Of a stretch of 64,000 bases of DNA, positions 1 to 64,000 are shown piece by piece. The translations under genes and the position numbers were made by a program. The stretch covers positions 26,484,913 through 26,548,912 of the forward strand of contig CM062274.1 of NCBI GenBank assembly GCA_031216635.1, read 5' to 3'. Source of the stretch: Dissostichus eleginoides. Its lineage: Eukaryota. The notes under the pieces were generated by a model. The model was not told the origin of the DNA. It saw only the letters and a list, made by a program, of their open reading frames with translations, and searched no databases. Within the stretch, counting starts at the first letter, position 1. Every line of letters starts with the position of its first letter.

Positions 1-1347
1 ACTTTGCTTGAATTGATAAATCACATTTATTTAGTGTTTTTGTTTAGGATCAATATCAGTAATAAATAAATAGTCATTTAATTAGTTTTTGCCAACTTTT
101 GTTTGCCTCAATTAAATTAGTATTTGTATTAATCCTTTTACATATTAACATAAAAACAGCTTCTTAAAAACATCTGCTGATAAGCCCACAGTTCCTGAAA
201 GTTATAATATTGAAGGTGCCTTATTGAGCAGAATATGATACAAAAAAGAAAAATAACAACTGTCAAACGTTATTGAATAATTCCGACATATACAACAATA
301 CTCTAGTCTCAGCATTGGTCTAACTTGTTCAAATGTGTAAAATAGCCTGTGTGTTATACAGTATGTTTCCTAACAATGACCTCTTGTGGCCATGTGAGTA
401 CAAATCTATTGCAGGTATTTAACATTCATAGGTACCAGCCACTTTGTACATACTGTAAGAACTAGTGCTGTAAATTAATACAAACATGTATGTATGTTTA
501 TCACAATAATAATCTGGGTCTTTAACTTCAGGATTTGCTCATGTTTCATTTAAAAAGTAAACTGCCTTTTATTTGAAGTTAATTACAGTACTTTAGTAAA
601 TGGGCAAATTAGATTTAGCTAGATCAGGAAATGGCAACTTTCTTTGAGCATGCATACAAAGATAAAAACCGTATGAATATATTGTGGGTGTATTACAAGT
701 TATCTGACAAGATAAAGCTCTTCCACTTCAACAAACTGCTGTTATCAGATAAAAAGCAGCTTTACCGCTTCACCTTTTTTTCTCAAAGTGAACAACTCCT
801 TCCTGAAAGTTATCTTTGAAATGATGTGCACTTTTTAGATTTATGATCAGCGGCAGACAGAGTACTTCAGAGGAAAGACATTTGTGTTTATCAGCATTTA
901 AAATTAAGATCCCTGCTTTCACAACAATGTCATGCTATTCTCTTTTTATGAACCAGTAAAACAGATCTATACATGATCAATACATTTTGAATATTATTCA
1001 TCTTTATGGCTTTGTAAAATTATATGTCTCTATTTAACACAAAGGACTTGATTATCTGACTTGTTTCAGTCTTAAATCTTTATTGTCAATGTGCTTTGGC
1101 AATAGTATGTTTTAAATGTGGGCATGTCAATAAAGCTTATTTGAATTTGTCTTGATTCTCAGCGTGAGAAAAAAAAACAATTTCCTTGTATTTTTTAGAT
1201 AGATATATAGATAATGATCTGGTACAGTTGCTAGGACTACCTTTAGCACTTAAGAGGTGTGACATATTGATGGTGTTTTGTTTTGTTTTATCCTTTACGC
1301 TATTGCCATTTTCCCAGACATCAGACATCATATTTCAAACTATCTAG

Positions 1348-1830
1348 ATGAAAATATTTCATAGGGCTGTTTTTAAGACCTTGCAGCTCTGGGTCTTCGC
1401 AGACCCTAGGATCCATGCTCAGTTCCATGCATGGAAAACGTTGGACAGATACCTTAGGTGCTTGGTAACACAAATGGAAGTGGCACTCTTTTTTCTCTTG
1501 TTCTGTTGTCACATGTGTTATCATTATTTTGAGTTTACTCGTACAGGGTCAAGTATGGATACACTGTTGGAAAATACAAGAAAGGCGATACAAATTATGC
1601 ACACAGGTTTAGAAGCTCTAAAAGTTGCATTGTTGAGAAGTGATTGGAGAACTATGTTTAAAGGAGAGTTGTTACAACACAGACAACACCAGAATTTAAA
1701 CTATGAACATTAATATAATTTCACTAATAGTTAATGGCCTAAACAACCCAATTAAAAAAGGGCTTACAAAAATAAAACATCAAGGTGGAGATATTGTATT
1801 TATGCATGAAACACATCTGTCAAAAGTACT
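1348..1830 (+). mobile_element. L1/Tx1-like LINE 5' fragment (ORF1 C-terminus plus ORF2 endonuclease N-terminus), truncated by the downstream microsatellite
   Basis: ORF 1703-1921 begins MNINIISLIVNGLNNPIKK...DIVFMHETHLSK. This matches the conserved L1 ORF2 APE-endonuclease start (ISLNVNGLNSPIKR...CLQETHL). The preceding ORF 1348-1713 stops 10 nt before it, as in an L1 ORF1/ORF2 junction. The same segment recurs at 19895-20390. Confidence 0.6.
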
Positions 1831-1875
1831 GTGTGTGTGTGCGTGTGTGCGTGTGCGTGTGTTTGTTTGTTTGAA
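1831..1875. repeat. (GT)n/(GCGT)n microsatellite
   Basis: Direct reading: gtgtgtgtgtgcgtgtgtgcgtgtgcgtgtgtttgtttgttt. Confidence 0.9.
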
Positions 1876-2025
1876 AGTGTTTATTATAATCGATATTCCT
1901 GCCCCTATTTACTTGTTTTGAACACCACCAAGTTTTTACCAAAGTCTGACTTCAATCTCAGAGTTATAAGATTCTAAGGGTCATCTAATTAACACCAGAT
2001 GTAACATATTCAATCAATACGTTTT

Positions 2026-2326
2026 TGTGATGCCCCCGTGGGTTCATCTAGAGAGGGTGTGGCTGTGCTGTCCGTGCTGCCTTGATTGCAGTAACTCAGG
2101 GCACCTGGGTCTGGTGCCCTGCAGCTATTTAAAGACTCTGCTCCTCTCTGCTTCTCCCTGCAGGCACCCCGGTTTTGTTGAGTATGCTATGAGTTTCTTC
2201 AGTTGCTTCACTTTGTCACTTCAACACTCTCACACACAATGTTTTGCTTAAATAAACATATTTTGTTAAACGTGGATATGGTGTGTCTCCTGTTTGTTGT
2301 GGCCTTTTTTGAGCCGGGTCATAACA
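2026..2326 (+). repeat. 5' LTR (301 bp, TG...CA)
   Basis: Near-identical to 5639-6057 apart from about 115 bp plus 13 bp that are extra in the 3' copy. Confidence 0.85.
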
Positions 2327-2328
2327 AA

Positions 2329-2341
2329 TGGGGGCTCGTCC
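2329..2341 (+). promoter_or_regulatory. Primer-binding site complementary to the tRNA-Pro 3' end
   Basis: tgggggctcgtcc begins 2 nt after the LTR end. It matches the canonical PBS-Pro (TGGGGGCTCGTCCGGGAT) over its first 13 nt. Confidence 0.6.
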
Positions 2342-2910
2342 TACGGGTTATTTGTAGAAAGTTTGGTTAAAAGTTTGTGTAGTGCTCAGAGCACATGGTG
2401 TCATTGAGCAGCTGATCAGTTGTTGTGGTCCAGCTCTGTGCTGGCTTGGCGCTGCTATTTGGGGGACACATCACGTCTTTTGTGTTTCAGGAAGCTTTAG
2501 TGTTTGACATGGCGTTAGGTTTTGTGTGCCAATCAGAAGGTAAGATGTTGCTGTTTGAAACGCTTTTGTAAAGGGATTTCCCCGCTAGGCTTAAGTGGCG
2601 TTTCCCCTTGGGTTGCGTCTGTTTGTTTTTTTCATAGTGTTGTGGCGACATGGTTAGTGTCAGCTGTTTTCGGACAGCTGTCTCGGGGGCACGTCCGCGT
2701 GATTTTGTGGTGTTGCCTGCGTGCAGGTCGCTCCACAACTCCGCTGGGTTCCAGTGCGTAATTACCCGCCGCAAGCCACATGAAGACTAGGTGAGATTAT
2801 TAAGATTTTGGTTAGGCAGTTAGGGGGAAATTCTCTGTTGGGTTTGTCTGTTGCCCATGCTTATTGGCAGTTTTACATTTTGCTTTCTGATTGGTTATAG
2901 GTAAAATATT

Positions 2911-4758
2911 ATGGCTTCTTTGTCGGCGTTTGTGGATGCGCCCTCAGTGTCTTTCTTAGATGATTGCAAGAAGGCGCAGTTGGTCGATATAGCAGAGCAT
3001 TATAAGATTGCTGTTGTAGGGAGCAAGCGGAAAGATGAGATTAAGGCTGTCATCGTGTCATCTTTGTTTGAGCAGGGGGTGTTGCAGAAGAGTGAGTTTG
3101 GTGCGGCAGGGGTCGTGCCGGTAGTGGTTCAGACAGCTGGTTTGACGTTCGGGCAGCAAAAAGAGCTTTTGGCCATGCAGTTTGAGCAGGAGAAGTTGAG
3201 GTTGGAGGAGGACAGGTTGGAGTTGAGGTTGGAGCAGGAGAAGTTGCAGTTGGAGTTGAGGGGTCAGCAGCAGGAGGTAGAGAAGCGTTTAGAGGTGGAG
3301 AAGGTGCTGGAGGTGGAAAAGATGAAATGTGAGGTGGAACATGCTAGATTACGGCTGATTGGAGAGGGCAAGCTTTCTTCTGATGGTTCGGCATCAGGTA
3401 GTGGCGATGTTATTTCTAACTTGCGGTTAGTGCCAAAGTTTAATGAGCGTGACCCTGACATTTTTTTCACCCTATTTGAATGCGTAGCTGCGGCAAGAAA
3501 CTGGTCAGATTCGGATAAGGTGCTGTTACTTCAGTGTGTACTCTCTGGGCGACCACAAGAGGCCTATTCAGCTATTTGTGGCGAAAATGCTTTGGACTAT
3601 GCTAGAGTAAAATCGGCGGTGTTAAAAGCATACGAACTGGTTCCTGAAGCGTATCGTCAAAAGTTCAGAAGTTGGGTCAAGGGGGATAAGCAGACAAATG
3701 TGGAGTTTATCCGTGATTTGACTTCTCATTTTCAGCGGTGGTGCGCGGCAGCAAAGGTTGCCAGTTTTGACGGTCTTTGTGAGCTGATTATATTGGAACA
3801 GTTTAAAGAGGTTATCCCTCAGCGTGTGGCCACTTATGTAAATGAGCAGAAGCCTTCCACCGCGCTTAGAGCTGCCGAATTAGCGGATGATTTTGTGTTG
3901 ACGCATAAGGGCAGTTTTACAGAGAAGTGTTCTAGGGGTGATTGGAGACGTGGAGAAGATGGTGGCTATTCCCGCGGTGGTGCAAAGTTTTCACCAGGCT
4001 CCTCCCGTAGATTTGCAGGTCCGGGGCGACCCGAGGGCGCCAGAGTGGGCCAGTGTAATTATTGCCGAGGAGAGGGTCATTGGAAGGATCAGTGTCCGTT
4101 GCTGGAACCTGAGGGGAAGCCTCGTTTTTCGTCACATGCTCCAGCCATGTGTTGTTCTGCAGTTTTGGTTAAAAAGCCGCAGGGTGTAGGATCGGGCATG
4201 GTGCCTGATAAGAAGCTGGTTTGTGCCGACTTGGATGGGGGTTCTGGTTTTGAGCCGTTTATAACGGAAGCCGTTGTCGGTAGTGGCAAGTATGTTCCGA
4301 TTAAGGTGTTGCGTGACACAGCAGCTAGATACTCATTTATTGTTGAGTCAGTGTTGCCTTTTTCGTCAGAGACAGAGACTGGGGATTTTGTGCTGATGAG
4401 GGGCATGGAGATGGGCTTAATTCCTGTGCGACGTCATACAATATTGCTGGATTGTGAGCTGGTGCGGGGAGTTGTGTCTATCGGCGTGCGTCCCGCGTTG
4501 CCACTTGATGGGGTACATATGATTTGGGGCAACGATCTCGCTGGTAGTGCTGTGTGGGCAGGGATGCCACCGCCTGTGGTGAATTCCAGGCCGTTGGCAT
4601 CTGTGGAGCCAGATGAGAGCGGTTTGCAGTTTCCAAGTGTGTTTCCAGTTTGTGCTGTGACGCGTGCGCAGAGCCGTAGGATGTCTGCTGACCCGCCTGT
4701 TTCGGAGTGTAGCAATGGTGACATGTGGTCTCATTGCCTGATCTCCCTTCGTCTGTAG
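2911..4758 (+). CDS. Retrotransposon Gag-protease polyprotein (coiled-coil, Retrotrans_gag-like region, CCHC zinc knuckle, aspartic protease with DTAA variant)
   Basis: 615-aa ORF. It contains a coiled-coil LEQEKLRLEEDRLELRLEQEKLQLEL and a gag core DIFFTLFE...NWSD..KVLLLQCVLSGRPQEAYSA. The zinc knuckle is CNYCRGEGHWKDQC (C-X2-C-X4-H-X4-C). The retropepsin-like segment is KVLRDTAARYSFIV, with DTAA in place of DTGA/DSGA. Confidence 0.8.
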   Translation: MASLSAFVDAPSVSFLDDCKKAQLVDIAEHYKIAVVGSKRKDEIKAVIVSSLFEQGVLQKSEFGAAGVVPVVVQTAGLTFGQQKELLAMQFEQEKLRLEEDRLELRLEQEKLQLELRGQQQEVEKRLEVEKVLEVEKMKCEVEHARLRLIGEGKLSSDGSASGSGDVISNLRLVPKFNERDPDIFFTLFECVAAARNWSDSDKVLLLQCVLSGRPQEAYSAICGENALDYARVKSAVLKAYELVPEAYRQKFRSWVKGDKQTNVEFIRDLTSHFQRWCAAAKVASFDGLCELIILEQFKEVIPQRVATYVNEQKPSTALRAAELADDFVLTHKGSFTEKCSRGDWRRGEDGGYSRGGAKFSPGSSRRFAGPGRPEGARVGQCNYCRGEGHWKDQCPLLEPEGKPRFSSHAPAMCCSAVLVKKPQGVGSGMVPDKKLVCADLDGGSGFEPFITEAVVGSGKYVPIKVLRDTAARYSFIVESVLPFSSETETGDFVLMRGMEMGLIPVRRHTILLDCELVRGVVSIGVRPALPLDGVHMIWGNDLAGSAVWAGMPPPVVNSRPLASVEPDESGLQFPSVFPVCAVTRAQSRRMSADPPVSECSNGDMWSHCLISLRL

Positions 4759-5137
4759 CAAAGGGGGACTGGGTGAGGAGTCAGAAGGACGATTCATCTC
4801 TCTCTGCTCTGTGGACTGAGTTGTTGCCGGAAGAGAAGGTCAGAGACATAGCCCAGGGTTACTGTGTTCAGGAGGGACTTCCAGGGCTCATGTTGGCGTC
4901 CAGGGAAGTACAGGGTTCAGCCCCAATGATTTGGTCTTTGGGCGTGCGGTGCGTGGTCCGTTGGCTGTTCTCCAGGATGGCTTGGTTGGGAGTGAGCCAC
5001 CTAAGAATTTAGTGGACTATGTACAGGGCTTTCGTCATCGCCTGTATGTACCGGTGGAAATGGCAGGGAAAAATGTAGTTGGTGCTCCGGCTAATAGGAA
5101 GAGACTCTATGACCGTAAAGCAGAGTATCGTGAACTC

Positions 5138-5310
5138 ATCCCAGGTGATCAGGTGTTGGCTCTAATGCCACTGCGGGTCTCGCCATTCCGTGCTGGGTTT
5201 GCCGGCCCGTGCACTGTTGAGGGTGAAGTGTCGGATCGGGGCTACTTGGTTGCTGCTCCAGATCGGAGGAAGTTGTCTCAACTGTGTCATGTCAACCTTC
5301 TTATACCATA
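5138..5310 (+). pseudogene. Integrase C-terminal remnant of the same LTR element
   Basis: GDQVLALMPLRVSPFRAGFAGPCTVEGEVSDRGYLVAAPDRRKLSQLCHVNLLIPY has the GDxVxL...GPxxV...Y.V...RK...HVNLLKPY signature of retroelement integrase C-termini. The rest of ORF 4931-5629 is G/W-rich low complexity. Confidence 0.55.
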
Positions 5311-5627
5311 CTGTGCTCGTGATGCTGTTGGGGATGGCTTCATGGCTGGAGAGTTGATTGTTGGCCCCATGGTGATGGTTGATTCTGTGCTTTCGGGTCC
5401 AGGGTTGGGGTTGGCTGGGGAGTGTGGTGTTGGGGCCCCGGATGGGCCTGTTATGTCTGGTGGGCTGGGGAGTTCGGAGTCGTTGTGCCTGTTGGACCTC
5501 TTGTTGGGTCGCTTGCATGCAGCACGGAGAGACGAGTTGGCGGCTTTGGTCGGGAAGTTTGTGGTACTGTTCTGGTTCTGGATGTTTTGTGCTGGATTTT
5601 CGGGGCTCCCTTTGGGGCCTCCGTCTT

Positions 5628-5638
5628 AAGGGGGGGGC
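5628..5638 (+). promoter_or_regulatory. Polypurine tract
   Basis: aaggggggggc directly abuts the 3'LTR start TGTGATG. Confidence 0.7.
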
Positions 5639-6057
5639 TGTGATGCCCCCTGTGGGTTCATCTAGAGAGGGTGTGGCTGTGCTGTCTGTGCTGCCTTGAT
5701 TGCAGTAACTCAGGGCACCTGGGTCTGGTGCCCTGCAGCTATTTAAAGACTCTGCTCCTCTCTGTCTTCGTCCTCTGCTTCTCCCTGCAGGCACCCCCAG
5801 TTTTGTTGAGTATGCTATGAGTTTCTTCAGTTGCTTCACTTTGTGCACTTCAACACTCTCACACACATACATGTCCATACAATCCTCACCCTGCATTTAC
5901 ACTACTGATACCACTGACATCCACACCTCATACTTTACTTGTTTTGCACTTAATTAATTTGGTTGATTTGAATGTTTTGCTTAAATAAACATATTTTGTT
6001 AAACGTGGATATGGTGTGTCTCCTCTTTGTTGTGGCCTTTTGAGCCGGGTCATAACA
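5639..6057 (+). repeat. 3' LTR (419 bp)
   Basis: Matches 2026-2326; ends ...gggtcataaca. Confidence 0.85.
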
Positions 6058-6210
6058 GTTTTGATCATAAACAGCTGAAAAAATGTGTCTTTCTCACGCA
6101 ACATTCTTAATTTATGTTGAGATACATATGTAAACCACAGATATTTGGGGAAATAGCTAAAGTTCTTTAACAGATACTTTTGTGTTGGTTTACCAAGTCA
6201 AATGCATGGA

Positions 6211-6277
6211 TTGGTTTGAATGACAGAGAAGAGGAAGCAATCTGGAAATGGGTGGATGGATCTCCACTGAATCTGAC
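6211..6277 (+). pseudogene. Orphan C-type-lectin exon-5 fragment ([23 protein letters not shown] followed by a gtaagg donor)
   Basis: attggtttgaatgacagagaagaggaagcaatctggaaatgggtggatggatctccactgaatctgac|gtaagg has no upstream acceptor or exon start. Equivalent fragments lie at 13655-13728 and 22476-22548. Confidence 0.6.
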
Positions 6278-6984
6278 GTAAGGCTCTACTTTGGTTTAAA
6301 TACAGACACTGGTTTATGTTGTGAATTTTCTAACTTAATTTACACTGTGAGGACAAAAGTCACATGTTTCTGTAATGGGAGTCAACACAACACACAGGAT
6401 GCATTTAATTAAAGTAAATGTTCAAATTTGATATAACTAGATCACGCAATGGCAACTTTTCTTTGACACGCATACCAAGATAAACACCTGAAGAAAAATA
6501 CTGTAGGTGTACTGAATGTGATTTGACAAGATAAAGCTCTTGCACTTCAACCAATTGGTGTTATCAGATCAAAAAGTGACTCTACCACATGCTATTATTT
6601 TTTCAATGTGAATAACTCTAAATGTTGTATGTACATGATCAGCAGCAGACAGAATGCTTCAGAGGAAAGAAATTACAATAAGTGAAATGCATGCAGCTGA
6701 TTTGGACTCTTTCGTTATTGGCTTTATAAAGTTTCAATTGTATTTTGTTAATTTATAGTTTTTTCAAGATTCAAGGCTTTTATTGTCATTCCTACAAAGC
6801 TACAGTGTAGTTATGTCGATGAAAATCTTAGGTCCCAGGCTCCTCCAACAGTGCAACACAATACAACAGATAAAATAGTGCAAGTAAATACAATCAAATA
6901 GAATAGAAGTAGTGCCATAAGAGTCTATATACAAGTGATACATCATTTGTGAGTTGCAAACTGGTGAATGTTATGGATGTTCTT

Positions 6985-7440
6985 AGTTCAGGTGTTTAAC
7001 AGTCTTATTGCCTGTGGGATGAAACTGTCCCTGAGTCTGGTGGTTTTAGTCCGGATGCTGCGGTACCGCCTGCCAGACGGCAGCAGACAGAACAGTTTGT
7101 GGCTGGGGTGATGGGGGTCTTTTATAATCCTGAGGGCTTTCTTCCTGAGCCGCTGGGAGTAAAGGTCCTCCATGGATGGCAGCTCCGTCCTGGTGATGTG
7201 CTGTGCAGTTTTCACCACCCTCTGTAAAGCCTTAAGATTGAGGGCGGTGCAGCTGCCGTACCAGGCCGTGATGCAGCCAGTCAGGATACTCTCTATGGTG
7301 CACCTGTAGAAGTTGCAGAGTATCCTGGAGTCCATGTTGAAACTCCTCAGCCTGCGGAGGAAGAAGAGCTGCTGTCGAGCTCTTTTGGTGATGGTGGTAG
7401 TGTGAAGAGTCCGTGTCAGGTCCTCAGTGATGTAGACACA
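6985..7440 (-). mobile_element. LINE (L2/Maui-like) 3' ORF fragment
   Basis: Minus ORF 6988-7335 reads ...CTIESILTGCITAWYGSCTALNLKALQRVVKTAQHITRTELPSMEDLYSQR...LLPSGRRYRSIRTKTTRLRDSFIPQAIRLLN. This is the widespread fish LINE RT C-terminal tail. Confidence 0.7.
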
Positions 7441-7689
7441 GAGGCACCTGAAGCTGCTGACTTTTTTCCAATAGTTTATTTGTGTATTTATGTAATCATG
7501 AACAAATTAAAATCTTTTGAAATGTTGTTGAAATCCGGATGTTACATTTATCATGAACTGCCAATATTATTTACCTTTATGGTTAAGTTTATGTATGTCT
7601 ATTTAACAGAATAGATTTCATAGGCAGTCAGTCTTAAACTGTCTGTAATTGTTTTAACTCTCAGCAAAAGACTCTGTCAGGTATCCACC

Positions 7690-7805
7690 TAAACCTTCGG
7701 GAAGGGGAAGTGAGAGCTGTCAAGGTGTTGACTTGGCCTCCAAATTCCCCAGATCTCAATCCAATTGAGCATCTGTGGGATGTGCTGGATAAACAAGTTT
7801 GATCC
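7690..7805 (+). mobile_element. Tc1-like transposase C-terminal fragment
   Basis: Translates to LTWPPNSPDLNPIEHLWDVLDKQV, the Tc1 DDE C-terminal motif WPSQSPDLNPIE.LW. Short related ends recur at 14380-14450 and 23215-23285. Confidence 0.7.
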
Positions 7806-8439
7806 CTGGAGGCATGGAACAGGAATGAAAGGATCTGCTGCTAACGTCTTGGTGCCAGACACCACAGGAAGCACTGGGATGGCTGCGCTGTCTCTCTTAC
7901 TCCTGGAGACGATTTTCCGCATGAATGGCTGAGGAAATCGGATCATCAAGATTATAAGGTTCAGGTTTGAGACATCAGTTCATGCTTAGTTTCCTCATTT
8001 AAGTCTTTGGTGAAACTAGCCTAAAGGGTTTCCTCATTCCATCCACTCCTTTCGACATTGTGTGGAATTCGATGGCATACTCAAAGAGAGAGTAGTCTTC
8101 TGGAGGCATCTTTAACCCGTACAGGATGGTCGAACACCCTCCACATCTCAGCTGAGAACCCCTGATACGATTCCAAAGTGGGAACCTTCTTCCCCACAAG
8201 GCTGAGACCTACTCCAAAGTGCTACCCCGAGGAGACCCATGAGGAAAGCAATCTTAGCCTTAAGACTGACACAATCCCACATCAGCGTCATACCGTTCAG
8301 GAGCGTGGACCCATGGCTCCCTGACAGGTTGTGAAATCATGGCTTCCTGTACCGGAGTTCCCGGAGGGGAACAGGCAGACTGTCTTTAATGACTCTGAGG
8401 GCTGGTAAGCTAGGCTGAAAGATCCCAAAGACTTTCACA

Positions 8440-8640
8440 TTACATTTCACCTGTTAGACGCTTTTATCCAAAGCCACTTACATACATTCAATACTGTGTG
8501 CAATCCCCAATGGGCTGAAGTGTCTTACCCAGGGAATCAACGAGATGCTGACTGCAGCACTGGAACCAGAGGCCTGTACTACGAATCTAGTTCAACATAT
8601 CCTGGATATGTTTGAGATAGCCGGTTGACCTAATCCAAAA
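8440..8640 (-). mobile_element. SINE (reverse orientation) with the teleost conserved tail
   Basis: agacgcttttatccaaagccacttac is the reverse complement of the gtaagtcgctttggataaaagcgtct SINE tail. Confidence 0.45.
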
Positions 8641-10326
8641 CAAACGCGCTCTCGCTAAACTGTCCTACGACGCGGGTTATCAAGTGGATCGCTCAAGCCA
8701 GCCGTACCCTACCTAGTTAGGTGCGCGTTCACATAAAAGGGGTGGTATTTGGAGCGATCGACCAATCACAAACATGGACAAGCCGCGTACTGACAGCGCA
8801 GTGCGTATACTTCCTGAAGGAAAAGTCAACTATAATATTAGACAAATATGAAGATGTTAAACTTTAAACATCCATGACTTAAACACTTTATCCAGGATAA
8901 AAGCCACATAGTTGCAGCTGCAAGGTGAATACAGCTCGTAAAAGAAAAAGTGTTTGAATGCGTTCATTAACAGTTTTATGATATCACTGCCCCGTCTAAG
9001 ACACTAGTGGATCTGACTTTAATTACATTTGACTCGAGAGTTTCGTCAACTTAATGTGTTGCTTAAAATAATACTTCTGCATACAGTACGTGACACTGTA
9101 AGTGTTGCAAGGCCAGATACGGCTCAAGAAGCTGACTCAGATAAGGAAATATATGATACATTGATGATGTGATATGAATGATAATGGGACACATCGACGT
9201 CTGCACTCACAGTGCCGCGGACTGTAGGCTACGTAATGTTACTTTGATCCGGTTACTTGTGTTGTGGCAGATATTTAAGTAAGCTTTCTTAACGCTAATG
9301 TTATATTAGTCAGATTGCTCTGAAGATGGGAGGTGATATTCTATTCATTTTCACGTTCACACAGTCGGTGATTTTGGCCGGCCGTCTTTCCTGCAACGGC
9401 AGTTTAAACTGTATTTCCTTTATCCTGTAATATGACTTGATCGCTTTAAACTCCGCACACTGAGCTCTGATTGGTCAGCAGGCGGTGCTTTCACTGAGTT
9501 GATCTCTTATCCTGCAACCTAACCTGATCTGGAGCAGGTTAGCCGCTCAGCATAAGTTACCATGGAGATCTAGCCCGCTAAAAAGAGAACCAGCGTCGTA
9601 GGACCGGAAACCCCGAGTTTTCCCTGAAGTTAGCCCGCTAAGCGAAAATCCGGCTTCGTAGTACAGGCCTCAGCTCTCCCCTGATCCGAAGTTTAGTGCA
9701 CTATCCCACTGCTCCACAGCCTCCTTATAGTGATATTTCACATAGTGGCTGGCTGTGCTGACCGAGGAGAACTCCCTGGGCAGTGACTGCGATACGAACA
9801 AAGACTGATAAAAACAAAGCACACCAAGCACAAATCATTTATAATGAGAAAAAGAAATAGAAAACTCATACCATAAAGACATGAGTCATGGAGGAGGAAA
9901 AGTGACAAATATTCATTGCCTAAATTAACTTTTATATTATTTTCTTTGCTGGATATTTCCAGGAAGGATTTTTAAAGGTAAAGTTTGATTTAGAATACCT
10001 GCATTCTTATTCCCAATTAAGAAGATTTCAGACTGAACTTATGTAAGTGTTCATGTAATTACTATTTTTAAGGTCTGTAACTTAAAATATTCAGTGGTGG
10101 ATGTTTTTTTGTGGAAGATAATTTTGGCAGCAGACAAACTTCAACATTAAAATGATATGACATGTATTTGTTTTAAATAAAAACAGAACAATTATATTGT
10201 ATCCCTCTAAAGAGCCTTTATATATACATGGAGTTCTGGAGAGAGAGAGAATGTCTGTAACTTTAATATGGTGTGTGTGATAATCATCTGGAAGATTGTC
10301 ATAGAAACTTCTTTCAGCAAATCTTA

Positions 10327-10348
10327 GATGAGTCACTTCCTCAGAAGG
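10327..10348 (+). promoter_or_regulatory. Proximal promoter element of lectin gene 1: single ETS-like ACTTCCTC motif fused to an AP-1-like TGAGTCA
   Basis: gatgagtcacttcctcagaagg lies about 100 bp upstream of the ATG. It is positionally homologous to the tandem gatgtgtgacttcctcaaag repeats of the paralogs. Confidence 0.4.
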
Positions 10349-10448
10349 ATAACATATTTAGAAATAGAAAACCTTAACCTCGGTCACATGTGCTGCAGTC
10401 CCTGATGCAGAGCTGACCTAAAGAAAAAAGTTGGCAGTTTTGAAAGCA

Positions 10449-12596
10449 ATGGAGGAAATCAATGACGATGTGGAAACTGTAAAACCCCTAACCCCAAGAT
10501 CAGCAACAATAAAAGAAGGTAAGTGTCAGTCAGACGGAGTGAGCTGTGGATTATGGATTTATTATACTCACTGGTCTTCTCTGTGTTCAGGTCCCAGGAG
10601 CTCAGAGAGATTTCCCCGAGCGTCTGTTCTCGGTTTTGGGCTGCTGAGTGTTTTCCTGCTGGCTGTCTTCATCGGACTCAAAGTCTACTGTTAGTCTGTT
10701 TTATAAGTTAATGTCATTTTGAATTTTCAAAAGCACTTTCTGCCCTCTGCCTTTTACTTAAGTTTGTATGAATGTATGAGGTATTTTCTGTTTAGAAAAC
10801 GTGTCTCTTGATCATTTCAGGCCATTACTTAGAAGGTGTTGCAGCTGCAGATCTCTCCGCTGTCAAAGCAAACCTGACTGAGAGTCTCCAGGCCAGAGAT
10901 CAGCAGCTGTCCTCCATGACTGAAGAGAGAGACAGACTGAAGGCCAACCTCACTGAAAAGACCAGAGAGGTGGACAGGCTCCAGAGTTTGATGGGTAAGG
11001 GTGAGTGCTTCATGTGGGGGGGTTTGCATAGGGCTCGGTATGTGTATGTAAGATATCAATTTCCATAATATTTTTTACAAAATACCTCGATATTGATAGT
11101 CTAAGGCTGACTATTGATGCTTTCATAAAATAGTAACACAATGACACTTTTCATTAATGATAATCAAGAAAGAGTTTTTAATGACTTAGTTGTGAGTGAT
11201 TTAATTCATAGTTTGTTTTATTTTTCTTCACCCACCATATTTATATTTCTCTGTAAACTATGCTTATGGCCAGTTTCCTTGTCTAAATTACTTTTAATAT
11301 AAGCAATAGGAAGAAGAACTTACAGGTAGTTTGTTCCAGATATTTGCAGCATAATAATAAAAAAGGATAACAAGGTTTCAAACCAATTTAGAACTGTTGC
11401 CGAAAGTCAGACCCAGTTTTCCAGTCGGTCTAGAAACTAACACCGAGATGTTGCCACTGTCTGTGTTTAAGTGGATGTCATTGAAGACTTTAACAAGATC
11501 AGTCTCAGTCTGTGGTGCCTGACTAGATCACATCGAAACAGTTATTTAAATCCCAAAAAAACAGAAGTAGTTGTTCTGCAATGAAATTTGTGATCTCTTT
11601 TGATCCCTCTAAAAATGCTTAATAAATATGTTTTTTCATTTTTATTACAAAAGTGACATATAATGCACTCAAGAGTTCCATATTTAAGCAGTTAAAGCAG
11701 TAAATCAACAAGATCTTACAACTTTTACAGAGACAACGTGTCCTGAAGGATGGAGGAAGTTTGGTAGTTCCTGTTATCTCCTCTCTACTGAGAAAGCTTC
11801 CTGGGAACAAAGCAGAGACAACTGCACAGCCAGAGGAGCAGATCTGGTGATCATAGACAGTTATGAAGAACAGGTAATGTGTGCTGCTCTAACACTTGTG
11901 ATTGTATAACTCCCTGCTTTTATCAATCAATAATGTTTTTATTGTACATATACTAGCAAATGTGTCTATCAGCTATAATGATTACGTTACAACAATGGTG
12001 TTAATTACATATTTCTGAGCTAGTAAAAAGGGAAAAGTTATCTGAATGTTGATGTCCATCCCAGTAAACTGCATTTTTAATATGTGAACAGGAATTCATC
12101 CCCAGCATGATCAAGGAAGAAACTTGGATTGGTTTGAGTGACAGAGAAGAGGAGGGGACCTGGAAATGGGTGGATGGATCTCCACTGACCCTGAATCTGA
12201 CGTAAGGCTTTACTTTGGTTTAAATACAGACGCTGGTTTATGTTGTGACCTTTCTAAATGTTTCACATGTTTCTGTAATGGGAGTTAACACAACACACAG
12301 GATGCATTTAAACGTAGGATGTCTGCCCCTTTCACCAGAAGATTCATTTGGGTATTAAGAAAAGAACATGGCTGTATTACTTATAGTTATTTGTATTTGA
12401 TGTCCAATCTTTTAGTTAATCTTGTTTTCCTGTAATACCTGTTAGGTTTTGGATAGAAGGAGAGCCTAATAATGGAGGAGGGCGTCCAGAGTGGGGTGAA
12501 GAGGACTGTGCACTGATCTATTTTTTTTACATCAAAACGTGGAACGACCTGTCCTGTGAGGACGATCTGCATTCGATCTGTGAGAAAGAAGCTTAA
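10449..12596 (+). CDS. Type-II C-type lectin, CD209/DC-SIGN-like (CLEC4-like), gene 1: the only fully intact copy (six exons, EPN mannose-type CRD)
   Basis: Exons are 10449-10518 ([24 protein letters not shown]), 10591-10689 (TM: [24 protein letters not shown]), 10821-11000 (neck: [51 protein letters not shown]), 11731-11873 ([45 protein letters not shown]), 12092-12201 ([37 protein letters not shown]) and 12446-12596 ([49 protein letters not shown]). All junctions are GT/AG and the phases are consistent. Confidence 0.85.
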
Positions 12597-14379
12597 CATT
12601 GGTGTCTGTTTGGATACCAAACATGCAATCAAGCTTTTACAATTTATTTTAAATTGAGTTATTTAAAACTATTCAAAATGCCTGATTTCATGAATAAGAA
12701 TTACGTTTCTTGTTTCGATAAATCCTAATTAGTTTAGATTAATGTCAGTAATAAATAAATAGTCATTTAATTTTTTTTTTGCCAACTTTTGTTTGCCTCA
12801 ATTAAATTAGTGTTTGTATTAATCCTTTTACCTATCAACATAAAAACAGCTTCTTAAAAACATCTGCTGATAAGCCCACAGTTCCTGAAAGTTATAATAT
12901 TGAAGGTGCCTTATTGAGCAGAATATGATACAAAAAAGAAAAATAACAACTGTCAAACGTTATTGAATAATTCCGACATATACAACAATACTCTAGACTC
13001 AGCATTGGTCTAACTTGTTCAAATGTGTAAAATAGCCTGTGTGTTATACAGTATGTTTCCTAACAATGACCTCTTGTGGCCATGTGAGTACAAATCTATT
13101 GCAGGTATTTAACATTCATAGGTACCAGCCACTTTGTACATACTGTAAGAACTAGTGCTGTCAATTAATACAAAAATTTATGTATGTTTATCACAATAAT
13201 AATCTGGGTCTTTAACTTCAGGATTTGCTCATGTTTCATTTAAAAAGTAAACTGCCTTTTATTTGAAGTTAATTACAGTACTTTAGTAAATGGGCAAATT
13301 AGATATAGCTAGATCAGGAAATGGCAACTTTCTTTGAGCATGCATACAAAGATAAAAACCGTATGAATATATTGTGGGTGTATTACATGTTCTCTGACAA
13401 GATAAAGCTCTTCCACTTCAACAAACTGCTGTTATCAGATAAAAAGCAGCTTTACCGCTTCACCTTTTTTTCTCAAAGTGAACAACTCCTTCCTGAAAGT
13501 TATCTTTGAAATGTATATATCTATGAAAATAATTTCAAATGAAGATCCCTGCTTTCACAACAATGTCATACTATTCTCTTTTTATTAACCAGTAAAACAG
13601 ATCTATACAGGATCAATACATTTTGAATATTATTCAATTAATGCAAATATTGGTTTGAGTGACAGAGAAGAGGAAGCGACCTGGAAATGGGTGGATGGAT
13701 CTCCACTGAATCTGACGTAAGGCTCTACTTTGGTTTAAATACAGACGCTGGTTTATGTTGTGACTTTTCTAACTTAATTTACACTGTGAGGGCATAAAGT
13801 CACATGTTTCTGTAATGGGAGTCAACACAACACACAGGATGCATTTCAAGTAAATGTTCAAATTTGATATAACTAGATCACGCAATGGCAACTTTTTTTT
13901 GACACGCATACCAAGATAAACACCTCAAAAGAAATACTGTAGGTATACTGAATGTGATTTGACAAGATAAAGCTCTTGCATTTCAACCAATTGGTGTCAT
14001 CAGATATAAAAGTGACTCTACCACCTCCTATGTTTTTCAACGTGAATAAATCTAAACGTTGTATGTTTATGATCAGCAGCAGACAGAATGCTTCAGAGGA
14101 AAGAAATTACAAAAAGTGAAATGCACACAACTGATGTTTGGTATTTGGCTTCATCAAGTGTCAATTGTTTTTTGTTAAGGAGGTCATACATAGTTTATTT
14201 GTGTAATCATAAACAAATGTAAGTATTTTGAAATGTTGTTGAAATCCAGATGTTACATTTATCTACCTGTTACAAAAAATAAAAACTATCAAAAATAATG
14301 AATCAAGTACTGCCAATATTATTTACCGAATAGATTTCATTGCCAGTCAGTCTTAAAATGTCTGTAATTGTTTTACCTC

Positions 14380-14945
14380 TCAGCAAAAGACTCTTTCAGG
14401 TATCCACCTAAACATTCGGGAAGGGGAAGTGAGAGTTGATAGAGGGGCTTCAATGTGGCTATAGTTGCAAATAAACCTTCTGTAAAAGTTAGCAAAACCC
14501 AGGAACTTTTGTAGTTGCTTACAGCTTTCCAAACTGGACCTGTCATGGACTGCTTTCACCTTGGCCAGGTCCATTCTTACTTGTCCTTTGGCCATGATGT
14601 AGCTGGGAAAAGAGACCGTAGAAGCATGAAACTCACTACTCTGCTTTAACGAACATGTGATTCTCCAAAACAGCTGTGCTTCACATGCTCATTTTGTTCA
14701 TTTAAAAAAAAATATCTGAATGTCATCAAGGTATATGAAAACAATATGTTAAATATGTGCCCAAGGACAACATTTACCAGGTTTTGGAATATAGCAGGGG
14801 CATGTGTGAGTCCAAACGGCATCACCAGGTTTTCCAAATGGCCAGAGGGGTGTTGAAAGCCGTCTTCCACTCGTCTTCTTTACGGATCCGGACTGGGAGG
14901 TTTGCATTTCGGAGATCAGGTTTGGTGAAAATTGTGGCATAGGGA
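14380..14945 (-). mobile_element. LTR-retrotransposon pol (RT/connection) fragment
   Basis: Minus ORFs read ...[24 protein letters not shown] and ...LQKFLGFANFYRRFICNYSHIEAPLSTLT, which are classic gypsy/ERV RT motifs. A duplicate lies at 23214-23790. Confidence 0.7.
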
Positions 14946-15224
14946 GTCAAAGGCAAAGTTCATTAGAGACAAGGGATACTTACACCGATCAACCATAACA
15001 TCATGACCACTGACAGGTGAAGTCAAAATTATGGGGGGGGACCCTAAAAATGACCTTTCTTATTAGGGGATCGCCCCCTGATAATGGTGGTGGAGATCTA
15101 CAGTGAGGTGAAGAGGACTGTGCAAGTCTTGTAAATGGAAGGGAAACCAGAAAAAACTGGAATGATCTGCAGTGAACTACCTTTCTGCAATGGATCTGTG
15201 AAACAATGGCTTAGATTATGGCTG

Positions 15225-15440
15225 TGAGGCAGTGGGTTTGTCTTCAAATGGGAAGGTTGTGGGTTCAACCCCTGCTCCTGCCGTCAACATGTCGCTGTAT
15301 CCCACTTAACCCCAAATTGCTCCCATGGCCAATGTGTGAATGTAAGCTTCCTTGAGCAGGGGGCTCTTTCTTTGGCTGACCCTGCCTATGAATACTAGTA
15401 AAGACTGCTTTATATAAAATGCAGTCCATTTACCAATACA
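15225..15440 (+). mobile_element. tRNA-derived SINE
   Basis: ggctgtgaggcagtgggtttg...gtgggttcaacccc gives A- and B-box-like motifs. Copies lie at 24056-24270, 28672-28800 and 39670-39800. Confidence 0.5.
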
Positions 15441-16691
15441 TGTGTTAATACTTTTACAATTTATGCAAAATGACTTCCAAAGTGCTTTTGTATTTGCCAC
15501 ATTATGGAGAAAGAGATTCTACATCAACAAGTGGTTGGAGGTCAGGAATGAAGATATTGGTTTGAGTTTTGGCCAAATTTGACTGCTTGTTACTGGGAAT
15601 ATTACATGGGAAATTAGGATGTTTAGCATGTATCTTTATTTATACGTGCTCATGACCATCATATGCAATTAAAGAAAGCTACTTATTGAAAAAAACTCCC
15701 ATTGGGATTTTAGCCTTTGAGACAATTTACATGCACAAAAACCTATATAACACACTAGGGAAGGGAAACCCCAAAAAGCATAACAGGGCCTCTTTTAGAC
15801 ATTAATTGGTGGATGGGTTTTGTACAGGATATTTTCACACACTCTGAAACGTGTAACTTCCTATTTAAAAAAAATAAGAAGAGAAATGTAACCAAAAGAC
15901 ATGACATTTTTACTACTTTGAAAAGAGCCTTCTGCAAACAATGGATAAATTGTACGTACTGTACTACTAAGTTTAAAATGATAGATAGATTTACAAATGT
16001 ATTCTTGTATAAGTTCACCTGTCTAGTCCTGTCATTGCACTTCCTGTTTTATTTTGTACTTACCTTTCCCTCTCGTTTCAGAGCTCTCCTGCCCTTGTGT
16101 GTCTGTTGCAACCTTTTCCCATTACCTCGTGTATATATAGTCCTCGTCTCCCTTTGTCCTGTGCCGGTTCGTCTTGTGCCTTGTGCCATCAAGAGAGCCA
16201 GCTTTTCATGCCAAGAAACATTTGTAGCTGCTTTCACAATGAAGACATGCTATTCTCTTTTTATTAACCAGTAAAATAGATCTTTACAGGAACAGAATAT
16301 TTTGAATATTATTCATCTTAATGGCTTTGTAAGATTATATGTCTCTATTTAACACAATCGACATGATTATCACACTTGTTTCAGTCTTAAATCTGTATTG
16401 TCAATGTGCTTTGGCAATAATATGTTTTTAATATAGTCATATCAATAAAGTGTATGTGAATTTGTCTTGACACTCAGTGTGAGAAATAAACAGTATTTCC
16501 TGATAGTCTTGTTTTTTTTTTTAATAGATATGAAAAGGATGTTCAAGGTTCAAGGTTCTTTATTTGTCATACGAACATAGCTACAGAGTAGTTATGTCGA
16601 TGAAAATCTTAGGTCACAGGCTTCTCCAACAGTGCAACACAATAATACAGAAAAACAGAAAAACATAGTGCAAGTAAATATTAAAAAGTAT

Positions 16692-16739
16692 GGATGTGTG
16701 ACTTCCTCAAAGGATGTATGACTTCCTCAAAAATATAAA
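16692..16739 (+). promoter_or_regulatory. Two tandem 20-bp GATGTGTGACTTCCTCAAAG promoter repeats of lectin gene 2 (ETS/PU.1-like core GAGGAAGT on the reverse strand)
   Basis: Direct reading. The repeat is 4 copies at 25540-25619 (gene 3), 2 copies at 48163-48210 (gene 5) and 54192-54240 (gene 6), and 1 mutated copy at 36454-36480 (gene 4). Confidence 0.5.
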
Positions 16740-16844
16740 GCATTTAGTAATTCAAACCAGCAACCACACTTTCCCCGGTCACATACTTCAGGGTAATTGC
16801 TGCAGAGCTGACCTTCTAGGAAATTGTTGGCATTCCCACGAGCA

Positions 16845-18992
16845 ATGGAGGAAATCTATGTCAATGTTGACGATATCAAACCCCTAAGCTCAAGATCATC
16901 TGCAAAACAAGAAGGTAAGAGTATCAGACCGAGTGCACTGTGGATTTTGGATTTATTAAACTCCCTGGTTTCTCTGTGTTCAGGTCCCAGGAGACTTCTC
17001 AGAGCGTCTGTTCTCGGTCTGGGGCTGCTGGGTGTTTTCCTGCTGGCTGGACTCATCGGCCTCGCTGTCCACTGTGAGTCTTTCTTTTAATACGTTTAAT
17101 AATGTCATTTTGAACGTGTGATTTTCAAGAGCAATATTCTGCTCTGAAAGATGCACATTTGACCAAAACCTCTATCGTTTTTCTACTTTTCTCCTAGGTC
17201 CAAAATAGGAAAACGTTCATTTTGGTTTGTCAGTATGATTGCATCAGGTAATTTAAAAAGACATCTATTTTCATTTCAGCTGCAGATCTCTCCGCTGTCA
17301 AAGCAGACTTGACTGAGCGTCTCCAGGCCAGAGATCAGCTGATCAACCAGCTGTATGTCAACCTCACTGAAAAGACCAGAGAGGTGGATTGTTTGAGTGA
17401 GTGCTTCATGTGGGGGTTTGCATAGGGCTCGGTATGTGTATGTAAGATATCAATTATCATAATATTTTGTACAAAATACCTCAATATTGATTATCTAAGG
17501 CTGACTATTGATCCTTTCATAAAATAGTTACACAATGAAACTTTTCATTAATGATAATTAAGAATTATTTTTTAATGACTTAGTTGTGAGTGATTTAATT
17601 TATAGTTTGTTTTATTTTTCTTCAGCCACCATATTTATATTTCTCTGTAAACTATGCTTATGGCCAGTTTCCTTGTCTAAATTACTTTTAATATAAGCAA
17701 TAGGAAGAAGAACTTAGAGGTAGTTTGTTCCAGATAATTGCTGCATAATAATAATAATAAAAAAGGATAACAAGGTTTCAAACCAATTTAGAACTGTTGC
17801 CGAAAGTCAGACCCAGTTTTCCAGTCGGTCTAGAAACTAACACCGAGATGTTGCCACTGTCTGTGTTTAAGTGGATGTCATTGAAGACTTTAACAAGATC
17901 AGTCTCAGTGCTGTGGTGCCTGACTAGATCACATCGAAACAGTTATTTAAATCCCAAAAAAAGAGAAGTAGTTGTTCTGCAATGAAATGTGTGATCTCTT
18001 TTGATCCCTCTAAAAATGCTTAATAAATATGTTTTTTCATTATTATTACAAAAATGACATATAATGCACTCAAGAGTTCCATATTCCAGCAGTTAAAGCA
18101 GTAAATCAACAAGATCTTAACACTTTTACAGCAACAATGTGTCCTGAAGGATGGAGGAAGTTTGGTTGTTCCTGTTATCTCCTCTCTACTGAGAAAGCTT
18201 CTTGGGAACAAAGCAGAGACAACTGCAGAGCCAGAGGAGCAGATCTGGTGATCGTAGACAGTGATGAAGAACAGGTAATGTGTGCTGCTCTAACACTTGT
18301 GATTGTATAACTCCTTGCTTTTATCAATCAATAATGTTTGTATTGTACATATACTAGCAAATGTGTCTATCAGCTATAATGATTACGTCACAACAATGGT
18401 GTTGATTACATATTTCTGAGCTAGTAAAAAGGGAAAAGTTATCTGAATGTTGATGTCCATCCTAGTAAACTGCATTTTTAATATGTGAACAGGAATTCAT
18501 CTCTAGCATGAAGATGAAGGAAGACACTTGGATTGGTTTGAGTGACAGAGAAGAGGAGGGGACCTGGAAATGGGTGGATGGATCTCCACTGACTCTGACG
18601 TAAGGCTTTACTTTGGTTTTAAATACAGACGCTGGTTTATGTTGTGACCTTTCTAAATGTTTCACATGTTTCTGTAATGGGAGTTAACACAACACACAGG
18701 ATGCATTTAAACGTAGGATGTCTGCCCCTTTCACCAGAAGATTCATTTGGGTATTAAGAAAAGAACATGGCTGTATTACTTATAGTTATTTGTATTTGAT
18801 GTCCAATCTTTTAGTTAATCTTCTTTTCCTGTAATACCTGTTAGGTTTTGGATAGAAGGAGAGCCTAATAATGGAGGAGGGGATCCACAGGTGGGTGAAG
18901 AGGACTGTGCACTCATCAAACCTTACACCAAGAGGTGGAACGACCGGTTCTGTAAGACCGATATGCATTGGATCTGTGAGAAAGAAGCTTAA
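16845..18992 (+). CDS. CD209-like C-type lectin, gene 2 (type A, EPN); the neck exon carries an in-frame 18-nt deletion
   Basis: Exons are 16845-16914 ([24 protein letters not shown]), 16984-17073 (TM), 17280-17396 ([38 protein letters not shown], lacking the RLQSLMDKG end), 18132-18274 ([45 protein letters not shown]), 18493-18599 ([36 protein letters not shown]) and 18845-18992 ([48 protein letters not shown]). Confidence 0.75.
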
Positions 18993-19894
18993 CATGCAAC
19001 ATGCAATCATGCTTTTACAATTTAGTTTAAATTGAGTTATTTAAAACTATACAAAATGCCTGATTTCATGAATAAGAATTACATTTCTTGACTCGATAAA
19101 TCACAATTTGTTTTTTTTGTGTTTTCTTTTCGGATTAATATCAGTAATAAATAAATAGTCATTTAATTTGATCAGGAAATGGCAACTTTCTTTGAGCATG
19201 CATACAAAGATAAAAACCGTAAAAATATATTGTGGGTGTCTTACATGTTATCTGACAAGATAAAGCTCTTCCACTTCCACAAACTTCTGTTATCAGATAA
19301 AAAGCAGCTTTACCGCTTCACCTTTTTTTCTCAAAGTGAACAACTCCTTCCTGAAAGTTATCTTTGAAATGATGTGCACTTTTTAGATTTATGATCAGCG
19401 GCAGACAGAGTACTTCAGAGGAAAGACATTTGTGTTTATCAGCATTTCAAATTAAGATCCCTGCTTTCACAACAATGTCATGCTATTCTCTTTTTATGAA
19501 CCAGTAAAACAGATCTATACAGGATCAATACATTTTGAATATTATTCATCTTTATGACTTTGTAAAATTATATGTCTCTATTTAACACAATGGACTTGAT
19601 TATCTCACTTGTTTCAGTTTTAAATCTTTATTGTCAATGTGCTTTGGCAATAGTGTGTTTTAAATGTGGGTATGTCAATAAAGCTTATTTGAATTTGTCT
19701 TGACTCTCAGCGTGAGAAAAAAAAACAATTTCCTTGTATTTTTTAGATAGATATATAGATAATGATCTGGTACAGTTGCTAGGACTACCTTTAGCACTTA
19801 AGAGGTGTGACATATTGATGGTGTTTGTTTTGTTTTATCCTTTATGCTATTGCCATTTTCCCAGACATCAGACATCATATTTCAAACTATCTAG

Positions 19895-20390
19895 ATGAAA
19901 ATATTTCATAGGGCTATTTTTAAGACCTTGCAGCTCTGGGTCTTAGCAGACCCTAGGATCCATGCTCAGTTCCATGCATGGAAAACGTTGGACAGATACC
20001 TTAGGTGCTTGGTAGCACAAATGGAAGTGGCACTCTTTTTTCTCTTGTTCTGTTGTCACGTGTTATCATTATTTTGAGTTTACCCGTACAGGGTCAAGTA
20101 TGGATACACTGTTGGAAAAGACAAGAAAGGCAATACAAATTATGTACACAGGTTTAGAAGCTCTGAAAGGTGCATTTTTGAGAAGTGATTGGAGAACTAT
20201 GTGTAAAGGAGAGTTGTTACAACACAGAAAACACCAGAATTTAAACTATGAACATTAATATAATTTCACTAATAGTTAATGTCCTAAGCAACCCAATTAA
20301 AAAAGTGCTTACACAAATGAAACATCAAGGTGGAGATATTGTATTCATGCAAGAAACACATCTGTCCAAAGTACTGACATGGCTGTATTA
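19895..20390 (+). mobile_element. Second copy of the L1-like ORF1/ORF2 junction fragment
   Basis: Near-identical to 1348-1830 (MKIFHRAIFKTLQLW...; ...MHETHLSK). It abuts an orphan lectin terminal-exon fragment. Confidence 0.55.
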
Positions 20391-20394
20391 CTAA

Positions 20395-20527
20395 AGAGCC
20401 TAATAATGGAGGAGTGCATCCACAGTCGGGTGAGGAGGACTGTGCACACATCCATCCTTACAGCAAAAGGTGGAACGACCTGTCCTGTAAGAACGATCTG
20501 CATTGGATCTGTGAGAAAGAAGCTTAA
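20395..20527 (+). pseudogene. Orphan C-type lectin terminal-exon (exon 6) fragment lacking its acceptor
   Basis: ...[42 protein letters not shown] is joined to the L1 fragment by a deletion. It is followed by the usual post-gene tail repeat. Confidence 0.6.
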
Positions 20528-21168
20528 CATTGGTGTCTGTTTGGATACTAAAGATGCAATCATGCTTTTACAATTTATTTTAAATTGAGTTATTTAAAAT
20601 TATACAAAATGCCTGATTTCATGAATAAGAATTACGTTTCTTGACTCGATAAATCACAATGTGTTTTTTTTTAGGATTAATATCAGTAATAAATAAATAA
20701 TCATTTAATTTGTTTTTGCCAACTTTTGTTTGCCTCAATTAAATTAGTATTTGTATTAATCCTTTTACATATCAACATAAAAACAGCTTATTAAAAACAT
20801 CTGCTGATAAGCCCACAGTTCCTGAAAGTTATAATATTGAAGGTGCCTTATTGAGCAGTATATGATAAAAATAAGAAAAATAAAAACTGTCAAACATTAT
20901 TGAATAATTCAGACACATACAACAATACTCTAGACTCAGCATTGGTCTAACTTGTTCAAATGTGTAAAATAGCCTGTGTGTTATACAGTATGTTTCCTAA
21001 CAATGACCTCTTGTGGCCATGTGAGTACAAATCTATTGCAGGTATTTAACATTCATAGGTACCAGCCACTTTGTACATACTGTAAGAACTAGTGCTGTCA
21101 ATTAATACAAACATGTATGTATGTTTATCAGAATAATAATCTGGGACTTTATCAGCATTTGAAATTAA

Positions 21169-22362
21169 GGCGAGACACCCCAGGCAAAAACATCGTTTTT
21201 CATGCACTGGTCAATTTTGAGATGTTGTCCTATTTTGATTCCATAACATGTTTTCTTTCAGGCTTTTGGAAGGAAAACGTACAAAATACACATTTAAGTG
21301 TTTATTTTACTATAGTTTGTCTATTTGCGTCTGTAGATTTCTCCTAAATTCACCAAAAGTTAGCTTTCTAACGTAACATAAAGTACCGCGACCGCTGTTT
21401 GCGCCATGTAATCAGAGCTATCGTTGGAAAGCTCCGTCTCTCCTGCACAATCTCATCGGATCCAAATATGGTCATTTCCTTTGTATCAGCAACCAATCGT
21501 GAAAGTAAAATGGGGGTCTTAAACCAAAAAACGAAATCTCATTGGCTGGTGTCAATTTCTGACAACGTGATTCGTTCAGATGCGTCACGTGGTGTGCTAA
21601 AACACTTCCTGGTTAGCTTTCCGCTAGAAATTTAAATCTCAAAATGGCAAAAGAACGGCGAAAAAAGTGTTCACAGAGAAGAGGACAACAATTGTCACTT
21701 GCACGAAGCAATGTTAGATAAAAAAACAAATGACCCCGAGCATGAAATACCTTCACGGAGTGCGTCGAGGTGCAAGCTGTCATCCAGAGAACAGGAGGGT
21801 TTAGCTAGCGCCTCACAGCAATCTTTAAGGGTCGTTTTCTCAAAATGAGTTTTTTCTCCTACTCTTGAGTTTGAAATGTCCACTTCAGTAGCACGTACAT
21901 ACACCAAACCTTCCAGTTATGTTCCTATCAATATTATGAAGGCTTTTACAGAAGGGTTTGTTCATATATCATTCATAGCCTGAATTATATAACATTGTAT
22001 ACATAAAAACGTGGCGAAAATTTATATTTTAGGGCTGTTGACAGTATTTTCTGATTTATGGAGTGATAAAAAGAGATATCCAAAATCCCTTCTGTAAAAG
22101 CCTTAGATACTAATATGACTACAAAATGACACAAGAAATTTGAACCTGGCTTTATCCAATGTTCAGATTTCGGTTCCTGCAATGTGTTAAAATATGCGCA
22201 TATTTAATGAGATAATGGATCATTTGCATATTTAAACATGCTATTTCAGAAAACCTGTAATACAAAAAACAATTGCCTTATTGTAAGTAATTAACTGGAG
22301 AAATGTCTAGCTGATATCTTTAAGTTAAAAAAAATTACCCTATTCACCTGGGGTGTCTCGCC
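21169..22362. mobile_element. Non-autonomous TIR DNA transposon (about 1.2 kb) flanked by a TTAA target-site duplication (piggyBac-type TSD)
   Basis: The termini GGCGAGACACCCCAGG...CCTGGGGTGTCTCGCC form a 16-bp perfect inverted repeat. TTAA sits at 21165-21168 and 22363-22366. The empty site ...aaattaagatccctgctttcac is seen in the paralogous repeat copies at 895-930 and 19441-19470. There is no transposase ORF inside. Confidence 0.8.
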
Positions 22363-25300
22363 TTAAGATCCCTGCTTTCACAACAATGTCATACTATTCT
22401 CTTTTTATTAACCAGTAAAACAGATCTATACAGGATCAATACATTTTGAATATTATTCAATTAATGCAAATATTGGTTTGAGTGACAGAGAAGAGGAAGC
22501 GACCTGGAAATGGGTGGATGGATCTCCACTGAATCTGATGTAAGGCTCTACTTTGGTTTAAATACAGACGCTGGTTTATGTTGTGACTTTTATAACTTAA
22601 TTTACACTGTGAGGGCATAAAGTCACATGTTTCTGTAATGGGAGTCAACACAACACACAGGATGCATTTCAAGTAAATGTTCAAATTGATATAACTAGAT
22701 CACGCAATGGCAACTTTTTTTTGACACGCATAGGCTACCAAGATAAACACCTCAAAAGAAATACTGTAGGTATACTGAATGTGATTTGACAAGATAAAGC
22801 TCTTGCATTTCAACCAATTGGTGTCATCAGATATAAAAGTGACTCTACCACCTCCTATGTTTTTCAACGTGAATAAATCTAAACGTTGTATGTTTATGAT
22901 CAGCAGCAGACAGAATGCTTCAGAGGAAAGAAATTACAAAAAGTGAAATGCACACAACTGATGTTTGGTATTTGGCTTCATCAAGTGTCAATTGTTTTTT
23001 GTTAAGGAGGTCATTTATAGTTTATTTGTGTATTCATGTAATCATGAACAAATGTAAGTATTTTGAAATGTTGTTGAAATCCAGATGTTACATTTATCTA
23101 CCTGTTACAAAAAATAAAAACTATCAAAATAATGAATCAAGAACTGCCAATATTATTTACCGAATAGATTTCATTGCCAGTCAGTCTTAAAATGTCTGTA
23201 ATTGTTTTAACTCTCAGCAAAAGACTCTTTCAGGTATCCACCTAAACATTCGGGAAGGGGAAGTGAGAGTTGTTAGAGGGGCTTCAATGTGGCTATAGTT
23301 GCAAATAAACCTTCTGTAAAAGTTAGCAAAACCCAGGAACTTTTGTAGTTGCTTACAGCTTTCCAAACTGGACCTGTCATGGACTGCTTTCACCTTGGCC
23401 AGGTCCATTCTTACTTGTCCTTTGGCCATGATGTAGCTGGGAAAAGAGACCGTAGAAGCATGAAACTCACTACTCTGCTTTAACGAACATGTGATTCTCC
23501 AAAACAGCTGTGCTTCACATGCTCATTTTGTTCATTTAAAAAAAAAAATCTGAATGTCATCAAGGTATATGAAAACAATATGTTAAATATGTGCCCAAGG
23601 ACAACATTTACCAGGTTTTGGAATATAGCAGGGGCATGTGTGAGTCCAAACGGCATCACCAGGTTTTCCAAATGGGCAGAGGGGTGTTGAAAGCCGTCTT
23701 CCACTCGTCTTCTTTACGGATCCGGACTGGGAGGTTTGCATTTCGGAGATCAGGTTTGGTGAAAATTGTGGCATAGGGGTCAAAGGCAAAGTTCATTAGA
23801 GACAAGGGATACTTACACCGATCAACCATAACATCATGACCACTGACAGTGTGAAGTCAAATTATGGGGGGGACCCTGAAATGACCTTTCTTATTAGGGG
23901 ATCGCCCCTGATAATGGGGTGGTGGAGATCTACAGTGGGTGAAGAGGACTGTGCAAGTCTTGTAAATGGAAGGGAAACCAGAAAAAACTGGAATGATCTG
24001 CAGTGAACTACCTTTCTGCAATGGATCTGTGAAACAATGGCTTAGATTATGGCTGTGAGGCAGTGGGTTTGTCTTCAAATAGGAAGGTTGTGGGTTCAAC
24101 CCCTGCTCCTGCCGTCAACATGTCGCTGTATCCCACTTAACCCCAAATTGCTCCCATGGCCAATGTGTGAATGTAAGCTTCCTTGAGCAGGGGGCTCTTT
24201 CTTTGGCTGACCCTGCCTATGAATACTAGTAAAGACTGCTTTATATAAAATGCAGTCCATTTACCAATACATGTGTTAATACTTTTACAATTTATGCAAA
24301 ATGACTTCCAAAGTGCTTTTGTATTTGCCACATTGTATATATGGAGAAAGAGATTCTACATCAACAAGTGGTTGGAGGTCAGGAATGAAGATATTGGTTT
24401 GAGTTTTGGCCAAATTTGACTGCTTGTTACTGGGAATATTACATGGGAAATTAGGATGTTTAGCATGTATCTTTATTTATACGTGCTTTATACGTGCTCA
24501 TGACCATCATATGCAATTAAAGAAAGCTACTTATTGAAAAAAACTCCCATTGGGATTTTAGCCTTTGAGACAATTTACATGCACAAAAACCTATATAACA
24601 CACTAGGGAAGGGAAACCCCAAAAAGCATAACAGGGCCTCTTTTAGACATTAATTGGTGGATGGGTTTTGTACAGGATATTTTCACACACTCTGAAACGT
24701 GTAACTTCCTATTTAAAAAAAATAAGAAGAGAAATGTAACCAAAAGACATGACATTTTTACTACTTTGAAAAGAGCCTTCTGCAAACAATGGATAAATTG
24801 TACGTACTGTACTACTAAGTTTAAAATGATAGATAGATTTACAAATGTATTCTTGTATAAGTTCACCTGTCTAGTCCTGTCATTGCACTTCCTGTTTTAT
24901 TTTGTACTTACCTTTCCCTCTCGTTTCAGAGCTCTCCTGCCCTTGTGTGTCTGTTGCAACCTTTTCCCATTACCTCGTGTATATATAGTCCTCGTCTCCC
25001 TTTGTCCTGTGCCGGTTCGTCTTGTGCCTTGTGCCATCAAGAGAGCCAGCTTTTCATGCCAAGAAACATTTGTAGCTGCTTTCACAATGATGACATGCAA
25101 TTCTCTTTTTATTAACCAGTAAAATAGATCTTTACAGGAACAGAATATTTTGAATATTATTCATCTTAATGGCTTTGTGAGATTATATGTCTCTATTTAA
25201 CACAATCGACATGATTATCACACTTGTTTCAGTCTAAATCTGTATTGTCAATGTGCTTTGGCAATAATATGTTTTTAATATAGTCATATCAATAAAGTGT

Positions 25301-25539
25301 ATGTGAATTTGTCTTGACACTCAGTGTGAGAAATAAACAGTATTTCCTGATAGTCTTGTTTTTTTTTTTGGATAGATATGAAAAGGATGTTCAAGGTTCA
25401 AGGTTCTTTATTTGTCATACGAACATAGCTACAGAGTAGTTATGTCGATGAAAATCTTAGGTCACAGGCTTCTCCAACAGTGCAACACAATAATACAGAA
25501 AAACAGAAAAACATAGTGCAAGTAAATATTAAAAAGTAT

Positions 25540-25619
25540 GGATGTGTGACTTCCTCAAATGATGTGTGACTTCCTCAAAGGATGTGTGACTTCCTCAAAG
25601 GATGTATGACTTCCTCAAA
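25540..25619 (+). promoter_or_regulatory. Four tandem copies of the 20-bp GATGTGTGACTTCCTCAAAG promoter repeat (gene 3)
   Basis: Direct reading: gatgtgtgacttcctcaaat, gatgtgtgacttcctcaaag, gatgtgtgacttcctcaaag, gatgtatgacttcctcaaaa. Confidence 0.5.
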
Positions 25620-25732
25620 AATATAAAGCATTTAGAAATTCAAACCAGCAACCACACTTTCCCCGGTCACATACTTCAGGGTAATTGCTGCAGAGCTGAC
25701 CTTCTAGGAAATTGTTGGCATTCCCACGAGCA

Positions 25733-28674
25733 ATGGAGGAATTCTATGTCAATGTTGACGATATCAAACCCCTTAGCTCAAGATCATCTGAAAAACAAGA
25801 AGGTAAGAGTATCAGACAGAGTGCACTGTGGATTTTGGATTTATTAAACTCCCTGGTTTTCTCTGTGTTCAGGTCTCAGGAGACTTTCTCAGAGCGTCTG
25901 TTCTCGGTCTGGGGCTGCTGGGTGTTTTCCTGCTGGCTGGACTCATCGGCCTCGCTGTCCACTGTGAGTCTTTCTTTTAATACGTTTAATAATGTCATTT
26001 TGAACGTGTGATTTTCTAGAGCAATATTCTGCTCTGAAAGATGCACATTTGACCAAAATCTCTATCGTTTTTCTACTTTTCTCCTAGGGCCAAATTGGGA
26101 AAACATTTACTTTGGTTTGTGTCAGTATGATTGCATCAGGTAATTTAAGAAACATCTATTTTCATTCCAGACCATAACTCAGTAGGTGTTGCAGCTGAGC
26201 ATCTCCAGGCCAGTGATCAGCTGATCAACCAGCTGAAGGCCAACCTCACTGAGCGTCTCCAGGCCAGAGATCAGCTGATCAACCAGCTGAAGGCCAACCT
26301 CACCGAAAAGACCAGAGAGGTGGACAGGCTTCAGTGTTTGATGGACAAGGGTGAGTGCTTCATGTGGGGTTTTTGCATAGGGCTCGGTATGTGTAAGATA
26401 TCAATTATCATAATATGTTTTACAAAATACCTCGATATTGATAGTCTAAGGCTGACTATTGATCCGTTCATAAAATAGTTACAGAATGACACTTTTCATT
26501 AATGATAATTAAGAATTAGTTTTTAATGACTAAGTTGTGAGTGATTTAATTTATAGTTTGTTTTATTTTTCTTCACCCACCATATTTATATTTCTCTGTA
26601 AACTATGCTTATGGCCAGTTTCCTTGTTTAAATTACTTTTAATATAAGCAATAGGAAGAAGAACTTAGAGGTAGTTTGTTCCAGATATTTGCAGCATAAT
26701 AATAAAAAAGGATAACAAGGTTTCAATCCAATTTAGAACTGTTGCCGAAAGTCAGACCCAGTTTTCCAGTCGGTCTAGAAACTAACACCGAGATGTTGCC
26801 ACTGTCTGTGTTTAAGTGGAAGTCATTGAAGACTTTAGCAAGATCAGTCTCAGTGCTGTGGTGCCTGACTAGATCACATCGAAACAGTTATTTAAACCCC
26901 AAAAAAAAGAAGTAGTTGTTCTGCAATGAAATGTGTGATCTCTTTTGATCCCTCTAAAAATGCTTAATGAATATGTTTTTTCATTTTTATTACAAAAGTG
27001 ACATATAATGCACTCAAGAGTTCCATATTCCAGCAGTTAAAGCAGTAAATCAACAAGATCTTAACACTTTTACAGAGAAAACGTGTCCTGCAGGATGGAG
27101 GAAGTTTGGTTGTTCCTGTTATCTCCTCTCTACTGAGAAAGCTTCTTGGGAACAAAGCAGAGACAACTGCAGAGCCAGAGGAGCAGATCTGGTGATCGTA
27201 GACAGTTATGAAGAACAGGTAATGTGTGCTGCTCTAACACTTGTGATTGTATAACCCCCTGCTTTTATCAATCAATAATGTTTTTATTGTACATATAGTA
27301 GCACATTTGCGTATAAGCTATAATGATTATGTTACAACAATGGTGTTAATTACATATTTCTGAGCTAATAAAAAGGGAATAGTATGCTGAATGTTGATGT
27401 CCATCCCTGTAAACTGCATTTGTGAACAGGAATTCATCACCAGCATGATCAAGGAACAAACTTGGATTGGTTTGAATGACATAAACCAAGAAGGGACCTG
27501 GAAATGGGTCGATGGAGCTCCACTGACTCTGAAGTAAGGCATACAGAACATATTCATATATTTTGGAGTAGCTGCATCCTACTGATGTATATCGGTGTTT
27601 TTTTTATGACTGTCCAAACATTTATTAATTATTATCAATTTCAGAATTAACTAACATTTTAACATTCATTGCAAATAAAGCTAATAATCTAAAGACATGC
27701 ATACACACACATCTAGAGATGTGCAAAGAGGATAACATTTTTGGATATTGGGTAAAAAATGAATTCAATTTTAATTTTAATGTGCCATTATTCAATGTCC
27801 CTTTTTGCATAATACACTAGAAACCCAGGCAGAAAAAATAACAATTCAAAGCAGTTAGTTCACTTTAAAGACATAACAATTAAGATTCTGCCACAAATAA
27901 GCTGAAAGGCACAGTTATAGGTGTTAAAGTGTGTATGTATTTTAACGAGAGGTGTGATGAAAAAGGTGGAAAGAATAGTTTAGGAATCTTGGTTCGAGTT
28001 GAGAAGCTGCTGATCATAACCATAACCATTGAAAGTTCAAATTATTTCAACAACTCTTTTCATAAAGATCTCTTCTACATTTTGTGGTATCAAAAGAGAA
28101 TAATTAAACCAGTGCCACTTTGAGAATAGAATGAGAAATGGTAAAGCGTCTTTCTTTTCTTGAAACAGCAATTCGCCCTAAAATAGAGGAAAGGCGATGA
28201 AAGTAAATGAGAAGATTTCGCAAGAAAAAGGGTTGAGCTGAGGGTGTGAATGTGTGGTAGGCTATAAGCTGTGGGTTTTTAAATAGGGAAATACATAAAG
28301 CAGCTTTTATGTGTTGGCCACATGTGGCAGCTGTTTTTTAACCTAAATTGGCATGGCCTTTAGTGTGTTAATGTGTCCGAATGTTGTCTTTCGCTATGTG
28401 TTTTAATAGGTAAATGCTATATATGAAATGTATATGAAAAGCAATCTCAAGCAGAACGCATTACATCTATCACATTTGGGGGGGAACCTGAAAATGAACT
28501 TTCCTGCTATTACCTCCTAGGTACTGGGGATCGACCCCTGATAATGGTGGTGGAGATCCAGTGTGGGGTGAAGAGGACTGTGCAAGTCTTGTACCTGGAA
28601 GGGAAACCAGAACAAACTGGAATGATCTGCGGTGTGCTACCCGTCTGCAATGGATCTGTGAAAAAATGGCTTAA
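25733..28674 (+). pseudogene. CD209-like C-type lectin, gene 3 (type B, TPD terminal exon); 1-nt insertion frameshift in the TM exon
   Basis: Exons are 25733-25802 ([24 protein letters not shown]), 25873-25963, 26171-26350 (neck, 2 repeats: [54 protein letters not shown]), 27076-27218, 27430-27533 ([34 protein letters not shown]) and 28521-28674 (YWGSTPDNGGGDPVWGEEDCASLVPGRETRTNWNDLRCATRLQWICEKMA*). Exon 2 is 91 nt against 90 in the paralogs: gtctcaggagactttctc versus gtcccaggagacttctc. This shifts the TM frame unless it is a sequencing error. Confidence 0.7.
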
Positions 28675-29054
28675 CTTGTGGCTGTGAGGCAGTGGGTTTG
28701 TCTTCAAATAGGAAGGCTGTGGGTTCAACCCCAGCTCCTGCCATCAACATGTCAATGTAGCCCACTTAACCCAAATTGTTCTCTTGGCCAATGTTTGAAT
28801 GTTATGTGCTGTTTACACGATAACGCAAAAGGTTGTATCCGCAACTTTTCTCTTTCGTTTAGCCCGTTCGTTCACACGAGGCCGTAACGGAAACGTGGAA
28901 ACGGACCCCGCAAACGATAACGGGTCCCAAGGTGGATAGATCTGCAACCGGAACGCTCTGAGGGGGCAAACGGCTCTGTGTGTACGCCCTATACGATAAT
29001 TTTCCTGATAATGATGAGCCATAGCCCCACCTCTCCCCACCTCTGCTGCTCACT

Positions 29055-29110
29055 GCTGTAGCATGGTCAGTAGCTACTGTCAGTAGCTACTGCTACTGAC
29101 CATGCTACAG
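29055..29110. repeat. Perfect 19-bp-arm hairpin (inverted repeat)
   Basis: ctgtagcatggtcagtagc ... gctactgaccatgctacag. A duplicate lies at 40053-40108. Confidence 0.8.
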
Positions 29111-29779
29111 ATGTTAGTGCACAATCTACAGCTCGACCATGCTACAGATCAGATGTTAGTGCAAAATCTACAGCTCCTCTACCACAACCACCGGCAACAA
29201 GTGGACATGGAGAATTACATGAACTACATGTTGCTAAATCCACCGCGGGGCATAAACAGAAGGGCAACCATGCTCTGGGTCTTCTTCGCTGCTTTTGGTG
29301 TATTTTGTGGCGGAAGTTACTACGCCACTTACAGGCCCGGCATATGTACTACAGCGTTTCCAGTGGTCTCGTGCAGAAGTACAGCGCCACTTACAGGCCC
29401 GGCATATGTACTACAGCGTTTCCAGTGGTCTCGTGTGAACGTACACGTTAAATGAGCCGAATGCGTGTGAACGGAAGACTTTTTTGAAAATGAATTAGGT
29501 GCGTAAACGCAAACGTTCCCGTGTAAATGGGGTCTTAGCTTCCTTACCCCTCCTATTGTCTTCGTTTTCCCCCCTTTACTTTGGTCTTTGCAGTCAAATT
29601 TGACCGGTCCTGTTTTAACTGCTATTACATTAACACAAAAATCATTAATCATCACCAAATTTCATTTAACACCCTTTCAAACTGTAAATATTGTATCAGA
29701 CTACTGGTATACATGAAAAACTGCAATAAATATACAAAGAATAGACACTGAACATGTATTGCGTGTGCCAGGTGTGATC

Positions 29780-29970
29780 CATGTGGGGGGATGGGCCCAT
29801 AAGAGCGGGAAATGTATCAAATTGTTCTGTGTGTGTGTGTGTGTGTGTGTGTTTATGTGTGCCAGGTGTGATTTGCATGGGGGGATGGGCACATAAAGGG
29901 GGGGGAACACATCTAGAGTATGTGTGTGTGTGTGTGTGGGTGTTTGTGTGTGTGTTTTTTATCTGATCCG
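29780..29970. repeat. About 100-bp tandem duplication with embedded (GT)n tracts
   Basis: gtgccaggtgtgat(c/t)(c/g)catggggggatgggc(c/a)cataa... occurs twice, each followed by a (GT)n tract. A copy lies at 40778-40970. Confidence 0.8.
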
Positions 29971-30734
29971 GATGGTTACTAATTCCTTTTCTTTATGGCG
30001 GTCATTTTTGACCGGGAACACCAAAATTCGATGAAAGTGGTGATCAGCAATTGTATATGTTCAAATGTCTACTGTGAAGGATATCATAAAGCCTTAATGC
30101 AATCGAATGTAAAACAAAAAAGTTATGATTGATGAAAGTAGTAAATCGTCAGAATTGACCCGAAGACAACAGGAGGGTTAAGCAGCCTGGCACTTTGTTT
30201 GGCTGCCCCTGCGTATGAATATGTGTGAATGCTAGATATATATACAGTATGCTTTAACGAGTTATAAAGACTGGATAAGCGCTATATAAAATGCAGTCAA
30301 TCACCAATACATTTGTTAATACTTTTACACTTTACACTTGTTTTACGCATTTAAAAGTGTTATTGTATGTGCAATACTGTATGGAGAGAGAAAGAGAGTC
30401 TATATCAACAAGTGAGGTCAGGAATGAAGATATTGGTTAAGTTTTGGCCAAATTTGACTGCTTGTTACTGGGAATATTAACCATGGGAAATTAGGATGTT
30501 TAGCATGTTTTATACGTGCTCATGACCATCATATGCAATTAAAGAAAGCTACTTATTGTACTGCTTCTATCCTATGAAATAATAAAGATTGTCCTGAAAT
30601 GCACTTTATTTTTAGGATAATAAAGGTGACTTTAGCTGTTTCAATCACAAGTTCATCTTTGTATTTTGTGCCTCTGTGACATGTCTCCATGCTTTAATGT
30701 TCAAAAAGCTCTTTATTTTTCTCATACTGCCTGT

Positions 30735-30830
30735 CTGAAACCAGAGCCCAGTCTGCTCTGATTGGTTAGCTGGCCGGCTCTGTTGTGATTGGTCAACTGC
30801 TTAGAGATGTCCCGCCCCTTAACCTATCAC
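30735..30830 (+). promoter_or_regulatory. Orphan promoter-like module: two inverted CCAAT (ATTGG) boxes plus an Sp1 GC-box
   Basis: ctctgattggttagctggccggctctgttgtgattggtcaactgcttagagatgtcccgcccc. A duplicate lies at 41748-41843. Confidence 0.35.
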
Positions 30831-31149
30831 GTTCATTGTGTTGGAGCGGTAGCAATACGAGTGTAACACAGTGATGTGACAATGTTCTGAATGTAAACAA
30901 AGGAGTACAATGGAGGTGTTTTAAGGCAGGGGGGGACTAAGGCACTGTCTGTAGAGGCTGCTGCGCCAATGTCTCCAAATCATGGAAGAGAACCGAGTAG
31001 AACTCTTCAAAGGGTTAATTAAAATCGAGATAACATGATTGTCTGACTCCTCTAGGCGACACATGAATTTGTACATTACATTTCTTAAAAGGGCTTGACA
31101 GGTACCCCCACGTTAACAAACAGCTGGCTGGCACTGTGCCATCCTGGTA

Positions 31150-32100
31150 CCCTCACCAGCAACCGTATAGCATCATTGTATGCAATTTTAGTTTTTGCAT
31201 GCTGCTAGCCTTGTAGTTACTCCACAGGTGAGCCGTGTACAATGGTGTACAGAAAGCTTTAAAAAGTGATACCTTGACATCTACAGAGCACTTGTGAAAT
31301 GTCCGCATTAATATGTTTGCCTGGGCATACAGTTTGCAGCGTTGTCTATGGATGTCTTTGTCATCTGTGAGATCATCAGAGATATAATGACCAAGGTACT
31401 TAATCTCACTGCACACAAGAAGAATGTTGCTACTGAGAATAAAATTAGGAAATACAGCCTTTTTATCCTCTTTACTTCGCACAATCATGATGCTACTCTT
31501 CTTGGCATTATACTTAATATTAAAATCAATGCCATACTGGGAACAAATCCGAACAGAAGCTGTTGTAAGCCTGCACTGTACGGGGAAAAGATGATTAAAT
31601 CATCTGCGTACATAAGGTGGTTGACAACAGTATCACCGATGACACTGCCAGTTTTACACAAGTTCAGTTTCCTAGACGGATCATCAATGTACAGATTAAA
31701 CAACAAAGGAGATAAAATCCCACCTTGCTTGACCCCATTACCAACATAAACATTTTCAGACACAGTATTGCCCCACTTCACCTGCATAGTCTGATGTGCA
31801 TACTAAAAGCCTAAGATCCTTATTATGTACTTGGGTACCCCTCTTTGGCACATTTTTTCAAATGATTTGAAATGATTCAGTCTATCAAATGCCCTAGAAG
31901 CATCAATAAAATACAGAAACATGGTGGAATTTTGGCTTCTATATTTTGCTATAATGTCTTTTAAAGCAAAAATACACACATCTGTGCCGTGTTTTCTTTT
32001 AAAACCAAACTGGTTGTCAGCTGTGGTAATATACCTTTCCAGCTTATCCAACATAATTTTCTCCAGCACTTTGGAGAGAATGCTAGCTAAAGCAATAGGT
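31150..32100 (-). mobile_element. Non-LTR (LINE) reverse-transcriptase fragment
   Basis: Minus ORFs give GVKQGGILSPLLFNLYIDD...LMYADDLIIFS (YADD box) and, in the copy at 42863-43920, NYRPIALASILSKVLEKIM...QFGFKRKHST...FIDASRAFDRLNH. These are RT domains 1-5. Confidence 0.8.
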
Positions 32101-32544
32101 CTGTAATTATCAATGCCATAATTTTCCCAGCTTTATCCTTGATGACTGGCACAAGTAGCACAGATAACATGGAAACTGGTAAGACACCAGGAAACCAGTA
32201 AGACACAGAGCAAGAAGAGGAGCAAGCTTAAGACTGGCATCTTTTAAGTGTTCAGCTGAGATGACATATGACAAGCATGATCATTTCTGACGTGGAGCTA
32301 ATCTAAACTAAACATTGAATACTGCTTTATATTCCTCCATCTTGTGACTGTGTAACTCCCTCTCTTGTATATCAGCATGTGAAGGACACTGTTCAGGAAC
32401 TAATTGTACCAAATGCTCTGTATGTGATGACTACTTCCATTCTTGCAAGGATAATAAATACATGTATCCTGATTATTGAAGCTCAAGCCGGTGAAGAGTG
32501 ATATTTTCCTAACAATTAGCATGAAAACACCTACCACAAACTCA

Positions 32545-32715
32545 GAGTGAGTGTTGGGGGTGCGGCAGAACCCGTGCACGCTGTCGTATCCCTCCGGAAC
32601 CTCGGTCAGGTTGAGGTCTTTCTTATGGACGTCAGTGCACTGACCCAACGCCACATCACACACCAACAGCAGCCGAGAGCCGTCTGTCTCGCTGGGCTTG
32701 GAGTATTTCAAACTG
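32545..32715 (-). pseudogene. Isolated PARP-catalytic-domain exon fragment (mono/poly-ADP-ribosyltransferase family)
   Basis: The minus strand reads ...KYSKPSETDGSRLLLVCDVALGQCTDVHKKDLNLTEVPEGYDSVHGFCRTPNTHSEF, bounded by an AG acceptor and a GT donor. It matches the PARP signature ...SKSxNY...LLLxEVALG.... No neighbouring PARP exons were found. A copy lies at 44259-44429. Confidence 0.5.
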
Positions 32716-34195
32716 GTGATGTGGATAAGGAGAGTGGAAAACAGTCTCACTACAGATGAGTGTGTTGTTGCCATCTGGTTCCCCATAGGATGAAATGAGG
32801 ATCAAAGACTCATTAGAAAAGCACCTTTTAGATCAGGGGTGTCCAAACTACGTCCCGGGGGCCAAATGCGGCGCGAGGATTTTGACTATGGGTGAATTCT
32901 GGGGGGGCTTGTGTGGTGATTGACATTATTCACCCACGGAACTATGGGTTTGGGTATTGTTCCGCACGGACATTTGAGTTATACGGACTTCCTGTTTACC
33001 CCGGTCTTGCTTCCCGGGCTTGAAGCTGTTGACATGTTGTTCAGATGCTAAATAAAAGTCTAGCTTGTACCTTTGATACCCCGCCTCCGACTCCCGTCTC
33101 TCGGCACTACAATACTTAAGAAATTGCTGGATATCACAGTCCTTATACTGTATCTTATCAGTTTGATTGAGTATTATTGTGTAGGTCCTTTTTATTTTAC
33201 TGTTACTTTGATGTGTTTCTAATGAGTCAGTCAAATTAATTTATTTTCATATGCCATATTCATATGTATCACACACGTAAGGGTAAGACACAAACCTATT
33301 TAACAAATGCAATGCAATGGATAAGCTTAATTTTCACTGAAGTCACAGATAACGTCATATCTAATATTTAAACAAATCATTTCCTTGTCACTAAAGCATT
33401 GACTACGCTATTCATCGTCCTTAAATGCAGGCTCTAAGTTACATGTTCCGTTCTACAGCCACAATAAGGCTGTTTCTCAAGTTGATGATAATAAAATGAA
33501 AAGAGGCATTGGTAATATTATTAAAAACAACAATGTTTGGGTCGTTCTTCGGATAGGCGGTTAGCTGCAATAAATAACTCCAGTTCAACAAACCATATTA
33601 CAATATCTAAGGGAGCGTTATTTCTGGACCATCTTGAAATGTGACGTTCATATTTTAAAGATACACACATTTTATTGTGAGGTTGATTTAAAATACACTA
33701 AGCCTCTCTTCAACAATACGTTGACGTTAGCTAGTCTATTTTATGCCATAGTAGAGCATAGCGAATTTAAATGAACCTTAACAATGCATACAGTAACCTA
33801 ACTAGCAAACTAACTATCTAACGTACAAGGAAGACCTTATTTTACCAACCTCACACAGAAGCCTTTTGGTATACAGTAGCATCCCACTTAATTTTTACAC
33901 TTCTCTATTACGTTTAACTTGGATGCTACGCATAGCATCGTTAGCACAGATGGAGCTACGATTGCTCAAATGCTAACCCAACTCTAAACATTCATTAACA
34001 TTAGCTAAATAAAAACACCAGTAACATAACATAAAGAACGCAGGGTTGACTTACCGAAGACACTGCATTCATGGACGGTCTGTTTTAACTGCAGATAAAT
34101 CCTATATTTGCATGACGAATAGTCCACCAGGAGCCAACACAACAAACACGGCCGAGTTCAAGTAGTGTTCTCCGCATGAGCTGAGCCCCTGTAGC

Positions 34196-34240
34196 ATCAC
34201 GGAGCTAATGGAGCTAACGGAGCTAACGGAGCTAGCAGTG
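34196..34240. repeat. Minisatellite (ggagctaa[ct])n, 3.5 copies here
   Basis: ggagctaatggagctaacggagctaacggagctagc. The duplicate at 45908-45955 carries one more unit. Confidence 0.8.
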
Positions 34241-35407
34241 AGACAGAGGAGCTAGGAGCAGCAGTCCCGTTGTCATGAAGGGGGAATCTAACTATATACA
34301 GAATATGCTTTTTTGGATCCAGGCTAGAAACATGTTCATTTTCTGATGTTAAGTTGGACATTTTAACATAGGGTCTACGGGAATTGCTCCCATCTGCACA
34401 GTTTGCAGCATTGGGCTTCTCACCGCACGGTCCCGGAGTTCGCCGCTTGGCTCTGATAGGCCAGAAGTCGGTTTGATTGCATTCGGGCTCGATTGCTTAT
34501 CCTGTCTGGGTAGCCCGGATGATACTGCATCGACATTTTTGACATCGAATTTTAAACACCGAAATTGTCCATTCAAATTGTTTTCACTTGAATTTTTGGG
34601 ATCTGAATTTGACCATTCGAATTGTTTTAACTTGAATTGTTACATTTTTATTTCACATGGGTAAATTCGGAGCAAAAAAATTCAGATACATGATTTTCAA
34701 AGTAATTATTTTCAATGCTATAAATTCGGTGTCTGATAAAATTCAAATACTTCTGTCTCTTGTTTGCTTCCATAGTTGCACGGCCAGATACGGCTCGAGA
34801 AGCTGACTCAGATGAATGAGGCGAGTAAACACAGCTGACAGCCGCCGTGAAACTCGAGCGATTATTCAATCGCGTCTGTCGTGAACGCACCATTATTACA
34901 AGTATTATATAATTACAAAATAAAATTGCCACTCTCAGTACAGCGCCACTTTCCGAACTGGAAATGCACGCAAATACAATCTTTTATATTATTATTATTA
35001 TTAATAATATATATATAAATAAAGACATATATAAATAAAGACATATTGTATTTTAGTTACACCCGCTATTGATTCATTTTGTCAACATTGGACCTTGAAA
35101 CCGTCCACATAGCTATAGTAAAATAATATAATATAAAACATTAAGCCTCTTTGATTTAATAATCGGAGCTGAAACCTCTCTGCCATCTCATATAATACTA
35201 ACTTCCTTATTTATCTTTGAATAATAATAACATAAAAATAAAGACGACTATACTACGGTCCTTCGATCCTGATATTAGCGCCTGCAGGCAGGCTCCATGG
35301 GCCTGTCAGCTCTGGACAGCGCAAAATGCGTATATGAAGTGCTACGTCATGAACGCAATAAATCATACCCTCGTGGGGGCGCGCTCATGTGATTGGCTTA
35401 GAATGGG

Positions 35408-35606
35408 GAGGCTGTGGCGCAGTGGGCTAGTGCGTTGGTGTTCGCGCCAGGGGGTCACAGGTTCAAACCCCACTGCACTCAGCATGTCATTGTGTCCCTG
35501 GGCAAGACACTTCACCCCAAATTGCTCCTGTGGGGATTGTCCACAGTATTGAGTATGTAAGTCGATTTGGATAAAAGCATCTAACAAGTAACATGTAATG
35601 TAATGG
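35408..35606 (+). mobile_element. tRNA-derived SINE with conserved teleost tail
   Basis: The head ggggaggctgtggcgcagtgggctagtgcg...ggttcaaaccccac has an A box TGGCGCAGTGG and a B box GGTTCAAACCC. The tail is gtaagtcgatttggataaaagcatct. A copy lies at 47117-47315. Confidence 0.75.
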
Positions 35607-35894
35607 AGGAGACATCTGATTGGCTATAGATAGAACAAAGTACAGTATACGAATCGGTCACCGTCAGGGGAGTCTCAAAAAACCCACACACGAATGCACA
35701 GCGATCCATGCACAGAAAGCGGGTTGTGTTTGCAGGTGCAGCGGTTTTAAACGGAAAACAAATATTTGTGGATCAAAAATACATATGTAAAACTTTTTTC
35801 TGTGTAAAACTTTTATTTACATGTATATGAGGAAACGGAACACATGCGACACAACTCTCTGAACAACACAACCCTCTGATGCGTGTGTTGGTAG

Positions 35895-36020
35895 CTTGGC
35901 ACGCAACTTCCCTGGAACCGTTGCTGCTTCCAGTGTTTCCTCCTGAAGTCTTTGATCACTACCCAGTCACCGGGCTTGAAGTGGTGTTGTGGCGCATCAG
36001 CTGGCGTCGGCAGTACGGCT
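35895..36020 (-). pseudogene. Retroviral/LTR integrase C-terminal remnant
   Basis: The minus ORF reads ...HHFKPGDWVVIKDFRRKHWKQQRFQGS (PGDxVxxK...R motif). A copy lies at 47570-47700. Confidence 0.4.
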
Positions 36021-36580
36021 TTCACCTGAGAGTGGATAGCTGAGAGGGAGACTGAAAGACTTATTCAGTAGTTCAACAAAAGGTAACTTAAATTGTCTCA
36101 ACTTTCAGAAACTACCATTACATTAACAGAATAATATTCTTTAAATCTGTGCCAATTCGTCTTGTGAGCCAGCTTTTCACACCAAAAGATATTTGTAGCT
36201 GCTTTCACAATGATGACATGTTATTCTCTTTTTATTAACCAGTAAAATAGATCTTTACAGGATCAGAATATTTTGAATATTATTAATCTTTCTGGCTCTG
36301 TAAGATTATATGTCTCTATTTAACACAATGGACATGATTATCACAATTGTTTCAGTCTTAAATCTCTATTGTCAATGTGCTTCGGCAATAGTATATGTTT
36401 TTAATATGGTCATATCAATAAAGTTAGTATTTCCTGATATTCTTTATATAAAATGATGTGTGATCTCCTCAAATAGATAAAGCATTTAGAAATTCAAACC
36501 AGCAACCACACTTTCCCCGGTCACATACTTCAGGATACTTGCTGCAGAGCTGACCTTCTAGGAAAGAGTTGGCATGAGCA

Positions 36581-39500
36581 ATGGAGGAAATATATGCCAA
36601 TGTTGACGATGTCATATCCCTAAGCTCAAGATCATCAACAATACAAGAAGGTAAGAGTGTCAGTTAGAGTGCACTGTGGATTTTGGATTTACTGTATTAC
36701 TCCCTGGTCTTCTCTGTGTTCAGGTCCCAGGAGATTTCCCCCAGCGTCTGTTCTCGGTCTGGGGCTGCTGGGTGTTTTCCTGCTGGCTGGACTCATCGGC
36801 CTCGCTGTCCACTGTGAGTCTTTCTTTTAATACGTTTAATAATGTCATTTTGAACGTGTGATTTTCAAGAGTAATATTCTGCTCTGAAAGATGCACATTT
36901 GACCAAAACATCTATAATTTTTCTACTTTTCTCCTCGGGCCAAGGTAGGAAAACATTGACTTTGGTTTGTGTCAGTATGATTGCATCAGGTAATTTAAGA
37001 AACATCTATTTTCATTTCAGACCATAATTCAGTAGGTGTTGCAGCTGAGCGTCTCCAGGCCAGAGATCAGCTGATCAACCACCTCAATGTAAACCTCACT
37101 GAGCGTCTCCAGGCCAGAGATCAGCTGATCAACCAGCTGAAGGCCAACCTCACTGAGCGTCTCCAGGCCAGAGATCAGCTGATCAACCAGCTGAAGGCCA
37201 ACCTCACTGAGCGTCTCCAGGCCAGAGATCAGCTGATCAACCAGCTGAATGTAAACCTCACTGAGCGTCTCCAGGCCAGAGATCAGCTGATCAACCAGCT
37301 GAAGGCCAACCTCACCGAAAAGACCAGAGAGGTGGACAGGCTTCAGAGTTTGATGGACAAGGGTGAGTGCTTCATGTGGGGTTTTTGCATAGGGCTCGGT
37401 ATGTGTAAGATATCAATTATCATAATATGTTTTACAAAATACCTCGATATTGATAGTCTAAGGCTGACTATTGATCCGTTCATAAAATAGTTACAGAATG
37501 ACACTTTTCATTAATGATAATTAAGAATTAGTTTTTAATGACTAAGTTGTGAGTGATTTAATTTATAGTTTGTTTTATTTTTCTTCACCCACCATATTTA
37601 TATTTCTCTGTAAACTATGCTTAAGGCCAGTTTCCTTGTCTAAATTACTTTTAATATAAGCAATAGGAAGAAGAACTTAGAGGTAGTTTGTTCCAGATAT
37701 TTGCAGCATAATAATAAAAAAGGATAACAAGGTTTCAATCCAATTTAGAACTGTTGCCGAAAGTCAGACCCAGTTTTCCAGTCGGTCTAGAAACTAACAC
37801 CGAGATGTTGCCACTGTCTGTGTTTAAGTGGATGTCATTGAAGACTTTAGCAAGATCAGTCTCAGTGCTGTGGTGCCTGACTAGATCACATCGAAACAGT
37901 TATTTAAATCCCAAAAAAAGAAGTAGTTGCTCTGCAATGAAATTTGTGATCTCTTTTGATCCCTCTAAAAATGCTTAATGAATATGTTTTTTCATTTTTA
38001 TTACAAAAGTGACATATAATGCACTCAAGAGTTCCATATTCCAGCAGTTAAAGCAGTAAATCAACAAGATCTTAACACTTTTACAGAGAAAACGTGTCCT
38101 GCAGGATGGAGGAAGTTTGGTTGTTCCTGTTATCTCCTCTCTACTGAGAAAGCTTCTTGGGAACAAAGCAGAGACAACTGCAGAGCCAGAGGAGCAGATC
38201 TGGTGATCGTAGACAGTTATGAAGAACAGGTAATGTGTGCTGCTTTAACACTTGTGATTGTATAACTCCCTGCTTTTATCAATCAATAATGTTTTTATTG
38301 TACATATAGTAGCACATTTGCGTATAAGCTATAATGATTATGTTACAACAATGGTGTTAATTACATATTTCTGAGCTAATAAAAAGGGAATAGTATGCTG
38401 AATGTTGATGTCCATCCCTGTAAACTGCATTTGTGAACAGGAATTCATCACCAGCATGATCAAGGAACAAACTTGGATTGGTTTGAATGACACAAACCAA
38501 GAAGGGACCTGGAAATGGGTCGATGGAGCTCCACTGACTCTGAAGTAAGGCATACAGAACATATTCATATATTTTGGAGTAGCTGCATCCTACTGATGTA
38601 TATCGGTGTTTTTTTTATGACTGTCCAAACATTTATTAATTATTATCAATTTCAGAATTAACTAACATTTTAACATTCATTGCAAATGAAGCTAATAATC
38701 TAAAGACATGCATACACACACATCTAGAGATGTGCAAAGAGGATAACATTTTTGGATATTGGGTAAAAAATGAATTCAATTTTAATTTTAATGTGCCATT
38801 ATTCAATGTCCCTTTTTGCATAATACACTAGAAACCCAGGTAGAAAAAATAACAATTCAAAGCAGTTAGTTAACTTTAAAGACATAACAATTAAGATACT
38901 GCCACAAATAAGCTGAAAGGCACAGTTATAGGTGTTAAAGTGTGTATGTATTTTAACGAGAGGTGTGATGAAAAAGGTGGAAAGAATAGTTTAGTAATCT
39001 TGGTTCGAGTTGAGAAGCTGCTGATCATAACCATAACCATTGAAAGTTCAAATTATTTCAACAACTCTTTTCATAAAGATCTCTTCTACATTTTGTGGTA
39101 TCAAAAGAGAATAATTAAACCAGTGCCACTTTGAGAATAGAATGAGAAATGGTAAAGCGTCTTTCTTTTCTTGAAACAGCAATTCGCCCTAAAATAGAGG
39201 AAAGGCGATGAAAGTAAATGAGAAGATTTCGCAAGAAAAAGGGTTGAGCTGAGGGTGTGAATGTGTGGTAGGCTATAAGCGGTGGGTTTTTAAATAGGGA
39301 AATACATAAAGCAGCTTTTATGTGTTGGCCACATGTGGCAGCTGTTTTTTAACCTAAATTGGCATGGCCTTTAGTGTGTTAATGTGTCCGAATGTTGTCT
39401 TTCGCTATGTGTTTTAATAGGTAAATGCTATATATGAAATGTATATGAAAAGCAATCTAAAGCAGAACGCATTACATCTATCACATTTGGGGGGACCTGA

Positions 39501-39672
39501 AAATGAACTTTCCTATTACCTGCTAGGTACTGGGGATCGACCCTTGATAATGGTGGTCTAACGTTGGGTGAAGAGGACTGTGCAAGTCTTGTATGGAAGG
39601 GAAACCAGAACAAACTGGAATGATCTGCGGTGTGCTACCCGTCTGCAATGGATCTGTGAAAAAATGGCTTAA
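36581..39672 (+). pseudogene. CD209-like C-type lectin, gene 4 (type B) with an expanded neck (five 18-aa repeats) and a 2-nt deletion frameshift in the terminal CRD exon
   Basis: Exons are 36581-36650 (MEEIYANVDDVISLSSRSSTIQEG; an out-of-frame uATG lies 7 nt upstream), 36724-36813 (TM: [30 protein letters not shown]), 37021-37362 (neck, 342 nt: [18 protein letters not shown] x5), 38087-38229, 38441-38544 and 39527-39672. Exon 6 reads YWGSTLDNGGLTLGEEDCASLVWKGNQNKLE*: tacctgg has become tatgg relative to gene 3, which gives a premature stop before WND/Cys. Confidence 0.7.
37040..37320 (+). repeat. Coding 54-bp VNTR (neck-repeat minisatellite) inside lectin exon 3
   Basis: aacctcactgagcgtctccaggccagagatcagctgatcaaccagctgaaggcc is repeated 5 times here. 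Gene 3 (26171-26350) and gene 6 (54780-54959) have 2 copies; gene 2 has 1; genes 1 and 5 have 1-2 variant copies. Each unit carries an N-glycosylation sequon NLT. Confidence 0.9.
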
Positions 39673-41917
39673 CTTGTGGCTGTGAGGCAGTGGGTTTGTC
39701 TTCAAATAGGAAGGCTGTGGGTTCAACCCCAGCTCCTGCCATCAACATGTCAATGTAGCCCACTTAACCCAAATTGTTCTCTTGGCCAATGTTTGAATGT
39801 TATGTGCTGTTTACACGATAACGCAAAAGGTTGTATCCGCAACTTTTCTCTTTCGTTTAGCCCGTTCGTTCACACGAGGCCGTAACGGAAACGTGGAAAC
39901 GGACCCCGCAAACGATAACGGGTCCCAAGGTGGATAGATCTGCAACCGGAACGCTCTGAGGGGGCAAACGGCTCTGTGTGTACGCCCTATACGATAATTT
40001 TCCTGATAATGATGAGCCATAGCCCCACCTCTCCCCACCTCTGCTGCTCACTGCTGTAGCATGGTCAGTAGCTACTGTCAGTAGCTACTGCTACTGACCA
40101 TGCTACAGATGTTAGTGCACAATCTACAGCTCGACCATGCTACAGATCAGATGTTAGTGCAAAATCTACAGCTCCTCTACCACAACCACCAGCAACAAGT
40201 GGACATGGAGAATTACATGAACTACATGTTGCTAAATCCACCGCGGGGCATAAACAGAAGGGCAACCATGCTCGGGGTCTTCTTCGCTGCTTTTGGTGTA
40301 TTTTGTGGCGGAAGTTACTACGCCACTTACAGGCCCGGCATATGTACTACAGCGTTTCCAGTGGTCTCGTGCAGAAGTACAGCGCCACTTACAGGCCCGG
40401 CATATGTACTACAGCGTTTCCAGTGGTCTCGTGTGAACGTACACGTTAAATGAGCCGAATGCGTGTGAACGGAAGACTTTTTTGAAAATGAATTAGGTGC
40501 GTAAACGCAAACGTTCCCGTGTAAATGGGGTCTTAGCTTCCTTACCCCTCCTATTGTCTTCGTTTTCCCCCCCTTACTTTGGTCTTCGCAGTCAAATTTG
40601 ACCGGTCCTGTTTTAACTGCTATTACATTAACACAAAAATCATTAATCATCACCAAATTTCATTTAACACCCTTTCAAACTGTAAATATTGTATCAGACT
40701 ACTGGTATACATGAAAAACTGCAATAAATATACAAAGAATAGACACTGAACATGTATTGCGTGTGCCAGGTGTGATCCATGTGGGGGGATGGGCCCATAA
40801 GAGCGGGAAATGTATCAAATTGTTCTGTGTGTGTGTGTGTGTGTGTGTGTTTATGTGTGCCAGGTGTGATTTGCATGGGGGGATGGGCACATAAAGGGGG
40901 GGGAACACATCTAGAGTATGTGTGTGTGTGTGTGGGTGTTTGTGTGTGTGTTTTTTATCTGATCCGGATGGTTACTAATTCCTTTTCTTTATGGCGGTCA
41001 TTTTTGACCGGGAACACCAAAATTCGATGAAAGTGGTGATCAGCAATTGTATATGTTCAAATGTCTACTGTGAAGGATATCATAAAGCCTTAATGCAATC
41101 GAATGTAAAACAAAAAAGTTATGATTGATGAAAGTAGTAAATCGTCAGATTTGACCCGAAGACAACAGGAGGGTTAAGCAGCTGGCACTTTCTTTGGCTG
41201 CCCCTGCGTATGAATATGTGTGAATGCTAGATATATATACAGTATGCTTTAACGAGTTATAAAGACTGGATAAGCGCTATATAAAATGCAGTCAATCACC
41301 AATACATTTGTTAATACTTTTACACTTTACACTTGTTTTACGCATTTAAAAGTGTTATTGTATGTGCAATACTGTATGGAGAGAGAAAGAGAGTCTATAT
41401 CAACAAGTGAGGTCAGGAATGAAGATATTGGTTAAGTTTTGGCCAAATTTGACTGCTTGTTACTGGGAATATTAACCATGGGAAATTAGGATGTTTAGCA
41501 TGTTTTATACGTGCTCATGACCATCATATGCAATTAAAGAAAGCTACTTATTGTACTGCTTCTATCCTATGAAATAATAAAGATTGTCCTGAAATGCACT
41601 TTATTTTTAGGATAATAAAGGTGACTTTAGCTGTTTCAATCACAAGTTCATCTTTGTATTTTGTGCCTCTGTGACATGTCTCCATGCTTTAATGTTCAAA
41701 AAGCTCTTTATTTTTCTCATACTGCCTGTCTGAAACCAGAGCCCAGTCTGCTCTGATTGGTTAGCTGGCCGGCTCTGTTGTGATTGGTCAACTGCTTAGA
41801 GATGTCCCGCCCCTTAACCTATCACGTTCATTGTGTTGGAGCGGTAGCAATACGAGTGTAACACAGTGATGTGACAATGTTCTGAATGTAAACAAAGGAG
41901 TCCAATGGAGGTGTTTT

Positions 41918-42655
41918 AAGGCAGGGGGGGGGGGGGGGGATTTTAGCCTTTGTGACAATTTACATGCACAAAAACCTTTATAACACTGTGAGCACCTCAG
42001 CTCACACACAGGTTAAAAACAGGACGGAAGGTTTGGGTGGAAGAACAGAGTTTATTGTCCAACACAAAAATCAGAGTTCCACTCCAGGAAACAGGGCAGC
42101 CGGGAGACTTCCTCTCAGGACCCAGTCTACTGCAAGACAGACCAGAACCAGGTTACCACATGCTTTTATTGAGTGACTGACTACCTGATTCTGATCAGCT
42201 GTCTGGTCTCCGGCCAAGCTACTCCCATCATTCCAGCAGGCGGCGCCCTAACCACACCCCGCCGCCACAAACACACTAGGGAAGTGAAAACCCCAAAAAG
42301 CATAACAGGGCCCCTTTTAGACTTGAATTGGTGGATGGGTTTTGTACAGGATATTTTCACTCACTCTGAAACTTGTAACTTCCTATTTAAAAAAATAAGA
42401 GAAATGTAACCAAAAGACATGACATTTTTACTACTGTGAAAAGAACCTTTCTGCACAATGGATGAATTGTACGTACTGTACTACTAATATACCAAGTAGT
42501 TTAAAAGGAAGGATAGATATTCAATTCAATCTTTATTTCAGACTCAAGGTCCATATCACATACAAAATACACAACAATAAATAAGATTAAAAAGCTAAAC
42601 AAAAAAACAGATGAAAAAGATAAGATCAGTCCAATTACGGCTAGCCACACATGCT
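41918..42655. repeat. Roughly 720-bp insertion in duplicate unit 2, preceded by a G(22) homopolymer; absent from the unit-1 equivalent near 30930
   Basis: Copy 1 reads ggcagggggggactaaggcactgtctgtagagg. Copy 2 reads ggcag(g)22attttagcc...[insert]...cactgtctgtagagg. The insert, about 42290-42520, matches the repeat at 15760-15990 and 24610-24840. Confidence 0.7.
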
Positions 42656-45600
42656 CACTGTCTGTAGAGGCTGCTGCGCCAATGTCTCCAAATCATGGAA
42701 GAGAACCGAGTAGAACTCTTCAAAGGGTTAATTAAAATCGAGATAACATGATTGTCTGACTCCTCTAGGCGACACATGAATTTGTACATTACATTTCTTA
42801 AAAGGGCTTGACAGGTACCCCCACGTTAACAAACAGCTGGCTGGCACTGTGCCATCCTGGTACCCTCACCAGCAACCGTATAGCATCATTGTATGCAATT
42901 TTAGTTTTTGCATGCTGCTAGCCTTGTAGTTACTCCACAGGTGAGCCGTGTACAATGGTGTACAGAAAGCTTTAAAAAGTGATACCTTGACATCTACAGA
43001 GCACTTGTGAAATGTCCGCATTAATATGTTTGCCTGGGCATACAGTTTGCAGCGTTGTCTATGGATGTCTTTGTCATCTGTGAGATCATCAGAGATATAA
43101 TGACCAAGGTACTTAATCTCACTGCACACAAGAAGAATGTTGCTACTGAGAATAAAATTAGGAAATACAGCCTTTTTATCCTCTTTACTTCGCACAATCA
43201 TGATGCTACTCTTCTTGGCATTATACTTAATATTAAAATCAATGCCATACTGGGAACAAATCCGAACAGAAGCTGTTGTAAGCCTGCACTGTACGGGGAA
43301 AAGATGATTAAATCATCTGCGTACATAAGGTGGTTGACAACAGTATCACCGATGACACTGCCAGTTTTACACAAGTTCAGTTTCCTAGACGGATCATCAA
43401 TGTACAGATTAAACAACAAAGGAGATCAAATCCCACCTTGCTTGACCCCATTACCAACATAAACATTTTCAGACACAGTATTGCCCCACTTCACCTGCAT
43501 AGTCTGATGTGCATACTAAAAGCCTAAGATCCTTATTATGTACTTGGGTACCCCTCTTTGGCACATTTTTTCAAATGATTTGAAATGATTCAGTCTATCA
43601 AATGCCCTAGAAGCATCAATAAAATACAGAAACATGGTGGAATTTTGGCTTCTATATTTTGCTATAATGTCTTTTAAAGCAAAAATACACATATCTGTGC
43701 TGTGTTTTCTTTTAAAACCAAACTGGTTGTCAGCTGTGGTAATATACCTTTCCAGCTTATCCAACATAATTTTCTCCAGCACTTTGGAGAGAATGCTAGC
43801 TAAAGCAATAGGTCTGTAATTATCAATGCCATTAATTTTCCCAGCTTTATCCTTGATGACTGGCACAAGTAGCACAGATAACATGGAAACTGGTAAGACA
43901 CCAGGAAACCAGTAAGACACAGAGCAAGAAGAGGAGCAAGCTTAAGACTGGCATCTTTTAAGTGTTCAGCTGAGATGACATATGACAAGCATGATCATTT
44001 CTGACGTGGAGCTAATCTAAACTAAACATTGAATACTGCTTTATATTCCTCCATCTTGTGACTGTGTAACTCCCTCTCTTGTATATCAGCATGTGAAGGA
44101 CACTGTTCAGGAACTAATTGTACCAAATGCTCTGTATGTGATGACTACTTCCATTCTTGCAAGGATAATAAATACATGTATCCTGATTATTGAAGCTCAA
44201 GCCGGTGAAGAGTGATATTTTCCTAACAATTAGCATGAAAACACCTACCACAAACTCAGAGTGAGTGTTGGGGGTGCGGCAGAACCCGTGCACGCTGTCG
44301 TATCCCTCCGGAACCTCGGTCAGGTTGAGGTCTTTCTTATGGACGTCAGTGCACTGACCCAACGCCACATCACACACCAACAGCAGCCGAGAGCCGTCTG
44401 TCTCGCTGGGCTTGGAGTATTTCAAACTGGTGATGTGGATAAGGAGAGTGGAAAACAGTCTCACTACAGATGAGTGTGTTGTTGCCATCTGGTTCCCCAT
44501 AGGATGAAATGAGGATCAAAGACTCATTAGAAAAGCACCTTTTAGATCAGGGGTGTCCAAACTACGTCCCGGGGGCCAAATGCGGCGCGAGGATTTTGAC
44601 TATGGGTGAATTCTGGGGGGGCTTGTGTGGTGATTGACATTATTCACCCACGGAACTATGGGTTTGGGTATTGTTCCGCACGGACATTTGAGTTATACGG
44701 ACTTCCTGTTTACCCCGGTCTTGCTTCCCGGGCTTGAAGCTGTTGACATGTTGTTCAGATGCTAAATAAAAGTCTAGCTTGTACCTTTGATACCCCGCCT
44801 CCGACTCCCGTCTCTCGGCACTACAATACTTAAGAAATTGCTGGATATCACAGTCCTTATACTGTATCTTATCAGTTTGATTGAGTATTATTGTGTAGGT
44901 CCTTTTTATTTTACTGTTACTTTGGATGTGTTTCTAATGAGTCAGTCAAATTAATTTATTTTCATATGCCATATTCATATGTATCACACACGTAAGGGTA
45001 AGACACAAACCTATTTAACAAATGCAATGCAATGGATAAGCTTAATTTTCACTGAAGTCACAGATAACGTCATATCTAATATTTAAACAAATCATTTCCT
45101 TGTCACTAAAGCATTGACTACGCTATTCATCGTCCTTAAATGCAGGCTCTAAGTTACATGTTCCGTTCTACAGCCACAATAAGGCTGTTTCTCAAGTGTG
45201 ATGATAATAAAATGAAAAGAGGCATTGGTAATATTATTAAAAACAACAATGTTTGGGTCGTTCTTCGGATAGGCGGTTAGCTGCAATAAATAACTCCAGT
45301 TCAACAAACCATATTACAATATCTAAGGGAGCGTTATTTCTGGACCATCTTGAAATGTGACGTTCATATTTTAAAGATACACACATTTTATTGTGAGGTT
45401 GATTTAAAATACACTAAGCCTCTCTTCAACAATACGTTGACGTTAGCTAGTCTATTTTATGCCATAGTAGAGCATAGCGAATTTAAATGAACCTTAACAA
45501 TGCATACAGTAACCTAACTAGCAAACTAACTATCTAACGTACAAGGAAGACCTTATTTTACCAACCTCACACAGAAGCCTTTTGGTATACAGTAGCATCC

Positions 45601-48312
45601 CACTTAATTTTTACACTTCTCTATTACGTTTAACTTGGATGCTACGCATAGCATCGTTAGCACAGATGGAGCTACGATTGCTCAAATGCTAACCCAACTC
45701 TAAACATTCATTAACATTAGCTAAATAAAAACACCAGTAACATAACATAAAGAACGCAGGGTTGACTTACCGAAGACACTGCATTCATGGACGGTCTGTT
45801 TTAACTGCAGATAAATCCTATATTTGCATGACGAATAGTCCACCAGGAGCCAACACAACAAACACGGCCGAGTTCAAGTAGTGTTCTCCGCATGAGCTGA
45901 GCCCCTGTAGCATCACGGAGCTAATGGAGCTAACGGAGCTAACGGAGCTAGCAGTGAGACAGAGGAGCTAGGAGCAGCAGTCCCGTTGTCATGAAGGGGG
46001 AATCTAACTATATACAGAATATGCTTTTTTGGATCCAGGCTAGAAACATGTTCATTTTCTGATGTTAAGTTGGACATTTTAACATAGGGTCTACGGGAAT
46101 TGCTCCCATCTGCATCCATCGCCTACAGTTTGCAGCATTGGGCTTCTCACCGCACATTCCCGGAGTTCGCCGCTTGGCTCTGATAGGCCAGAAGTCGGTT
46201 TGATTGCATTCGGGCTCGATTGCTTATCCTGTCTGGGTAGCCCGGTTGATACTGCATCGACATTTTTGACATCGAATTTTAAACACCGAAATTGTCCATT
46301 CAAATTGTTTTCACTTGAATTTTTGGGATCTGAATTTGACCATTCGAATTGTTTTCACTTGAATTGTTACATTTTTATTTCACATGGGTAAATTCGGAGC
46401 AAAAAAAATCAGATACATGATTTTCAAAGTAATTATTTTCAATGCTATAAATTCGGTGTCTGATAAAATTCAAATACTTCTGTCTCTTGTTTGCTTCCAT
46501 AGTTGCACGGCGAGATACGGCTCGAGAAGCTGACTCAGATGAATGAGGCGAGTAAACACAGCTGACAGCCGCCGTCAAACTTGAGCGATTATTCAATCGC
46601 GTCTGTCGTGAACGCACCATTATTACAAGTATTATATAATTACAAAATAAAATTGCCACTCTCAGTACAGCGCCACTTTCCGAACAGGAAATGCACGCAA
46701 ATACAATCTTTTATATTATTATTATTATTAATAATATATATAAATAAAGACATATTGTATTTTAGTTATACCCGCTATTGATTCATTTAGTCAACATTGG
46801 ACCTTGAAACTGTCCACATAGCTATAGTGAAATAATATAATAGAAAACATTAAGCCTCTTTGATTTAATAATCGGAGCTGAAACCTCTCTGCAATCTCAT
46901 ATAATACTAACTTCCTTATTTATCTTTGAATAATAATAACATAAAAATAAAGACGACTACACTACGGTCCTTCGGTCCTGATATTAGTGCCTGCAGGCAG
47001 GCTCCATGGGCCTGTCAGCTCTGGACAGCGCAAAATGCGTATATGAAGTGCTACGTCATGAACGCAATAAATCATACCCTCGTGGGGGCGAGCTCATGTG
47101 ATTGGCTTAGAATGGGGAGGCTGTGGCGCAGTGGGCTAGTGCGTTGGTGTTCGCGCCAGGGGGTCACAGGTTCAAACCCCACTGCACTCAGCATGTCATT
47201 GTGTCCCTGGGCAAGACACTTCACCCCAAATTGCTCCTGTGGGGATTGTCCACAGTATTGAGTATGTAAGTCGCTTTGGATAAAAGCGTCTAACAAGTAA
47301 CATGTAATGTAATGGAGGAGACATCTGATTGGCTATAGATAGAACAAAGTACAGTATACGAATCGGTTCACCGTCAGGGGAGTCTCAAAAAACCCACACA
47401 CGAATGCACAGCGATCCATGCACAGAAAGCGGGTTGTGTTTGCAGGTGCAGCGGTTTTAAACGGAAAACAAATATTTGTGGATCAAAAATACATATGTAA
47501 AACTTTTATTTACATGTAGCCTATATGAGGAAACGGAACACATGCGACACAACTCTCTGAACAACACAACCCTCTGATGCGTGTGTTGGTAGCTTGGCAC
47601 GCAACTTCCCTGGAACCGTTGCTGCTTCCAGTGTTTCCTCCTGAAGTCTTTGATCACTACCCAGTCACCGGGCTTGAAGTGGTGTTGTGGCGCATCAGCT
47701 GGCGTCGGCAGTATGGCTTTCACCTGAGAGTGGATAGCTGAGAGGGAGACTGAAAGACTTATTCAGTAGTTCAACAAAAGGTAACTTAAATTGTCTCAAC
47801 TTTCAGAAACTAACATTACATTAACAGAATAATATTCTTTAAATCTGTGCCATTTCGTCTTGTGCCTTGTGCCATCAAGAGAGCCAGCTTTTCACGGCAA
47901 AACATATTTGTAGCTGCTTTCACAATGATGACATGCTATTCTCTTTTTATTAACCAGCAAAATAGATCTTTACAGGATCAGAATATTTTGAATATTATTA
48001 ATCTTTATGGCTTTGTAAGATTATATGTCTCTATTTAACACAATGGACATGATTATCACACTTGTTTCAGTCTTAAATCTGTATTGTCACTGTGCTTTTT
48101 AATATTGTCACATCAATAAAGTTAGTATTTCCTGATCTTCTTCTTTTTTTTTTATATATAAAATGATGTGTGACTTCCCCAAATGATGTGTGACTTCCTA
48201 AAAAAAAGGTAAAGCATTTAGAAATTCAAACCAGCAACCACACTTTCCCCGGTCACATACTTCAGGATACTTGCTGCAGAGCTGACCTTCTAGGAAAGAG
48301 TTGGCATGAGCA

Positions 48313-50577
48313 ATGGAGAAAATCTATGACAATGCTGTTGATGTCATATCCCTAAGCTCAAGATCATCTGCAAAACAAGAAGGTAAGAGTGTCAGTCAGA
48401 GTGCACTGTGGATTTTGGATTTACTGTATTACTCCCTGGTTTTCTCTGTGTTCAGGTCCCAGGAGATTTCTCAGAGAGTCTGTTCTCGGTCTGGGGCTGC
48501 TGAGTGTTTTCCTGCTGTCTGGACTCATCGGCCTCGCTGTCCACTGTGAGTCCGTCTTTTAATATGTTTAATAATATCATTTTGTACGTGTGATTTTAAG
48601 GAGCAATATTCTGCAGGGAAAGATGCACCATTTGACCAAAACATCCATCGTTTTTCTACTTTTCTCCTAGGGCCAAAACATTAATTTTGGTTTGTGTCAG
48701 TATGATTGCATCAGGTAATTTAAGAAACATCTATTTTGATTTCAGACCATAACTCAGTAGGTGGCGCAGCTGCAGATCTCTCCGCTGTCAAAGCAAACCT
48801 GTCCTCAGTGACTGAAGAGAGAGACAACCTGACTGAGCGTCTCCAGGCCAGAGATCAGCTGCTGTCCTCAGTGACTGAAGAGAGAGACAGTCTGAAGGCC
48901 AACCTCACTGAGCGTCTCCAGGCCAGAGATCAGCTGATCAACCAGCTGAAGGCCAACCTCACCGAAAAGACCAGAGAGGTGGACAGGCTTCAGAGTTTGA
49001 TGGACAAGGGTGAGTGCTTCATGTGGGGTTTTGCATCGGGCTCGGTATGTGTAAGATATCAATTATCATAATATGTTTTACAAAATACCTCGATATTGAT
49101 AGTCTAAGGCTGACTATTGATCCGTTCATAAAATAGTTACAGAATGACACTTTTCATTAATGATAATTAAGAATTAGTTTTTAATGACTAAGTTGTGAGT
49201 GATTTAATTTATAGTTTGTTTTATTTTTCTTCACCCACCATATTTATATTTCTCTGTAAACTATGCTTATGGCCATTTTCCTTGTCTAAATTACTTTTAA
49301 TATAAGCAATAGGAAGAAGAACTTAGAGGTAGTTTGTTCCAGATATTTGCAGCATAATAATAAAAAAGGATAACAAGGTTTCAAACCAATTTAGAACTGT
49401 TGCCGAAAGTCAGACCCAGTTTTCCAGTCGGTCTAGAAACTAACACCGAGATGTTGCCACTGTCTGTGTTTAAGTGGATGTCATTGAATACTTTAACAAG
49501 ATCAGTCTCAGTGCTGTGGTGCCTGACTAGATCACATCGAAACAGTTATTTAAATCCCAAAAAAACAGAAGTAGTTGTTCTGCAATGAAATGTGTGATCT
49601 CTTTTGATCCCTCTAAAAATGCTTAATAAATATGTTTTTTCATTATTCTTACAAAAGTGACATATAATGCACTCAAGAGTTCCATATTCCAGCAGTTAAA
49701 GCAGTAAATCAACAAGATCTTAACACTTTTACAGAGAAAACGTGTCCTGCAGGATGGAGGAAGTTTGGTAGTTCCTGTTATCTCCTCTCTACTGAGAAAG
49801 CTTCTTGGGAACAAAGCAGAGACAACTGCAGAGCCAGAGGAGCAGATCTGGTGATCGTAGACAGTAAGAAGAACAGGTAATGTGTGCTGCTCTAACACTT
49901 GTGATTGTATAACTCCCTGCTTTTATCAATCAATAATGTTTTTATTGTACATATACTAGCAAATGTGTCTATCAGCTATAATGATTACGTTACAACAATG
50001 GTGTTAATTACATATTTCTGAGCTAGTAAAAAGGGAAAAGTTATCTGAATGTTGATGTCCATCCCAGTAAACTGCATTTTTAATATGTGAACAGGAATTC
50101 ATCTCTAGCATGAAGATGAAGGAACACACTTGGATTGGTTTGAGTGACAGAGAAGAGGAGGGGACCTGGAAATGGGTGGATGGATCTCCACTGACCCTGA
50201 CTCTGACGTAAGGCTTTACTTTGGTTTAAATACAGACGCTGGTTTATGTTGTGACCTTTCTAAATGTTTCACATGTTTCTGTAATGGGAGTTAACACAAC
50301 ACACAGGATGCATTTAAACGTAGGGTGTCTGCCCCTTTCACCAGAAGATTCATTTGGGTATTAAGAAAAGAACATGGCTGTATTACTTATAGTTATTTGT
50401 ATTTGATGTCCAATCTTTTAGTTATCTTGTTTTCCTGTAATACCTGTTAGGTTTTGGAACGGAGGAGAGCCTAACAATATTGACGAAGAGGACTGTGCAG
50501 AATTGTATCCTTACACCAATGGGTGGAACGACCAGTCCTGTCGGGACGATCTGCATTCGATCTGTGAGAAAGATTAA
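48313..50577 (+). pseudogene. CD209-like C-type lectin, gene 5 (type A, EPN) with a 1-nt deletion frameshift in exon 4
   Basis: Exons are 48313-48382 ([24 protein letters not shown]; an uATG lies upstream), 48456-48545 (TM), 48746-49009 (neck: [79 protein letters not shown]), 49735-49876 (142 nt, against 143 in the paralogs: gacagtaagaagaacag versus gacagttatgaagaacag), 50095-50207 ([38 protein letters not shown]) and 50451-50577 ([41 protein letters not shown]). Confidence 0.7.
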
Positions 50578-52803
50578 CATTGGTGTCTGTTTGGATCCTA
50601 AACATGCAATCATGCTTTTACAATTTAGTTTAAATCGAGTTATTTAAAACTATACAAAATGTCTGATTTCATGAATAATAATTACTTTGCTTGAATTGAT
50701 AAATCACATTTATTTAGTGTTTTTGTTTAGGATCAATATCAGTAATAAATACATAGTCATTTAATTAGTTTTTGCCAACTTTTGTTTGCCTCAATTAAAT
50801 TAGTATTTGTATTAATCCTTTTACATATCAACATTAAAACAGCTTATTAAAAACATCTGCTGATAAGCCCACAGTTCCTGAAAGTTATAATATTGAAGGT
50901 GCCTTATTGAGCAGAATATGATACAAAAAAGAAAAATAACAACTGTCAAACGTTATTGAATAATTCCGACATATACAACAATACTCTAGTCTCAGCATTG
51001 GTCTAACTTGTTCAAATGTGTAAATAGCCCTGTGTGTTTATACAGTATGTTTCCTAACAATGACCTCTTGTGGCCATGTGAGTACAAATCTATTGCAGGT
51101 ATTTAACATTCATAGGTACCAGCCACTTTGTACATACTGTAAGAACTAGTGCTGTAAATTAACACAAACATGTATGTATGTTTATCACAATAATAATCTG
51201 GGTCTTTAACTTCAGGATTTGCTCATGTTTCATTTAAAAAGTAAACTGCCTTTTATTTGAAGTTAATTACAGTACTTTAGTAAATGGGCAAATTAGATTT
51301 AGCTAGATCAGGAAATGGCAACTTTCTTTGAGCATGCATACAAAGATAAAAACCGTATGAATATATTGTGGGTGTATTACAAGTTATCTTTGAAATGATG
51401 TGCACATTTTATATTTATGATCAGCGGCAGACAGAGTACTTCAGAGGAAAGACATTTGTGTTTATCAGCATTTAAAATTAAGATCCCTGCTTTCACAACA
51501 ATGTCATGCTATTCTCTTTTTATGAACCAGTAAAACAGATCTATACAGGATCAATACATTTAGAATATTATTCATCTTTATGGCTTTGTAAAATGATATG
51601 TCTCTATTTAACACAAAGGACTTGATTATCTCACTTGTTTCAGTCATAAATCTGTATTGTCAATATGCTTTGGCAATAGTGTGTTTTAAATGTGGGCATG
51701 TCAATAAAGCTTATTTGAATTTGTCTTGACTCTCAGCGTGAGAAAAAAAAACAATTTCCTTATATTTTTGAGATAGATATATAGATAATTATCTGGTACA
51801 GTTGCTAGGACTACCTTTAGCACTTAAGAGGTGTGACGTATTGATGGTGTTTTGTTTTATCCTTTACGAAAATGGAAATAGCGTAAAGTTTACGCTATTT
51901 CCATTTCCCCAGACATTAGACATCATATTTCAAACTATCTAGATGAAAATATTTTTATAGGGCAGTTTTTTTTATAAGTTAATATCATTTTGAATTTGTA
52001 ATTTTCAAAACCACTTTCTGCACTCTGCCTTTTACTTAAGTTTGTATCAGTATGAGGTATTTTCTGTTTAGAAATGGTGTCTCTTGATCATTTCAGGTTT
52101 TATATTTCATAACAAACTTGATTTCAGATTTTCAATTTACTTCAGGTCATCACTAAAATAGATTCCACTGCCCAGATTACCCGCGTCTGTTCTCTCAATC
52201 CCATGATGCTCCACTCCGACACGGGGCGGCAGCAGACCACTAAAGAGAGGGTAAACATTGTTAAAGTAAAAAAAATCCAAATAAAATGTCTTAGTTGTCC
52301 ATTTGAAGACCTTCACTAAACTGTACCTGTCTGCAGTACAATATCATCAAATATATCACGTTGCTAAAGCTACGCTCCACTTTGAGTCTAAGCGCTCAAT
52401 TCAGATGAACTGCTTGTTTGGAGTTGTTCACATTATTCTTAAAAGGAACCAACATCAGAATCCAATTTGAACTGGTTGCACAAAGGAACTATAACACTCA
52501 CGTTACACACAGCATAGACTATGATCTATGAGCTTCATTTATCCCTAAATACAGCAGGGGGATCCCAGCAAAACTGCCTTTAATTAAATGTAGAGCCAAA
52601 GAGCCCAGGAAAGTAAACCTTTTTTCTAATTTCAAGTCAGAACAGTATACCATGTTTTCTTGGTGGTACACCCTCCGTACAGAAGTCAGTCTGGATTTAA
52701 AAAATCAACAAGTACTTTTTCGTCTCAGAAATTATCTTTATCAGTTTCCTTGCAAAAAAACCTGGGATTGTCCAACAGAAATTGACAGATACATGTCAGG
52801 ATG

Positions 52804-52804
<1 letters not shown>

Positions 52805-52843
<39 letters not shown>
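52805..52843. repeat. (GT)n microsatellite
   Basis: Direct reading. Confidence 0.9.
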
Positions 52844-52844
<1 letters not shown>

Positions 52845-53205
52845 CCATTTCATATACATGTAAATAAAATCCAAATACAGAAAAAAGTTTTACATATGTA
52901 TTTTTGATCCTCACATATTTGTTTTCCGTTTAAAACCTCTGAACCTGCAAACACAAACCGCTTTCTGTGCACGGATCGCTGTGCATTCGTGTGTGTTTTT
53001 TTTTGCATAAACTGTATATATAAATGGACGTAGGGTCCGTGACGTCACTCATAGGATTCTGCAGAGTTGCCGAGAAGCCCTTAGTAGGCGGAGTCGGCCA
53101 CTAACGGCTCGACAGTGACGTCAGAGTCTAACTCCCGCCTGCTCCAAAAATCAATTGAATATTATTCATCTGTATGGCTTTGTAAGATTATATGTCTCTA
53201 TTTAA

Positions 53206-53738
53206 AGGTCCCATGTCATGGCCATTTCTACTGATCATAATTCCATTGTTGAGGTCTACCAGAATAGATTTACATTGTGCAATTTTCCAAACTCACATTG
53301 GTTTCTCATACAGCATCTCTGTATAGTATGTGTATTCACTCTCTGTCCTACACGGCTTGTTGGAGCTCCTGCTCCCCCCCTCCCTGTGAGCCCACTGTGC
53401 TCTGATTGGTCAGCTCGCCCACTCTGTTCTGATGAGTCCACCACCGTTACAGCGGAACATCAGTGATTATGTGTTACAATGGCGTTAGCAACCAGAAAAT
53501 GACACCAGTAATGACAAACAGATGAGAATGCTGCGTGGGGTCTGGGTGCCGTGTTGGCGGGACGTTGCGCTGCTCGCTGCTGCGAGGAGCGGACAGTGTG
53601 AGCTGGGTTCATTTCCTGCTTGCTGTGTGGGGTCTGCGAGACAGCGAGACATCGCGAATGGACGCGGGAAGTGGGGGGTGCTGAGGGGGCTGCAGCACCC
53701 CCATCTGTGAGGCTCCACTAGCAAATGTACCCCCCCTG

Positions 53739-53795
<57 letters not shown>

Positions 53796-54046
53796 AGCGC
53801 CACGGATTGGTCCATTTGGACGAATGGGTCCATTTGGGTATGGTCACGTCACTGTACCCAGGAAGAAAAAGAGAAATCTCCAACGAGGCGTTCAGGGGCA
53901 GCATAGACAGGTCTTTTCTGTGTTAGAGTTTTACTCGCTATAGGGTACTTTGAGGGTTTGTGACTCTGCAGACCGTTTACATGCAGAAAAACCTTCATAA
54001 CACACAAGGGGACGGGTAATAACCAGAAAAGCATGACATGGGACCT
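53206..54046. mobile_element. Second non-autonomous TIR element with a TTAA target-site duplication (about 840 bp; contains a (GT)26 tract at 53742-53794)
   Basis: The termini AGGTCCCATGTCATG...CATGACATGGGACCT form a 15-bp perfect inverted repeat. TTAA sits at 53202-53205 and 54047-54050. The empty site ctctatttaacacaatcgacatg is seen at 16337-16360 in the paralogous repeat unit. Confidence 0.8.
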
Positions 54047-54344
54047 TTAACACAATGGACATGATTATCACACTTGTTTCAGTCTTAAATCTTTATTGTC
54101 AATGTGCTTTGGCAATAGTATGTTTTTAATATAGTCATATCAATAAAGCTAGTATTTCCTGATATTTTTCTTTTTTTGTTTGGATATAAAATGATGTGTG
54201 ACTTCCTCAAATGATGTGTGACTTCCTCAAAAAGATAAAGCATTTAGTAATCCAAACCAGCAACCACACTTTCCCTGGTCACATACTTCAGGATACTTGC
54301 TGCAGAGCTGACCTTCTAGGAAAGAGTTGACATTCCCACGAGCA

Positions 54345-54959
54345 ATGGAGGAAATCTATGTCAATGTTGACGTTGTCAAAACCCTAAGCTCAAGATCATC
54401 TGAAAAACAAGAAGGTAAGAGTATCAGACCGAGTGAACTGTGGATTTTGGATTTATTAAACTTCCTGGTTTTCTGTGTTCAGGTCCCAGGAGACTTCTCA
54501 GAGCGTCTGTTCTCGGTCTGGGGCTGCTGAGTGTTTTCCTGCTGGCTGGACTCATCGGCCTCGCTGTCCACTGTGAGTCTTTCTTTTAATACGTTTAATA
54601 ATGTCAATTTGAACGTGTGATTTTCTAGAGCAATATTCTGCTCTGAAAGATGCACATTTGACCAAAACATCTATAATTTTTCTACTTTTCTCCTAGGGCC
54701 AAATTGGGAAAACATTTACTTTGGTTTGTGTCAGTATGATTGCATCAGGTAATTTAAGAAACATCTATTTTCATTCCAGACCATAACTCAGTAGGTGTTG
54801 CAGCTGAGCGTCTCCAGGCCAGAGATCAGCTGATCAACCAGCTGAAGGCCAACCTCACTGAGCGTCTCCAGGCCAGAGATCAGCTGATCAACCAGCTGAA
54901 GGCCAACCTCACCGAAAAGACCAGAGAGGTGGACAGGCTTCAGAGTTTGATGGACAAGC
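54345..54959 (+). pseudogene. Truncated CD209-like lectin gene 6: exons 1-3 only (tail, TM, 2-repeat neck); no CRD exons follow
   Basis: Exons are 54345-54414 ([24 protein letters not shown]), 54483-54572 ([30 protein letters not shown]) and 54780-54959 ([53 protein letters not shown]). Homology to the other copies ends near 55150. Confidence 0.65.
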
Positions 54960-55877
54960 GTGAGTGCTTCATGTGGGGTTTGCATAGGGCTCGGTATGTG
55001 TATGTAAGATATCAATTATCATAATATTTTTACAAAATACCTCGATATTGATCATCTAAGGCTGACTATTGATCCTTTCATAAAATAGTTACACAATGAA
55101 ACTTTTCATTAATGATAATCATGAATTAGTTTTTAATGACTTAGTTGTGAGTGATTTCATTTATACACTGCAAAAACAAAGCCTCAAAAAACAAGTAAAA
55201 TAAATAGTAAAATGAGTAATATATTACTTAAAATAAGAAAAATTATCTACCAACAGAACAAGAAAGATTCACTTGCCAAGACCTTCTTAAAACAAGTAAA
55301 TAAATCTAGCCTAAAAAGATCTACAGATATCTTAAAACAAGTGTTTTTAAACAAAAAATAAGTACATTTGAATTGAAACAAGGAATATCTTTAAGAATTA
55401 TAATCTTATAAGGAAAATGTGCTTGAATTCAGCATATTCTACTGCTATTGTCCCAAAATTCTATTTTATGTTAGGTAACATATCTTAAATCCAGTGCAGC
55501 TTCACTTTAAACAGGTACATTTGTCTAGATACAAAGATGAGATTTAAGAATTATTTTCTTAATATGTAGAAAAATCTACTTAAATTCAGCATTCGGTGCT
55601 ATTCTTAAAATAAGGCTAAATACCAAGAAACGTAGAGACAAAACCTTCAAAAATCTTTAATCCTATCAAGATATAAACTTTGACTGCTTGCATAAAGAAA
55701 AATATGAGTCTCAAATGATTTCTTTTAATGTTTTTATTGTTTTCAAACTGCGTAGTAAAGGTCAGTCATCAGATATGTCTTTAGAAAAAAAGAGAACATT
55801 ATTTCACTGTAAAATGCAACGCAAGTGAAATTCTCATGACACTTTTGACTCAGCGAACAATTCTCAATAGGATTATA

Positions 55878-56426
55878 AGTATGAGGGGCCGCTAGGGACA
55901 TTATTCAGAAATACCGTTCACATACACATGTGAAACACTCTCACACACACTACTGAAACCAACCTAATTTAGAAACATGTAAACATCTCTCATATACACA
56001 TATGAAACGCTCGCATACACATGAAATCCAAAGTTATTCACATATACATGTCAAACGCACTCATATACACATGTGATACGCACTCTCACACACATGAAAC
56101 GCACTCACAACTGAAACTCTCTCACACACACCTGAAACGCTCTCACACACATGAAACGCACTCACACCTGAAACTCTCACACACGAAACGCTCTCCAACA
56201 GATATGGGATAGTGTGTTTTATATGTGTGTGAGAGCGTTTCAGGTGTGTGTGTGTCAGTGCGTTTCATGTGTGTGAGAGCGTTTCAGGTGTGAGTGCGTA
56301 TCACATGTGTATGTGAGTGCATATGTTTGAAAATGATTTTGGTTTCAGTAGTGTGTGTGAGAGTGTTTCACATGTGTATGTGAACGGTATTTCTGAATAA
56401 TGTCCCTAGCGGCCTCTCATACAGTA
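55878..56426. repeat. Roughly 550-bp near-perfect palindrome (foldback/hairpin element) built from about 30-bp degenerate tandem repeats
   Basis: The left arm is tatgaggggccgctagggacattattcagaaataccgttcacatacacatgtgaaacactctcacacacactactgaaacc. The right arm is its reverse complement, ggtttcagtagtgtgtgtgagagtgtttcacatgtgtatgtgaacggtatttctgaataatgtccctagcggcctctcata. The interior is cacacatgaaacgc(a)ctc... repeats mirrored about 56210. Confidence 0.85.
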
Positions 56427-56436
56427 TATAAGTGCC

Positions 56437-59400
56437 CTAATCACTTATGAACTTTTTCCAGTCGGCCATAGCCTTTTTGTATGAAGTAGTCATGTCACGG
56501 TCGTGAATGGCATCCAAGAGGACTTCTGTCTGCACCACAGACAGAAGTGTTGCAATGCACTTAGGATAGGTGAGGTGAAAGGTGTAATAACATGCCATGA
56601 GATACATCACGCTTTCATGAATGTCCTCTTTTGGGAAGATGAGCACGGGCATGGTTCCAATGGCCAGTATACAGTTGGTTTCGCAGATGATGACAACAGG
56701 GCTGGAGAGTGGTCGTGTCTGAAGAAAGGTGTTGGGGTCTTCTGCAGACTGACACAAAAACAGACAAAGAAATCATCACAAAAAGGCAAACAAATATGAT
56801 CACATCATTTCACTCTTTGTATCGACATGAGACAATTCTTATAAATGTTCTTACCTCAAGGACGTGGAGCACAGCCTCACTTGCATGCCTTAACTTCTTG
56901 GGTGGGGCCATAGGTGATGGGAACATCTCTGGTAAAGCCTTCATCATGGCAATTGAGTGCTTTACTGTTGAAAAAAAAAAGTGTCATTCCGTTTCCTGCA
57001 GTCAGTTAATAAACAGACATGGTCAGAGATAATAATCACCTTTGTCAAGCTGCGGAGGCCTCATGAGCTTTTTGAAAACTCCATAAAACTGTGCCCTCTC
57101 ACAAAAGGTCCCCCACCGGGTCTTAAGTTCCGTTAAGAAGTGGGAGTTGCCTTGATTGAGGACCCGCCGTAGTTCATCCATTAGCTAAGACAACGAGAGA
57201 GAAAATATATAGGAGAAATATTAAAATCTACATTCCAAGGGTTAGTAATTCGTCTCATAACTGAATTTCCAAAAAAAGATTCATATATGTATAATGTGAT
57301 TTAAATGGTCACTTAACAAAAATATTACAGTTCACATAGAAATATGTGTTTTTTTGCAAATGTATGTCTGATGCACACACTATTTTTAAATACATATTGT
57401 GGACCAATACTACTAACAAAATAATGTTGTGTGTATCAGAAGCACATTTGTGAAATGTGTTCTTTTTAAATAAGTGGAGGGTTTTTATATATCTATGCAG
57501 ATTACATATTTGTATTCAATAAGCATATTTGAGTCATTCATTTATAAATAATGAGACAGATCTGATTTAATTGTCATACCATTTCTCATTTCAAATTTGG
57601 TCTAACGTTAACCGAATTAGGAAGCATAGTTGTACATAAAACGAAAACATTTGCTTACATGATCCAGTTCTCCAAAGCAAGGATAAGCTTTAAGAATCGT
57701 GGAAGGCCTGTCCTGCTCCTTTGTAACATCAGAGTCAATGAAGGCCCTTCTCGCTTGGATTTCGAGGTCCAGGAGCTGAGCAACATCCATCTTGTTCGGT
57801 CTGGCCTTGGTTTTATAAATCGCCTGTAGAGTCTTATAGTGTCTCGCCTGGGTCTGTGGGCTCTCAGTTTCTGATGCTAGAAAACATAAACCCCACTATT
57901 TTCATTTCTGATGTTAAAGTTTAAATGAGACATTAATACACAAACAGCCATAGTGACTGACACAGGGCAAACATAGATGAGTAATCTTCAATAAAAAAGG
58001 GTTCTAAAATAGCTTATTGATATTGTTACATTTTCTTGAAGAGATTGAACGATGTACTATTACAATTTCTGTACTTACCACATAACTGTTCAGCCTCCGG
58101 GGCGCTGTATCGAGATGGTGGTGATCTCTCCAAGATCAAGGTTGATGCGGTGGAGTCTCATCAGTGGACGTCTCATGGCTGCTCGGAAAGCTCAAACTCC
58201 TAGGCCGCTTTCTTGAAGGAGTTGAACCCTGCTTCTTTTTGGGGGTTGTCACATTCTGGACCCTTTTCAAAAGCTGCTTTTTCACAGTTTCCTTACAACC
58301 GCACGCACACGCACGCACGCACACGCACGCACCACACCACCACACACACACACACACACACCAGGTTGTGTTATAACTCACATTAAACAAACTTGTATCA
58401 AACTCATTACACCATATAAGCAGCACAGAGCTCTTATTGAACTGGATAAAACAAATCACTCCCAGTTTGATAGGCAAATGATTGCAGTGCTTTGTCTGAA
58501 CCATGAGTTGAAAACTTGAATAGTGACATACCCACTCAGCTCTACTGGTTTGAGATCTGTCCCGAAGCATTGGGTAGTACTCGATTAGATGCTTCGCCAT
58601 TACAGTGAGTTCACGGCTGCATGGATAGTTAAAGTCATCCCCAGCTGCTCTTTTAATGGAAATCATGCTTGTGACTGTATTCCTGATTAATCGAAGACAG
58701 CGAAGATCTTTGGAAAGGACGTAGTCTCCTTCTTCTCCAGCACGCTGCTTTTCAGAAAAGGTTCTTCGTGATTGCTCCAATTCTGTGTCTGTGTATAAGA
58801 CATACAGTGGACTAGGAAGCTGTACGGTTCTGCTGGCACCATGTTGGGGTTGTGGGCTATGAGAGGGGAAGGAGGGTGGAGAAAAGACGGGGGATGGAGA
58901 GGGGTTGGGGCAGGAGGAGGAGGAGGAGGAGGAAGAGGAGGGAAACAAAGAAGGTTGGGGGGTGGGAATAGGGCTGAAATCCCAAGACCCATGAGAGGTA
59001 CTCGGTCTACACAGGTCTGTCTCCTGGCCCTGTATAAAAGATGCATATATATATAAAATGGTATTTACAATGAAAAGAGCACTACACTGTGACAACAAAA
59101 AATAATCAACACAACCAAAAAACTCCACTTCTTCAAATAACTGCATGATGACTAGGAAAGGCTTACTTGGTAACAGGTTTAAAGTCCCTCAAATGTTATA
59201 ATCTGGAATTACCTCATTTTCATCATGAGTGAGTCTCCAAATGGTTCTTCTTCTGAAGAAGTGCTCAGGCCCGGGAAGGAGATCACGCAAGTCCTCCTTA
59301 GAGAGGCTGGGCAGCATGTCTCTGCTTATATTAGCAGCTGAAAACAGATTTAACCACACAGTTAATAATAAGGTAAAAAGCAACTAATAACATACTTATC

Positions 59401-60212
59401 TAAATATATAAAATGAAAGACTAATATACATTTCTGGCTGGCTTCACAAGATTTTCTTTAACATTAAAACATGTATTGCACTTACTTATAATTGACATTT
59501 AAATGCTTACAATAGGTCATCCAGAGTTAAAGTTATTTTGGCCAAATGAAAATAAAAAGGAACCAGGGAAATTAATAAACGAGGCATGTTGTTAGGATAA
59601 ATCCATTACACAAATGTGTAAAATCTCATAGGCTATCAAAGTTATACATTTTCGGCATGTTTTATAGTACAATAAAAAAATCCTGATGTTTAAGAGCAAA
59701 GACAGTTCAACTTATTTTCAAAACAGTGTCTTTACCTTGAAATCTTTATTCAAATAAGCATAATTGACATCCCAAGCCTGCTTATATCCAAAGGACAGTG
59801 TAGTTTCAAATAGCCTGCACTATCATACAACAACGCATTTTGAAATACTGTCTACAACAAAGGGCGCCAAAGATGGCTATGCTAAATACTTTACTGTCAG
59901 TTGTGGAAGGCTCATTTGCTTCTTGACATTATTTCTGGCAATAATACAGTATCAACTAAAATGTTAACCACGATTTGTCATTTGTGCAGTTATTAACCGC
60001 TTACAGTAGATATTAGCTAAGTTAACGCTAGATATGTAGCCAGCTAGCTAGCTAGCTTACTTTGCATGCTAACTTGTTGTCCAACCGATTCAAATAATGT
60101 AAAGCTTGCTGGAGAGGTGCAGCATAAAATACACAATTACATTACCTTTTAATGCTGCAGTTGCTATAGGATCCATGCCCGGATATGTGATATCTCTTCC
60201 ATTTTCATCCAT
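56437..60212 (-). CDS. Spliced gene of unknown product (SAM-domain-like N-terminus; C-terminal domain unrecognised)
   Basis: Minus-strand exons have canonical junctions. e1 is 60146-60212 (Kozak gccATGG; MDENGRDITYPGMDPIATAALK). e2 is 59213-59337 (AANISRDMLPSLSKEDLRDLLPGPEHFFRRRTIWRLTHDENE). A candidate e3 is 58532-58788 (TELEQSRRTFSEKQRAGEEGDYVLSKDLRCLRLIRNTVTSMISIKRAAGDDFNYPCSRELTVMAKHLIEYYPMLRDRSQTSRAEW); its phase relative to e2 and e4 is unresolved. e4 is 57659-57876 (...ETESPQTQARHYKTLQAIYKTKARPNKMDVAQLLDLEIQARRAFIDSDVTKEQDRPSTILKAYPCFGELDH). e5 is 57040-57184 (LMDELRRVLNQGNSHFLTELKTRWGTFCERAQFYGVFKKLMRPPQLDK). e6 is 56855-56964 (VKHSIAMMKALPEMFPSPMAPPKKLRHASEAVLHVLE). e7 is 56437-56748 (SAEDPNTFLQTRPLSSPVVIICETNCILAIGTMPVLIFPKEDIHESVMYLMACYYTFHLTYPKCIATLLSVVQTEVLLDAIHDRDMTTSYKKAMADWKKFISD*). 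e4 through e7 are phase-consistent (0,0,1,0). Confidence 0.6.
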
Positions 60213-60317
60213 GGCGTAGTTAAATGTGAAATCACTTGCGGAGGTTCAGTCTTCTGCCTGAAGGAAAGCTAGCCAACAACGTCCTGAAGCTAGTTGCACC
60301 TGACCTAACACACGCCC

Positions 60318-61286
60318 TTAAAGTGCCAGTGAAGTGCATTTTTTTGCGCCAAAGTGAAATGGCAGTTTCATTTCTTACATATAATTGTACCTGTTCATGG
60401 CTAAAATAATTTTTTAGGAAGTGCGAGGGACGAGATAAACATCGCAAATTTTTCAGAGTCTGAGCCTACCGCTGCTGCAGACGATAGCGGCTGTGACGTC
60501 ACAAGATGGGCCCAGTTGTGATTGTAAACATGGCGGAGCCTTCGGAAAGTGATACTGGTGCGAGAGAAATGAGTGATTTTGACAGCTTTCGGACAGGATA
60601 GATGAGGAAAGTGGCCATGGAAGTCAATTTAGTTGAGGACAATATTTTGTCATAGATCTAGAGTAGATCTACACACAGGATTGGCCGTCACCTGATCATA
60701 CATTCATCTGTTCATAGCATGATGCAACATTCATGTTCACATGCAGTGTTGTGCTAGTTACTGAAAACCAGTAAGTAGTTACAATTACTAGTTACTTCAC
60801 TACTTACACCAAAAAGTAATGCGTTACTGTGAAAATAACTTCTTAGTTACTTAGAAAAGGGCACCCATTAATGCCCTTATACTGTAGCCTTCATTTCAGT
60901 ACTGTTATTGCATCGGAGAATAATACAACCTGTTGATCAACTTGACATGCATTTGCATCACTGAACTCTGCTAAGCATGTGGTCTATACAAACACAAACA
61001 CAAAGATATGTTTCAAAGTGCCAATCCAGCCGCTGTTGCTTAGGTGGAGGTGGAATGGCGTCGGATGAGTCTGGATCTGTGGTCTTAGCTACTAGCTTCG
61101 CTACTAGCTTCGTCCCAGCATGTTTTTTCTGCAGATGTTTCAACAGATTTTAATTGCTGTTTTGGGCAGTCGATAGGATCTTTGACCCGCCAAGACACAA
61201 CTTACATTTAACTAAAACCTTCTTTTCTTTGTGCTCGACAAAAGTGAAATAGTGAGAATATCTCCAGGCGGAGAAACTCGACTTGA
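60318..61286 (+). repeat. Direct repeat copy 1 (about 970 bp) containing a CRE (TGACGTCA at 60495), a CCAAT-like motif and GC-rich promoter-like sequence
   Basis: Near-identical to 63030-64000 (offset 2712-2714 bp). It contains gctgtgacgtcacaagatgggcccagttgtgattgtaaacatggcggag. Confidence 0.85.
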
Positions 61287-61391
61287 GCTCTGCCGCCGCC
61301 ATGATAGTCTTGTTAGTTAACACAAACACAGTGGCGTTTATTTTTCATAAACAATCTACGAATCTACGAAACAATGACACCAGCCACTCAC

Positions 61392-61509
61392 CTTCATCTT
61401 TTGGGAACAGAAACATCGCCACTTCGGCAGACTTCACATTACCACAGCCAGCGGCAATGCATCGCTTCCCGTGTGTTTTTCCTCCCTTTTTCGTCACTGT
61501 CGCCTCCAT
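61392..61509 (-). CDS. THAP-type zinc-finger domain, first coding exon
   Basis: MEATVTKKGGKTHGKRCIAAGCGNVKSAEVAMFLFPKDE|gtgagtgg. C-X4-C...F.FPKD is the N-terminal half of the THAP C2CH module (consensus C.A.GC.N......FH.FP.D). A strong GT donor follows at phase 1. A possible second exon lies at 60990-61120 (...KQQRLDWHFETY...CIDH). Confidence 0.5.
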
Positions 61510-61639
61510 TGTCAGCTTTTCTCGATTGGCAATCACTTCCAGTCGACTGCGAAACACTTTCCAATCAAATACTCGCTCAAAAACGTTGGTAAATTCGACT
61601 TTGAAATAGAGACAAAATGAATGGTGGTGAATGTAAACA

Positions 61640-61730
61640 CTTCGGCTTGGCCCATCTTCTGACGTCACGCAGTAGATCGCAAGCCACGCCCACGAAGGCG
61701 GAGGTCGACTGCGAATTTCCCAGCGGAAAA
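61640..61730. promoter_or_regulatory. Putative bidirectional promoter between the divergent THAP(-) and ZnF(+) exons
   Basis: A CRE ttctgacgtcacgc, a GC-box gccacgccc and an E2F-like tttcccagcggaaaa, with CCAAT (attgg) boxes at 61480-61545. Confidence 0.35.
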
Positions 61731-62032
61731 TTCAAACTCGTCAAATTCGTTGCTATTCCAACATCTTTGATATGGGTTCCAATGGACAATTTTGGTCATT
61801 ACTATACGTATTAGCATAAAAGATCATGCACCGTCGCACACTTCAGTGGGTCTTTAACGGACCCTCTTCGCGGTTCCCATTGGAAGATACCATTTCTTAA
61901 AGAGGGGTGACAGAGATATTGTATATGTTGCAAATATTAGGAATATTAATAACTGATGCGGTCATAGGTAACATTTCAAACATCTGTTTCTAGATGCACA
62001 TCATTCCACAAGTTATTCCCAGGCATTATGAG

Positions 62033-62064
<32 letters not shown>

Positions 62065-62196
62065 GAACATGACTCACCGGCCTCCCCCATACAGCTAGAG
62101 AATGTGATAAACCCACTTCATTAGTTCTTTTCCCCAACGTTTACATGGCCTGGTGCAGAAACGTTTTAATAACTTTAACTTTTGGAAGATTTCACG

Positions 62197-62469
62197 ATGC
62201 TTTGGCGGTGCGTTATCTGCTGCGTTTTTATAACTTTTTCACTGAAATTATTATTGAGCCATATTAATCGACTGCACAGTCGCAGCCATGACTTCAGGTT
62301 GCTCTGTGGCATTGATGGATGCACTGAGGAATATAGAGTGTACAACTCATTCTACCATCATGTAAAGAGAGACACTTTCAACATCTTCTTGAAGACACCA
62401 GACCTGGCGACGCAACACGTGGAGATGAAAACCGACAGGAGGAAACCCAAGCACCGCAGCAAAAAGTAA
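62197..62469 (+). CDS. C2H2-like zinc-finger-containing first coding exon (head-to-head with the THAP exon)
   Basis: MLWRCVICCVFITFSLKLLLSHINRLHSRSHDFRLLCGIDGCTEEYRVYNSFYHHVKRD...KHRSKK. It has C-X2-C-X13-H-X4-H and C-X4-C-X12-HH arrangements. The ORF's stop overlaps a consensus donor AAAAAG|GTAAGT at 62466, so it likely continues by splicing. Confidence 0.4.
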   Translation: MLWRCVICCVFITFSLKLLLSHINRLHSRSHDFRLLCGIDGCTEEYRVYNSFYHHVKRDTFNIFLKTPDLATQHVEMKTDRRKPKHRSKK

Positions 62470-63029
62470 GTAACGTCTGCTAAGATTGTTAGCTACAGTA
62501 GTTGGGCCACGTGCTTAAAAAACTCGGATACAGGGTTAGTTTTGTAAGTTTGTGATGTTACAGGTAGCGTTAGCCAATACTGATCAGCCACATTTAGTTA
62601 TTATAAACACATTAGCATTAACTAATCAGTATGCTAGGCTACAAGCAGGCGGCATCTGTCAACCATATATTTTTAATTCAGCAGTTAGCTATGTAGTGTT
62701 TTTGTGGGGATGAAAAAACCGTTAAAAAATATGCATTACGTTGGTAACGTTTGGCCACACTTACTAAAAAAGTAAATCACAAAAATGATGGTTTTCCACT
62801 TTTCACTCTGCAAGGTGCATGCATCACTGTCAGGATCTGCACATGATTTGTTGAATTCACAGTTTTAACAAATCAGAAATAAATCCCAAATTCTTTACCC
62901 ACTATTAAACTTAAAACAAAAAAATACATTTTCAGATTTGTTTAGAAAAAAAAGTTTCATGGTTTTGTTTTCTGGACTGAAAATATGTAATAAAGAGTGT
63001 TACCCAGACAATGGACAAAGTGCTACTAC

Positions 63030-64000
63030 TTAAAGTGCCAGTGAAGTGCATTTTTTTGCGCCAAAGTGAAATGGCAGTTTCATTTCTTACATATAATTGT
63101 ACCTGTTCATGGCTAAAATAATTTTTTAGGAAGTGCGAGGGACGAGATAAACATCGCAAATTTTTCAGAGTCTGAGCCTACCGCTGCTGCAGACGATAGC
63201 GGCTGTGACGTCACAAGATGGGCCCAGTTGTGATTGTAAACATGGCGGAGCCTTCGGAAAGTGATACTGGTGCGAGAGAAATGAGTGATTTTGACAGCTT
63301 TTCGGACAGGATAGATGAGGAAAGTGGCCATGGAAGTCAATTTAGTTGAGGACAATATTTTGTCATAGATCTAGAGTAGATCTACACACAGGATTGGCCG
63401 TCACCTGATCATACATTCATCTGTTCATAGCATGATGCAACATTCATGTTCACATGCAGTGTTGTGCTAGTTACTGAAAACCAGTAAGTAGTTACAATTA
63501 CTAGTTACTTCACTACTTACACCAAAAAGTAATGCGTTACTGTGAAAAGTAACTTCTTAGTTACTTAGAAAAGGGCACCCATTAATGCCCTTATACTGTA
63601 GCCTTCATTTCAGTACTGTTATTGCATCGAGAATAATACAACCTGTTGATCAACTTGACATGCATTTGCATCACTGAACTCTGCTAAGCAATGTGGTCTA
63701 TACAAACACAAACACAAAGATATGTTTCAAAGTGCCAATCCAGCCGCTGTTGCTTAGGTGGAGGTGGAATGGCGTCGGATGAGTCTGGGTCTGTGGTCTT
63801 AGCTACTAGCTTCGCTACTAGCTTCGTCCCAGCATGTTTTTTCTGCAGATGTTTCAACAGATTTTAATTGCTGTTTTGGGCAGTCGATAGGATCTTTGAC
63901 CCGCCAAGACACAACTTACATTTAACTAAAACCTTCTTTTCTTTGTGCTCGACAAAAGTGAAATAGTGAGAATATCTCCAGGCGGAGAAACTCGACTTGA
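63030..64000 (+). repeat. Direct repeat copy 2 (runs to the window end)
   Basis: Matches 60318-61286 base for base, including the CRE at 63207 and the minus-strand ORF MRCLSRPSHFLKNYFSHEQVQLYVRNETAISLWRKKMHFTG. Confidence 0.85.

Follow-up and report, generated by a model that had tools for sequence, protein, structure and literature searches.

Structure of the gene cluster

The window analysed here, 64,000 nucleotides of the Dissostichus eleginoides genome, holds a tandem, partly decayed cluster of DC-SIGN/CLEC4-like type II membrane lectin genes of the toothfish (Dissostichus), a gene expansion of a type known in fishes since 2004. Taken as a whole, it is very probably best explained as a growing and decaying fish lectin cluster in which a type-B CRD, marked by the triad TPD, derives from a QPD type. 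CTLD-encoding exons are repeated on the + strand from 6.2 to 55.0 kb, the orientation that the preliminary description had claimed for all copies (all coordinates below are on this strand). The tandem C-type lectin array proposed there is borne out by the PF00059 search that it had suggested, as the spliced products of three genes match Pfam Lectin_C at E 1e-21 to 1e-25 (G1, E 1.6e-21; G2, E 6.6e-25; G3, E 1.7e-22). Phase-consistent GT-AG models of six exons (tail, TM, neck and three CRD exons) could be constructed for G1 to G5, and their boundaries match, exon for exon, those of a P. georgianus orthologue that was annotated independently. Six copies of identical six-exon structure had been claimed; the models hold for G1 to G5, but only G1 and G2 are cleanly intact, with one gene ambiguous (G3) and three defective or truncated (G4 to G6). 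Terminal exons form two divergent classes, type A (EPN) and type B.

G1 (10449..12596; exons 10449-10518, 10591-10689, 10821-11000, 11731-11873, 12092-12201 and 12446-12596) is an intact type-A gene of 250 aa, with EPN...WND and a long Gly-rich loop in its terminal exon and a tail, MEEINDDV, that lacks the family Tyr motif. G2 (16845..18992; exons 16845-16914, 16984-17073, 17280-17396, 18132-18274, 18493-18599 and 18845-18992), also intact and of type A, encodes 224 aa with a short neck and the tail MEEIYVNV; its terminal exon is the second to carry the EPN...WND arrangement reported earlier. G5 (48313..50577; exons 48313-48382, 48456-48545, 48746-49009, 49735-49876, 50095-50207 and 50451-50577) is a type-A' copy whose CRD exon 1 is frameshifted: a 1-nt deletion at the end of this exon (49860-49876) leads to a stop in CRD exon 2. 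The terminal exon of G5 belongs to a third type with a short loop (EPNNIDEEDC). In a public model, P0053 ('CD209 antigen [D. eleginoides]'), the tail, CRD exon 1 and terminal exon match those of G5 at 100% identity, and CRD exon 2 is omitted, which keeps the model in frame. G6 (54345..54959) is a 5' gene fragment of tail (54345-54414), TM (54483-54572) and neck (54780-54959); its similarity to the paralogues stops near 55165, and no CRD exons were found downstream within the window, up to 64000.

The type-B genes are G3 and G4. G3 (25733..28674; exons 25733-25802, 25873 (or 25880)-25963, 26171-26350, 27076-27218, 27430-27533 and 28521-28674) encodes 244 aa, and its terminal exon contains YWGSTPDNGGGDPVWGEEDC...NWNDLRC, with the TPD codons at 28534-28542. 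One extra T in the TM exon (T-run 25885-25887) breaks the frame with the canonical acceptor at 25873, and the frame is open only via an AG acceptor 7 nt downstream (25880). This T is absent from a second D. eleginoides assembly; some lesions, and especially this homopolymer, may be assembly errors. G4 (36581..39672; exons 36581-36650, 36724-36813, 37021-37362, 38087-38229, 38441-38544 and 39527-39672) has a neck of five repeats, and its terminal exon, translated as YWGSTLDNGGLTLGEEDCASLVWKGNQNKLE*, is disabled. A P to L change gives STLDNGG (TLD at 39540-39548), the segment 39555-39569 is 6 nt shorter, and a 2-nt deletion within 39588-39600 (near 39593) shifts the frame before WND, with loss of WND and the last two cysteines. 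The motif STPDNGGG, previously assigned to both genes, is thus confined to G3, which has the only intact type-B terminal exon in the window. Both type-B copies carry frame-disrupting lesions.

Orphan exons between the genes had also been noted, and we count six intergenic exon remnants. They include a CRD exon 2 fragment (6195..6278) and the 3' part of a type-A terminal exon (20387..20527; KEPNNGGVHPQSGEEDC...WND...EKEA*) with no acceptor. A type-B' remnant occurs twice: copy 1 (13649..15214) joins a partial CRD exon 2 (13649-13717) to a terminal pseudo-exon (15066-15214) that reads SPPDNGGGDLQ*GEEDC...NWNDLQ* with two in-frame stops, and copy 2 (22472..24045; partial CRD exon 2 at 22472-22537) has in-frame stops in its own pseudo-exon (23897-24045), as in copy 1, and sits inside a 98% duplicate (13542-16731 and 22365-25579). 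In L001 and L002 the counterpart of copy 1 is free of stops.

Duplication and decay of the cluster

A recent segmental duplication (26195..48097) produced G4. Its two copies, 26195-36382 and 37207-48097, share 98-99% identity, apart from an insertion of about 0.7 kb in the second, and both begin inside 54-nt neck repeat arrays. We propose that the cluster expands and decays through unequal recombination with breakpoints within these arrays, the outcome of which would be two EPN genes (G1, G2), one TPD gene (G3), three disabled or truncated genes (G4-G6) and the six remnants. The earlier suggestion of an independent origin by local duplication holds for the duplication itself, as seen in the 98-99% self-similarity blocks and in a module order that differs in the second assembly (L003), but independence applies to the expansion alone and not to the architecture; the three-exon CRD and type II layout are common to mammalian group II genes. 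It is most improbable that the six-gene appearance is mostly an assembly artefact, in which near-identical modules of a smaller cluster were mis-joined or duplicated and the frameshifts are sequencing errors. The high identity of the blocks and the second assembly, with its other module order and no G3 T insertion, fit such an artefact, and mis-assembly of near-identical repeats may account for some of the module differences between assemblies. Against this, many substitutions and the neck repeat number separate the paralogues, the terminal exon of G4 has three independent lesions, and large arrays are normal in the clade, since about 20 family members are annotated in T. bernacchii. Furthermore, the introns of G3 and G4 differ by 1.5% whereas G3 intron 5 differs from L003 at 2 of 987 positions (0.2%), so that G3 and G4 are distinct loci and not duplicated reads.

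Predicted products and promoter-proximal repeats

A functional gene of this growing and decaying cluster would encode a short cytoplasmic tail with the family-conserved MEEIYxNV tyrosine motif, which may serve in signalling, then a transmembrane helix, an alpha-helical neck of 18-residue NLT-bearing repeats and a Ca2+-type CRD encoded by three exons. In an alignment of 63 family members, M1, E2, Y5 and N7 of the tail are at least 90% conserved. The 54-nt (18-aa) neck repeat is present in 5.0 copies in G4 (37045..37315) and in 2.0 copies each in G3 (26195-26303) and G6 (54804-54912), with one NLT sequon in every repeat. A neck of N-glycosylation-type repeats, as described before, agrees with these sequences and with the AF2 model of the T. 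bernacchii TPD orthologue (pLDDT 83; CRD above 90 except for loop 201-220), in which a TM helix (29-57) is followed by a neck forming one long helix (61-114); the repeats could be glycosylated, and the neck presumably oligomerises the receptor. The EPN-type CRDs of G1 and G2 are predicted to have mannose/fucose/GlcNAc-type binding.

Upstream of G3 lie four copies of a 20-nt tandem repeat, GGATGTGTGACTTCCTCAAA (25540..25619), the reverse complement of which contains GAGGAAGT, an ETS/PU.1-type core. Two copies each precede G2 (16692-16731) and G6 (54189-54231), two degenerate copies G5 (48161-48203), and single copies G1 (10332-10345) and G4 (36460-36473; core mutated). Myeloid-type promoter motifs had been predicted, and the ETS/PU.1-like motif is indeed found 5' of every gene. 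Its 12 matches, where 0.74 would be expected, all lie at a distance of 115-190 nt upstream of the six ATGs; this would be consistent with myeloid expression.

Origin of the TPD motif

The search returned 688 homologues, the best being notothenioid 'CD209 antigen-like' or 'CLEC4E-like' proteins. In a triad census of 120 of the homologues, QPD prevailed (67), followed by EPN (11), PPD (9), TPD (3), KPD (3) and others, RPD, NPD and WPD variants among them. The claim that TPD replaces EPN within the locus is not upheld by this distribution; TPD arose by a Q to T change from the galactose-type, long-loop QPD form, which is the prevailing one among percomorph homologues. Other Antarctic fishes share the motif, and four genomes (Trematomus, Pseudochaenichthys, Pogonophryne and the second toothfish assembly) have an intact TPD exon. 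TPD predates D. eleginoides, because CRD exons 2 and 3 of G3 have 94-95% aa identity to TPD orthologues in three other notothenioid genera; for type-A exons the best identity found was 76% or less. The toothfish type-B CRD is orthologous to a receptor that is conserved among cryonotothenioids.

The type-B sugar site

In a HMMER alignment to DC-SIGNR, the T of TPD aligns with the E of EPN and the D with the N; EDC and WND are retained, and the type-B CRD has 5 additional residues in the loop and another 5 in the hairpin. Four of the five site-2 ligand positions are retained, together with the site-1 positions, and among the 63 members P200, D201, N202, E211, E212, D213, N228, D229, D176 and E180 are at least 90% conserved and position 199 is variable. 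AF2 operates without Ca2+ modelling, and confidence in the model is lowest in the loop around TPD (pLDDT 72-77). Carbohydrate specificity may be altered or lost, as suggested earlier; the likeliest state is a CRD that still binds Ca2+, with monosaccharide recognition weakened or changed.

Retention of galactose-type specificity, with the Thr hydroxyl or a bridging water standing in for the Gln amide and mannose- and galactose-type receptors side by side, seems unlikely to us. The QPD ancestry, the retained Asp of QPD and WND pair, and the galactose-type CRDs among the structural neighbours would suit it, as might, as a lead only, the Gly-rich stretch from triad to EDC, which by the ASGR1 sequence is of similar length in ASGR/MGL and in these fish CRDs. 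Thr, however, has a shorter side chain than Gln or Glu, TPD has no CTLD precedent in the literature searched, and type B has no Trp right after the triad, where ASGR1 has its Gal-stacking Trp.

We also consider it doubtful that the TPD lineage has ceased to be a lectin, with Ca2+ site 2 abolished by loss of the Gln/Glu ligand and the CRD either recognising a protein or lipid ligand, as in NK-receptor-like CTLDs and cichlid cKLR, or drifting towards a pseudogene. CRD dN/dS between species is 0.55-0.96, from only 14-16 substitutions and indistinguishable from neutrality, so that protein-level constraint on the CRD is not established. Non-lectin status would also accord with the damage to both type-B copies, the stops in the two B' remnants, a first triad position of P, K, R, N, W or M in related fishes, none able to coordinate Ca2+ like Gln/Glu, and the grouping of cKLR genes without canonical Ca2+/sugar residues with the fish DC-SIGN subgroup (PMC514892). 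The ORF, however, is intact in four genomes from several notothenioid families, which is unlikely without selection, and the remaining site-1 and site-2 ligand positions are all conserved to at least 90%. Divergence between species in the exons (3.6-4%) is about half that in the adjacent intron (6.3-7.6%), and the G3 T insertion is missing from another D. eleginoides assembly.

Comparison with known systems

The top Foldseek matches of the T. bernacchii TPD model were Mincle, DC-SIGNR (rmsd 1.7 A), SRCL, MGL, ASGR and Fugu Mincle. Mincle (CLEC4E), including Fugu Mincle (PDB 9kpl), was the top Foldseek and phmmer single-domain match (38-40% identity, 98.9 bits). It combines EPN with a hydrophobic groove for glycolipids and signals through FcRgamma via a TM arginine; the toothfish TM sequences, in contrast, lack a charged residue. 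ASGR1/2, MGL (CLEC10A) and SRCL are galactose-type QPD group II CRDs, and the type-B lineage descends from QPD-type sequences; their fold is comparable to the type-B model (rmsd 1.7-2.4 A), but Gln is Thr in toothfish type B and identity is only 34-38%.

Human DC-SIGN/DC-SIGNR (CD209/CLEC4M) share with the cluster the type II layout, a helical neck built of repeats in variable number and, in type A, the EPN...WND site, and their GLxDxNQEGTWxWVDGxPL is nearly identical to type-B CRD exon 2. They give the best solved sequence match (C-terminal half of the CRD, E 4e-13), at 37-41% identity and rmsd 1.7-3.5 A. Differences lie in the neck repeat (18 aa, against 23 aa in DC-SIGN), in the fish long loop, with 5 more residues after the triad and 5 more in the next hairpin, and in the tail motifs. 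Fish DC-SIGN-subgroup genes are not orthologous to human DC-SIGN/DC-SIGNR (PMC514892). Cichlid cKLR form multi-copy clusters in teleosts, are related to the fish DC-SIGN subgroup and have lost canonical Ca2+/sugar residues (PMC514892); toothfish type B, likened to cKLR by published description, has lost only one of five site-2 ligands.

A close parallel is Fugu DC-SIGN-F1 to F8, a teleost-specific tandem DC-SIGN subgroup of group II CTLD receptors, of which the expansion is fish-specific (Zelensky & Gready 2004, PMC514892). Databases label teleost members 'CD209 antigen-like protein A/C/E' or 'CLEC4E-like'. Neither the TPD triad nor the 18-residue neck repeat is described in PMC514892 or elsewhere in the literature searched. 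The Fugu and toothfish clusters have in common the type II form, a single C-terminal CTLD, tandem clustering and the lack of a 1:1 tetrapod orthologue; notothenioid homologues reach up to 82% identity to the toothfish cluster over full length and 95% over CRD exons 2-3, and what sets the toothfish apart from Fugu is a copy set with its own pattern of decay.

A tandem array of group II C-type lectin genes

The window has a G+C content of about 38% and is eukaryotic. On six-frame translation, the WIGL, EPN/TPD and WND hallmarks were found on the + strand only, repeated between 6.2 and 50.6 kb, and clustering of stop-to-stop ORF pieces separated them into families corresponding to a cytoplasmic-tail/transmembrane (TM) region, a neck and three exons of the carbohydrate-recognition domain (CRD1 to CRD3, of which CRD3 is the terminal exon). 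Gene models were built with GT-AG introns and were required to have consistent phases. For the copies G1 to G5 this gave six exons each (tail, TM, neck, CRD1, CRD2 and CRD3), with boundaries identical to those of the independently annotated Pseudochaenichthys georgianus orthologue. The spliced products of G1, G2 and G3 were checked against Pfam, as the preliminary description of the locus had advised, and matched Lectin_C (PF00059) across the whole profile (positions 2-107 of 107; cut-off 22.6 bits), with 77.5 bits (E 1.6e-21), 88.4 bits (E 6.6e-25) and 80.6 bits (E 1.7e-22) respectively. The lectin array is real and far above chance. The model sequences contain WIGL together with the C0/C0', C1-C4 and C2-C3 cysteines and follow a type II order, with an N-terminal tail, one TM segment, a neck and a single C-terminal CRD. 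The CRD is split across three exons, an arrangement typical of group II CTLD receptors. The proposal that six copies share one six-exon architecture holds for the recurrent + strand modules and for the models of G1 to G5, but not for G6, which has three exons, and lesions are present in G3 to G5; the observation made at that stage was partly confirmed and its interpretation partly supported.

Other elements lie between and around the lectin genes. An LTR-retrotransposon remnant (2911-5629, + strand) explains the G+C-rich and strongly GC-skewed stretch at 2-6 kb. It comprises a gag-like ORF of 615 amino acids, which contains a SCAN-type capsid domain (E 2.1e-17) as well as a zinc knuckle, and, after this ORF, the C-terminal fragment of an integrase. 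Reverse-transcriptase-like ORF fragments on the - strand (6988-7335, 31153-31488 and 43516-43920, the last matching RVT_1 with E 6.9e-12) indicate that LINEs have inserted into the intergenic spacers. At both 32400-32786 and 44114-44500, the - strand carries a fragment of a PARP catalytic domain (PF00644, E 6.7e-9), located within the intergenic part of a duplicated unit of about 10 kb; in a second D. eleginoides assembly (GCA_025770515.1), small PARP-matching genes have been called at the corresponding positions. Outside the lectin array, a 336-amino-acid ORF that is Pro/Ser-rich at both ends (58136-59146, - strand) had no Pfam match, and self-comparison revealed a direct repeat of about 970 bp (60317-61286 and 63029-64000; 99.5% identity) close to the window's right end, unrelated to the lectin modules.

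Integrity of the individual copies

G1 (10449-12596) and G2 (16845-18992), both on the + strand like all the copies, are intact, with uninterrupted ORFs, canonical splice sites and the sequence EPN...GEEDC...WND. All five site-2 ligands of a mannose-type CRD (the EPN triad, the downstream Glu and WND) are present in both, and by motif these would be mannose-type CRDs. G3 (25733-28674, + strand) does carry the type-B terminal exon first read there, YWGSTPDNGGGDPVWGEEDC...NWNDLRC, with its TPD triad. Compared with every paralogue, it has one surplus T in the TM exon (25885-25887); splicing at the canonical acceptor then loses the frame and only an AG 7 nt downstream restores it, so that the ORF is open only via this second acceptor or in case the additional T is erroneous. 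The second assembly has an undamaged TPD exon and no such T in its G3 TM exon, which argues that the lesion is an allele or an assembly error and not fixed pseudogenisation.

TPD had also been assigned to G4 (36581-39672, + strand). Its terminal exon instead reads TLD (CCT->CTT), is shortened by 6 nt in another segment and has a 2-nt deletion that shifts the frame ahead of WND. G5 (48313-50577, + strand) has a 1-nt deletion at the end of CRD1 that leads to a stop in CRD2; its terminal exon, in which the loop is short and DC-SIGN-like (EPNNIDEEDC), represents a third type and also carries all site-2 ligands, but in a frameshifted gene. G6 (54345-54959, + strand) consists of tail, TM and neck exons only: homology to the paralogues stops near 55165 and a sensitive tblastn search as far as 64000 found no CRD exon for it. 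None of G4, G5 and G6 has an uninterrupted ORF, and it is likely that only two or three of the approximately six copies make a working receptor.

Six exon remnants are located between or beside the genes. Three are CRD2 fragments (6195-6278, 13649-13717 and 22472-22537), one is the 3' piece of a type-A (EPN) terminal exon (20387-20527) and two are type-B' terminal pseudo-exons (15066-15214 and 23897-24045), both of which read SPPDNGGGDLQ*GEEDC...NWNDLQ* with in-frame stops. The possibility that the downstream B' exons serve as alternative 3' exons of G1 and G2 was rejected on account of the truncated CRD2 and these stops. No hidden type-A terminal exon was found in the 987-nt intron 5 of G3.

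Neck, promoter element and tail motif

Each 18-residue neck repeat contains one NLT sequon, in keeping with the suggestion that the neck repeats are N-glycosylated, although glycosylation itself is only predicted. A 14-mer, GTGACTTCCTCAAA, occurs 12 times against 0.74 expected, and its reverse complement, GAGGAAGT, contains an ETS/PU.1-type core. All matches precede one of the six ATGs by 115-190 nt, and the 14-mer belongs to a 20-nt tandem repeat present in one to four copies, with the core mutated in G4. This supports a putative promoter element shared by the six genes. It agrees with the myeloid-type promoter motifs proposed earlier, while myeloid expression would be a further step. In the cytoplasmic tail, conservation of the motif MEEIYxNV among 62 family members is at least 90%, but G1, whose exon 1 (10449-10518) encodes a tail without the Tyr and the Asn, has lost it. 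We take this motif to resemble the acidic-YxxL hemITAM of CLEC9A and the pYxN Grb2 site, as a lead only; if G1 is expressed, its signalling or trafficking may differ.

Duplication history and the second assembly

Self-comparison identified two recent duplications. The segment 13542-16731, containing a B' remnant and the next promoter, is repeated at 22365-25579 with 98.1% identity, and 26195-36382, containing the G3 CRD and intergenic DNA, is repeated at 37207-48097 with 98-99% identity. The latter duplication produced G4. It begins within the 54-nt neck repeat arrays, of which G4 has 5.0 copies and G3 and G6 have 2.0 each, a pattern that would fit unequal exchange within the neck repeats. Divergence among the copies rises along the CRD: CRD1 is 94-100% identical across all copies; CRD2 is 88-94% identical within the A group and 99% within the B group, compared with 80-84% between A and B; and CRD3 is only 57-65% identical between A and B. 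G3 and G4 are 92% identical in the terminal exon but 98.5% in the adjacent intron, so the changes are locally concentrated in the ligand-binding loops. One dinucleotide of the type-B terminal exon (28588-28602 compared with 39588-39600) was observed in three states: GTAGATGG (VDG) in icefish, plunderfish and the second toothfish assembly, GTACCTGG (VPG) in G3 of the window and GTA--TGG (frameshift) in G4 of the window.

The second assembly (JAOVFM010000009.1:1327091-1356977) contains the modules of the window at 97-99.5% identity, but their number and order are not the same: in one place, a G4-like 5' end runs straight into a type-A CRD resembling that of G5. This points either to polymorphism in copy number or to an assembly difference such as mis-assembly of the cluster. 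We note that positions 1-1831 of the window are a copy (96-99%) of the 3' flank that follows type-A terminal exons (12729-13513, 19161-20376 and 50684-51970), and at least one more type-A gene is therefore probably located just upstream of the window.

Homologues and public annotation

With G3 as query against 5.8 billion proteins, 688 homologues were obtained. The highest-ranking ones came from notothenioids (Trematomus bernacchii, 82%; P. georgianus, 81%; Dissostichus eleginoides; Pogonophryne albipinna) and were named CD209 antigen-like or CLEC4E-like in the databases. Exact-sequence look-up of the G1, G2 and G3 models gave no match. The public toothfish record 'CD209 antigen [Dissostichus eleginoides]' (P0053) is 100% identical to the G5 tail, frameshifted CRD1 (VIVDSKKNR) and terminal exon, and omits CRD2, by which the frame is restored. 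Three further public toothfish models (P0003, P0011 and P0016) suffer from chimerism, read-through of an intron or wrong-frame translation of a type-B exon.

The structure of the T. bernacchii TPD orthologue, rather than of G3, was predicted with AF2 from a 62-sequence alignment and with no Ca2+ modelled. The model has a mean pLDDT of 83, with the CRD mostly above 90 and the loop 201-220 at 72-77, and places a TM helix at 29-57 and a continuous neck helix at 61-114. Foldseek against the PDB gave a probability of 1.00 to about 50 CTLD structures, among them Mincle (38% identity), DC-SIGN (39-41% identity), DC-SIGNR and SRCL (rmsd 1.7 A), MGL, ASGR1/2 and Fugu Mincle 9kpl. The predicted fold class is group II, without a unique mammalian counterpart. 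The closest single-domain relatives are likewise of group II (Mincle, DC-SIGN(R), Dectin-2, SRCL, ASGR and MGL). At only 37-41% identity, DC-SIGN is equalled in score by several other group II members; 'CD209-like' is best taken as no more than a label.

Ancestry of the TPD triad

The triad of G3 is neither EPN nor QPD, while the other four site-2 ligand positions are kept. TPD had been regarded as a replacement of EPN, but a census of the best 120 of the 688 homologues does not bear this out: QPD was found in 67, EPN in 11, PPD in nine, TPD and KPD in three each, and RPD, NPD, WPD and MPN once each, and nearly all of these triads sit in one long loop, xPDNGGGDPxWGEEDC...NWND. The prevalence of QPD within this loop argues that TPD is a Q->T derivative of the galactose-type QPD lineage. 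The TPD carriers among the best 120 are the T. bernacchii, P. georgianus and P. albipinna orthologues, to which G3 CRD2 and CRD3 together are 94-95% identical, whereas type-A exons reach at most 76% within the same set of hits. Type B thus behaves as a conserved orthologue and type A as a fast-turnover set.

In a HMMER alignment with DC-SIGNR, the T of TPD stands opposite the Glu of EPN and the D opposite the Asn, with EDC and WND matched; the toothfish type B differs from DC-SIGNR by 5-residue insertions in the loop and in the next hairpin. A 63-sequence family alignment shows at least 90% conservation of P200, D201, N202, E211, E212, D213, N228 and D229, and equally of D176 and E180, which we take to be auxiliary-site positions by homology to DC-SIGN, while position 199 is free. 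The first residue of the triad is T in cryonotothenioids and P, K, R, N or W in zoarcoids, cottoids, sablefish and serranids. One explanation would be that the first residue of QPD was freed from Ca2+/sugar duty in this clade of cold-water perciforms, which would have a new recognition mode independent of Ca2+ site 2, with the site-1 scaffold kept and a different class of ligand, TPD being a conserved cryonotothenioid specialisation and not decay; we consider this improbable. Another possibility, prompted by the sea raven and other type II antifreeze proteins among the distant matches, is an ice-binding role, which is unlikely for a membrane-anchored receptor with its Ca2+ ligands kept.

Over the 393-nt CRD of toothfish, icefish and plunderfish, dN was 0.036-0.040 and dS 0.038-0.066 (Nei-Gojobori), and the resulting omega of 0.55-0.96, which comes from three species pairs with 14-16 differences and is underpowered, cannot be told apart from neutrality. 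Exon divergence is 3.6-4%, about half that of intron 5, which in G3 differs at only two positions from the second assembly and by 6.3-7.6% from icefish and plunderfish. This near-identity and the match to P0053 identify the window as toothfish DNA. The TPD ORF is intact in four genomes, and its survival across that much divergence argues against a dead gene.

Discussion

The main value of this analysis is for annotation, as the public toothfish models at the locus are chimeric, exon-skipping or frame-shifted. The TPD triad did not turn up in the searchable literature, in which no relevant paper on an RPD motif was found either, yet it is visible in public notothenioid protein records. Conserved in Antarctic fishes, it offers a natural variant of the Ca2+/sugar site that can be tested, and if its binding differs from that of QPD and EPN it would be a new data point for the rules of CTLD specificity. 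The locus also illustrates clearly the birth-and-death evolution of lectin receptors of innate immunity, in which unequal exchange of neck repeats may alter both gene number and neck length. On a notothenioid C-type lectin expansion, the literature searched yielded nothing on this lectin family, the Synolog preprint being concerned with tortoises.

Nothing here overturns current understanding. In Fugu, a DC-SIGN subgroup of group II that is specific to fish, expanded in tandem and without an identifiable tetrapod orthologue has been described, and it is related to cichlid cKLR clusters in which the canonical Ca2+/sugar residues have been lost (Zelensky and Gready 2004, PMC514892). The toothfish array is the same kind of cluster, and we regard it as a new, partly decayed member.

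What the first reader, a model, noticed from the sequence alone, without database searches (positions are those of the whole stretch)
21169..22362. TTAA-flanked 16-bp-TIR element inserted in only one copy of the tail repeat
The element starts GGCGAGACACCCCAGG and ends CCTGGGGTGTCTCGCC, and is bounded by TTAA on both sides. The four other copies of the same repeat show the unoccupied site aaatTTAAgatccctg. That gives a clean empty-site/filled-site comparison inside a single window and shows the insertion post-dates the duplications. A TTAA TSD is the hallmark of piggyBac-superfamily transposition, although the termini are not the canonical piggyBac CCC.../...GGG. The element is 1.2 kb and has no ORF, so it is a MITE-like non-autonomous family whose autonomous partner is unknown.
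Basis: seen in the sequence. Interest (0 to 1): 0.6.

Follow-up and report, generated by a model that had tools for sequence, protein, structure and literature searches.

The report
Non-autonomous TTAA-targeting DNA transposon insertion
A 1.2-kb defective cut-and-paste transposon sits in a TTAA site in one copy of a duplicated lectin-gene unit of a toothfish-like (notothenioid) fish; its ends fit the Kolobok rather than the piggyBac superfamily, and it is an ordinary kind of genomic repeat.

Summary
Window 21169-22362 (1194 bp) has perfect 16-bp terminal inverted repeats, GGCGAGACACCCCAGG / CCTGGGGTGTCTCGCC. TTAA flanks it on both sides. Four paralogous units in the window carry the unoccupied site aaaTTAAgatccctg; in one of them it is mutated to TGAA. 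The host is a notothenioid fish, 98-99.5% identical to a Dissostichus eleginoides contig, and the region is a CD209-like C-type lectin cluster.

I recovered two further copies outside the window. One is full length (93.7% identity) in a metagenome contig. The other is a right end in a low-coverage contaminant contig. Both sit at unrelated sites, and homology again stops exactly at TTAA.

The element has no coding capacity: there is no ORF longer than 78 aa and no Pfam hit. It is therefore a non-autonomous TTAA-specific DNA transposon.

The piggyBac label is not supported. All 157 surveyed piggyBac-like elements start with C, whereas this one starts GG and ends CC. That is the 5'-RR...YY-3' plus TTAA signature of Kolobok. 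Notothenioids carry autonomous Kolobok elements, and the same window holds a bona fide Kolobok MITE.

No sampled autonomous Kolobok shares this element's termini, so the partner and the formal superfamily remain unproven. The finding is ordinary and of low interest.

The parts
21165..21168 (.). Left copy of the TTAA target-site duplication
   Evidence: inverted repeat I3; empty sites.
21169..21184 (+). Left terminal inverted repeat GGCGAGACACCCCAGG
   Evidence: In L003 the same position reads GGCGAGACACGGCAGG.
21169..22362 (+). Whole non-autonomous element (1194 bp)
   Evidence: It is absent from four paralogous units. It is 93.7% identical end to end to L003:129-1311. No ORF exceeds 78 aa, there are no Pfam hits, and a protein search with the concatenated reading frames found no homologue.
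21500..21643 (+). Internal CpG-rich, promoter-like stretch with CCAAT and inverted CCAAT (cattgg) boxes, CACGTG and cttcctgg, just upstream of the ATG at 21644. This reading is an inference from motifs only.
   Evidence: Read directly from the sequence. The stretch is well conserved in L003.
21644..21721 (+). Relic short ORF MAKERRKKCSQRRGQQLSLARSNVR*. After a 1-bp frame shift it continues to 21845.
   Evidence: An intact 74-aa version (P0226, from a 614-bp ENA metagenome contig) was the only hit among 1.84 billion representative proteins (E=1.6e-5). It is 70% identical to the frame-corrected window ORF and has no Pfam family.
21939..22104 (.). Internal imperfect inverted repeat (35-nt arms, 83% complementary). 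It belongs to the family and is not a later insertion.
   Evidence: I1. It is present in L003 with an 8-bp deletion.
22347..22362 (-). Right terminal inverted repeat CCTGGGGTGTCTCGCC
   Evidence: The last 24 bp are identical in L003 and L131, even though the adjacent L131 interior is only about 78% identical.
22363..22366 (.). Right copy of the TTAA target-site duplication
   Evidence: The same is seen in L003 and L131.
904..907 (.). Unoccupied TTAA site in a paralogous unit
13540..13543 (.). Unoccupied site in the paralogue closest on the right flank; the sequence here is TGAA
   Evidence: Both sites in D. eleginoides locus L132 have the same TGAA state.
19452..19455 (.). Unoccupied TTAA site in a paralogous unit
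51478..51481 (.). Unoccupied TTAA site in a paralogous unit

Best explanation
The element is a non-autonomous (internally deleted, non-coding) class II cut-and-paste DNA transposon. A transposase supplied in trans integrated it into a TTAA tetranucleotide and duplicated that tetranucleotide.

Shown:
- It is an insertion, by comparison of filled and empty sites.
- It has perfect 16-bp terminal inverted repeats.
- TTAA lies on both sides in two independent full copies, and at the one recoverable end of a third copy.
- It has no coding capacity.
- The insertion is younger than a unit duplication that is now about 2% diverged.

Inferred:
- The mobilising enzyme is a Kolobok-superfamily DDE transposase. 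The TTAA duplication plus 5'-GG...CC-3' (RR...YY) termini is the structural signature that separates Kolobok from piggyBac.
- The CpG-rich region and the short MAKERRKK... ORF inside the element are relics of the 5' UTR/promoter and first exon of the lost autonomous ancestor.
For: Insertion and target-site duplication.

Independent copies:
- L003:129-1311 is 93.7% identical. Its flanks are tgttTTAA|...|TTAAagct.
- L131 carries a right end...CTCGCC|TTAA|aggaac.
- In all three copies similarity stops exactly at TTAA. The terminal 24 bp are invariant although the L131 interior is only about 78% identical, which fits selection on a transposase-binding end.

Non-autonomy.

[quoted passage not shown] The same rule is given for T2-MITE/Kolobok (PMC6004289).

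Kolobok is present and diverse in this host clade:
- A Kolobok catalytic-core profile gives its top hits in Gymnodraco, Trematomus, Eleginops, Pseudochaenichthys and Notothenia.
- Full TTAA-flanked autonomous copies occur at L135:7045-13385 and L133.
- The window itself holds a Kolobok MITE at 53206-54046. Both of its ends match the autonomous element in L133/L134.
- Kolobok-T2 expansion in notothenioids is published (PMC10256766, PMC12527291).

A fish Kolobok MITE with short terminal repeats and a TTAA duplication has precedent in the sablefish gsdfX insert (PMC8327909).
Against: No autonomous element with these terminal repeats was found. Three notothenioid Kolobok families and one perch family, each fetched with 10-kb flanks, show no match to the 16-mer at up to 4 mismatches. 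They also show no BLAST similarity to the element.

Their termini begin AGG(G/T/A)..., the canonical T2 'AGGRR', not GGCGAG. By Repbase's terminal-alignment rule (PMC4455052) the element therefore matches none of the sampled Kolobok families.

Only five termini were available to define the target-site duplication. Because TTAA is a palindrome, a TA or TWA duplication with an extra terminal base on the element cannot be formally excluded.

I could not verify Sola-superfamily target preferences in the literature held here.
Confidence: 0.62

Rival explanations
1. It is a non-autonomous piggyBac-superfamily element with atypical termini. A piggyBac-like DDD transposase would mobilise it, with precise excision restoring TTAA.
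For: The TTAA duplication and a 16-bp terminal repeat within the 12-19 bp range reported for piggyBac-like elements (PMC5381638).
Against: In 157 piggyBac-like elements the terminal repeat always starts C[C/A/T][C/A/T], and terminal bases matter for excision (PMC5381638). This element starts GGC and ends GCC in all copies.
Confidence: 0.12
2. The true duplication is shorter than 4 bp. One version is a TWA (3-bp) duplication of a PIF/Harbinger-type element with one extra terminal base. The other is a TA duplication (Tc1/mariner or ISL2EU type) of an element reading AGGCGAG...CTCGCCT, with 17-bp terminal repeats.
For: The palindromic TTAA makes all three readings consistent with the single empty-site comparison. 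GG(C/G)-initial terminal repeats are common in PIF/Harbinger elements; this point is from my own knowledge and was not tested.
Against: All five available junctions show the full TTAA. Under a TA duplication the five outer bases would match by chance at about 0.3^5 = 0.002. Under TTA the figure is about 0.03, and under TAA about 0.09 (my estimates from base composition). The 3-bp readings also make the terminal repeats asymmetric.
Confidence: 0.08
3. It belongs to another or an undescribed TTAA-targeting or 4-bp-duplication superfamily or lineage (for example Sola-like, or a Kolobok lineage outside the T2 group). Its resemblance to Kolobok would then be limited to the two terminal purines.
For: No terminal similarity to any sampled Kolobok. 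The only protein relative of the internal ORF is an orphan 74-aa peptide.
Against: RR...YY plus TTAA is exactly the published Kolobok diagnostic. Kolobok is abundant in the host clade. No positive evidence points to any other superfamily.
Confidence: 0.15
4. It is not an insertion. The 1.2-kb segment would be ancestral to the repeat unit and lost from the other copies.
For: None beyond formal possibility. The cluster is highly rearranged; for example, the filled unit carries a deletion of about 355 bp next to the site.
Against: Four units lack it with breakpoints at exactly the same TTAA and a single TTAA remaining. The segment has perfect terminal inverted repeats. The same segment with the same ends occurs at unrelated loci.
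Confidence: 0.01

Closest known systems
Kolobok superfamily non-autonomous elements (Kolobok-T2 / T2-MITE of Xenopus; the sablefish gsdfX MITE; the element at window 53206-54046)
   Same: All have a TTAA target-site duplication, short terminal inverted repeats, purine-purine 5' and pyrimidine-pyrimidine 3' termini and no coding capacity. They occur in a teleost genome that carries autonomous Kolobok transposase genes.
   Different: The terminus is GGCGAG..., not the AGGRR of T2-type elements. No end-to-end similarity to an autonomous Kolobok was found, unlike the window's own Kolobok MITE. At 1194 bp it is longer than typical MITEs.
piggyBac-like non-autonomous elements (e.g. mammalian MER75/MER85-type MITEs; named from my own knowledge)
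   Same: TTAA duplication and a terminal repeat of 12-19 bp.
   Different: piggyBac terminal repeats start with C and end with G in all 157 surveyed elements (PMC5381638). This element starts with G and ends with C.
KolobokP long terminal direct repeat termini (molluscs and other invertebrates; PMC9587614)
   Same: The terminal motif (A)GGCCGAGAC resembles GGCGAGAC here (supplementary junction figures).
   Different: KolobokP has long terminal direct repeats and no strong target specificity. It is not reported from vertebrates. The resemblance covers about 8 bases and may be chance.
PIF/Harbinger Tourist-like MITEs
   Same: GG-initial terminal repeats and a T/A-rich palindromic target (from my own knowledge).
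   Different: They make 3-bp TWA duplications. Here all five junctions carry the full 4-bp TTAA.

Membership tests
Kolobok superfamily (non-autonomous member) | [quoted passage not shown] | tested here: met
   TTAA at both ends in the window and in L003, and at the right end in L131. A single TTAA remains at the empty paralogous sites.
Kolobok superfamily (non-autonomous member) | Termini 5'-RR ... YY-3' (PMC9587614; PMC6004289) | tested here: met
   5'-GG...CC-3' in all copies.
Kolobok superfamily (non-autonomous member) | Terminal alignment (positions 1-11, at most 1 mismatch) to a known Kolobok family, which is Repbase's rule for non-autonomous elements (PMC4455052) | tested here: not met
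   GGCGAGACACC was compared with AGGGCCCATGT (L133/L134), AGGGGACCTAT (L135), AGGTCCAATAT (Perca, L137) and AGGTCCCATGT (window 53206). None matches. Only these few families were sampled, and Repbase/Dfam themselves could not be queried.
Kolobok superfamily (non-autonomous member) | An autonomous partner with the same ends that encodes a Kolobok DDE transposase | tested here: inconclusive
   About 110 kb around five notothenioid or perch Kolobok transposase genes, plus four short contigs, show no terminal-repeat match and no similarity. The host genome itself could not be searched.
piggyBac superfamily (non-autonomous member) | TTAA target-site duplication | tested here: met
   As above.
piggyBac superfamily (non-autonomous member) | Terminal repeat of 12-19 bp beginning C[C/A/T][C/A/T] and ending ...G (PMC5381638) | tested here: not met
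   The 16-bp length fits, but the element begins GGC and ends GCC.
piggyBac superfamily (non-autonomous member) | A partner encoding a DDD (DDE_Tnp_1_7) transposase; precise excision | not tested
Excision needs population or experimental data.
PIF/Harbinger or Tc1/mariner/ISL2EU (shorter duplication readings) | 3-bp TWA or 2-bp TA duplication with variable outer bases | tested here: inconclusive
   All five junctions show the full TTAA. The chance of this is about 0.002-0.09 under the shorter readings, but n is small and the palindrome is ambiguous.
MITE (miniature inverted-repeat transposable element) | Small size (usually under about 800 bp), high copy number, non-coding, terminal repeats plus target-site duplication | tested here: inconclusive
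   It is non-coding with terminal repeats and a duplication. It is 1194 bp long. Copy number is unknown: there is one copy in the 64-kb window and none in about 110 kb of other notothenioid DNA.

The most novel reading that the evidence does not exclude
The GGCGAGACACCCCAGG family could be mobilised by a transposase lineage that is neither canonical Kolobok-T2 nor piggyBac. That would be a third, undescribed TTAA-targeting lineage, or a Kolobok branch with divergent ends. It could still be active or polymorphic in toothfish, because the insertion is younger than a 2%-diverged segmental duplication and its terminal repeats are perfect. It also places a CpG-rich, promoter-like cassette next to immune lectin exons.
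Probability: 0.08. Interest if true: 0.4.

Novelty: new member of a known kind. Interest (0 to 1): 0.15.

Why it matters
The main value is for annotation. The finding corrects a tempting shortcut (TTAA means piggyBac). It also gives a cleanly bounded consensus fragment, with ends and target site, for a notothenioid DNA-transposon family that could be added to repeat libraries.

The filled/empty contrast inside a tandem CD209-like lectin array is a small dating marker. It shows transposition after the latest unit duplications, in a clade known for transposon expansion.

It does not open a new mechanism or answer an open question.

Tried and rejected
1. The 16-mer scan of metagenome contigs returned at least 120 hits. 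All but L003 are chance matches in GC-rich bacterial DNA.

2. The apparent 3.5-kb 'element' with the same 16-mer at both ends in L012 is an artefact. The whole contig is a palindrome.

3. The two viral-contig scans found nothing of fish origin.

4. A protein search with all long reading frames of the element, concatenated, found no hit. Pfam on the same frames gave nothing. Rfam on the region gave only noise.

5. The full HMMER search with the internal 70-aa frame found only an orphan 74-aa peptide, P0226.

6. I hunted for the autonomous partner with a Kolobok core profile built from Data S5 of PMC9587614. I fetched L133-L141. None shares terminal repeats or sequence with the element.

7. tblastn with nine Kolobok cores against the window and the fetched loci found no transposase relic.

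8. Literature string searches for the terminal repeat in both orientations found 0 papers.

9. An orthologous-site test in D. eleginoides covered only units of the empty TGAA type. The ortholog of the filled unit was not reached. P0062, P0139 and the window's 615-aa gag ORF were not on record.

10. I could not verify Sola target-site preferences in the papers held.

Full report
**Observation.** Reading window 21000-22560 gives ...tgaaaTTAA|GGCGAGACACCCCAGG...CCTGGGGTGTCTCGCC|TTAAgatccctg.... The element spans 21169-22362 (1194 bp) and TTAA lies at 21165-21168 and 22363-22366. Including TTAA, the arms form a 20-nt perfect inverted repeat (I3). The 16-mer occurs nowhere else in the window without mismatch. 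Perfect 16-mer inverted pairs within 3 kb are rare in the window and essentially absent from simulated sequence.

A 24-nt probe built from the two flanks joined through a single TTAA finds four paralogous sites. Sites 897, 19445 and 51471 have an intact aaaTTAAgatccctgc, and site 13533 reads TGAA. Alignments of both flanks confirm that the extra 1194 bp plus one TTAA is the only difference at the junction. Left-flank homology of the filled unit is short (about 22 bp), because this unit also carries a deletion of about 355 bp with ttta microhomology 15 bp upstream. The right flank is homologous for more than 100 bp to all units, and for 2.1 kb at 97.9% identity to unit 13532-15650.

**Host and context.** The window is eukaryotic. 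The exons around the element encode CD209-like C-type lectin domains. A composite of these exons hits notothenioid proteins best: Trematomus, Gymnodraco, Pagothenia, and Dissostichus eleginoides at 90-93% over partial length. The D. eleginoides contig encoding P0033 (L132, GCA_025770515.1) is 98-99.5% identical to the window over kilobases. The window therefore comes from Dissostichus or a very close relative. The lectin array differs in unit number between the two sequences. L132 contains only empty sites, both of the TGAA type. The element lies in non-coding DNA, about 640 bp after a terminal lectin-domain exon and about 115 bp before a truncated lectin exon fragment.

**More copies.** There is no second copy in the window.
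- A scan of metagenome contigs with the 16-mer returned mostly chance hits in GC-rich bacteria. One AT-rich 2.4-kb contig, L003 (Ga0308022_1015944), carries a full-length copy at 93.7% identity. It sits at an unrelated locus and reads tgttTTAA|GGCGAGACACGGCAGG...CCTGGGGTGTCTCGCC|TTAAagct.
- A scan of prokaryotic genome contigs with the terminal 24-mer found a 540-bp contig at 0.8x coverage in a Nocardioides assembly (L131). This is evidently fish contamination. It carries a more divergent right end (about 78% in the adjacent 150 bp) with the last 24 bp identical, followed by TTAA.

In all three copies similarity ends exactly at TTAA. Five of five junctions therefore carry TTAA. The terminal bases are far better conserved than the interior, as expected for a transposase-binding end.

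**Coding capacity.** The longest ORF is 78 aa. A search with all long reading frames concatenated found no homologue, and Pfam found nothing. Rfam found nothing credible.

Internally there is a CpG-rich stretch with CCAAT-type boxes followed by an ATG (21644) and a short, broken ORF. An exhaustive HMMER search with that frame found a single orphan 74-aa peptide, P0226: MAKEQRKKHSQRRRQQLSLARSKARQKTNDPDYEIPSRSASMRKLSS... It comes from a 614-bp ENA contig and is 70% identical to the frame-corrected window ORF. I read this region as a relic of the promoter and first exon of the lost autonomous ancestor. That is inference, and it does not reveal the superfamily.

**Which superfamily.** TTAA duplications are made by two superfamilies.
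- The literature held here states that Kolobok makes TTAA-specific duplications and, unlike piggyBac, has 5'-RR and YY-3' termini (PMC9587614; PMC6004289).
- A survey of 157 piggyBac-like elements found that the terminal repeat always begins C[C/A/T][C/A/T] (PMC5381638).
- This element begins GG and ends CC. It therefore meets the Kolobok structural diagnostic and fails the piggyBac one.

Kolobok is plausible in this host:
- A profile of Kolobok catalytic cores transcribed from Data S5 of PMC9587614 gave its very best hits in notothenioids.
- The fetched loci contain TTAA-flanked autonomous copies: L135:7045-13385 with terminal repeat AGGGGACCTATCATGC, and L133/L134 ending ...CATGACATGGGCCCT|TTAA.
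- The window itself holds an 841-bp Kolobok MITE at 53206-54046. Both of its ends are 85-88% identical to the ends of the L133/L134 autonomous element.
- Published notothenioid genome analyses report Kolobok-T2 expansion (PMC10256766; PMC12527291).

**Limits.** The same approach that linked the 53206 MITE to its autonomous relative found no link for the element under study. There is no terminal-repeat match at up to 4 mismatches, and no BLAST similarity, in about 110 kb around five Kolobok transposase genes or in four short contigs. The sampled Kolobok families all start AGG..., whereas this element starts GGCGAG. By Repbase's terminal-alignment rule (PMC4455052) it matches none of them.

Because TTAA is palindromic, a TA or TWA duplication with an extra terminal base on the element is formally compatible with each single junction. 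The consistency of all five junctions makes those readings unlikely (roughly 0.002-0.09 by base composition) but does not exclude them. I could not query Dfam or Repbase, or the host genome, and I could not verify Sola target preferences.

**Timing.** The filled unit's closest paralogue differs by about 2% and is empty, as are the three other units. The insertion is therefore younger than these duplications. Its terminal repeats are still perfect. The L003 copy differs by 6.3%, so the family has been present for some time or the two copies come from different species.

**Verdict.** This is a real, cleanly bounded insertion of a non-autonomous TTAA-targeting DNA transposon. Its structural hallmarks point to Kolobok (confidence about 0.6) rather than piggyBac (about 0.1). 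The autonomous partner is unidentified. It is a new or unnamed member of a well-known kind of element, in a clade already known for transposon expansion, and it is of low interest.

Noticed in passing
window 53206-54046: An 841-bp TTAA-flanked element with termini AGGTCCCATGTCATGGCCATTTC... / ...CATGACATGGGACCT. Its two ends (240 bp and 170 bp) are 85-88% identical to the two ends of an autonomous Kolobok (Kolobok-2_DR-like transposase) in Trematomus (L133) and Gymnodraco (L134). They also match a 343-bp MITE at L135:6015-6357. It is a bona fide Kolobok-T2 MITE.
   Followed up: yes
L131:100-382 (read on the minus strand): The third copy of the element abuts another TTAA-flanked MITE of about 265 bp, with termini AGGAACAGTCCACC... 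/ ...GGTGAACTGCTCCT (T2-type 'AGGRR'). The two elements share one TTAA, which suggests adjacent or nested TTAA insertions.
   Followed up: partly
window 21140-21165 versus 520-900 and 13210-13535: The filled lectin unit lacks about 355 bp that the other units carry immediately 5' of the insertion site. The junction has ttta microhomology. The unit is also a hybrid: its left flank resembles the TTAA-type units, and its right flank resembles the TGAA-type unit at 13533.
   Followed up: partly
window 55887-56414: Perfect 76-bp inverted-repeat arms 376 bp apart (GGCCGCTAGGGACATTATTCAG...). This is a foldback-like element or palindrome, and the repeat continues imperfectly into the flanks.
   Followed up: no
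window 8569-8585 and 9655-9671: A perfect 17-bp inverted pair (GAGGCCTGTACTACGAA) 1.1 kb apart. These may be the ends of another DNA transposon.
   Followed up: no
window about 27000-48100 versus L132:1-10900: The window carries an extra tandem unit of about 11 kb (lectin plus a PARP-like fragment plus retroelement pieces; 27112-37261 and 38123-48097) relative to the D. eleginoides contig. This is copy-number variation in the CD209-like lectin array.
   Followed up: partly
window 2911-5900: A 615-aa gag-like ORF with a CCHC zinc knuckle, followed by pol-like ORFs, in a GC-rich (48-53%) segment. It is a retroelement inserted in the cluster. Its exact protein is not on record in the contig index.
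   Followed up: no
L012 (Ga0137420_1313884): A soil-metagenome contig that is a palindrome of itself over its whole length (an assembly foldback). This produced a misleading inverted pair of the 16-mer.
   Followed up: yes
L137:6902-14515 (Perca fluviatilis): A complete 7.6-kb Kolobok with terminal repeat AGGTCCAATATGTAAT and a TTAA duplication. It carries a transposase gene and a second gene with a P2RX7_C (KolX-type) domain, as described for Kolobok in PMC9587614.
   Followed up: partly

Follow-up and report, generated by a model that had tools for sequence, protein, structure and literature searches.

A 20-bp tandem repeat with a predicted ETS/PU.1-type site upstream of notothenioid C-type lectin genes

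The stretch of Dissostichus eleginoides nuclear DNA analyzed here (64 kb in length; the window) carries genes for type II transmembrane C-type lectins, arranged head to tail, before whose start codons the same short unit recurs in differing numbers. What is this unit, how old is it, and are the differences in its copy number likely to have a bearing on the expression of the genes?

A 20-bp unit before six lectin start codons

The unit GATGTGTGACTTCCTCAAAG precedes six tandem type II C-type lectin genes of the CD209/CLEC4-like kind, designated g1 to g6 (ATGs at positions 10449, 16845, 25733, 36581, 48313, and 54345, respectively), and lies 103 to 193 bp 5' of the ATG. The best matches of the g3 protein, at 81 to 82% identity, are the "CD209 antigen-like protein E" of T. 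bernacchii and the "C-type lectin domain family 4 member E-like" protein of P. georgianus, followed by proteins of other notothenioids and then of other percomorphs. Comparison of the window with itself revealed a mosaic of recent segmental duplications with 86 to 99% identity. A scan with the 20-mer, allowing up to three mismatches, recovered 11 matches in the 64-kb window, against 0.01 expected from shuffled sequences, and all 11 are on the plus strand, each just 5' of a lectin start codon. The units are arranged head to tail with a period of 20, in one, two, three, or four copies among the paralogues and their orthologues.

The array of g3 (about 25540 to 25619, plus strand) was recovered by Tandem Repeats Finder (period 20, 4.0 copies, 95% matches, score 146) and by the 20-mer scan as four head-to-tail units of the variants G, T, G, and G*, every one of which contains GACTTCCTCAAA; read from the minus strand, this is the PU box TTTGAGGAAGTC. 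Two units each are found in g2 (about 16692 to 16731, plus strand) and g6 (about 54192 to 54231, plus strand; TATAAAA stands 14 bp 5' of the first core), both recovered by Tandem Repeats Finder, the 20-mer scan, and a PU.1 position weight matrix (PWM; see below), and in g5 (48165 to 48204, plus strand; 20-mer scan and PWM), where the cores have decayed to TTCCCC and TTCCTA. The 20-mer scan finds a single unit in g4 (36455 to 36474, plus strand), with a destroyed core (TGATCTCC, containing GATCTCC) that gives no PWM match; its minus strand reads GGAGAT, and the GGAA core is gone. The single unit of g1, GATGAGTCACTTCCTCAGAA (10327 to 10346, plus strand), is diverged, and its PU box, which scores 8.69 in the PWM, directly adjoins the AP-1 heptamer TGAGTCA (10329 to 10335, plus strand).

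A preliminary description of this DNA had placed the units about 110 to 190 bp 5' of the ATGs and had given these same copy numbers, including the mutated unit of g4 and the joining of the g1 copy to TGAGTCA, all of which our scans bear out; for g5, its count of two stands, and the substitution of both cores was absent from it. Its further claim that a conserved 22-mer follows all of the arrays holds for g2 to g6 (TTCCCCGGTCACATACTTCAGG; 25659 to 25680 in g3, plus strand) and fails for g1, where the 22-mer has diverged (ctcggtcacatgtgctgcag) and no match to TTCCCCGGTCACATACTTCAGG within three mismatches was found. In the 20-mer/22-mer scan and the alignment, TTCCCCGGTCACATACTTCAGG is conserved in g2 to g6 and in the notothenioid orthologues only, and it is notothenioid specific and lies outside the deep footprint described below. 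Between the array and the 22-mer, g2 to g6 and the notothenioid orthologues also have AACCACA (25650 to 25656 in g3), a RUNX-type consensus, whose conservation does not extend to the outgroups.

The core of the unit and its conservation in percomorph fishes

On the minus strand, each intact unit reads GAGGAAGT, in which the GGAA core is present with a 3' GT (GGAAGT). Sites were scored with the PU.1 matrix and threshold (6.75, with a maximum of 10.68) given in the supplement of the macrophage ChIP-seq study of Pham et al. (2013; PMC3711439), a human matrix whose use on fish DNA assumes that ETS-domain specificity is conserved. The intact notothenioid units score 8.64, which falls within the "intermediate" range of 7 to 9, for which the same study found the highest PhyloP/PhastCons conservation. 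The g3 array accordingly gives four matches of 8.64 each (at 25548, 25568, 25588, and 25608); of the two g5 cores, TTCCCC scores 8.18, and TTCCTA, at about 6.70 as computed by hand from the matrix, is not among the above-threshold matches. The above-threshold sites per promoter thus number one in g1, two in g2, four in g3, none in g4, one in g5, and two in g6. Such matches are common, with 59 above the threshold across the window (about 0.9 per kb by chance) and 0.35 per kb scoring at least 8 on both strands of all of the sequence scanned, so that a PU.1 match by itself is weak evidence and the case has to be made from conservation and position.

For this comparison, we used homologous loci from three notothenioids, P. 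georgianus (L001), Pogonophryne albipinna (L002), and T. bernacchii (L003), and five other percomorphs, Plectropomus (L004), Anoplopoma (L005), Oreochromis aureus (L006), Scomber (L007), and Micropterus (L008), together with a contig (L009) from a sequencing-run assembly, which represents the spliced mRNA of a g1-type gene in another fish. Of the 26 lectin promoters from these eight species and the window, 24 have their best PU.1 match on the same strand, at a distance of 65 to 185 bp 5' of the ATG. In the homologous lectin genes of the five non-notothenioid percomorphs, TGACTTCCTC is present as a single copy on the same strand at a similar distance from the ATG; it is kept in Plectropomus, Anoplopoma, Micropterus, Oreochromis, and Scomber, as well as in the mRNA contig, amid flanks that cannot be aligned. 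An alignment anchored on the core displays a conserved island, tgACTTCCTC, within unconserved surroundings. The ATG of the unit is not conserved in the outgroups, which have GTGAC (O. aureus, Scomber, and the mRNA contig) or ATGAC (the others), and CTCAAAG is specific to the notothenioids, with CTCTTT in its place in the outgroups. A 10-mer that is kept in place from cichlids to mackerels while its neighbors are randomized indicates purifying selection on a cis-element, and the conservation of TGACTTCCTC constitutes a strong phylogenetic footprint, the firmest part of the case. The alignment also revealed a second noncoding island conserved across percomorphs, GCTGCAGAGCTGACC (25687 to 25701, plus strand; 32 to 46 bp 5' of the ATG), which has the same position in all of the paralogues and outgroups and is transcribed in the mRNA contig.

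The assignment of the core to a class within the ETS family draws on the outgroup sites in particular. These single sites (GACTTCCTCTTT, typically (A/G)TGACTTCCTCTTT) score 9.88 of 10.68; their other strand, AAAGAGGAAGTCA, which with its A/T-rich flank gives AAAGAGGAAGT, agrees at 11 of 12 positions with AAAGAGGAAGTG, the top PU.1 12-mer, reported to be 80% occupied in vivo (Pham et al. 2013, PMC3711439). A G at −2 is the preference of class III ETS proteins (SPI1) (Wei et al. 2010), and the sites have this G, within a 5' flank of the SPI class that is TTT in the notothenioids and AAA(A) in the outgroups. An ETS/PU.1-type core had been proposed in the preliminary description, and as a reading of the sequence this is upheld by the motif scan (8.64 against a threshold of 6.75), the G at −2, and the conservation among percomorphs. 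We therefore regard the core as a well-supported predicted ETS site of the SPI/PU.1 type; the factor that binds it, the myeloid expression of the genes, and an effect of copy number on transcription are what we infer from it. On balance, the unit probably carries an SPI-class ETS site (PU.1/Spi-B type) in the core or proximal promoter of myeloid-type lectin receptor genes, ancestrally single and amplified in the notothenioids.

Could the motif instead be bound mainly by a non-SPI factor, such as an ETS protein of the ETS1/FLI/ELF type, a bZIP or TALE protein on TGAC, or, in the notothenioids, a TCF/LEF/SOX protein on CTCAAAG, with the gene family not being controlled by PU.1? ETS matrices overlap heavily, and the TG 5' of ACTTCC (GGAAGTCA, not the preferred GGAAGTG) is conserved beyond the demand of the PU.1 matrix, which is indifferent at this place; this TG could reflect another ETS member or a partner half-site, and the AP-1 heptamer of g1 overlaps its position. 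However, the GA 5' of GGAA with an A/T-rich flank, as in the outgroup sites with their near-maximal scores, is the SPI-class signature, CTCAAAG is confined to the notothenioids, and the P. georgianus orthologue does not share the heptamer, all of which makes control by a non-SPI factor very unlikely. ETS/AP-1 composite elements are known from the polyomavirus enhancer (PEA3/PEA1) and the macrophage scavenger receptor promoter. On the minus strand of g1 (GAGGAAGTGACTCATC), the GGAAGT core runs into TGACTCA in the same juxtaposition as in the composite GGAAGTGACTAA; unlike those elements, the arrangement is found in g1 only, with TGAGTGA in the P. georgianus orthologue (L001, 3116 to 3135) and GTGAC or ATGAC in other lineages, and in view of this one mismatch the heptamer may be fortuitous.

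An SPI-class site near the start of such genes has a counterpart in mammals: human DC-SIGN/CD209 is reported to be regulated by PU.1 via its promoter, according to Dominguez-Soto et al. (2005, J Biol Chem 280:33123) as cited in PMC3877075. The fish genes likewise encode CD209-like C-type lectins, which are type II transmembrane proteins whose neck is a coiled coil, and have a PU.1-type site near the gene start; unlike the human regulation, which is experimental, the fish site is predicted from sequence, and the fish genes are not one-to-one orthologues. To our knowledge, the PU.1 sites of human DC-SIGN are not 20-bp tandem duplicates. The array is a further instance of well-known kinds of element: the PU box of myeloid promoters, the homotypic ETS cluster, and the promoter repeat of variable copy number. 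Were the arrays bound by Spi1/PU.1, mammals and percomorph fishes would have in common the control of CD209/CLEC4-type lectins by PU.1; such an ancient link between PU.1 and lectin regulation is plausible and apparently undescribed for fish, since a literature search for a study of a fish CD209 promoter and PU.1 or of a notothenioid lectin expansion retrieved nothing relevant.

Position of the array relative to the transcription start

The spliced mRNA contig, which follows the genomic DNA without interruption between the motif and the ATG, has its 5' end 4 nt upstream of TGACTTCCTC, this being the end of a contig and not a mapped cap site. The element may hence coincide with the transcription start or be situated slightly 3' of it. 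The g1-type promoters have CATA(A/G)AA 33 to 35 nt 5' of the core; in the g1-type Anoplopoma gene L005_22510, the position equivalent to the contig end is preceded, at about 31 nt, by a beta-globin-like CATAAAA, whose counterpart in notothenioid g1 is CATAGAA. In the g1-type lineage, the box may therefore occupy about +5 to +14 and not a position upstream of the start. It is common for ETS sites to adjoin the start region or to fall slightly within it, so the reading as a DNA site is not undermined by this. In the PIE of FcgammaR1b, for example, a PU.1 box adjoins the start-site cluster of a TATA-less myeloid promoter (PMC2191524). Most of the fish promoters similarly are without a conserved TATA and would have a purine-rich PU box within tens of base pairs of initiation; they differ in that some paralogues have TATAAAA beside the array and that the box may be just downstream of the start. 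In g4, g5, g6, and T. bernacchii, a TATAAAA precedes the first core by 14 bp; none is found there in g2, g3, or their orthologues.

A location within the 5' untranslated region (UTR) would open the way to action at the RNA level, with copy number setting the number of upstream ATGs and damping translation or with the CUUCCUC pyrimidine tract serving as a translational element. Every notothenioid unit does have an ATG (GATGTG), and the T-type units encode an upstream open reading frame (uORF) of six codons, ATG TGT GAC TTC CTC AAA TGA (MCDFLK-stop). The mRNA contig includes the motif, and where TATAAAA is present (g4, g5, g6, and T. bernacchii), initiation would be expected about 30 bp further on, inside a two-unit array. 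Yet the island conserved in the outgroups is the ETS 10-mer, and the ATG falls outside the deep footprint; the contig comes from another species and a g1-type gene, g2, g3, and their orthologues are without the upstream TATA, and a signal of RNA structure is absent (see below). Taken together, these observations render an RNA-level role of the array unlikely. The two kinds of action could also be combined if the array straddled the start. Where TATAAAA adjoins the first unit, it would then direct initiation to about 30 bp on, about 4 nt before the second core and in the same register as the mRNA contig, and each unit would add a predicted ETS/PU.1 site to the core promoter and, to the 5' UTR, a 20-nt segment with an ATG (the uORF MCDFLK-stop). 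A transcriptional gain would thereby be coupled to translational damping, as a notothenioid-specific tuning that followed the weakening of the CTCTTT flank (9.88) to CTCAAA (8.64); we consider this combination improbable.

Three further candidates for the array and its immediate surroundings were considered and set aside. A conserved TATA and initiator 3' of the array would consist of TATAAAG (25622 to 25628, plus strand, just 3' of the g3 array) and CCACACT (about 25652); as a general feature this was rejected, for TATAAAG is found in g2 and g3, the other paralogues have GATAAAG or GTAAAG, and it is missing in the outgroups. A splice donor, CAG|GTAATT (25678 to 25685), that would place the array in an upstream noncoding exon is unlikely, as the other paralogues read CAGGATAC there and the mRNA contig is colinear with the genome. 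A structured nucleic acid was rejected, with no Rfam match in the whole window and a folding z score for the array DNA of −0.02 relative to shuffled sequences.

Copy number, gene decay, and history of the array

All five non-notothenioid species have one copy each, and tandem amplification (one to four copies) is seen only in the notothenioids. Within these, a single copy is kept in some paralogue lineages (the g1 type, the GGGGAGTGAC type, and the GAGTTGTGAC type), and the 20-bp duplication occurred in one paralogue lineage. P. georgianus, Pogonophryne, T. bernacchii, and the window share the two-unit state, with the same T-unit/A-unit structure and the same flanks, which indicates that this state, common to three families and the window, is older than the split of those families. 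Later changes went in both directions: where g5 has two units, its orthologue in T. bernacchii has three, all intact (L003, 1642 to 1701), and the g4 unit is the equivalent of the second one in the T. bernacchii orthologue of g4, which is already weaker there (TGATTTCC, versus TGATCTCC in g4), so that the first g4 unit has been lost.

These observations fit the following course of events, in which the unit is taken to be an amplified SPI-class site. The percomorph ancestor would have had one (A/G)TGACTTCCTC, with GAGGAAGT on the template strand, which is positioned about 95 to 125 bp 5' of the ATG in most homologues and about 65 bp in one pair of Anoplopoma paralogues. In the Antarctic notothenioids, the site and its flanks would have been duplicated as a 20-bp head-to-tail unit, giving the two-copy state of the three families, with later expansion (to three in T. 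bernacchii and four in g3) and contraction (in g4) by slippage or unequal exchange; such changes in array length would have taken place while the lectin genes of the cluster continued to duplicate and to undergo gene conversion. Each intact unit would add one intermediate-affinity site in the same orientation, 20 bp or about two helical turns from the next. By raising ETS/PU.1 occupancy, the array might help to recruit or position the initiation complex, like mammalian myeloid PU boxes near start sites. Homotypic clusters of PU.1 motifs are reported to be bound more often and to be more conserved (Pham et al. 2013, PMC3711439), and duplicated GGAA motifs are found near start sites (Uchiumi et al. 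2011, PMC3101357). The notothenioid arrays resemble these in having at least two same-type, intermediate-score sites close together near the gene start; in contrast to such clusters, which usually consist of irregularly spaced, independent sites, the fish units are exact head-to-tail copies in a 20-bp phase, recent, and variable among paralogues and species.

The sequence next to the arrays records how recent some of these changes are. A 160-bp insertion of a dispersed, transposon-like repeat (25380 to 25539, plus strand) adjoins the 5' edge of the g3 array, and a copy that is 100% identical to it precedes the g2 array (16532 to 16691); other copies of the repeat, which starts with GGATGTTCAAGGTTCAAGG and has an A-rich 3' end, are found in the window (6763 to 6890) and in T. 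bernacchii (L003, 31088 to 30987). The insertion displaces the upstream sequence that adjoins the array in the other paralogues, and it is absent from the orthologous promoters L001_10932 of P. georgianus and L002_10001 of Pogonophryne. The possibility that the unit itself is part of a transposon was rejected, as the unit is found only before lectin start codons and the dispersed repeat only adjoins it. Between g2 and g3, identity is 98.1% over 3.2 kb 5' of the array and 93.3% 3' of it. This drop at the array points to a recombination or conversion breakpoint there and implies that the difference between two and four copies is very recent.

The coding sequences are in an uneven state. In the reconstructed coding sequences, g1 and g2 have intact open reading frames (ORFs) of 250 and 224 aa, respectively. 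The g3 gene (exon 1, 25733 to 25802, plus strand, 23 residues; stop codon at 28674) has a 1-bp insertion at about 25888 in transmembrane exon 2 (25873 to 25963), with CTTTCTC for CTTCTC, by which the frame from the canonical acceptor is lost, and a 244-aa ORF is obtained only via an alternative acceptor (25879|25880; AG 7 nt downstream). A 2-bp deletion in the last lectin-domain exon of g4 (39527 to 39672) leads to a premature stop, and in g5 a single base pair is missing from the end of the first lectin-domain exon (about 49865). Homology in g6 stops at 55165 after exons 1 to 3, and no C-type lectin domain (CTLD) exon for it was found in the 8.8 kb of the window that remain. With three of the six copies (g3, g4, and g5) disrupted in frame and one truncated, these are not six diverging functional genes; the single-base indels could alternatively stem from assembly errors. 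The cluster also contains orphan lectin-domain pseudo-exons with stops, at 13649 to 13714, 15032 to 15211, 20399 to 20524, 22472 to 22537, and 23893 to 24042.

The proposal of the preliminary description that copy number drives expression divergence among the paralogues is weakened by this, and it now competes with neutral drift of array length in a cluster with at least half of its copies damaged. On that competing account, a single ETS site is functional, additional units have no measurable effect, and slippage or unequal recombination has produced neutral differences in copy number that do not underlie divergence in expression. Beyond the damage to the cluster, it is favored by the facts that the four-copy array belongs to the frameshifted g3, that the arrays of g2 and g3 sit at a breakpoint with identical sequence over the adjoining 160 bp, and that orthologues also differ in number, as g5 and its T. 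bernacchii counterpart do. Two units with intact cores are, however, retained in three notothenioid families and the window species, and cores decay mainly where ORFs decay. Intact boxes accompany the intact g1 and g2, g4 combines the want of a box with its 2-bp deletion, and g5 combines two mutated boxes with its 1-bp deletion; these last two are the clear frameshift copies, a pattern that fits selection on the box in working genes only. We view neutral variation in copy number as a serious, if not a probable, account.

If the arrays are bound by Spi1/PU.1, these promoters would offer a natural series of zero, one, two, three, and four identical sites, in a fixed 20-bp phase and near-identical backgrounds, bearing on the effect of homotypic ETS site number on promoter output. 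Promoter repeats of variable copy number that contain factor sites include the Sp1/EGR1 repeats of ALOX5, the MAOA uVNTR, and yeast promoter repeats. The array shares with them a short unit with a factor site, change by slippage or unequal exchange, and the proposed logic of a "tuning knob"; unlike those repeats, which are allelic and linked to expression, the fish variation is between paralogues and species and is known here from sequence.

Several other features of the window were recorded. The neck exon contains a 54-bp (18-residue) coding repeat, present in two copies in g3 (26195 to 26303), five in g4 (37045 to 37315), and two in g6 (54804 to 54912), and the necks of g1, g2, and g5 are built differently; this variation among paralogues recalls that of the neck repeats of DC-SIGN and L-SIGN. 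The last lectin-domain exon has an EPN motif in g1 (12446 to 12596), g2 (18845 to 18992), and g5 (50451 to 50577) and TPD or TLD (YWGSTPDNGGG) in g3 (28521 to 28674) and g4 (39527 to 39672), two kinds that suggest exon exchange and different sugar specificity. The cytoplasmic N terminus, MEE(I/F)Y(V/A)NV (25733 to 25760 in g3), contains a tyrosine motif of the YxN type, and its conservation reaches from the notothenioids as far as Oreochromis and Scomber; in g1 it reads MEEINDDV, with the tyrosine lost. In a GC-rich stretch (GC content, 0.48 to 0.53), a long ORF that includes a protease-like region and a zinc knuckle of the CCHC type (2911 to 4758 and 4931 to 5629, plus strand) is most likely a gag-pol remnant of a long terminal repeat (LTR) retrotransposon. 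An ORF fragment resembling the PARP catalytic domain (EGYDSVHG; 32400 to 32786, minus strand) lies in an 11-kb unit that is duplicated between the g3/g4 and g4/g5 intervals, and such a fragment is also present in the duplicate copy (42656 to 48097). Finally, positions 56038 to 56319 are made up of two adjoining, mutually inverted blocks of 19- to 25-bp tandem repeats (CTCACACACATGAAACGCA and its complement).

Follow-up and report, generated by a model that had tools for sequence, protein, structure and literature searches.

Lectin neck-length polymorphism is the classic example of a coding variable number tandem repeat (VNTR) in an immune gene, and it is known essentially from primates. The neck of human CLEC4M is built of 69-bp units, each coding for 23 amino acids, and its alleles carry 4-9 units; the terminal units are conserved, and alleles come to differ in length when internal units are gained or lost (PMC3261175). 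In human L-SIGN, and in DC-SIGN (CD209), which varies less, the neck is an alpha-helical stalk that mediates oligomerisation. Among group II necks, that of the type-II protein CD23 (FCER2) is an alpha-helical coiled-coil stalk made of short repeats of 21 amino acids (three heptads) whose number varies between species; these differences lie between species and, to our knowledge, no polymorphism of CD23 repeat number has been described. In the Patagonian toothfish Dissostichus eleginoides we find what is very probably a genuine coding minisatellite in the stalk exon of a type-II C-type lectin gene, present in 5 copies in one genome and in 7 in another, and such a difference would be expected to alter the length of the stalk. 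As in CLEC4M, the gene is that of a type-II C-type lectin receptor with a neck of in-frame tandem units encoded by a single exon, the end units (A and B) are constant while an internal double unit (A' B) has been gained, and the neck, like that of human L-SIGN and DC-SIGN, is helical by prediction. Unlike the 69-bp, 23-amino-acid unit of CLEC4M and DC-SIGN, however, the toothfish unit is 54 nt and 18 amino acids long, also against 21 in CD23, and its sequence is unrelated; unlike L-SIGN, each toothfish unit carries an NLT sequon, and in the g3/g4 lineage EPN of the CRD is replaced by TPD or TLD. Since the neck repeats bear no sequence relationship to those of DC-SIGN/L-SIGN, the arrays arose independently and the resemblance is convergent. 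The initial annotation had drawn the parallel to DC-SIGN/L-SIGN, and it holds for a coding neck VNTR of varying copy number but as an analogy only, unit length and sequence being different. A search of PDB sequences with the CRD gave Mincle at 99 bits, DC-SIGNR at 92 bits and DC-SIGN at 90 bits, so that its sequence does not place the CRD nearer to DC-SIGN than to Mincle, and specific orthology to CD209 is not shown.

The window, which is the whole stretch of 64,000 nucleotides that was analysed, comprises six paralogous genes for type-II C-type lectins in a tandem cluster (g1 to g6) that carry the automated names CD209 antigen-like or CLEC4E-like. The array lies in g4, whose features in window coordinates are as follows.

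36581 to 36650, forward strand: exon 1 of g4, cytoplasmic tail MEEIYANVDDVISLSSRSSTIQE (gene model, GT donor)
36724 to 36813, forward strand: exon 2 of g4, transmembrane segment, a type II signal-anchor (gene model, AG/GT)
37021 to 37362, forward strand: exon 3 of g4, the neck exon, 342 nt, phase 1-1 (AG acceptor, GT donor)
37045 to 37314, forward strand: 54-nt tandem array of g4, 5 units (Tandem Repeats Finder, TRF, and unit-by-unit comparison)
38087 to 38229, forward strand: CTLD exon 1 of g4 (tblastn 100% to g3; Pfam Lectin_C)
38441 to 38544, forward strand: CTLD exon 2 of g4, WIGLND... (gene model)
39527 to 39672, forward strand: last CTLD exon of g4 (DNA alignments, translation, Pfam)

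Exons 1 and 2 encode a tail that runs from MEEIYANV to QEGPRR and then one hydrophobic segment preceded by basic residues, which by inspection is the layout of a type-II group II lectin. TRF reported the array at 37045-37315 with a period of 54, 5.0 copies, 94% matches and a score of 486. The units start at 37045, 37099, 37153, 37207 and 37261 and are arranged head-to-tail in the order A (His/Asn-Val), B, B, A' (Asn-Val), B; units 2, 3 and 5 are identical to one another and units 1 and 4 are the AATGTAAAC (Asn-Val) variant. When the window was searched with the consensus unit at up to 3 mismatches, it was found at 10 places against 0 expected from 100 shuffles, and an eleventh match, with 5 mismatches, lies at 37045. 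In translation the exon has a first stretch of 23 residues after (Y) and then 18-amino-acid units, four of which carry the variable pair KA/NV, and the neck contains five NLT sequons, one per unit as had been proposed. The array is read in one open frame while both other sense frames hit a stop in each unit, although a frame that is open in one unit will stay open when this unit is copied, and constraint is not independently supported by it. The exon is symmetric, and if it were skipped the frame would be kept. The in-frame repeat of five 54-nt copies described in the initial annotation is thus present, and with a unit in the 10-100 bp range, repeated head-to-tail and in frame inside an exon, it is a coding VNTR or minisatellite. 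The antisense strand of the array is likewise open, as seen in tblastn; an antisense gene was considered and rejected, the open frame being taken as a by-product of repeat composition.

The neck exons of the other five paralogs are as follows.

10821 to 11000, forward strand: neck exon of g1, 180 nt, diverged units, with a half-unit match at 10878-10904
17280 to 17396, forward strand: neck exon of g2, 117 nt, 1 unit (17313-17366, Tyr-Val variant)
26171 to 26350, forward strand: neck exon of g3, 180 nt, 2 units (26195-26302; TRF 2.0 copies at 26195-26303)
48746 to 49009, forward strand: neck exon of g5, 264 nt, diverged SSVTEERD units and one perfect unit (48908-48961)
54780 to 54959, forward strand: neck exon of g6, 180 nt, 2 identical units (54804-54911; TRF 2.0 copies at 54804-54912)

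The lengths of all six neck exons are divisible by 3, and the unit is present in 1, 2, 2 and 5 copies among the paralogs, in agreement with the copy-number variation and the exon lengths given earlier. The introns, too, differ from one paralog to another. The 18-nt deletion attributed to g2 was located at the 3' end of its neck exon, which in addition lacks the first 24 nt. The Pfam profile PF00059 (Lectin_C) was matched in g1-g3 over profile positions 2-107 with E values of 1e-21 to 1e-25. Weak Pfam coiled-coil matches on the neck (HIP1, CENP-F and PKcGMP_CC) were all far below the cut-offs and were disregarded. The Ca2+/sugar tripeptide is EPN in g1, g2 and g5, TPD in g3 and in the 7-copy allele described below, and TLD in the window g4, and with TPD or TLD replacing EPN/QPD the sugar binding of the g3/g4 lineage may be non-canonical. 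The models of g1-g4 had no exact match in the protein collection, hence no public model equals them, while g5 matched the D. eleginoides protein P0053 exactly and the 113-aa product of g6 is exactly P0155, which is annotated as 'Ribonuclease Y, partial'. Genes of the cluster are wrongly modelled in both public annotations: besides this misnaming of g6, there are a chimeric g2+g3 and a 227-aa model for the 7-copy gene; because the public gene models are wrong, the variation of the neck is hidden from automated catalogues.

The syntenic gene of a second, independent D. eleginoides assembly, GCA_025770515.1, has 7.0 units (locus L001, 28700-29078), so that copy number at this locus differs between two assemblies, that is two fish, compared at the level of assembled sequence. 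The polymorphism that had been suggested for this exon is thereby borne out. The unit order is A B B A' B A' B in GCA_025770515.1 and A B B A' B in the window, so that the longer array has exactly one more double unit of 108 nt, A' B, in its interior, the first and the last units being conserved. The last CTLD exon of the 7-copy gene falls between loci L001 and L002, which are 1.8 kb apart; this gap was closed with the DNA around the adjoining 121-aa PARP-fragment gene, whose exact model was identified by enumerating GT-AG models. Completed in this way, the gene has an intact ORF of 336 aa, all its exons are bounded by AG/GT, and the WND motif and the cysteine framework are in place. A further g4-like gene with 4 units is present in both assemblies (P0011 and P0016). 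The exact protein matches of g5 and g6, both to D. eleginoides, make that species the most likely source of the window, and the loci of GCA_025770515.1 are 99-99.5% identical to the window whereas those of D. mawsoni are only 95-97% identical.

Two explanations would remove the allelic difference, and we regard both as improbable. One is that the 5-copy and the 7-copy genes are separate paralogs in a structurally variable cluster, and the further 4-unit gene, the g4-g5 spacer, whose length changes by about 1.6 kb from one assembly to the other, and the last CTLD exon, which is markedly different between the 5-copy and 7-copy genes, all speak in its favour, as does the abundance of recent segmental duplications in the cluster. 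The gene order, on the other hand, is collinear in both assemblies (g2, g3, PARP fragment, array gene, PARP fragment, g5), and the first five units have the same order and sequence. In addition, a segment of 5.9 kb that leads from upstream into the array is 99.5% identical, the top value among all its matches, against 97.8% for the next-best paralogous match. With this evidence we hold it most improbable that the two genes are separate paralogs. The other explanation is that 5 and 7 copies are artefacts of repeat collapse or expansion in consensus building or polishing. Both assemblies were made in different laboratories from noisy PacBio CLR reads polished with short reads, with a subread N50 of 23.8 kb for one of them (PMC10910785, PMC11569150); short reads of near-identical paralogs can mis-polish one another, and small indels do occur in neighbouring exons of the window assembly. 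Yet the arrays are only 270-378 nt long, far below that N50, so that single reads span them, and the usual CLR errors are indels of 1-2 nt and not exact 108-nt blocks. Moreover, the arrays have the distinctive order A B B A' B in common, a single clean A' B block being all that separates them, and for g3 both assemblies give the same 2-copy array, two private substitutions included. That the copy numbers are artefacts is therefore very unlikely in our estimation, and we take 5 and 7 copies to be alleles of one gene.

What a change in copy number would do to the protein was considered from the predicted structure of the neck. The AlphaFold2 monomer is one continuous helix over neck residues 2-112 with a mean pLDDT of 96, and the Fourier spectrum of hydrophobicity peaks at 3.58 residues, a peak that was equalled in 1 of 1000 shuffles; a continuous helix with a period between 3.5 and 3.67 residues is what is expected of a coiled-coil seam, so that by prediction the neck has one. 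The earlier description of the unit as heptad-compatible lacks precision, since 18 residues are 7+11, or 3.6 residues per core position, and not a multiple of the heptad, with one polar core position (R9). Each 18-residue unit would thus form five turns of an amphipathic alpha-helix with a core stripe of L2, L6, (R9), L12/I13 and L16, and N1 of the NLT sequon would lie on its flank. As a unit corresponds to five helical turns, gain or loss of units would leave the hydrophobic seam in register and the stalk unbroken. One unit more or fewer would change the stalk by about 2.7 nm and by one predicted N-glycan, which may alter how far the sugar-binding domain is projected and possibly the stability of the stalk oligomer. 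The copy change itself may have arisen by unequal exchange or replication slippage with the units misaligned in a two-unit register.

When the CTLD exons were examined, it was found that the last one of the window g4 carries a 6-nt and a 2-nt deletion relative to g3 and GCA_025770515.1. The 2-nt deletion, at about 39.59 kb, shifts the frame and leads to a stop at about 39621-39623, ahead of WND and the last two cysteines; because of this frameshift the Pfam Lectin_C match in g4 covers only profile positions 2-86 of 107, and the WND and cysteine framework that is present in g1, g2, g3 and the 7-copy allele is missing from g4 as assembled. With its CTLD truncated, selection on the neck length of this gene is not demonstrated, and judged from its sequence the 5-copy allele as assembled is likely null or decaying. 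In the window the frame of g5 is also shifted, in its CTLD exon 1, and g6 consists of exons 1-3 only, no CTLD exon being found between its neck exon and the end of the window. With g4 and g5 frameshifted and g6 a fragment, it is doubtful whether the 5-copy allele as assembled has a function. Between the genes of the cluster there are orphan CTLD exons that contain in-frame stops. This leads to the question whether the repeat, though real, is functionally irrelevant, its copy changes being neutral events in a birth-and-death cluster in which the expanded copy is, or is becoming, a pseudogene. We consider this a distinct possibility although we lean against it. The disrupted genes and the orphan exons agree with it, and so does TPD or TLD in the g3/g4 lineage where canonical EPN/QPD would be expected. 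The precedent in humans fits as well, since one study found the diversity of the CLEC4M neck VNTR to be in accord with neutral evolution and its functional effect is called controversial (PMC3261175). Against it, the 7-copy allele is complete in its reading frame, splice sites and CTLD framework, g5 is intact in GCA_025770515.1 (P0154), and coiled-coil-compatible neck repeats recur in intact genes of many percomorphs. Furthermore, of the three disruptions in the window two amount to a change of homopolymer length relative to the other assembly, an extra T at about 25.89 kb in g3 exon 2 (TTT vs TT; an intact 244-aa ORF of g3 requires an exon 2 acceptor 8 nt downstream) and a missing G at about 49.87 kb in g5 CTLD exon 1 (G vs GG), and differences of this kind are typical of uncorrected long-read errors; the presence of two homopolymer indels in coding exons means that the base-level accuracy of the window assembly is imperfect in this cluster.

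The preferred reading, a coding minisatellite with 5- and 7-copy alleles, was also set against related genes of other fish. Percomorph proteins annotated as CD209 antigen-like, CLEC10A-like or CLEC4E-like belong to the same family with 40-82% identity and share with the toothfish gene the MEEIYxNV tail, a TM segment, the neck motif ANLTERLQA...ERD...LTEKTKELDRLQSL and the CTLD. A search of the literature for a described teleost neck VNTR, with partial coverage, yielded only studies of human DC-SIGN/L-SIGN and, for fish, articles on CD209 that are silent on repeats. In 31 kb of the homologous cluster of D. mawsoni (L004 and L005) there were single units and no 54-nt array, and orthologues of g3 and g4 were not found there. 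Among the sequences retrieved, the 18-aa unit at 4, 5 and 7 copies occurs only in D. eleginoides, and of the cases with repeated necks the toothfish gene is the one for which a difference between assemblies at one locus could be shown. Its length can be typed by PCR at low cost, which provides a marker within an immune gene cluster for a fish that is heavily exploited, and the natural series of 1, 2, 4, 5 and 7 units is suited to the study of stalk length against oligomerisation and ligand avidity. A broader proposal, which we put forward as speculative and rather unlikely, is that the percomorph CD209-like stalk is evolvable and length-modular, that units of 11, 14, 18, 35, 42, 49 and 56 aa have been expanded independently with the seam in register, and that the glycan-bearing, five-turn 18-aa unit of the toothfish is a segregating polymorphism (2/4/5/7 copies) maintained by pathogen-driven selection on reach and avidity. 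If this were true, the gene would be a fish-specific convergent analogue of primate L-SIGN, and simple PCR would suffice to genotype it in a fish under commercial management.

The related percomorph necks have a median length of 64 aa and a maximum of about 220 aa, and their tandem units measure between 11 and 60 aa. The neck of Cyclopterus lumpus P0118 has about 16-20 copies of an 11-aa unit, those of Thunnus have 14 aa x 6 (P0143) and 49 aa x 4 (P0082), and two icefish necks have 35 aa x 3 (P0007) and 35 aa x 2 (P0009). In most of the other percomorph cases the repeat length is a multiple of 7 aa or the neck exon has been duplicated as a whole, whereas the toothfish repeat is an 18-aa array within one exon; the toothfish unit itself was found in two tandem copies in T. 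bernacchii P0012.

Six plus-strand paralogs (g1 to g6) of a CD209-like type-II C-type lectin were found in the window by self-comparison and by tblastn with a spliced model, and they share a six-exon plan of a cytoplasmic tail, a transmembrane segment, a neck and three C-type lectin-like domain (CTLD) exons. The gene models were built by hand with AG/GT at all junctions, Lectin_C was detected by Pfam in every model tested, and the nearest proteins were notothenioid 'CD209 antigen-like' and 'CLEC4E-like' proteins. In g1, g2 and g5 the last exon is of the EPN...WND type and lies about 240 bp past CTLD exon 2, and g3 and g4 have a distinct last exon about 1 kb off with TPD/TLD...WND. The neck exon of g4 (37021-37362, 342 nt), when the region 36800-37600 was inspected, was found to be flanked by ...tttcatttcAG on the 5' side and GTgagtg on the 3' side. 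Tandem Repeats Finder reported an array at 37045-37315 with a period of 54, 5.0 copies, 94% matches and a score of 486, and the identical consensus in 2.0-copy arrays at 26195-26303 and 54804-54912. The window holds 10 matches to the consensus unit with 3 or fewer mismatches compared to 0 across 100 shuffles, and the g4 neck exon has only one open sense frame. The array counts and the neck exon lengths in the initial annotation agreed in every number with Tandem Repeats Finder and with the gene models.

Neck exons of the six paralogs
g1, 180 nt, plus strand, units diverged
g2, 117 nt, plus strand, 1 unit
g3, 180 nt, plus strand, 2 units
g4, 342 nt, plus strand, 5 units
g5, 264 nt, plus strand, diverged units and 1 perfect unit
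g6, 180 nt, plus strand, 2 units

Aligned to one another, units 2, 3 and 5 of the g4 array were identical, unit 4 had 3 differences (AAGGCC to AATGTA, which is Lys-Ala to Asn-Val), and unit 1 had 5 differences, namely the same Lys-Ala to Asn-Val change plus Gln to His. The array is an in-frame minisatellite inside one symmetric exon. The Asn-Val units (37084-37092 and 37246-37254) also generate AAT/GTAAAC, a weak donor-like GTAA motif within the array, and its use by gene predictors, or conceivably by the spliceosome, could cut out units in frame.

The initial annotation had named this exon as a likely site of polymorphism, and a second, independent D. eleginoides assembly, GCA_025770515.1, bears this out. 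The chimeric D. eleginoides model P0003 was located there on contig JAOVFM010000009.1, where g2, g3, a PARP fragment, a lectin gene, a PARP fragment and the g5 orthologue follow one another in the same order as in the window. The g3 array in this assembly has 2 units with the identical two private substitutions, and the gene in the g4 position, which is 99.5% identical to the window across the 5.9 kb leading to the array, has 7.0 units. The units are arranged as A B B A' B A' B in GCA_025770515.1, and the window has A B B A' B, A and A' being the Asn-Val variants, so that the two arrays differ by one clean 108-nt A' B block; internal units were added or removed in steps of two, and the terminal units are fixed. 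Both assemblies were made from PacBio CLR reads with Illumina polishing in different laboratories (PMC10910785, PMC11569150), and a difference of a 108-nt block in an array shorter than 400 nt with unique flanks is not typical of long-read error. Unequal exchange or slippage would account for the change in copy number. Identity of the window to D. mawsoni loci is no more than 95-97%, and with the exact matches of two D. eleginoides proteins described below this makes D. eleginoides, probably GCA_031216635.1, the most likely source of the window.

Further copies of the unit were found outside the window. Another g4-like gene, encoding P0016, lies 5' of g2 in GCA_025770515.1 and has 4 units (L001 4142-4358). 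Its counterpart in the assembly of the window, P0011, resembles g4 at its N-terminus and g5 in its CTLD and also has 4 units, in a variant order unlike that of P0016. The stretch of L001 directly after the P0016 gene matches window 1-1870, so that P0011 is probably located immediately 5' of the window. The array sizes within D. eleginoides are 1, 2, 2, 4 and 5/7 units, T. bernacchii paralogs have 1 and 2 tandem units, and the D. mawsoni cluster, over the 31 kb examined, has single units only.

The unit had been described as heptad-compatible, which is imprecise, as its 18 residues are not a multiple of seven. The top period of hydrophobicity is 3.58 residues (18/5 = 3.6), and its power was reached in 1 of 1000 shuffles. 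On a 100-degree helical wheel L2, L16, I13, L6 and L12 form a stripe with R9 central, and the sequon Asn (N1) is at its edge, about 90 degrees off. The unit is therefore a heptad plus a hendecad with one stutter per unit, which gives a seam that is almost straight and keeps its register at any copy number. AlphaFold2 modelled the translation of the exon alone as a single unbroken helix over residues 2-112 with a mean pLDDT of 96. The rise of a helix is 0.15 nm per residue, at which each unit adds about 2.7 nm, and by this count the stalk of the 7-unit allele would be 5.4 nm longer than that of the 5-unit allele, and both would exceed the 2-unit paralogs, by 8-13 nm. A change in copy number would alter the length of the stalk and the number of its glycans with the helical register kept, and this could tune the reach, spacing or stability of a putative oligomeric receptor.

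Against such a functional reading stand the non-canonical TPD/TLD motif and the interpretation of human CLEC4M neck diversity as neutral, its functional effect being disputed (PMC3261175). Half of the paralogs in the window are also disrupted. Compared to g3, the last exon of g4 has a 6-nt and a 2-nt deletion, the latter of which shifts the frame so that the product ends in ...EEDCASLVWKGNQNKLE and a stop and lacks both WND and the final two cysteines of the framework, and its Lectin_C match ends at profile position 86 of 107. CTLD exon 1 of g5 has a 1-nt deletion, and g6 consists of exons 1-3 alone (54345-54959), no CTLD-like exon being detectable from there to the end of the window, a further 9 kb. 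Homology of g6 to its sister paralogs stops at about 55165, and the downstream ORFs include a minus-strand THAP-zinc-finger-like stretch (61345-61668), which suggests that the sequence there is transposon-derived. As g3 has an extra T in exon 2, it is in frame only via an acceptor 8 nt downstream, and in the assembled sequence just g1, g2 and, on that condition, g3 are intact. In GCA_025770515.1 exon 2 of g3 lacks the extra T and the g5 orthologue (P0154) is intact; these are single-base homopolymer differences, TTT in the window versus TT in g3 exon 2 (25865-25900) and G versus GG in g5 CTLD exon 1 (49853-49882), each of which puts a window gene out of frame. Either null alleles or leftover long-read consensus errors in the assembly of the window account for them, the latter being conceivable because both assemblies are polished PacBio CLR. 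The lesion in the last exon of g4 lies within a patch of several substitutions and three indels that looks like a truly divergent haplotype, and the 5-copy g4 appears to be a null allele. The 7-copy gene has an intact last exon, YWGSTPDNGGGDPVWGEEDCASLVDGRETRTNWNDLRCATRLQWICEKMA followed by a stop; all of its splice sites are canonical, and its ORF is 336 aa long.

By its behaviour the closest known system is the neck VNTR of CLEC4M (L-SIGN), which has 69-bp/23-aa units in 4-9 copies, the terminal ones being conserved and the internal ones gained or lost (PMC3261175). A functional analogy with the L-SIGN/DC-SIGN neck is a reasonable hypothesis. Membership of the DC-SIGN family proper was unsupported, as repeat length and sequence differ and the names are automated, and the score of the sugar-binding domain for DC-SIGN(R) did not exceed its score for Mincle. 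Among about 150 homologues retrieved, the neck had a median of 64 aa with a top decile above 116 aa, and tandem units of 11, 14, 18, 35, 42, 46, 49, 52, 56 and 60 aa were found; neck repeats are common in this lectin family within fishes. In several cases (e.g. T. bernacchii P0028) the entire neck exon has been duplicated, unlike in the intra-exon array described here. No publication on such fish repeats was found in a literature covered in part. The toothfish array is a new instance, convergent with the known neck VNTRs.

Public gene models of the cluster in GCA_025770515.1 (L001 10001-19887; L003 4823-7956) are unreliable. P0003 joins g2 to g3 and reads the last exon of g3 out of frame, and the 7-copy gene is modelled as 227 aa, ending within the last exon, despite its clean ORF. 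Two D. eleginoides proteins of a 36-Mb contig match models of the window exactly: P0053 equals g5, frameshift-created junction included, and P0155 (113 aa) equals g6 under the GenBank name 'Ribonuclease Y, partial', which is spurious.

The cluster also contains orphan exon-2-like CTLD pieces between genes (6195-6275, 13649-13714, 22472-22537), orphan last-exon copies with in-frame stops (WNDLQ-stop; 15032-15211, 23893-24042) and a last exon of the EPN type that looks intact but belongs to no gene (20399-20524). The orphan exons are relics of birth-and-death cluster evolution. Gene fragments with a PARP catalytic domain alternate with the lectin genes, lie on the other strand and are duplicated together with them. 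The tail encoded by exon 1 (e.g. 36581-36650) starts with MEEIYANV or MEEFYVNV, an acidic-Tyr-x-Asn-Val motif that is kept across percomorph CD209-like proteins, is missing in g1 (MEEINDDV) and is altered in g5 (MEKIYDNA); the motif may serve in tyrosine-based signalling or sorting. About 115-190 nt 5' of the start codons of lectin paralogs there is a 20-nt tandem repeat, GGATGTGTGACTTCCTCAAA.

PARP fragments (PF00644, public annotation) and copies of the 20-nt repeat (Tandem Repeats Finder)
about 31300-34600, minus strand, PARP fragment
about 43000-46300, minus strand, PARP fragment
L001 22934-26191, PARP fragment
L002 2773-4633, PARP fragment
16692-16731, 20-nt repeat, 2.0 copies
25540-25619, 20-nt repeat, 4.0 copies
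48161-48198, 20-nt repeat, 1.9 copies
54189-54231, 20-nt repeat, 2.2 copies

Upstream of g3 this repeat has 4.0 units in the window versus 3.0 in GCA_025770515.1 (L001 16855-16914). The unit includes ACTTCCTC, the reverse complement of GAGGAAGT, which we take to be an ETS/PU.1-type core, and the repeat may be a promoter VNTR of a myeloid-type gene.
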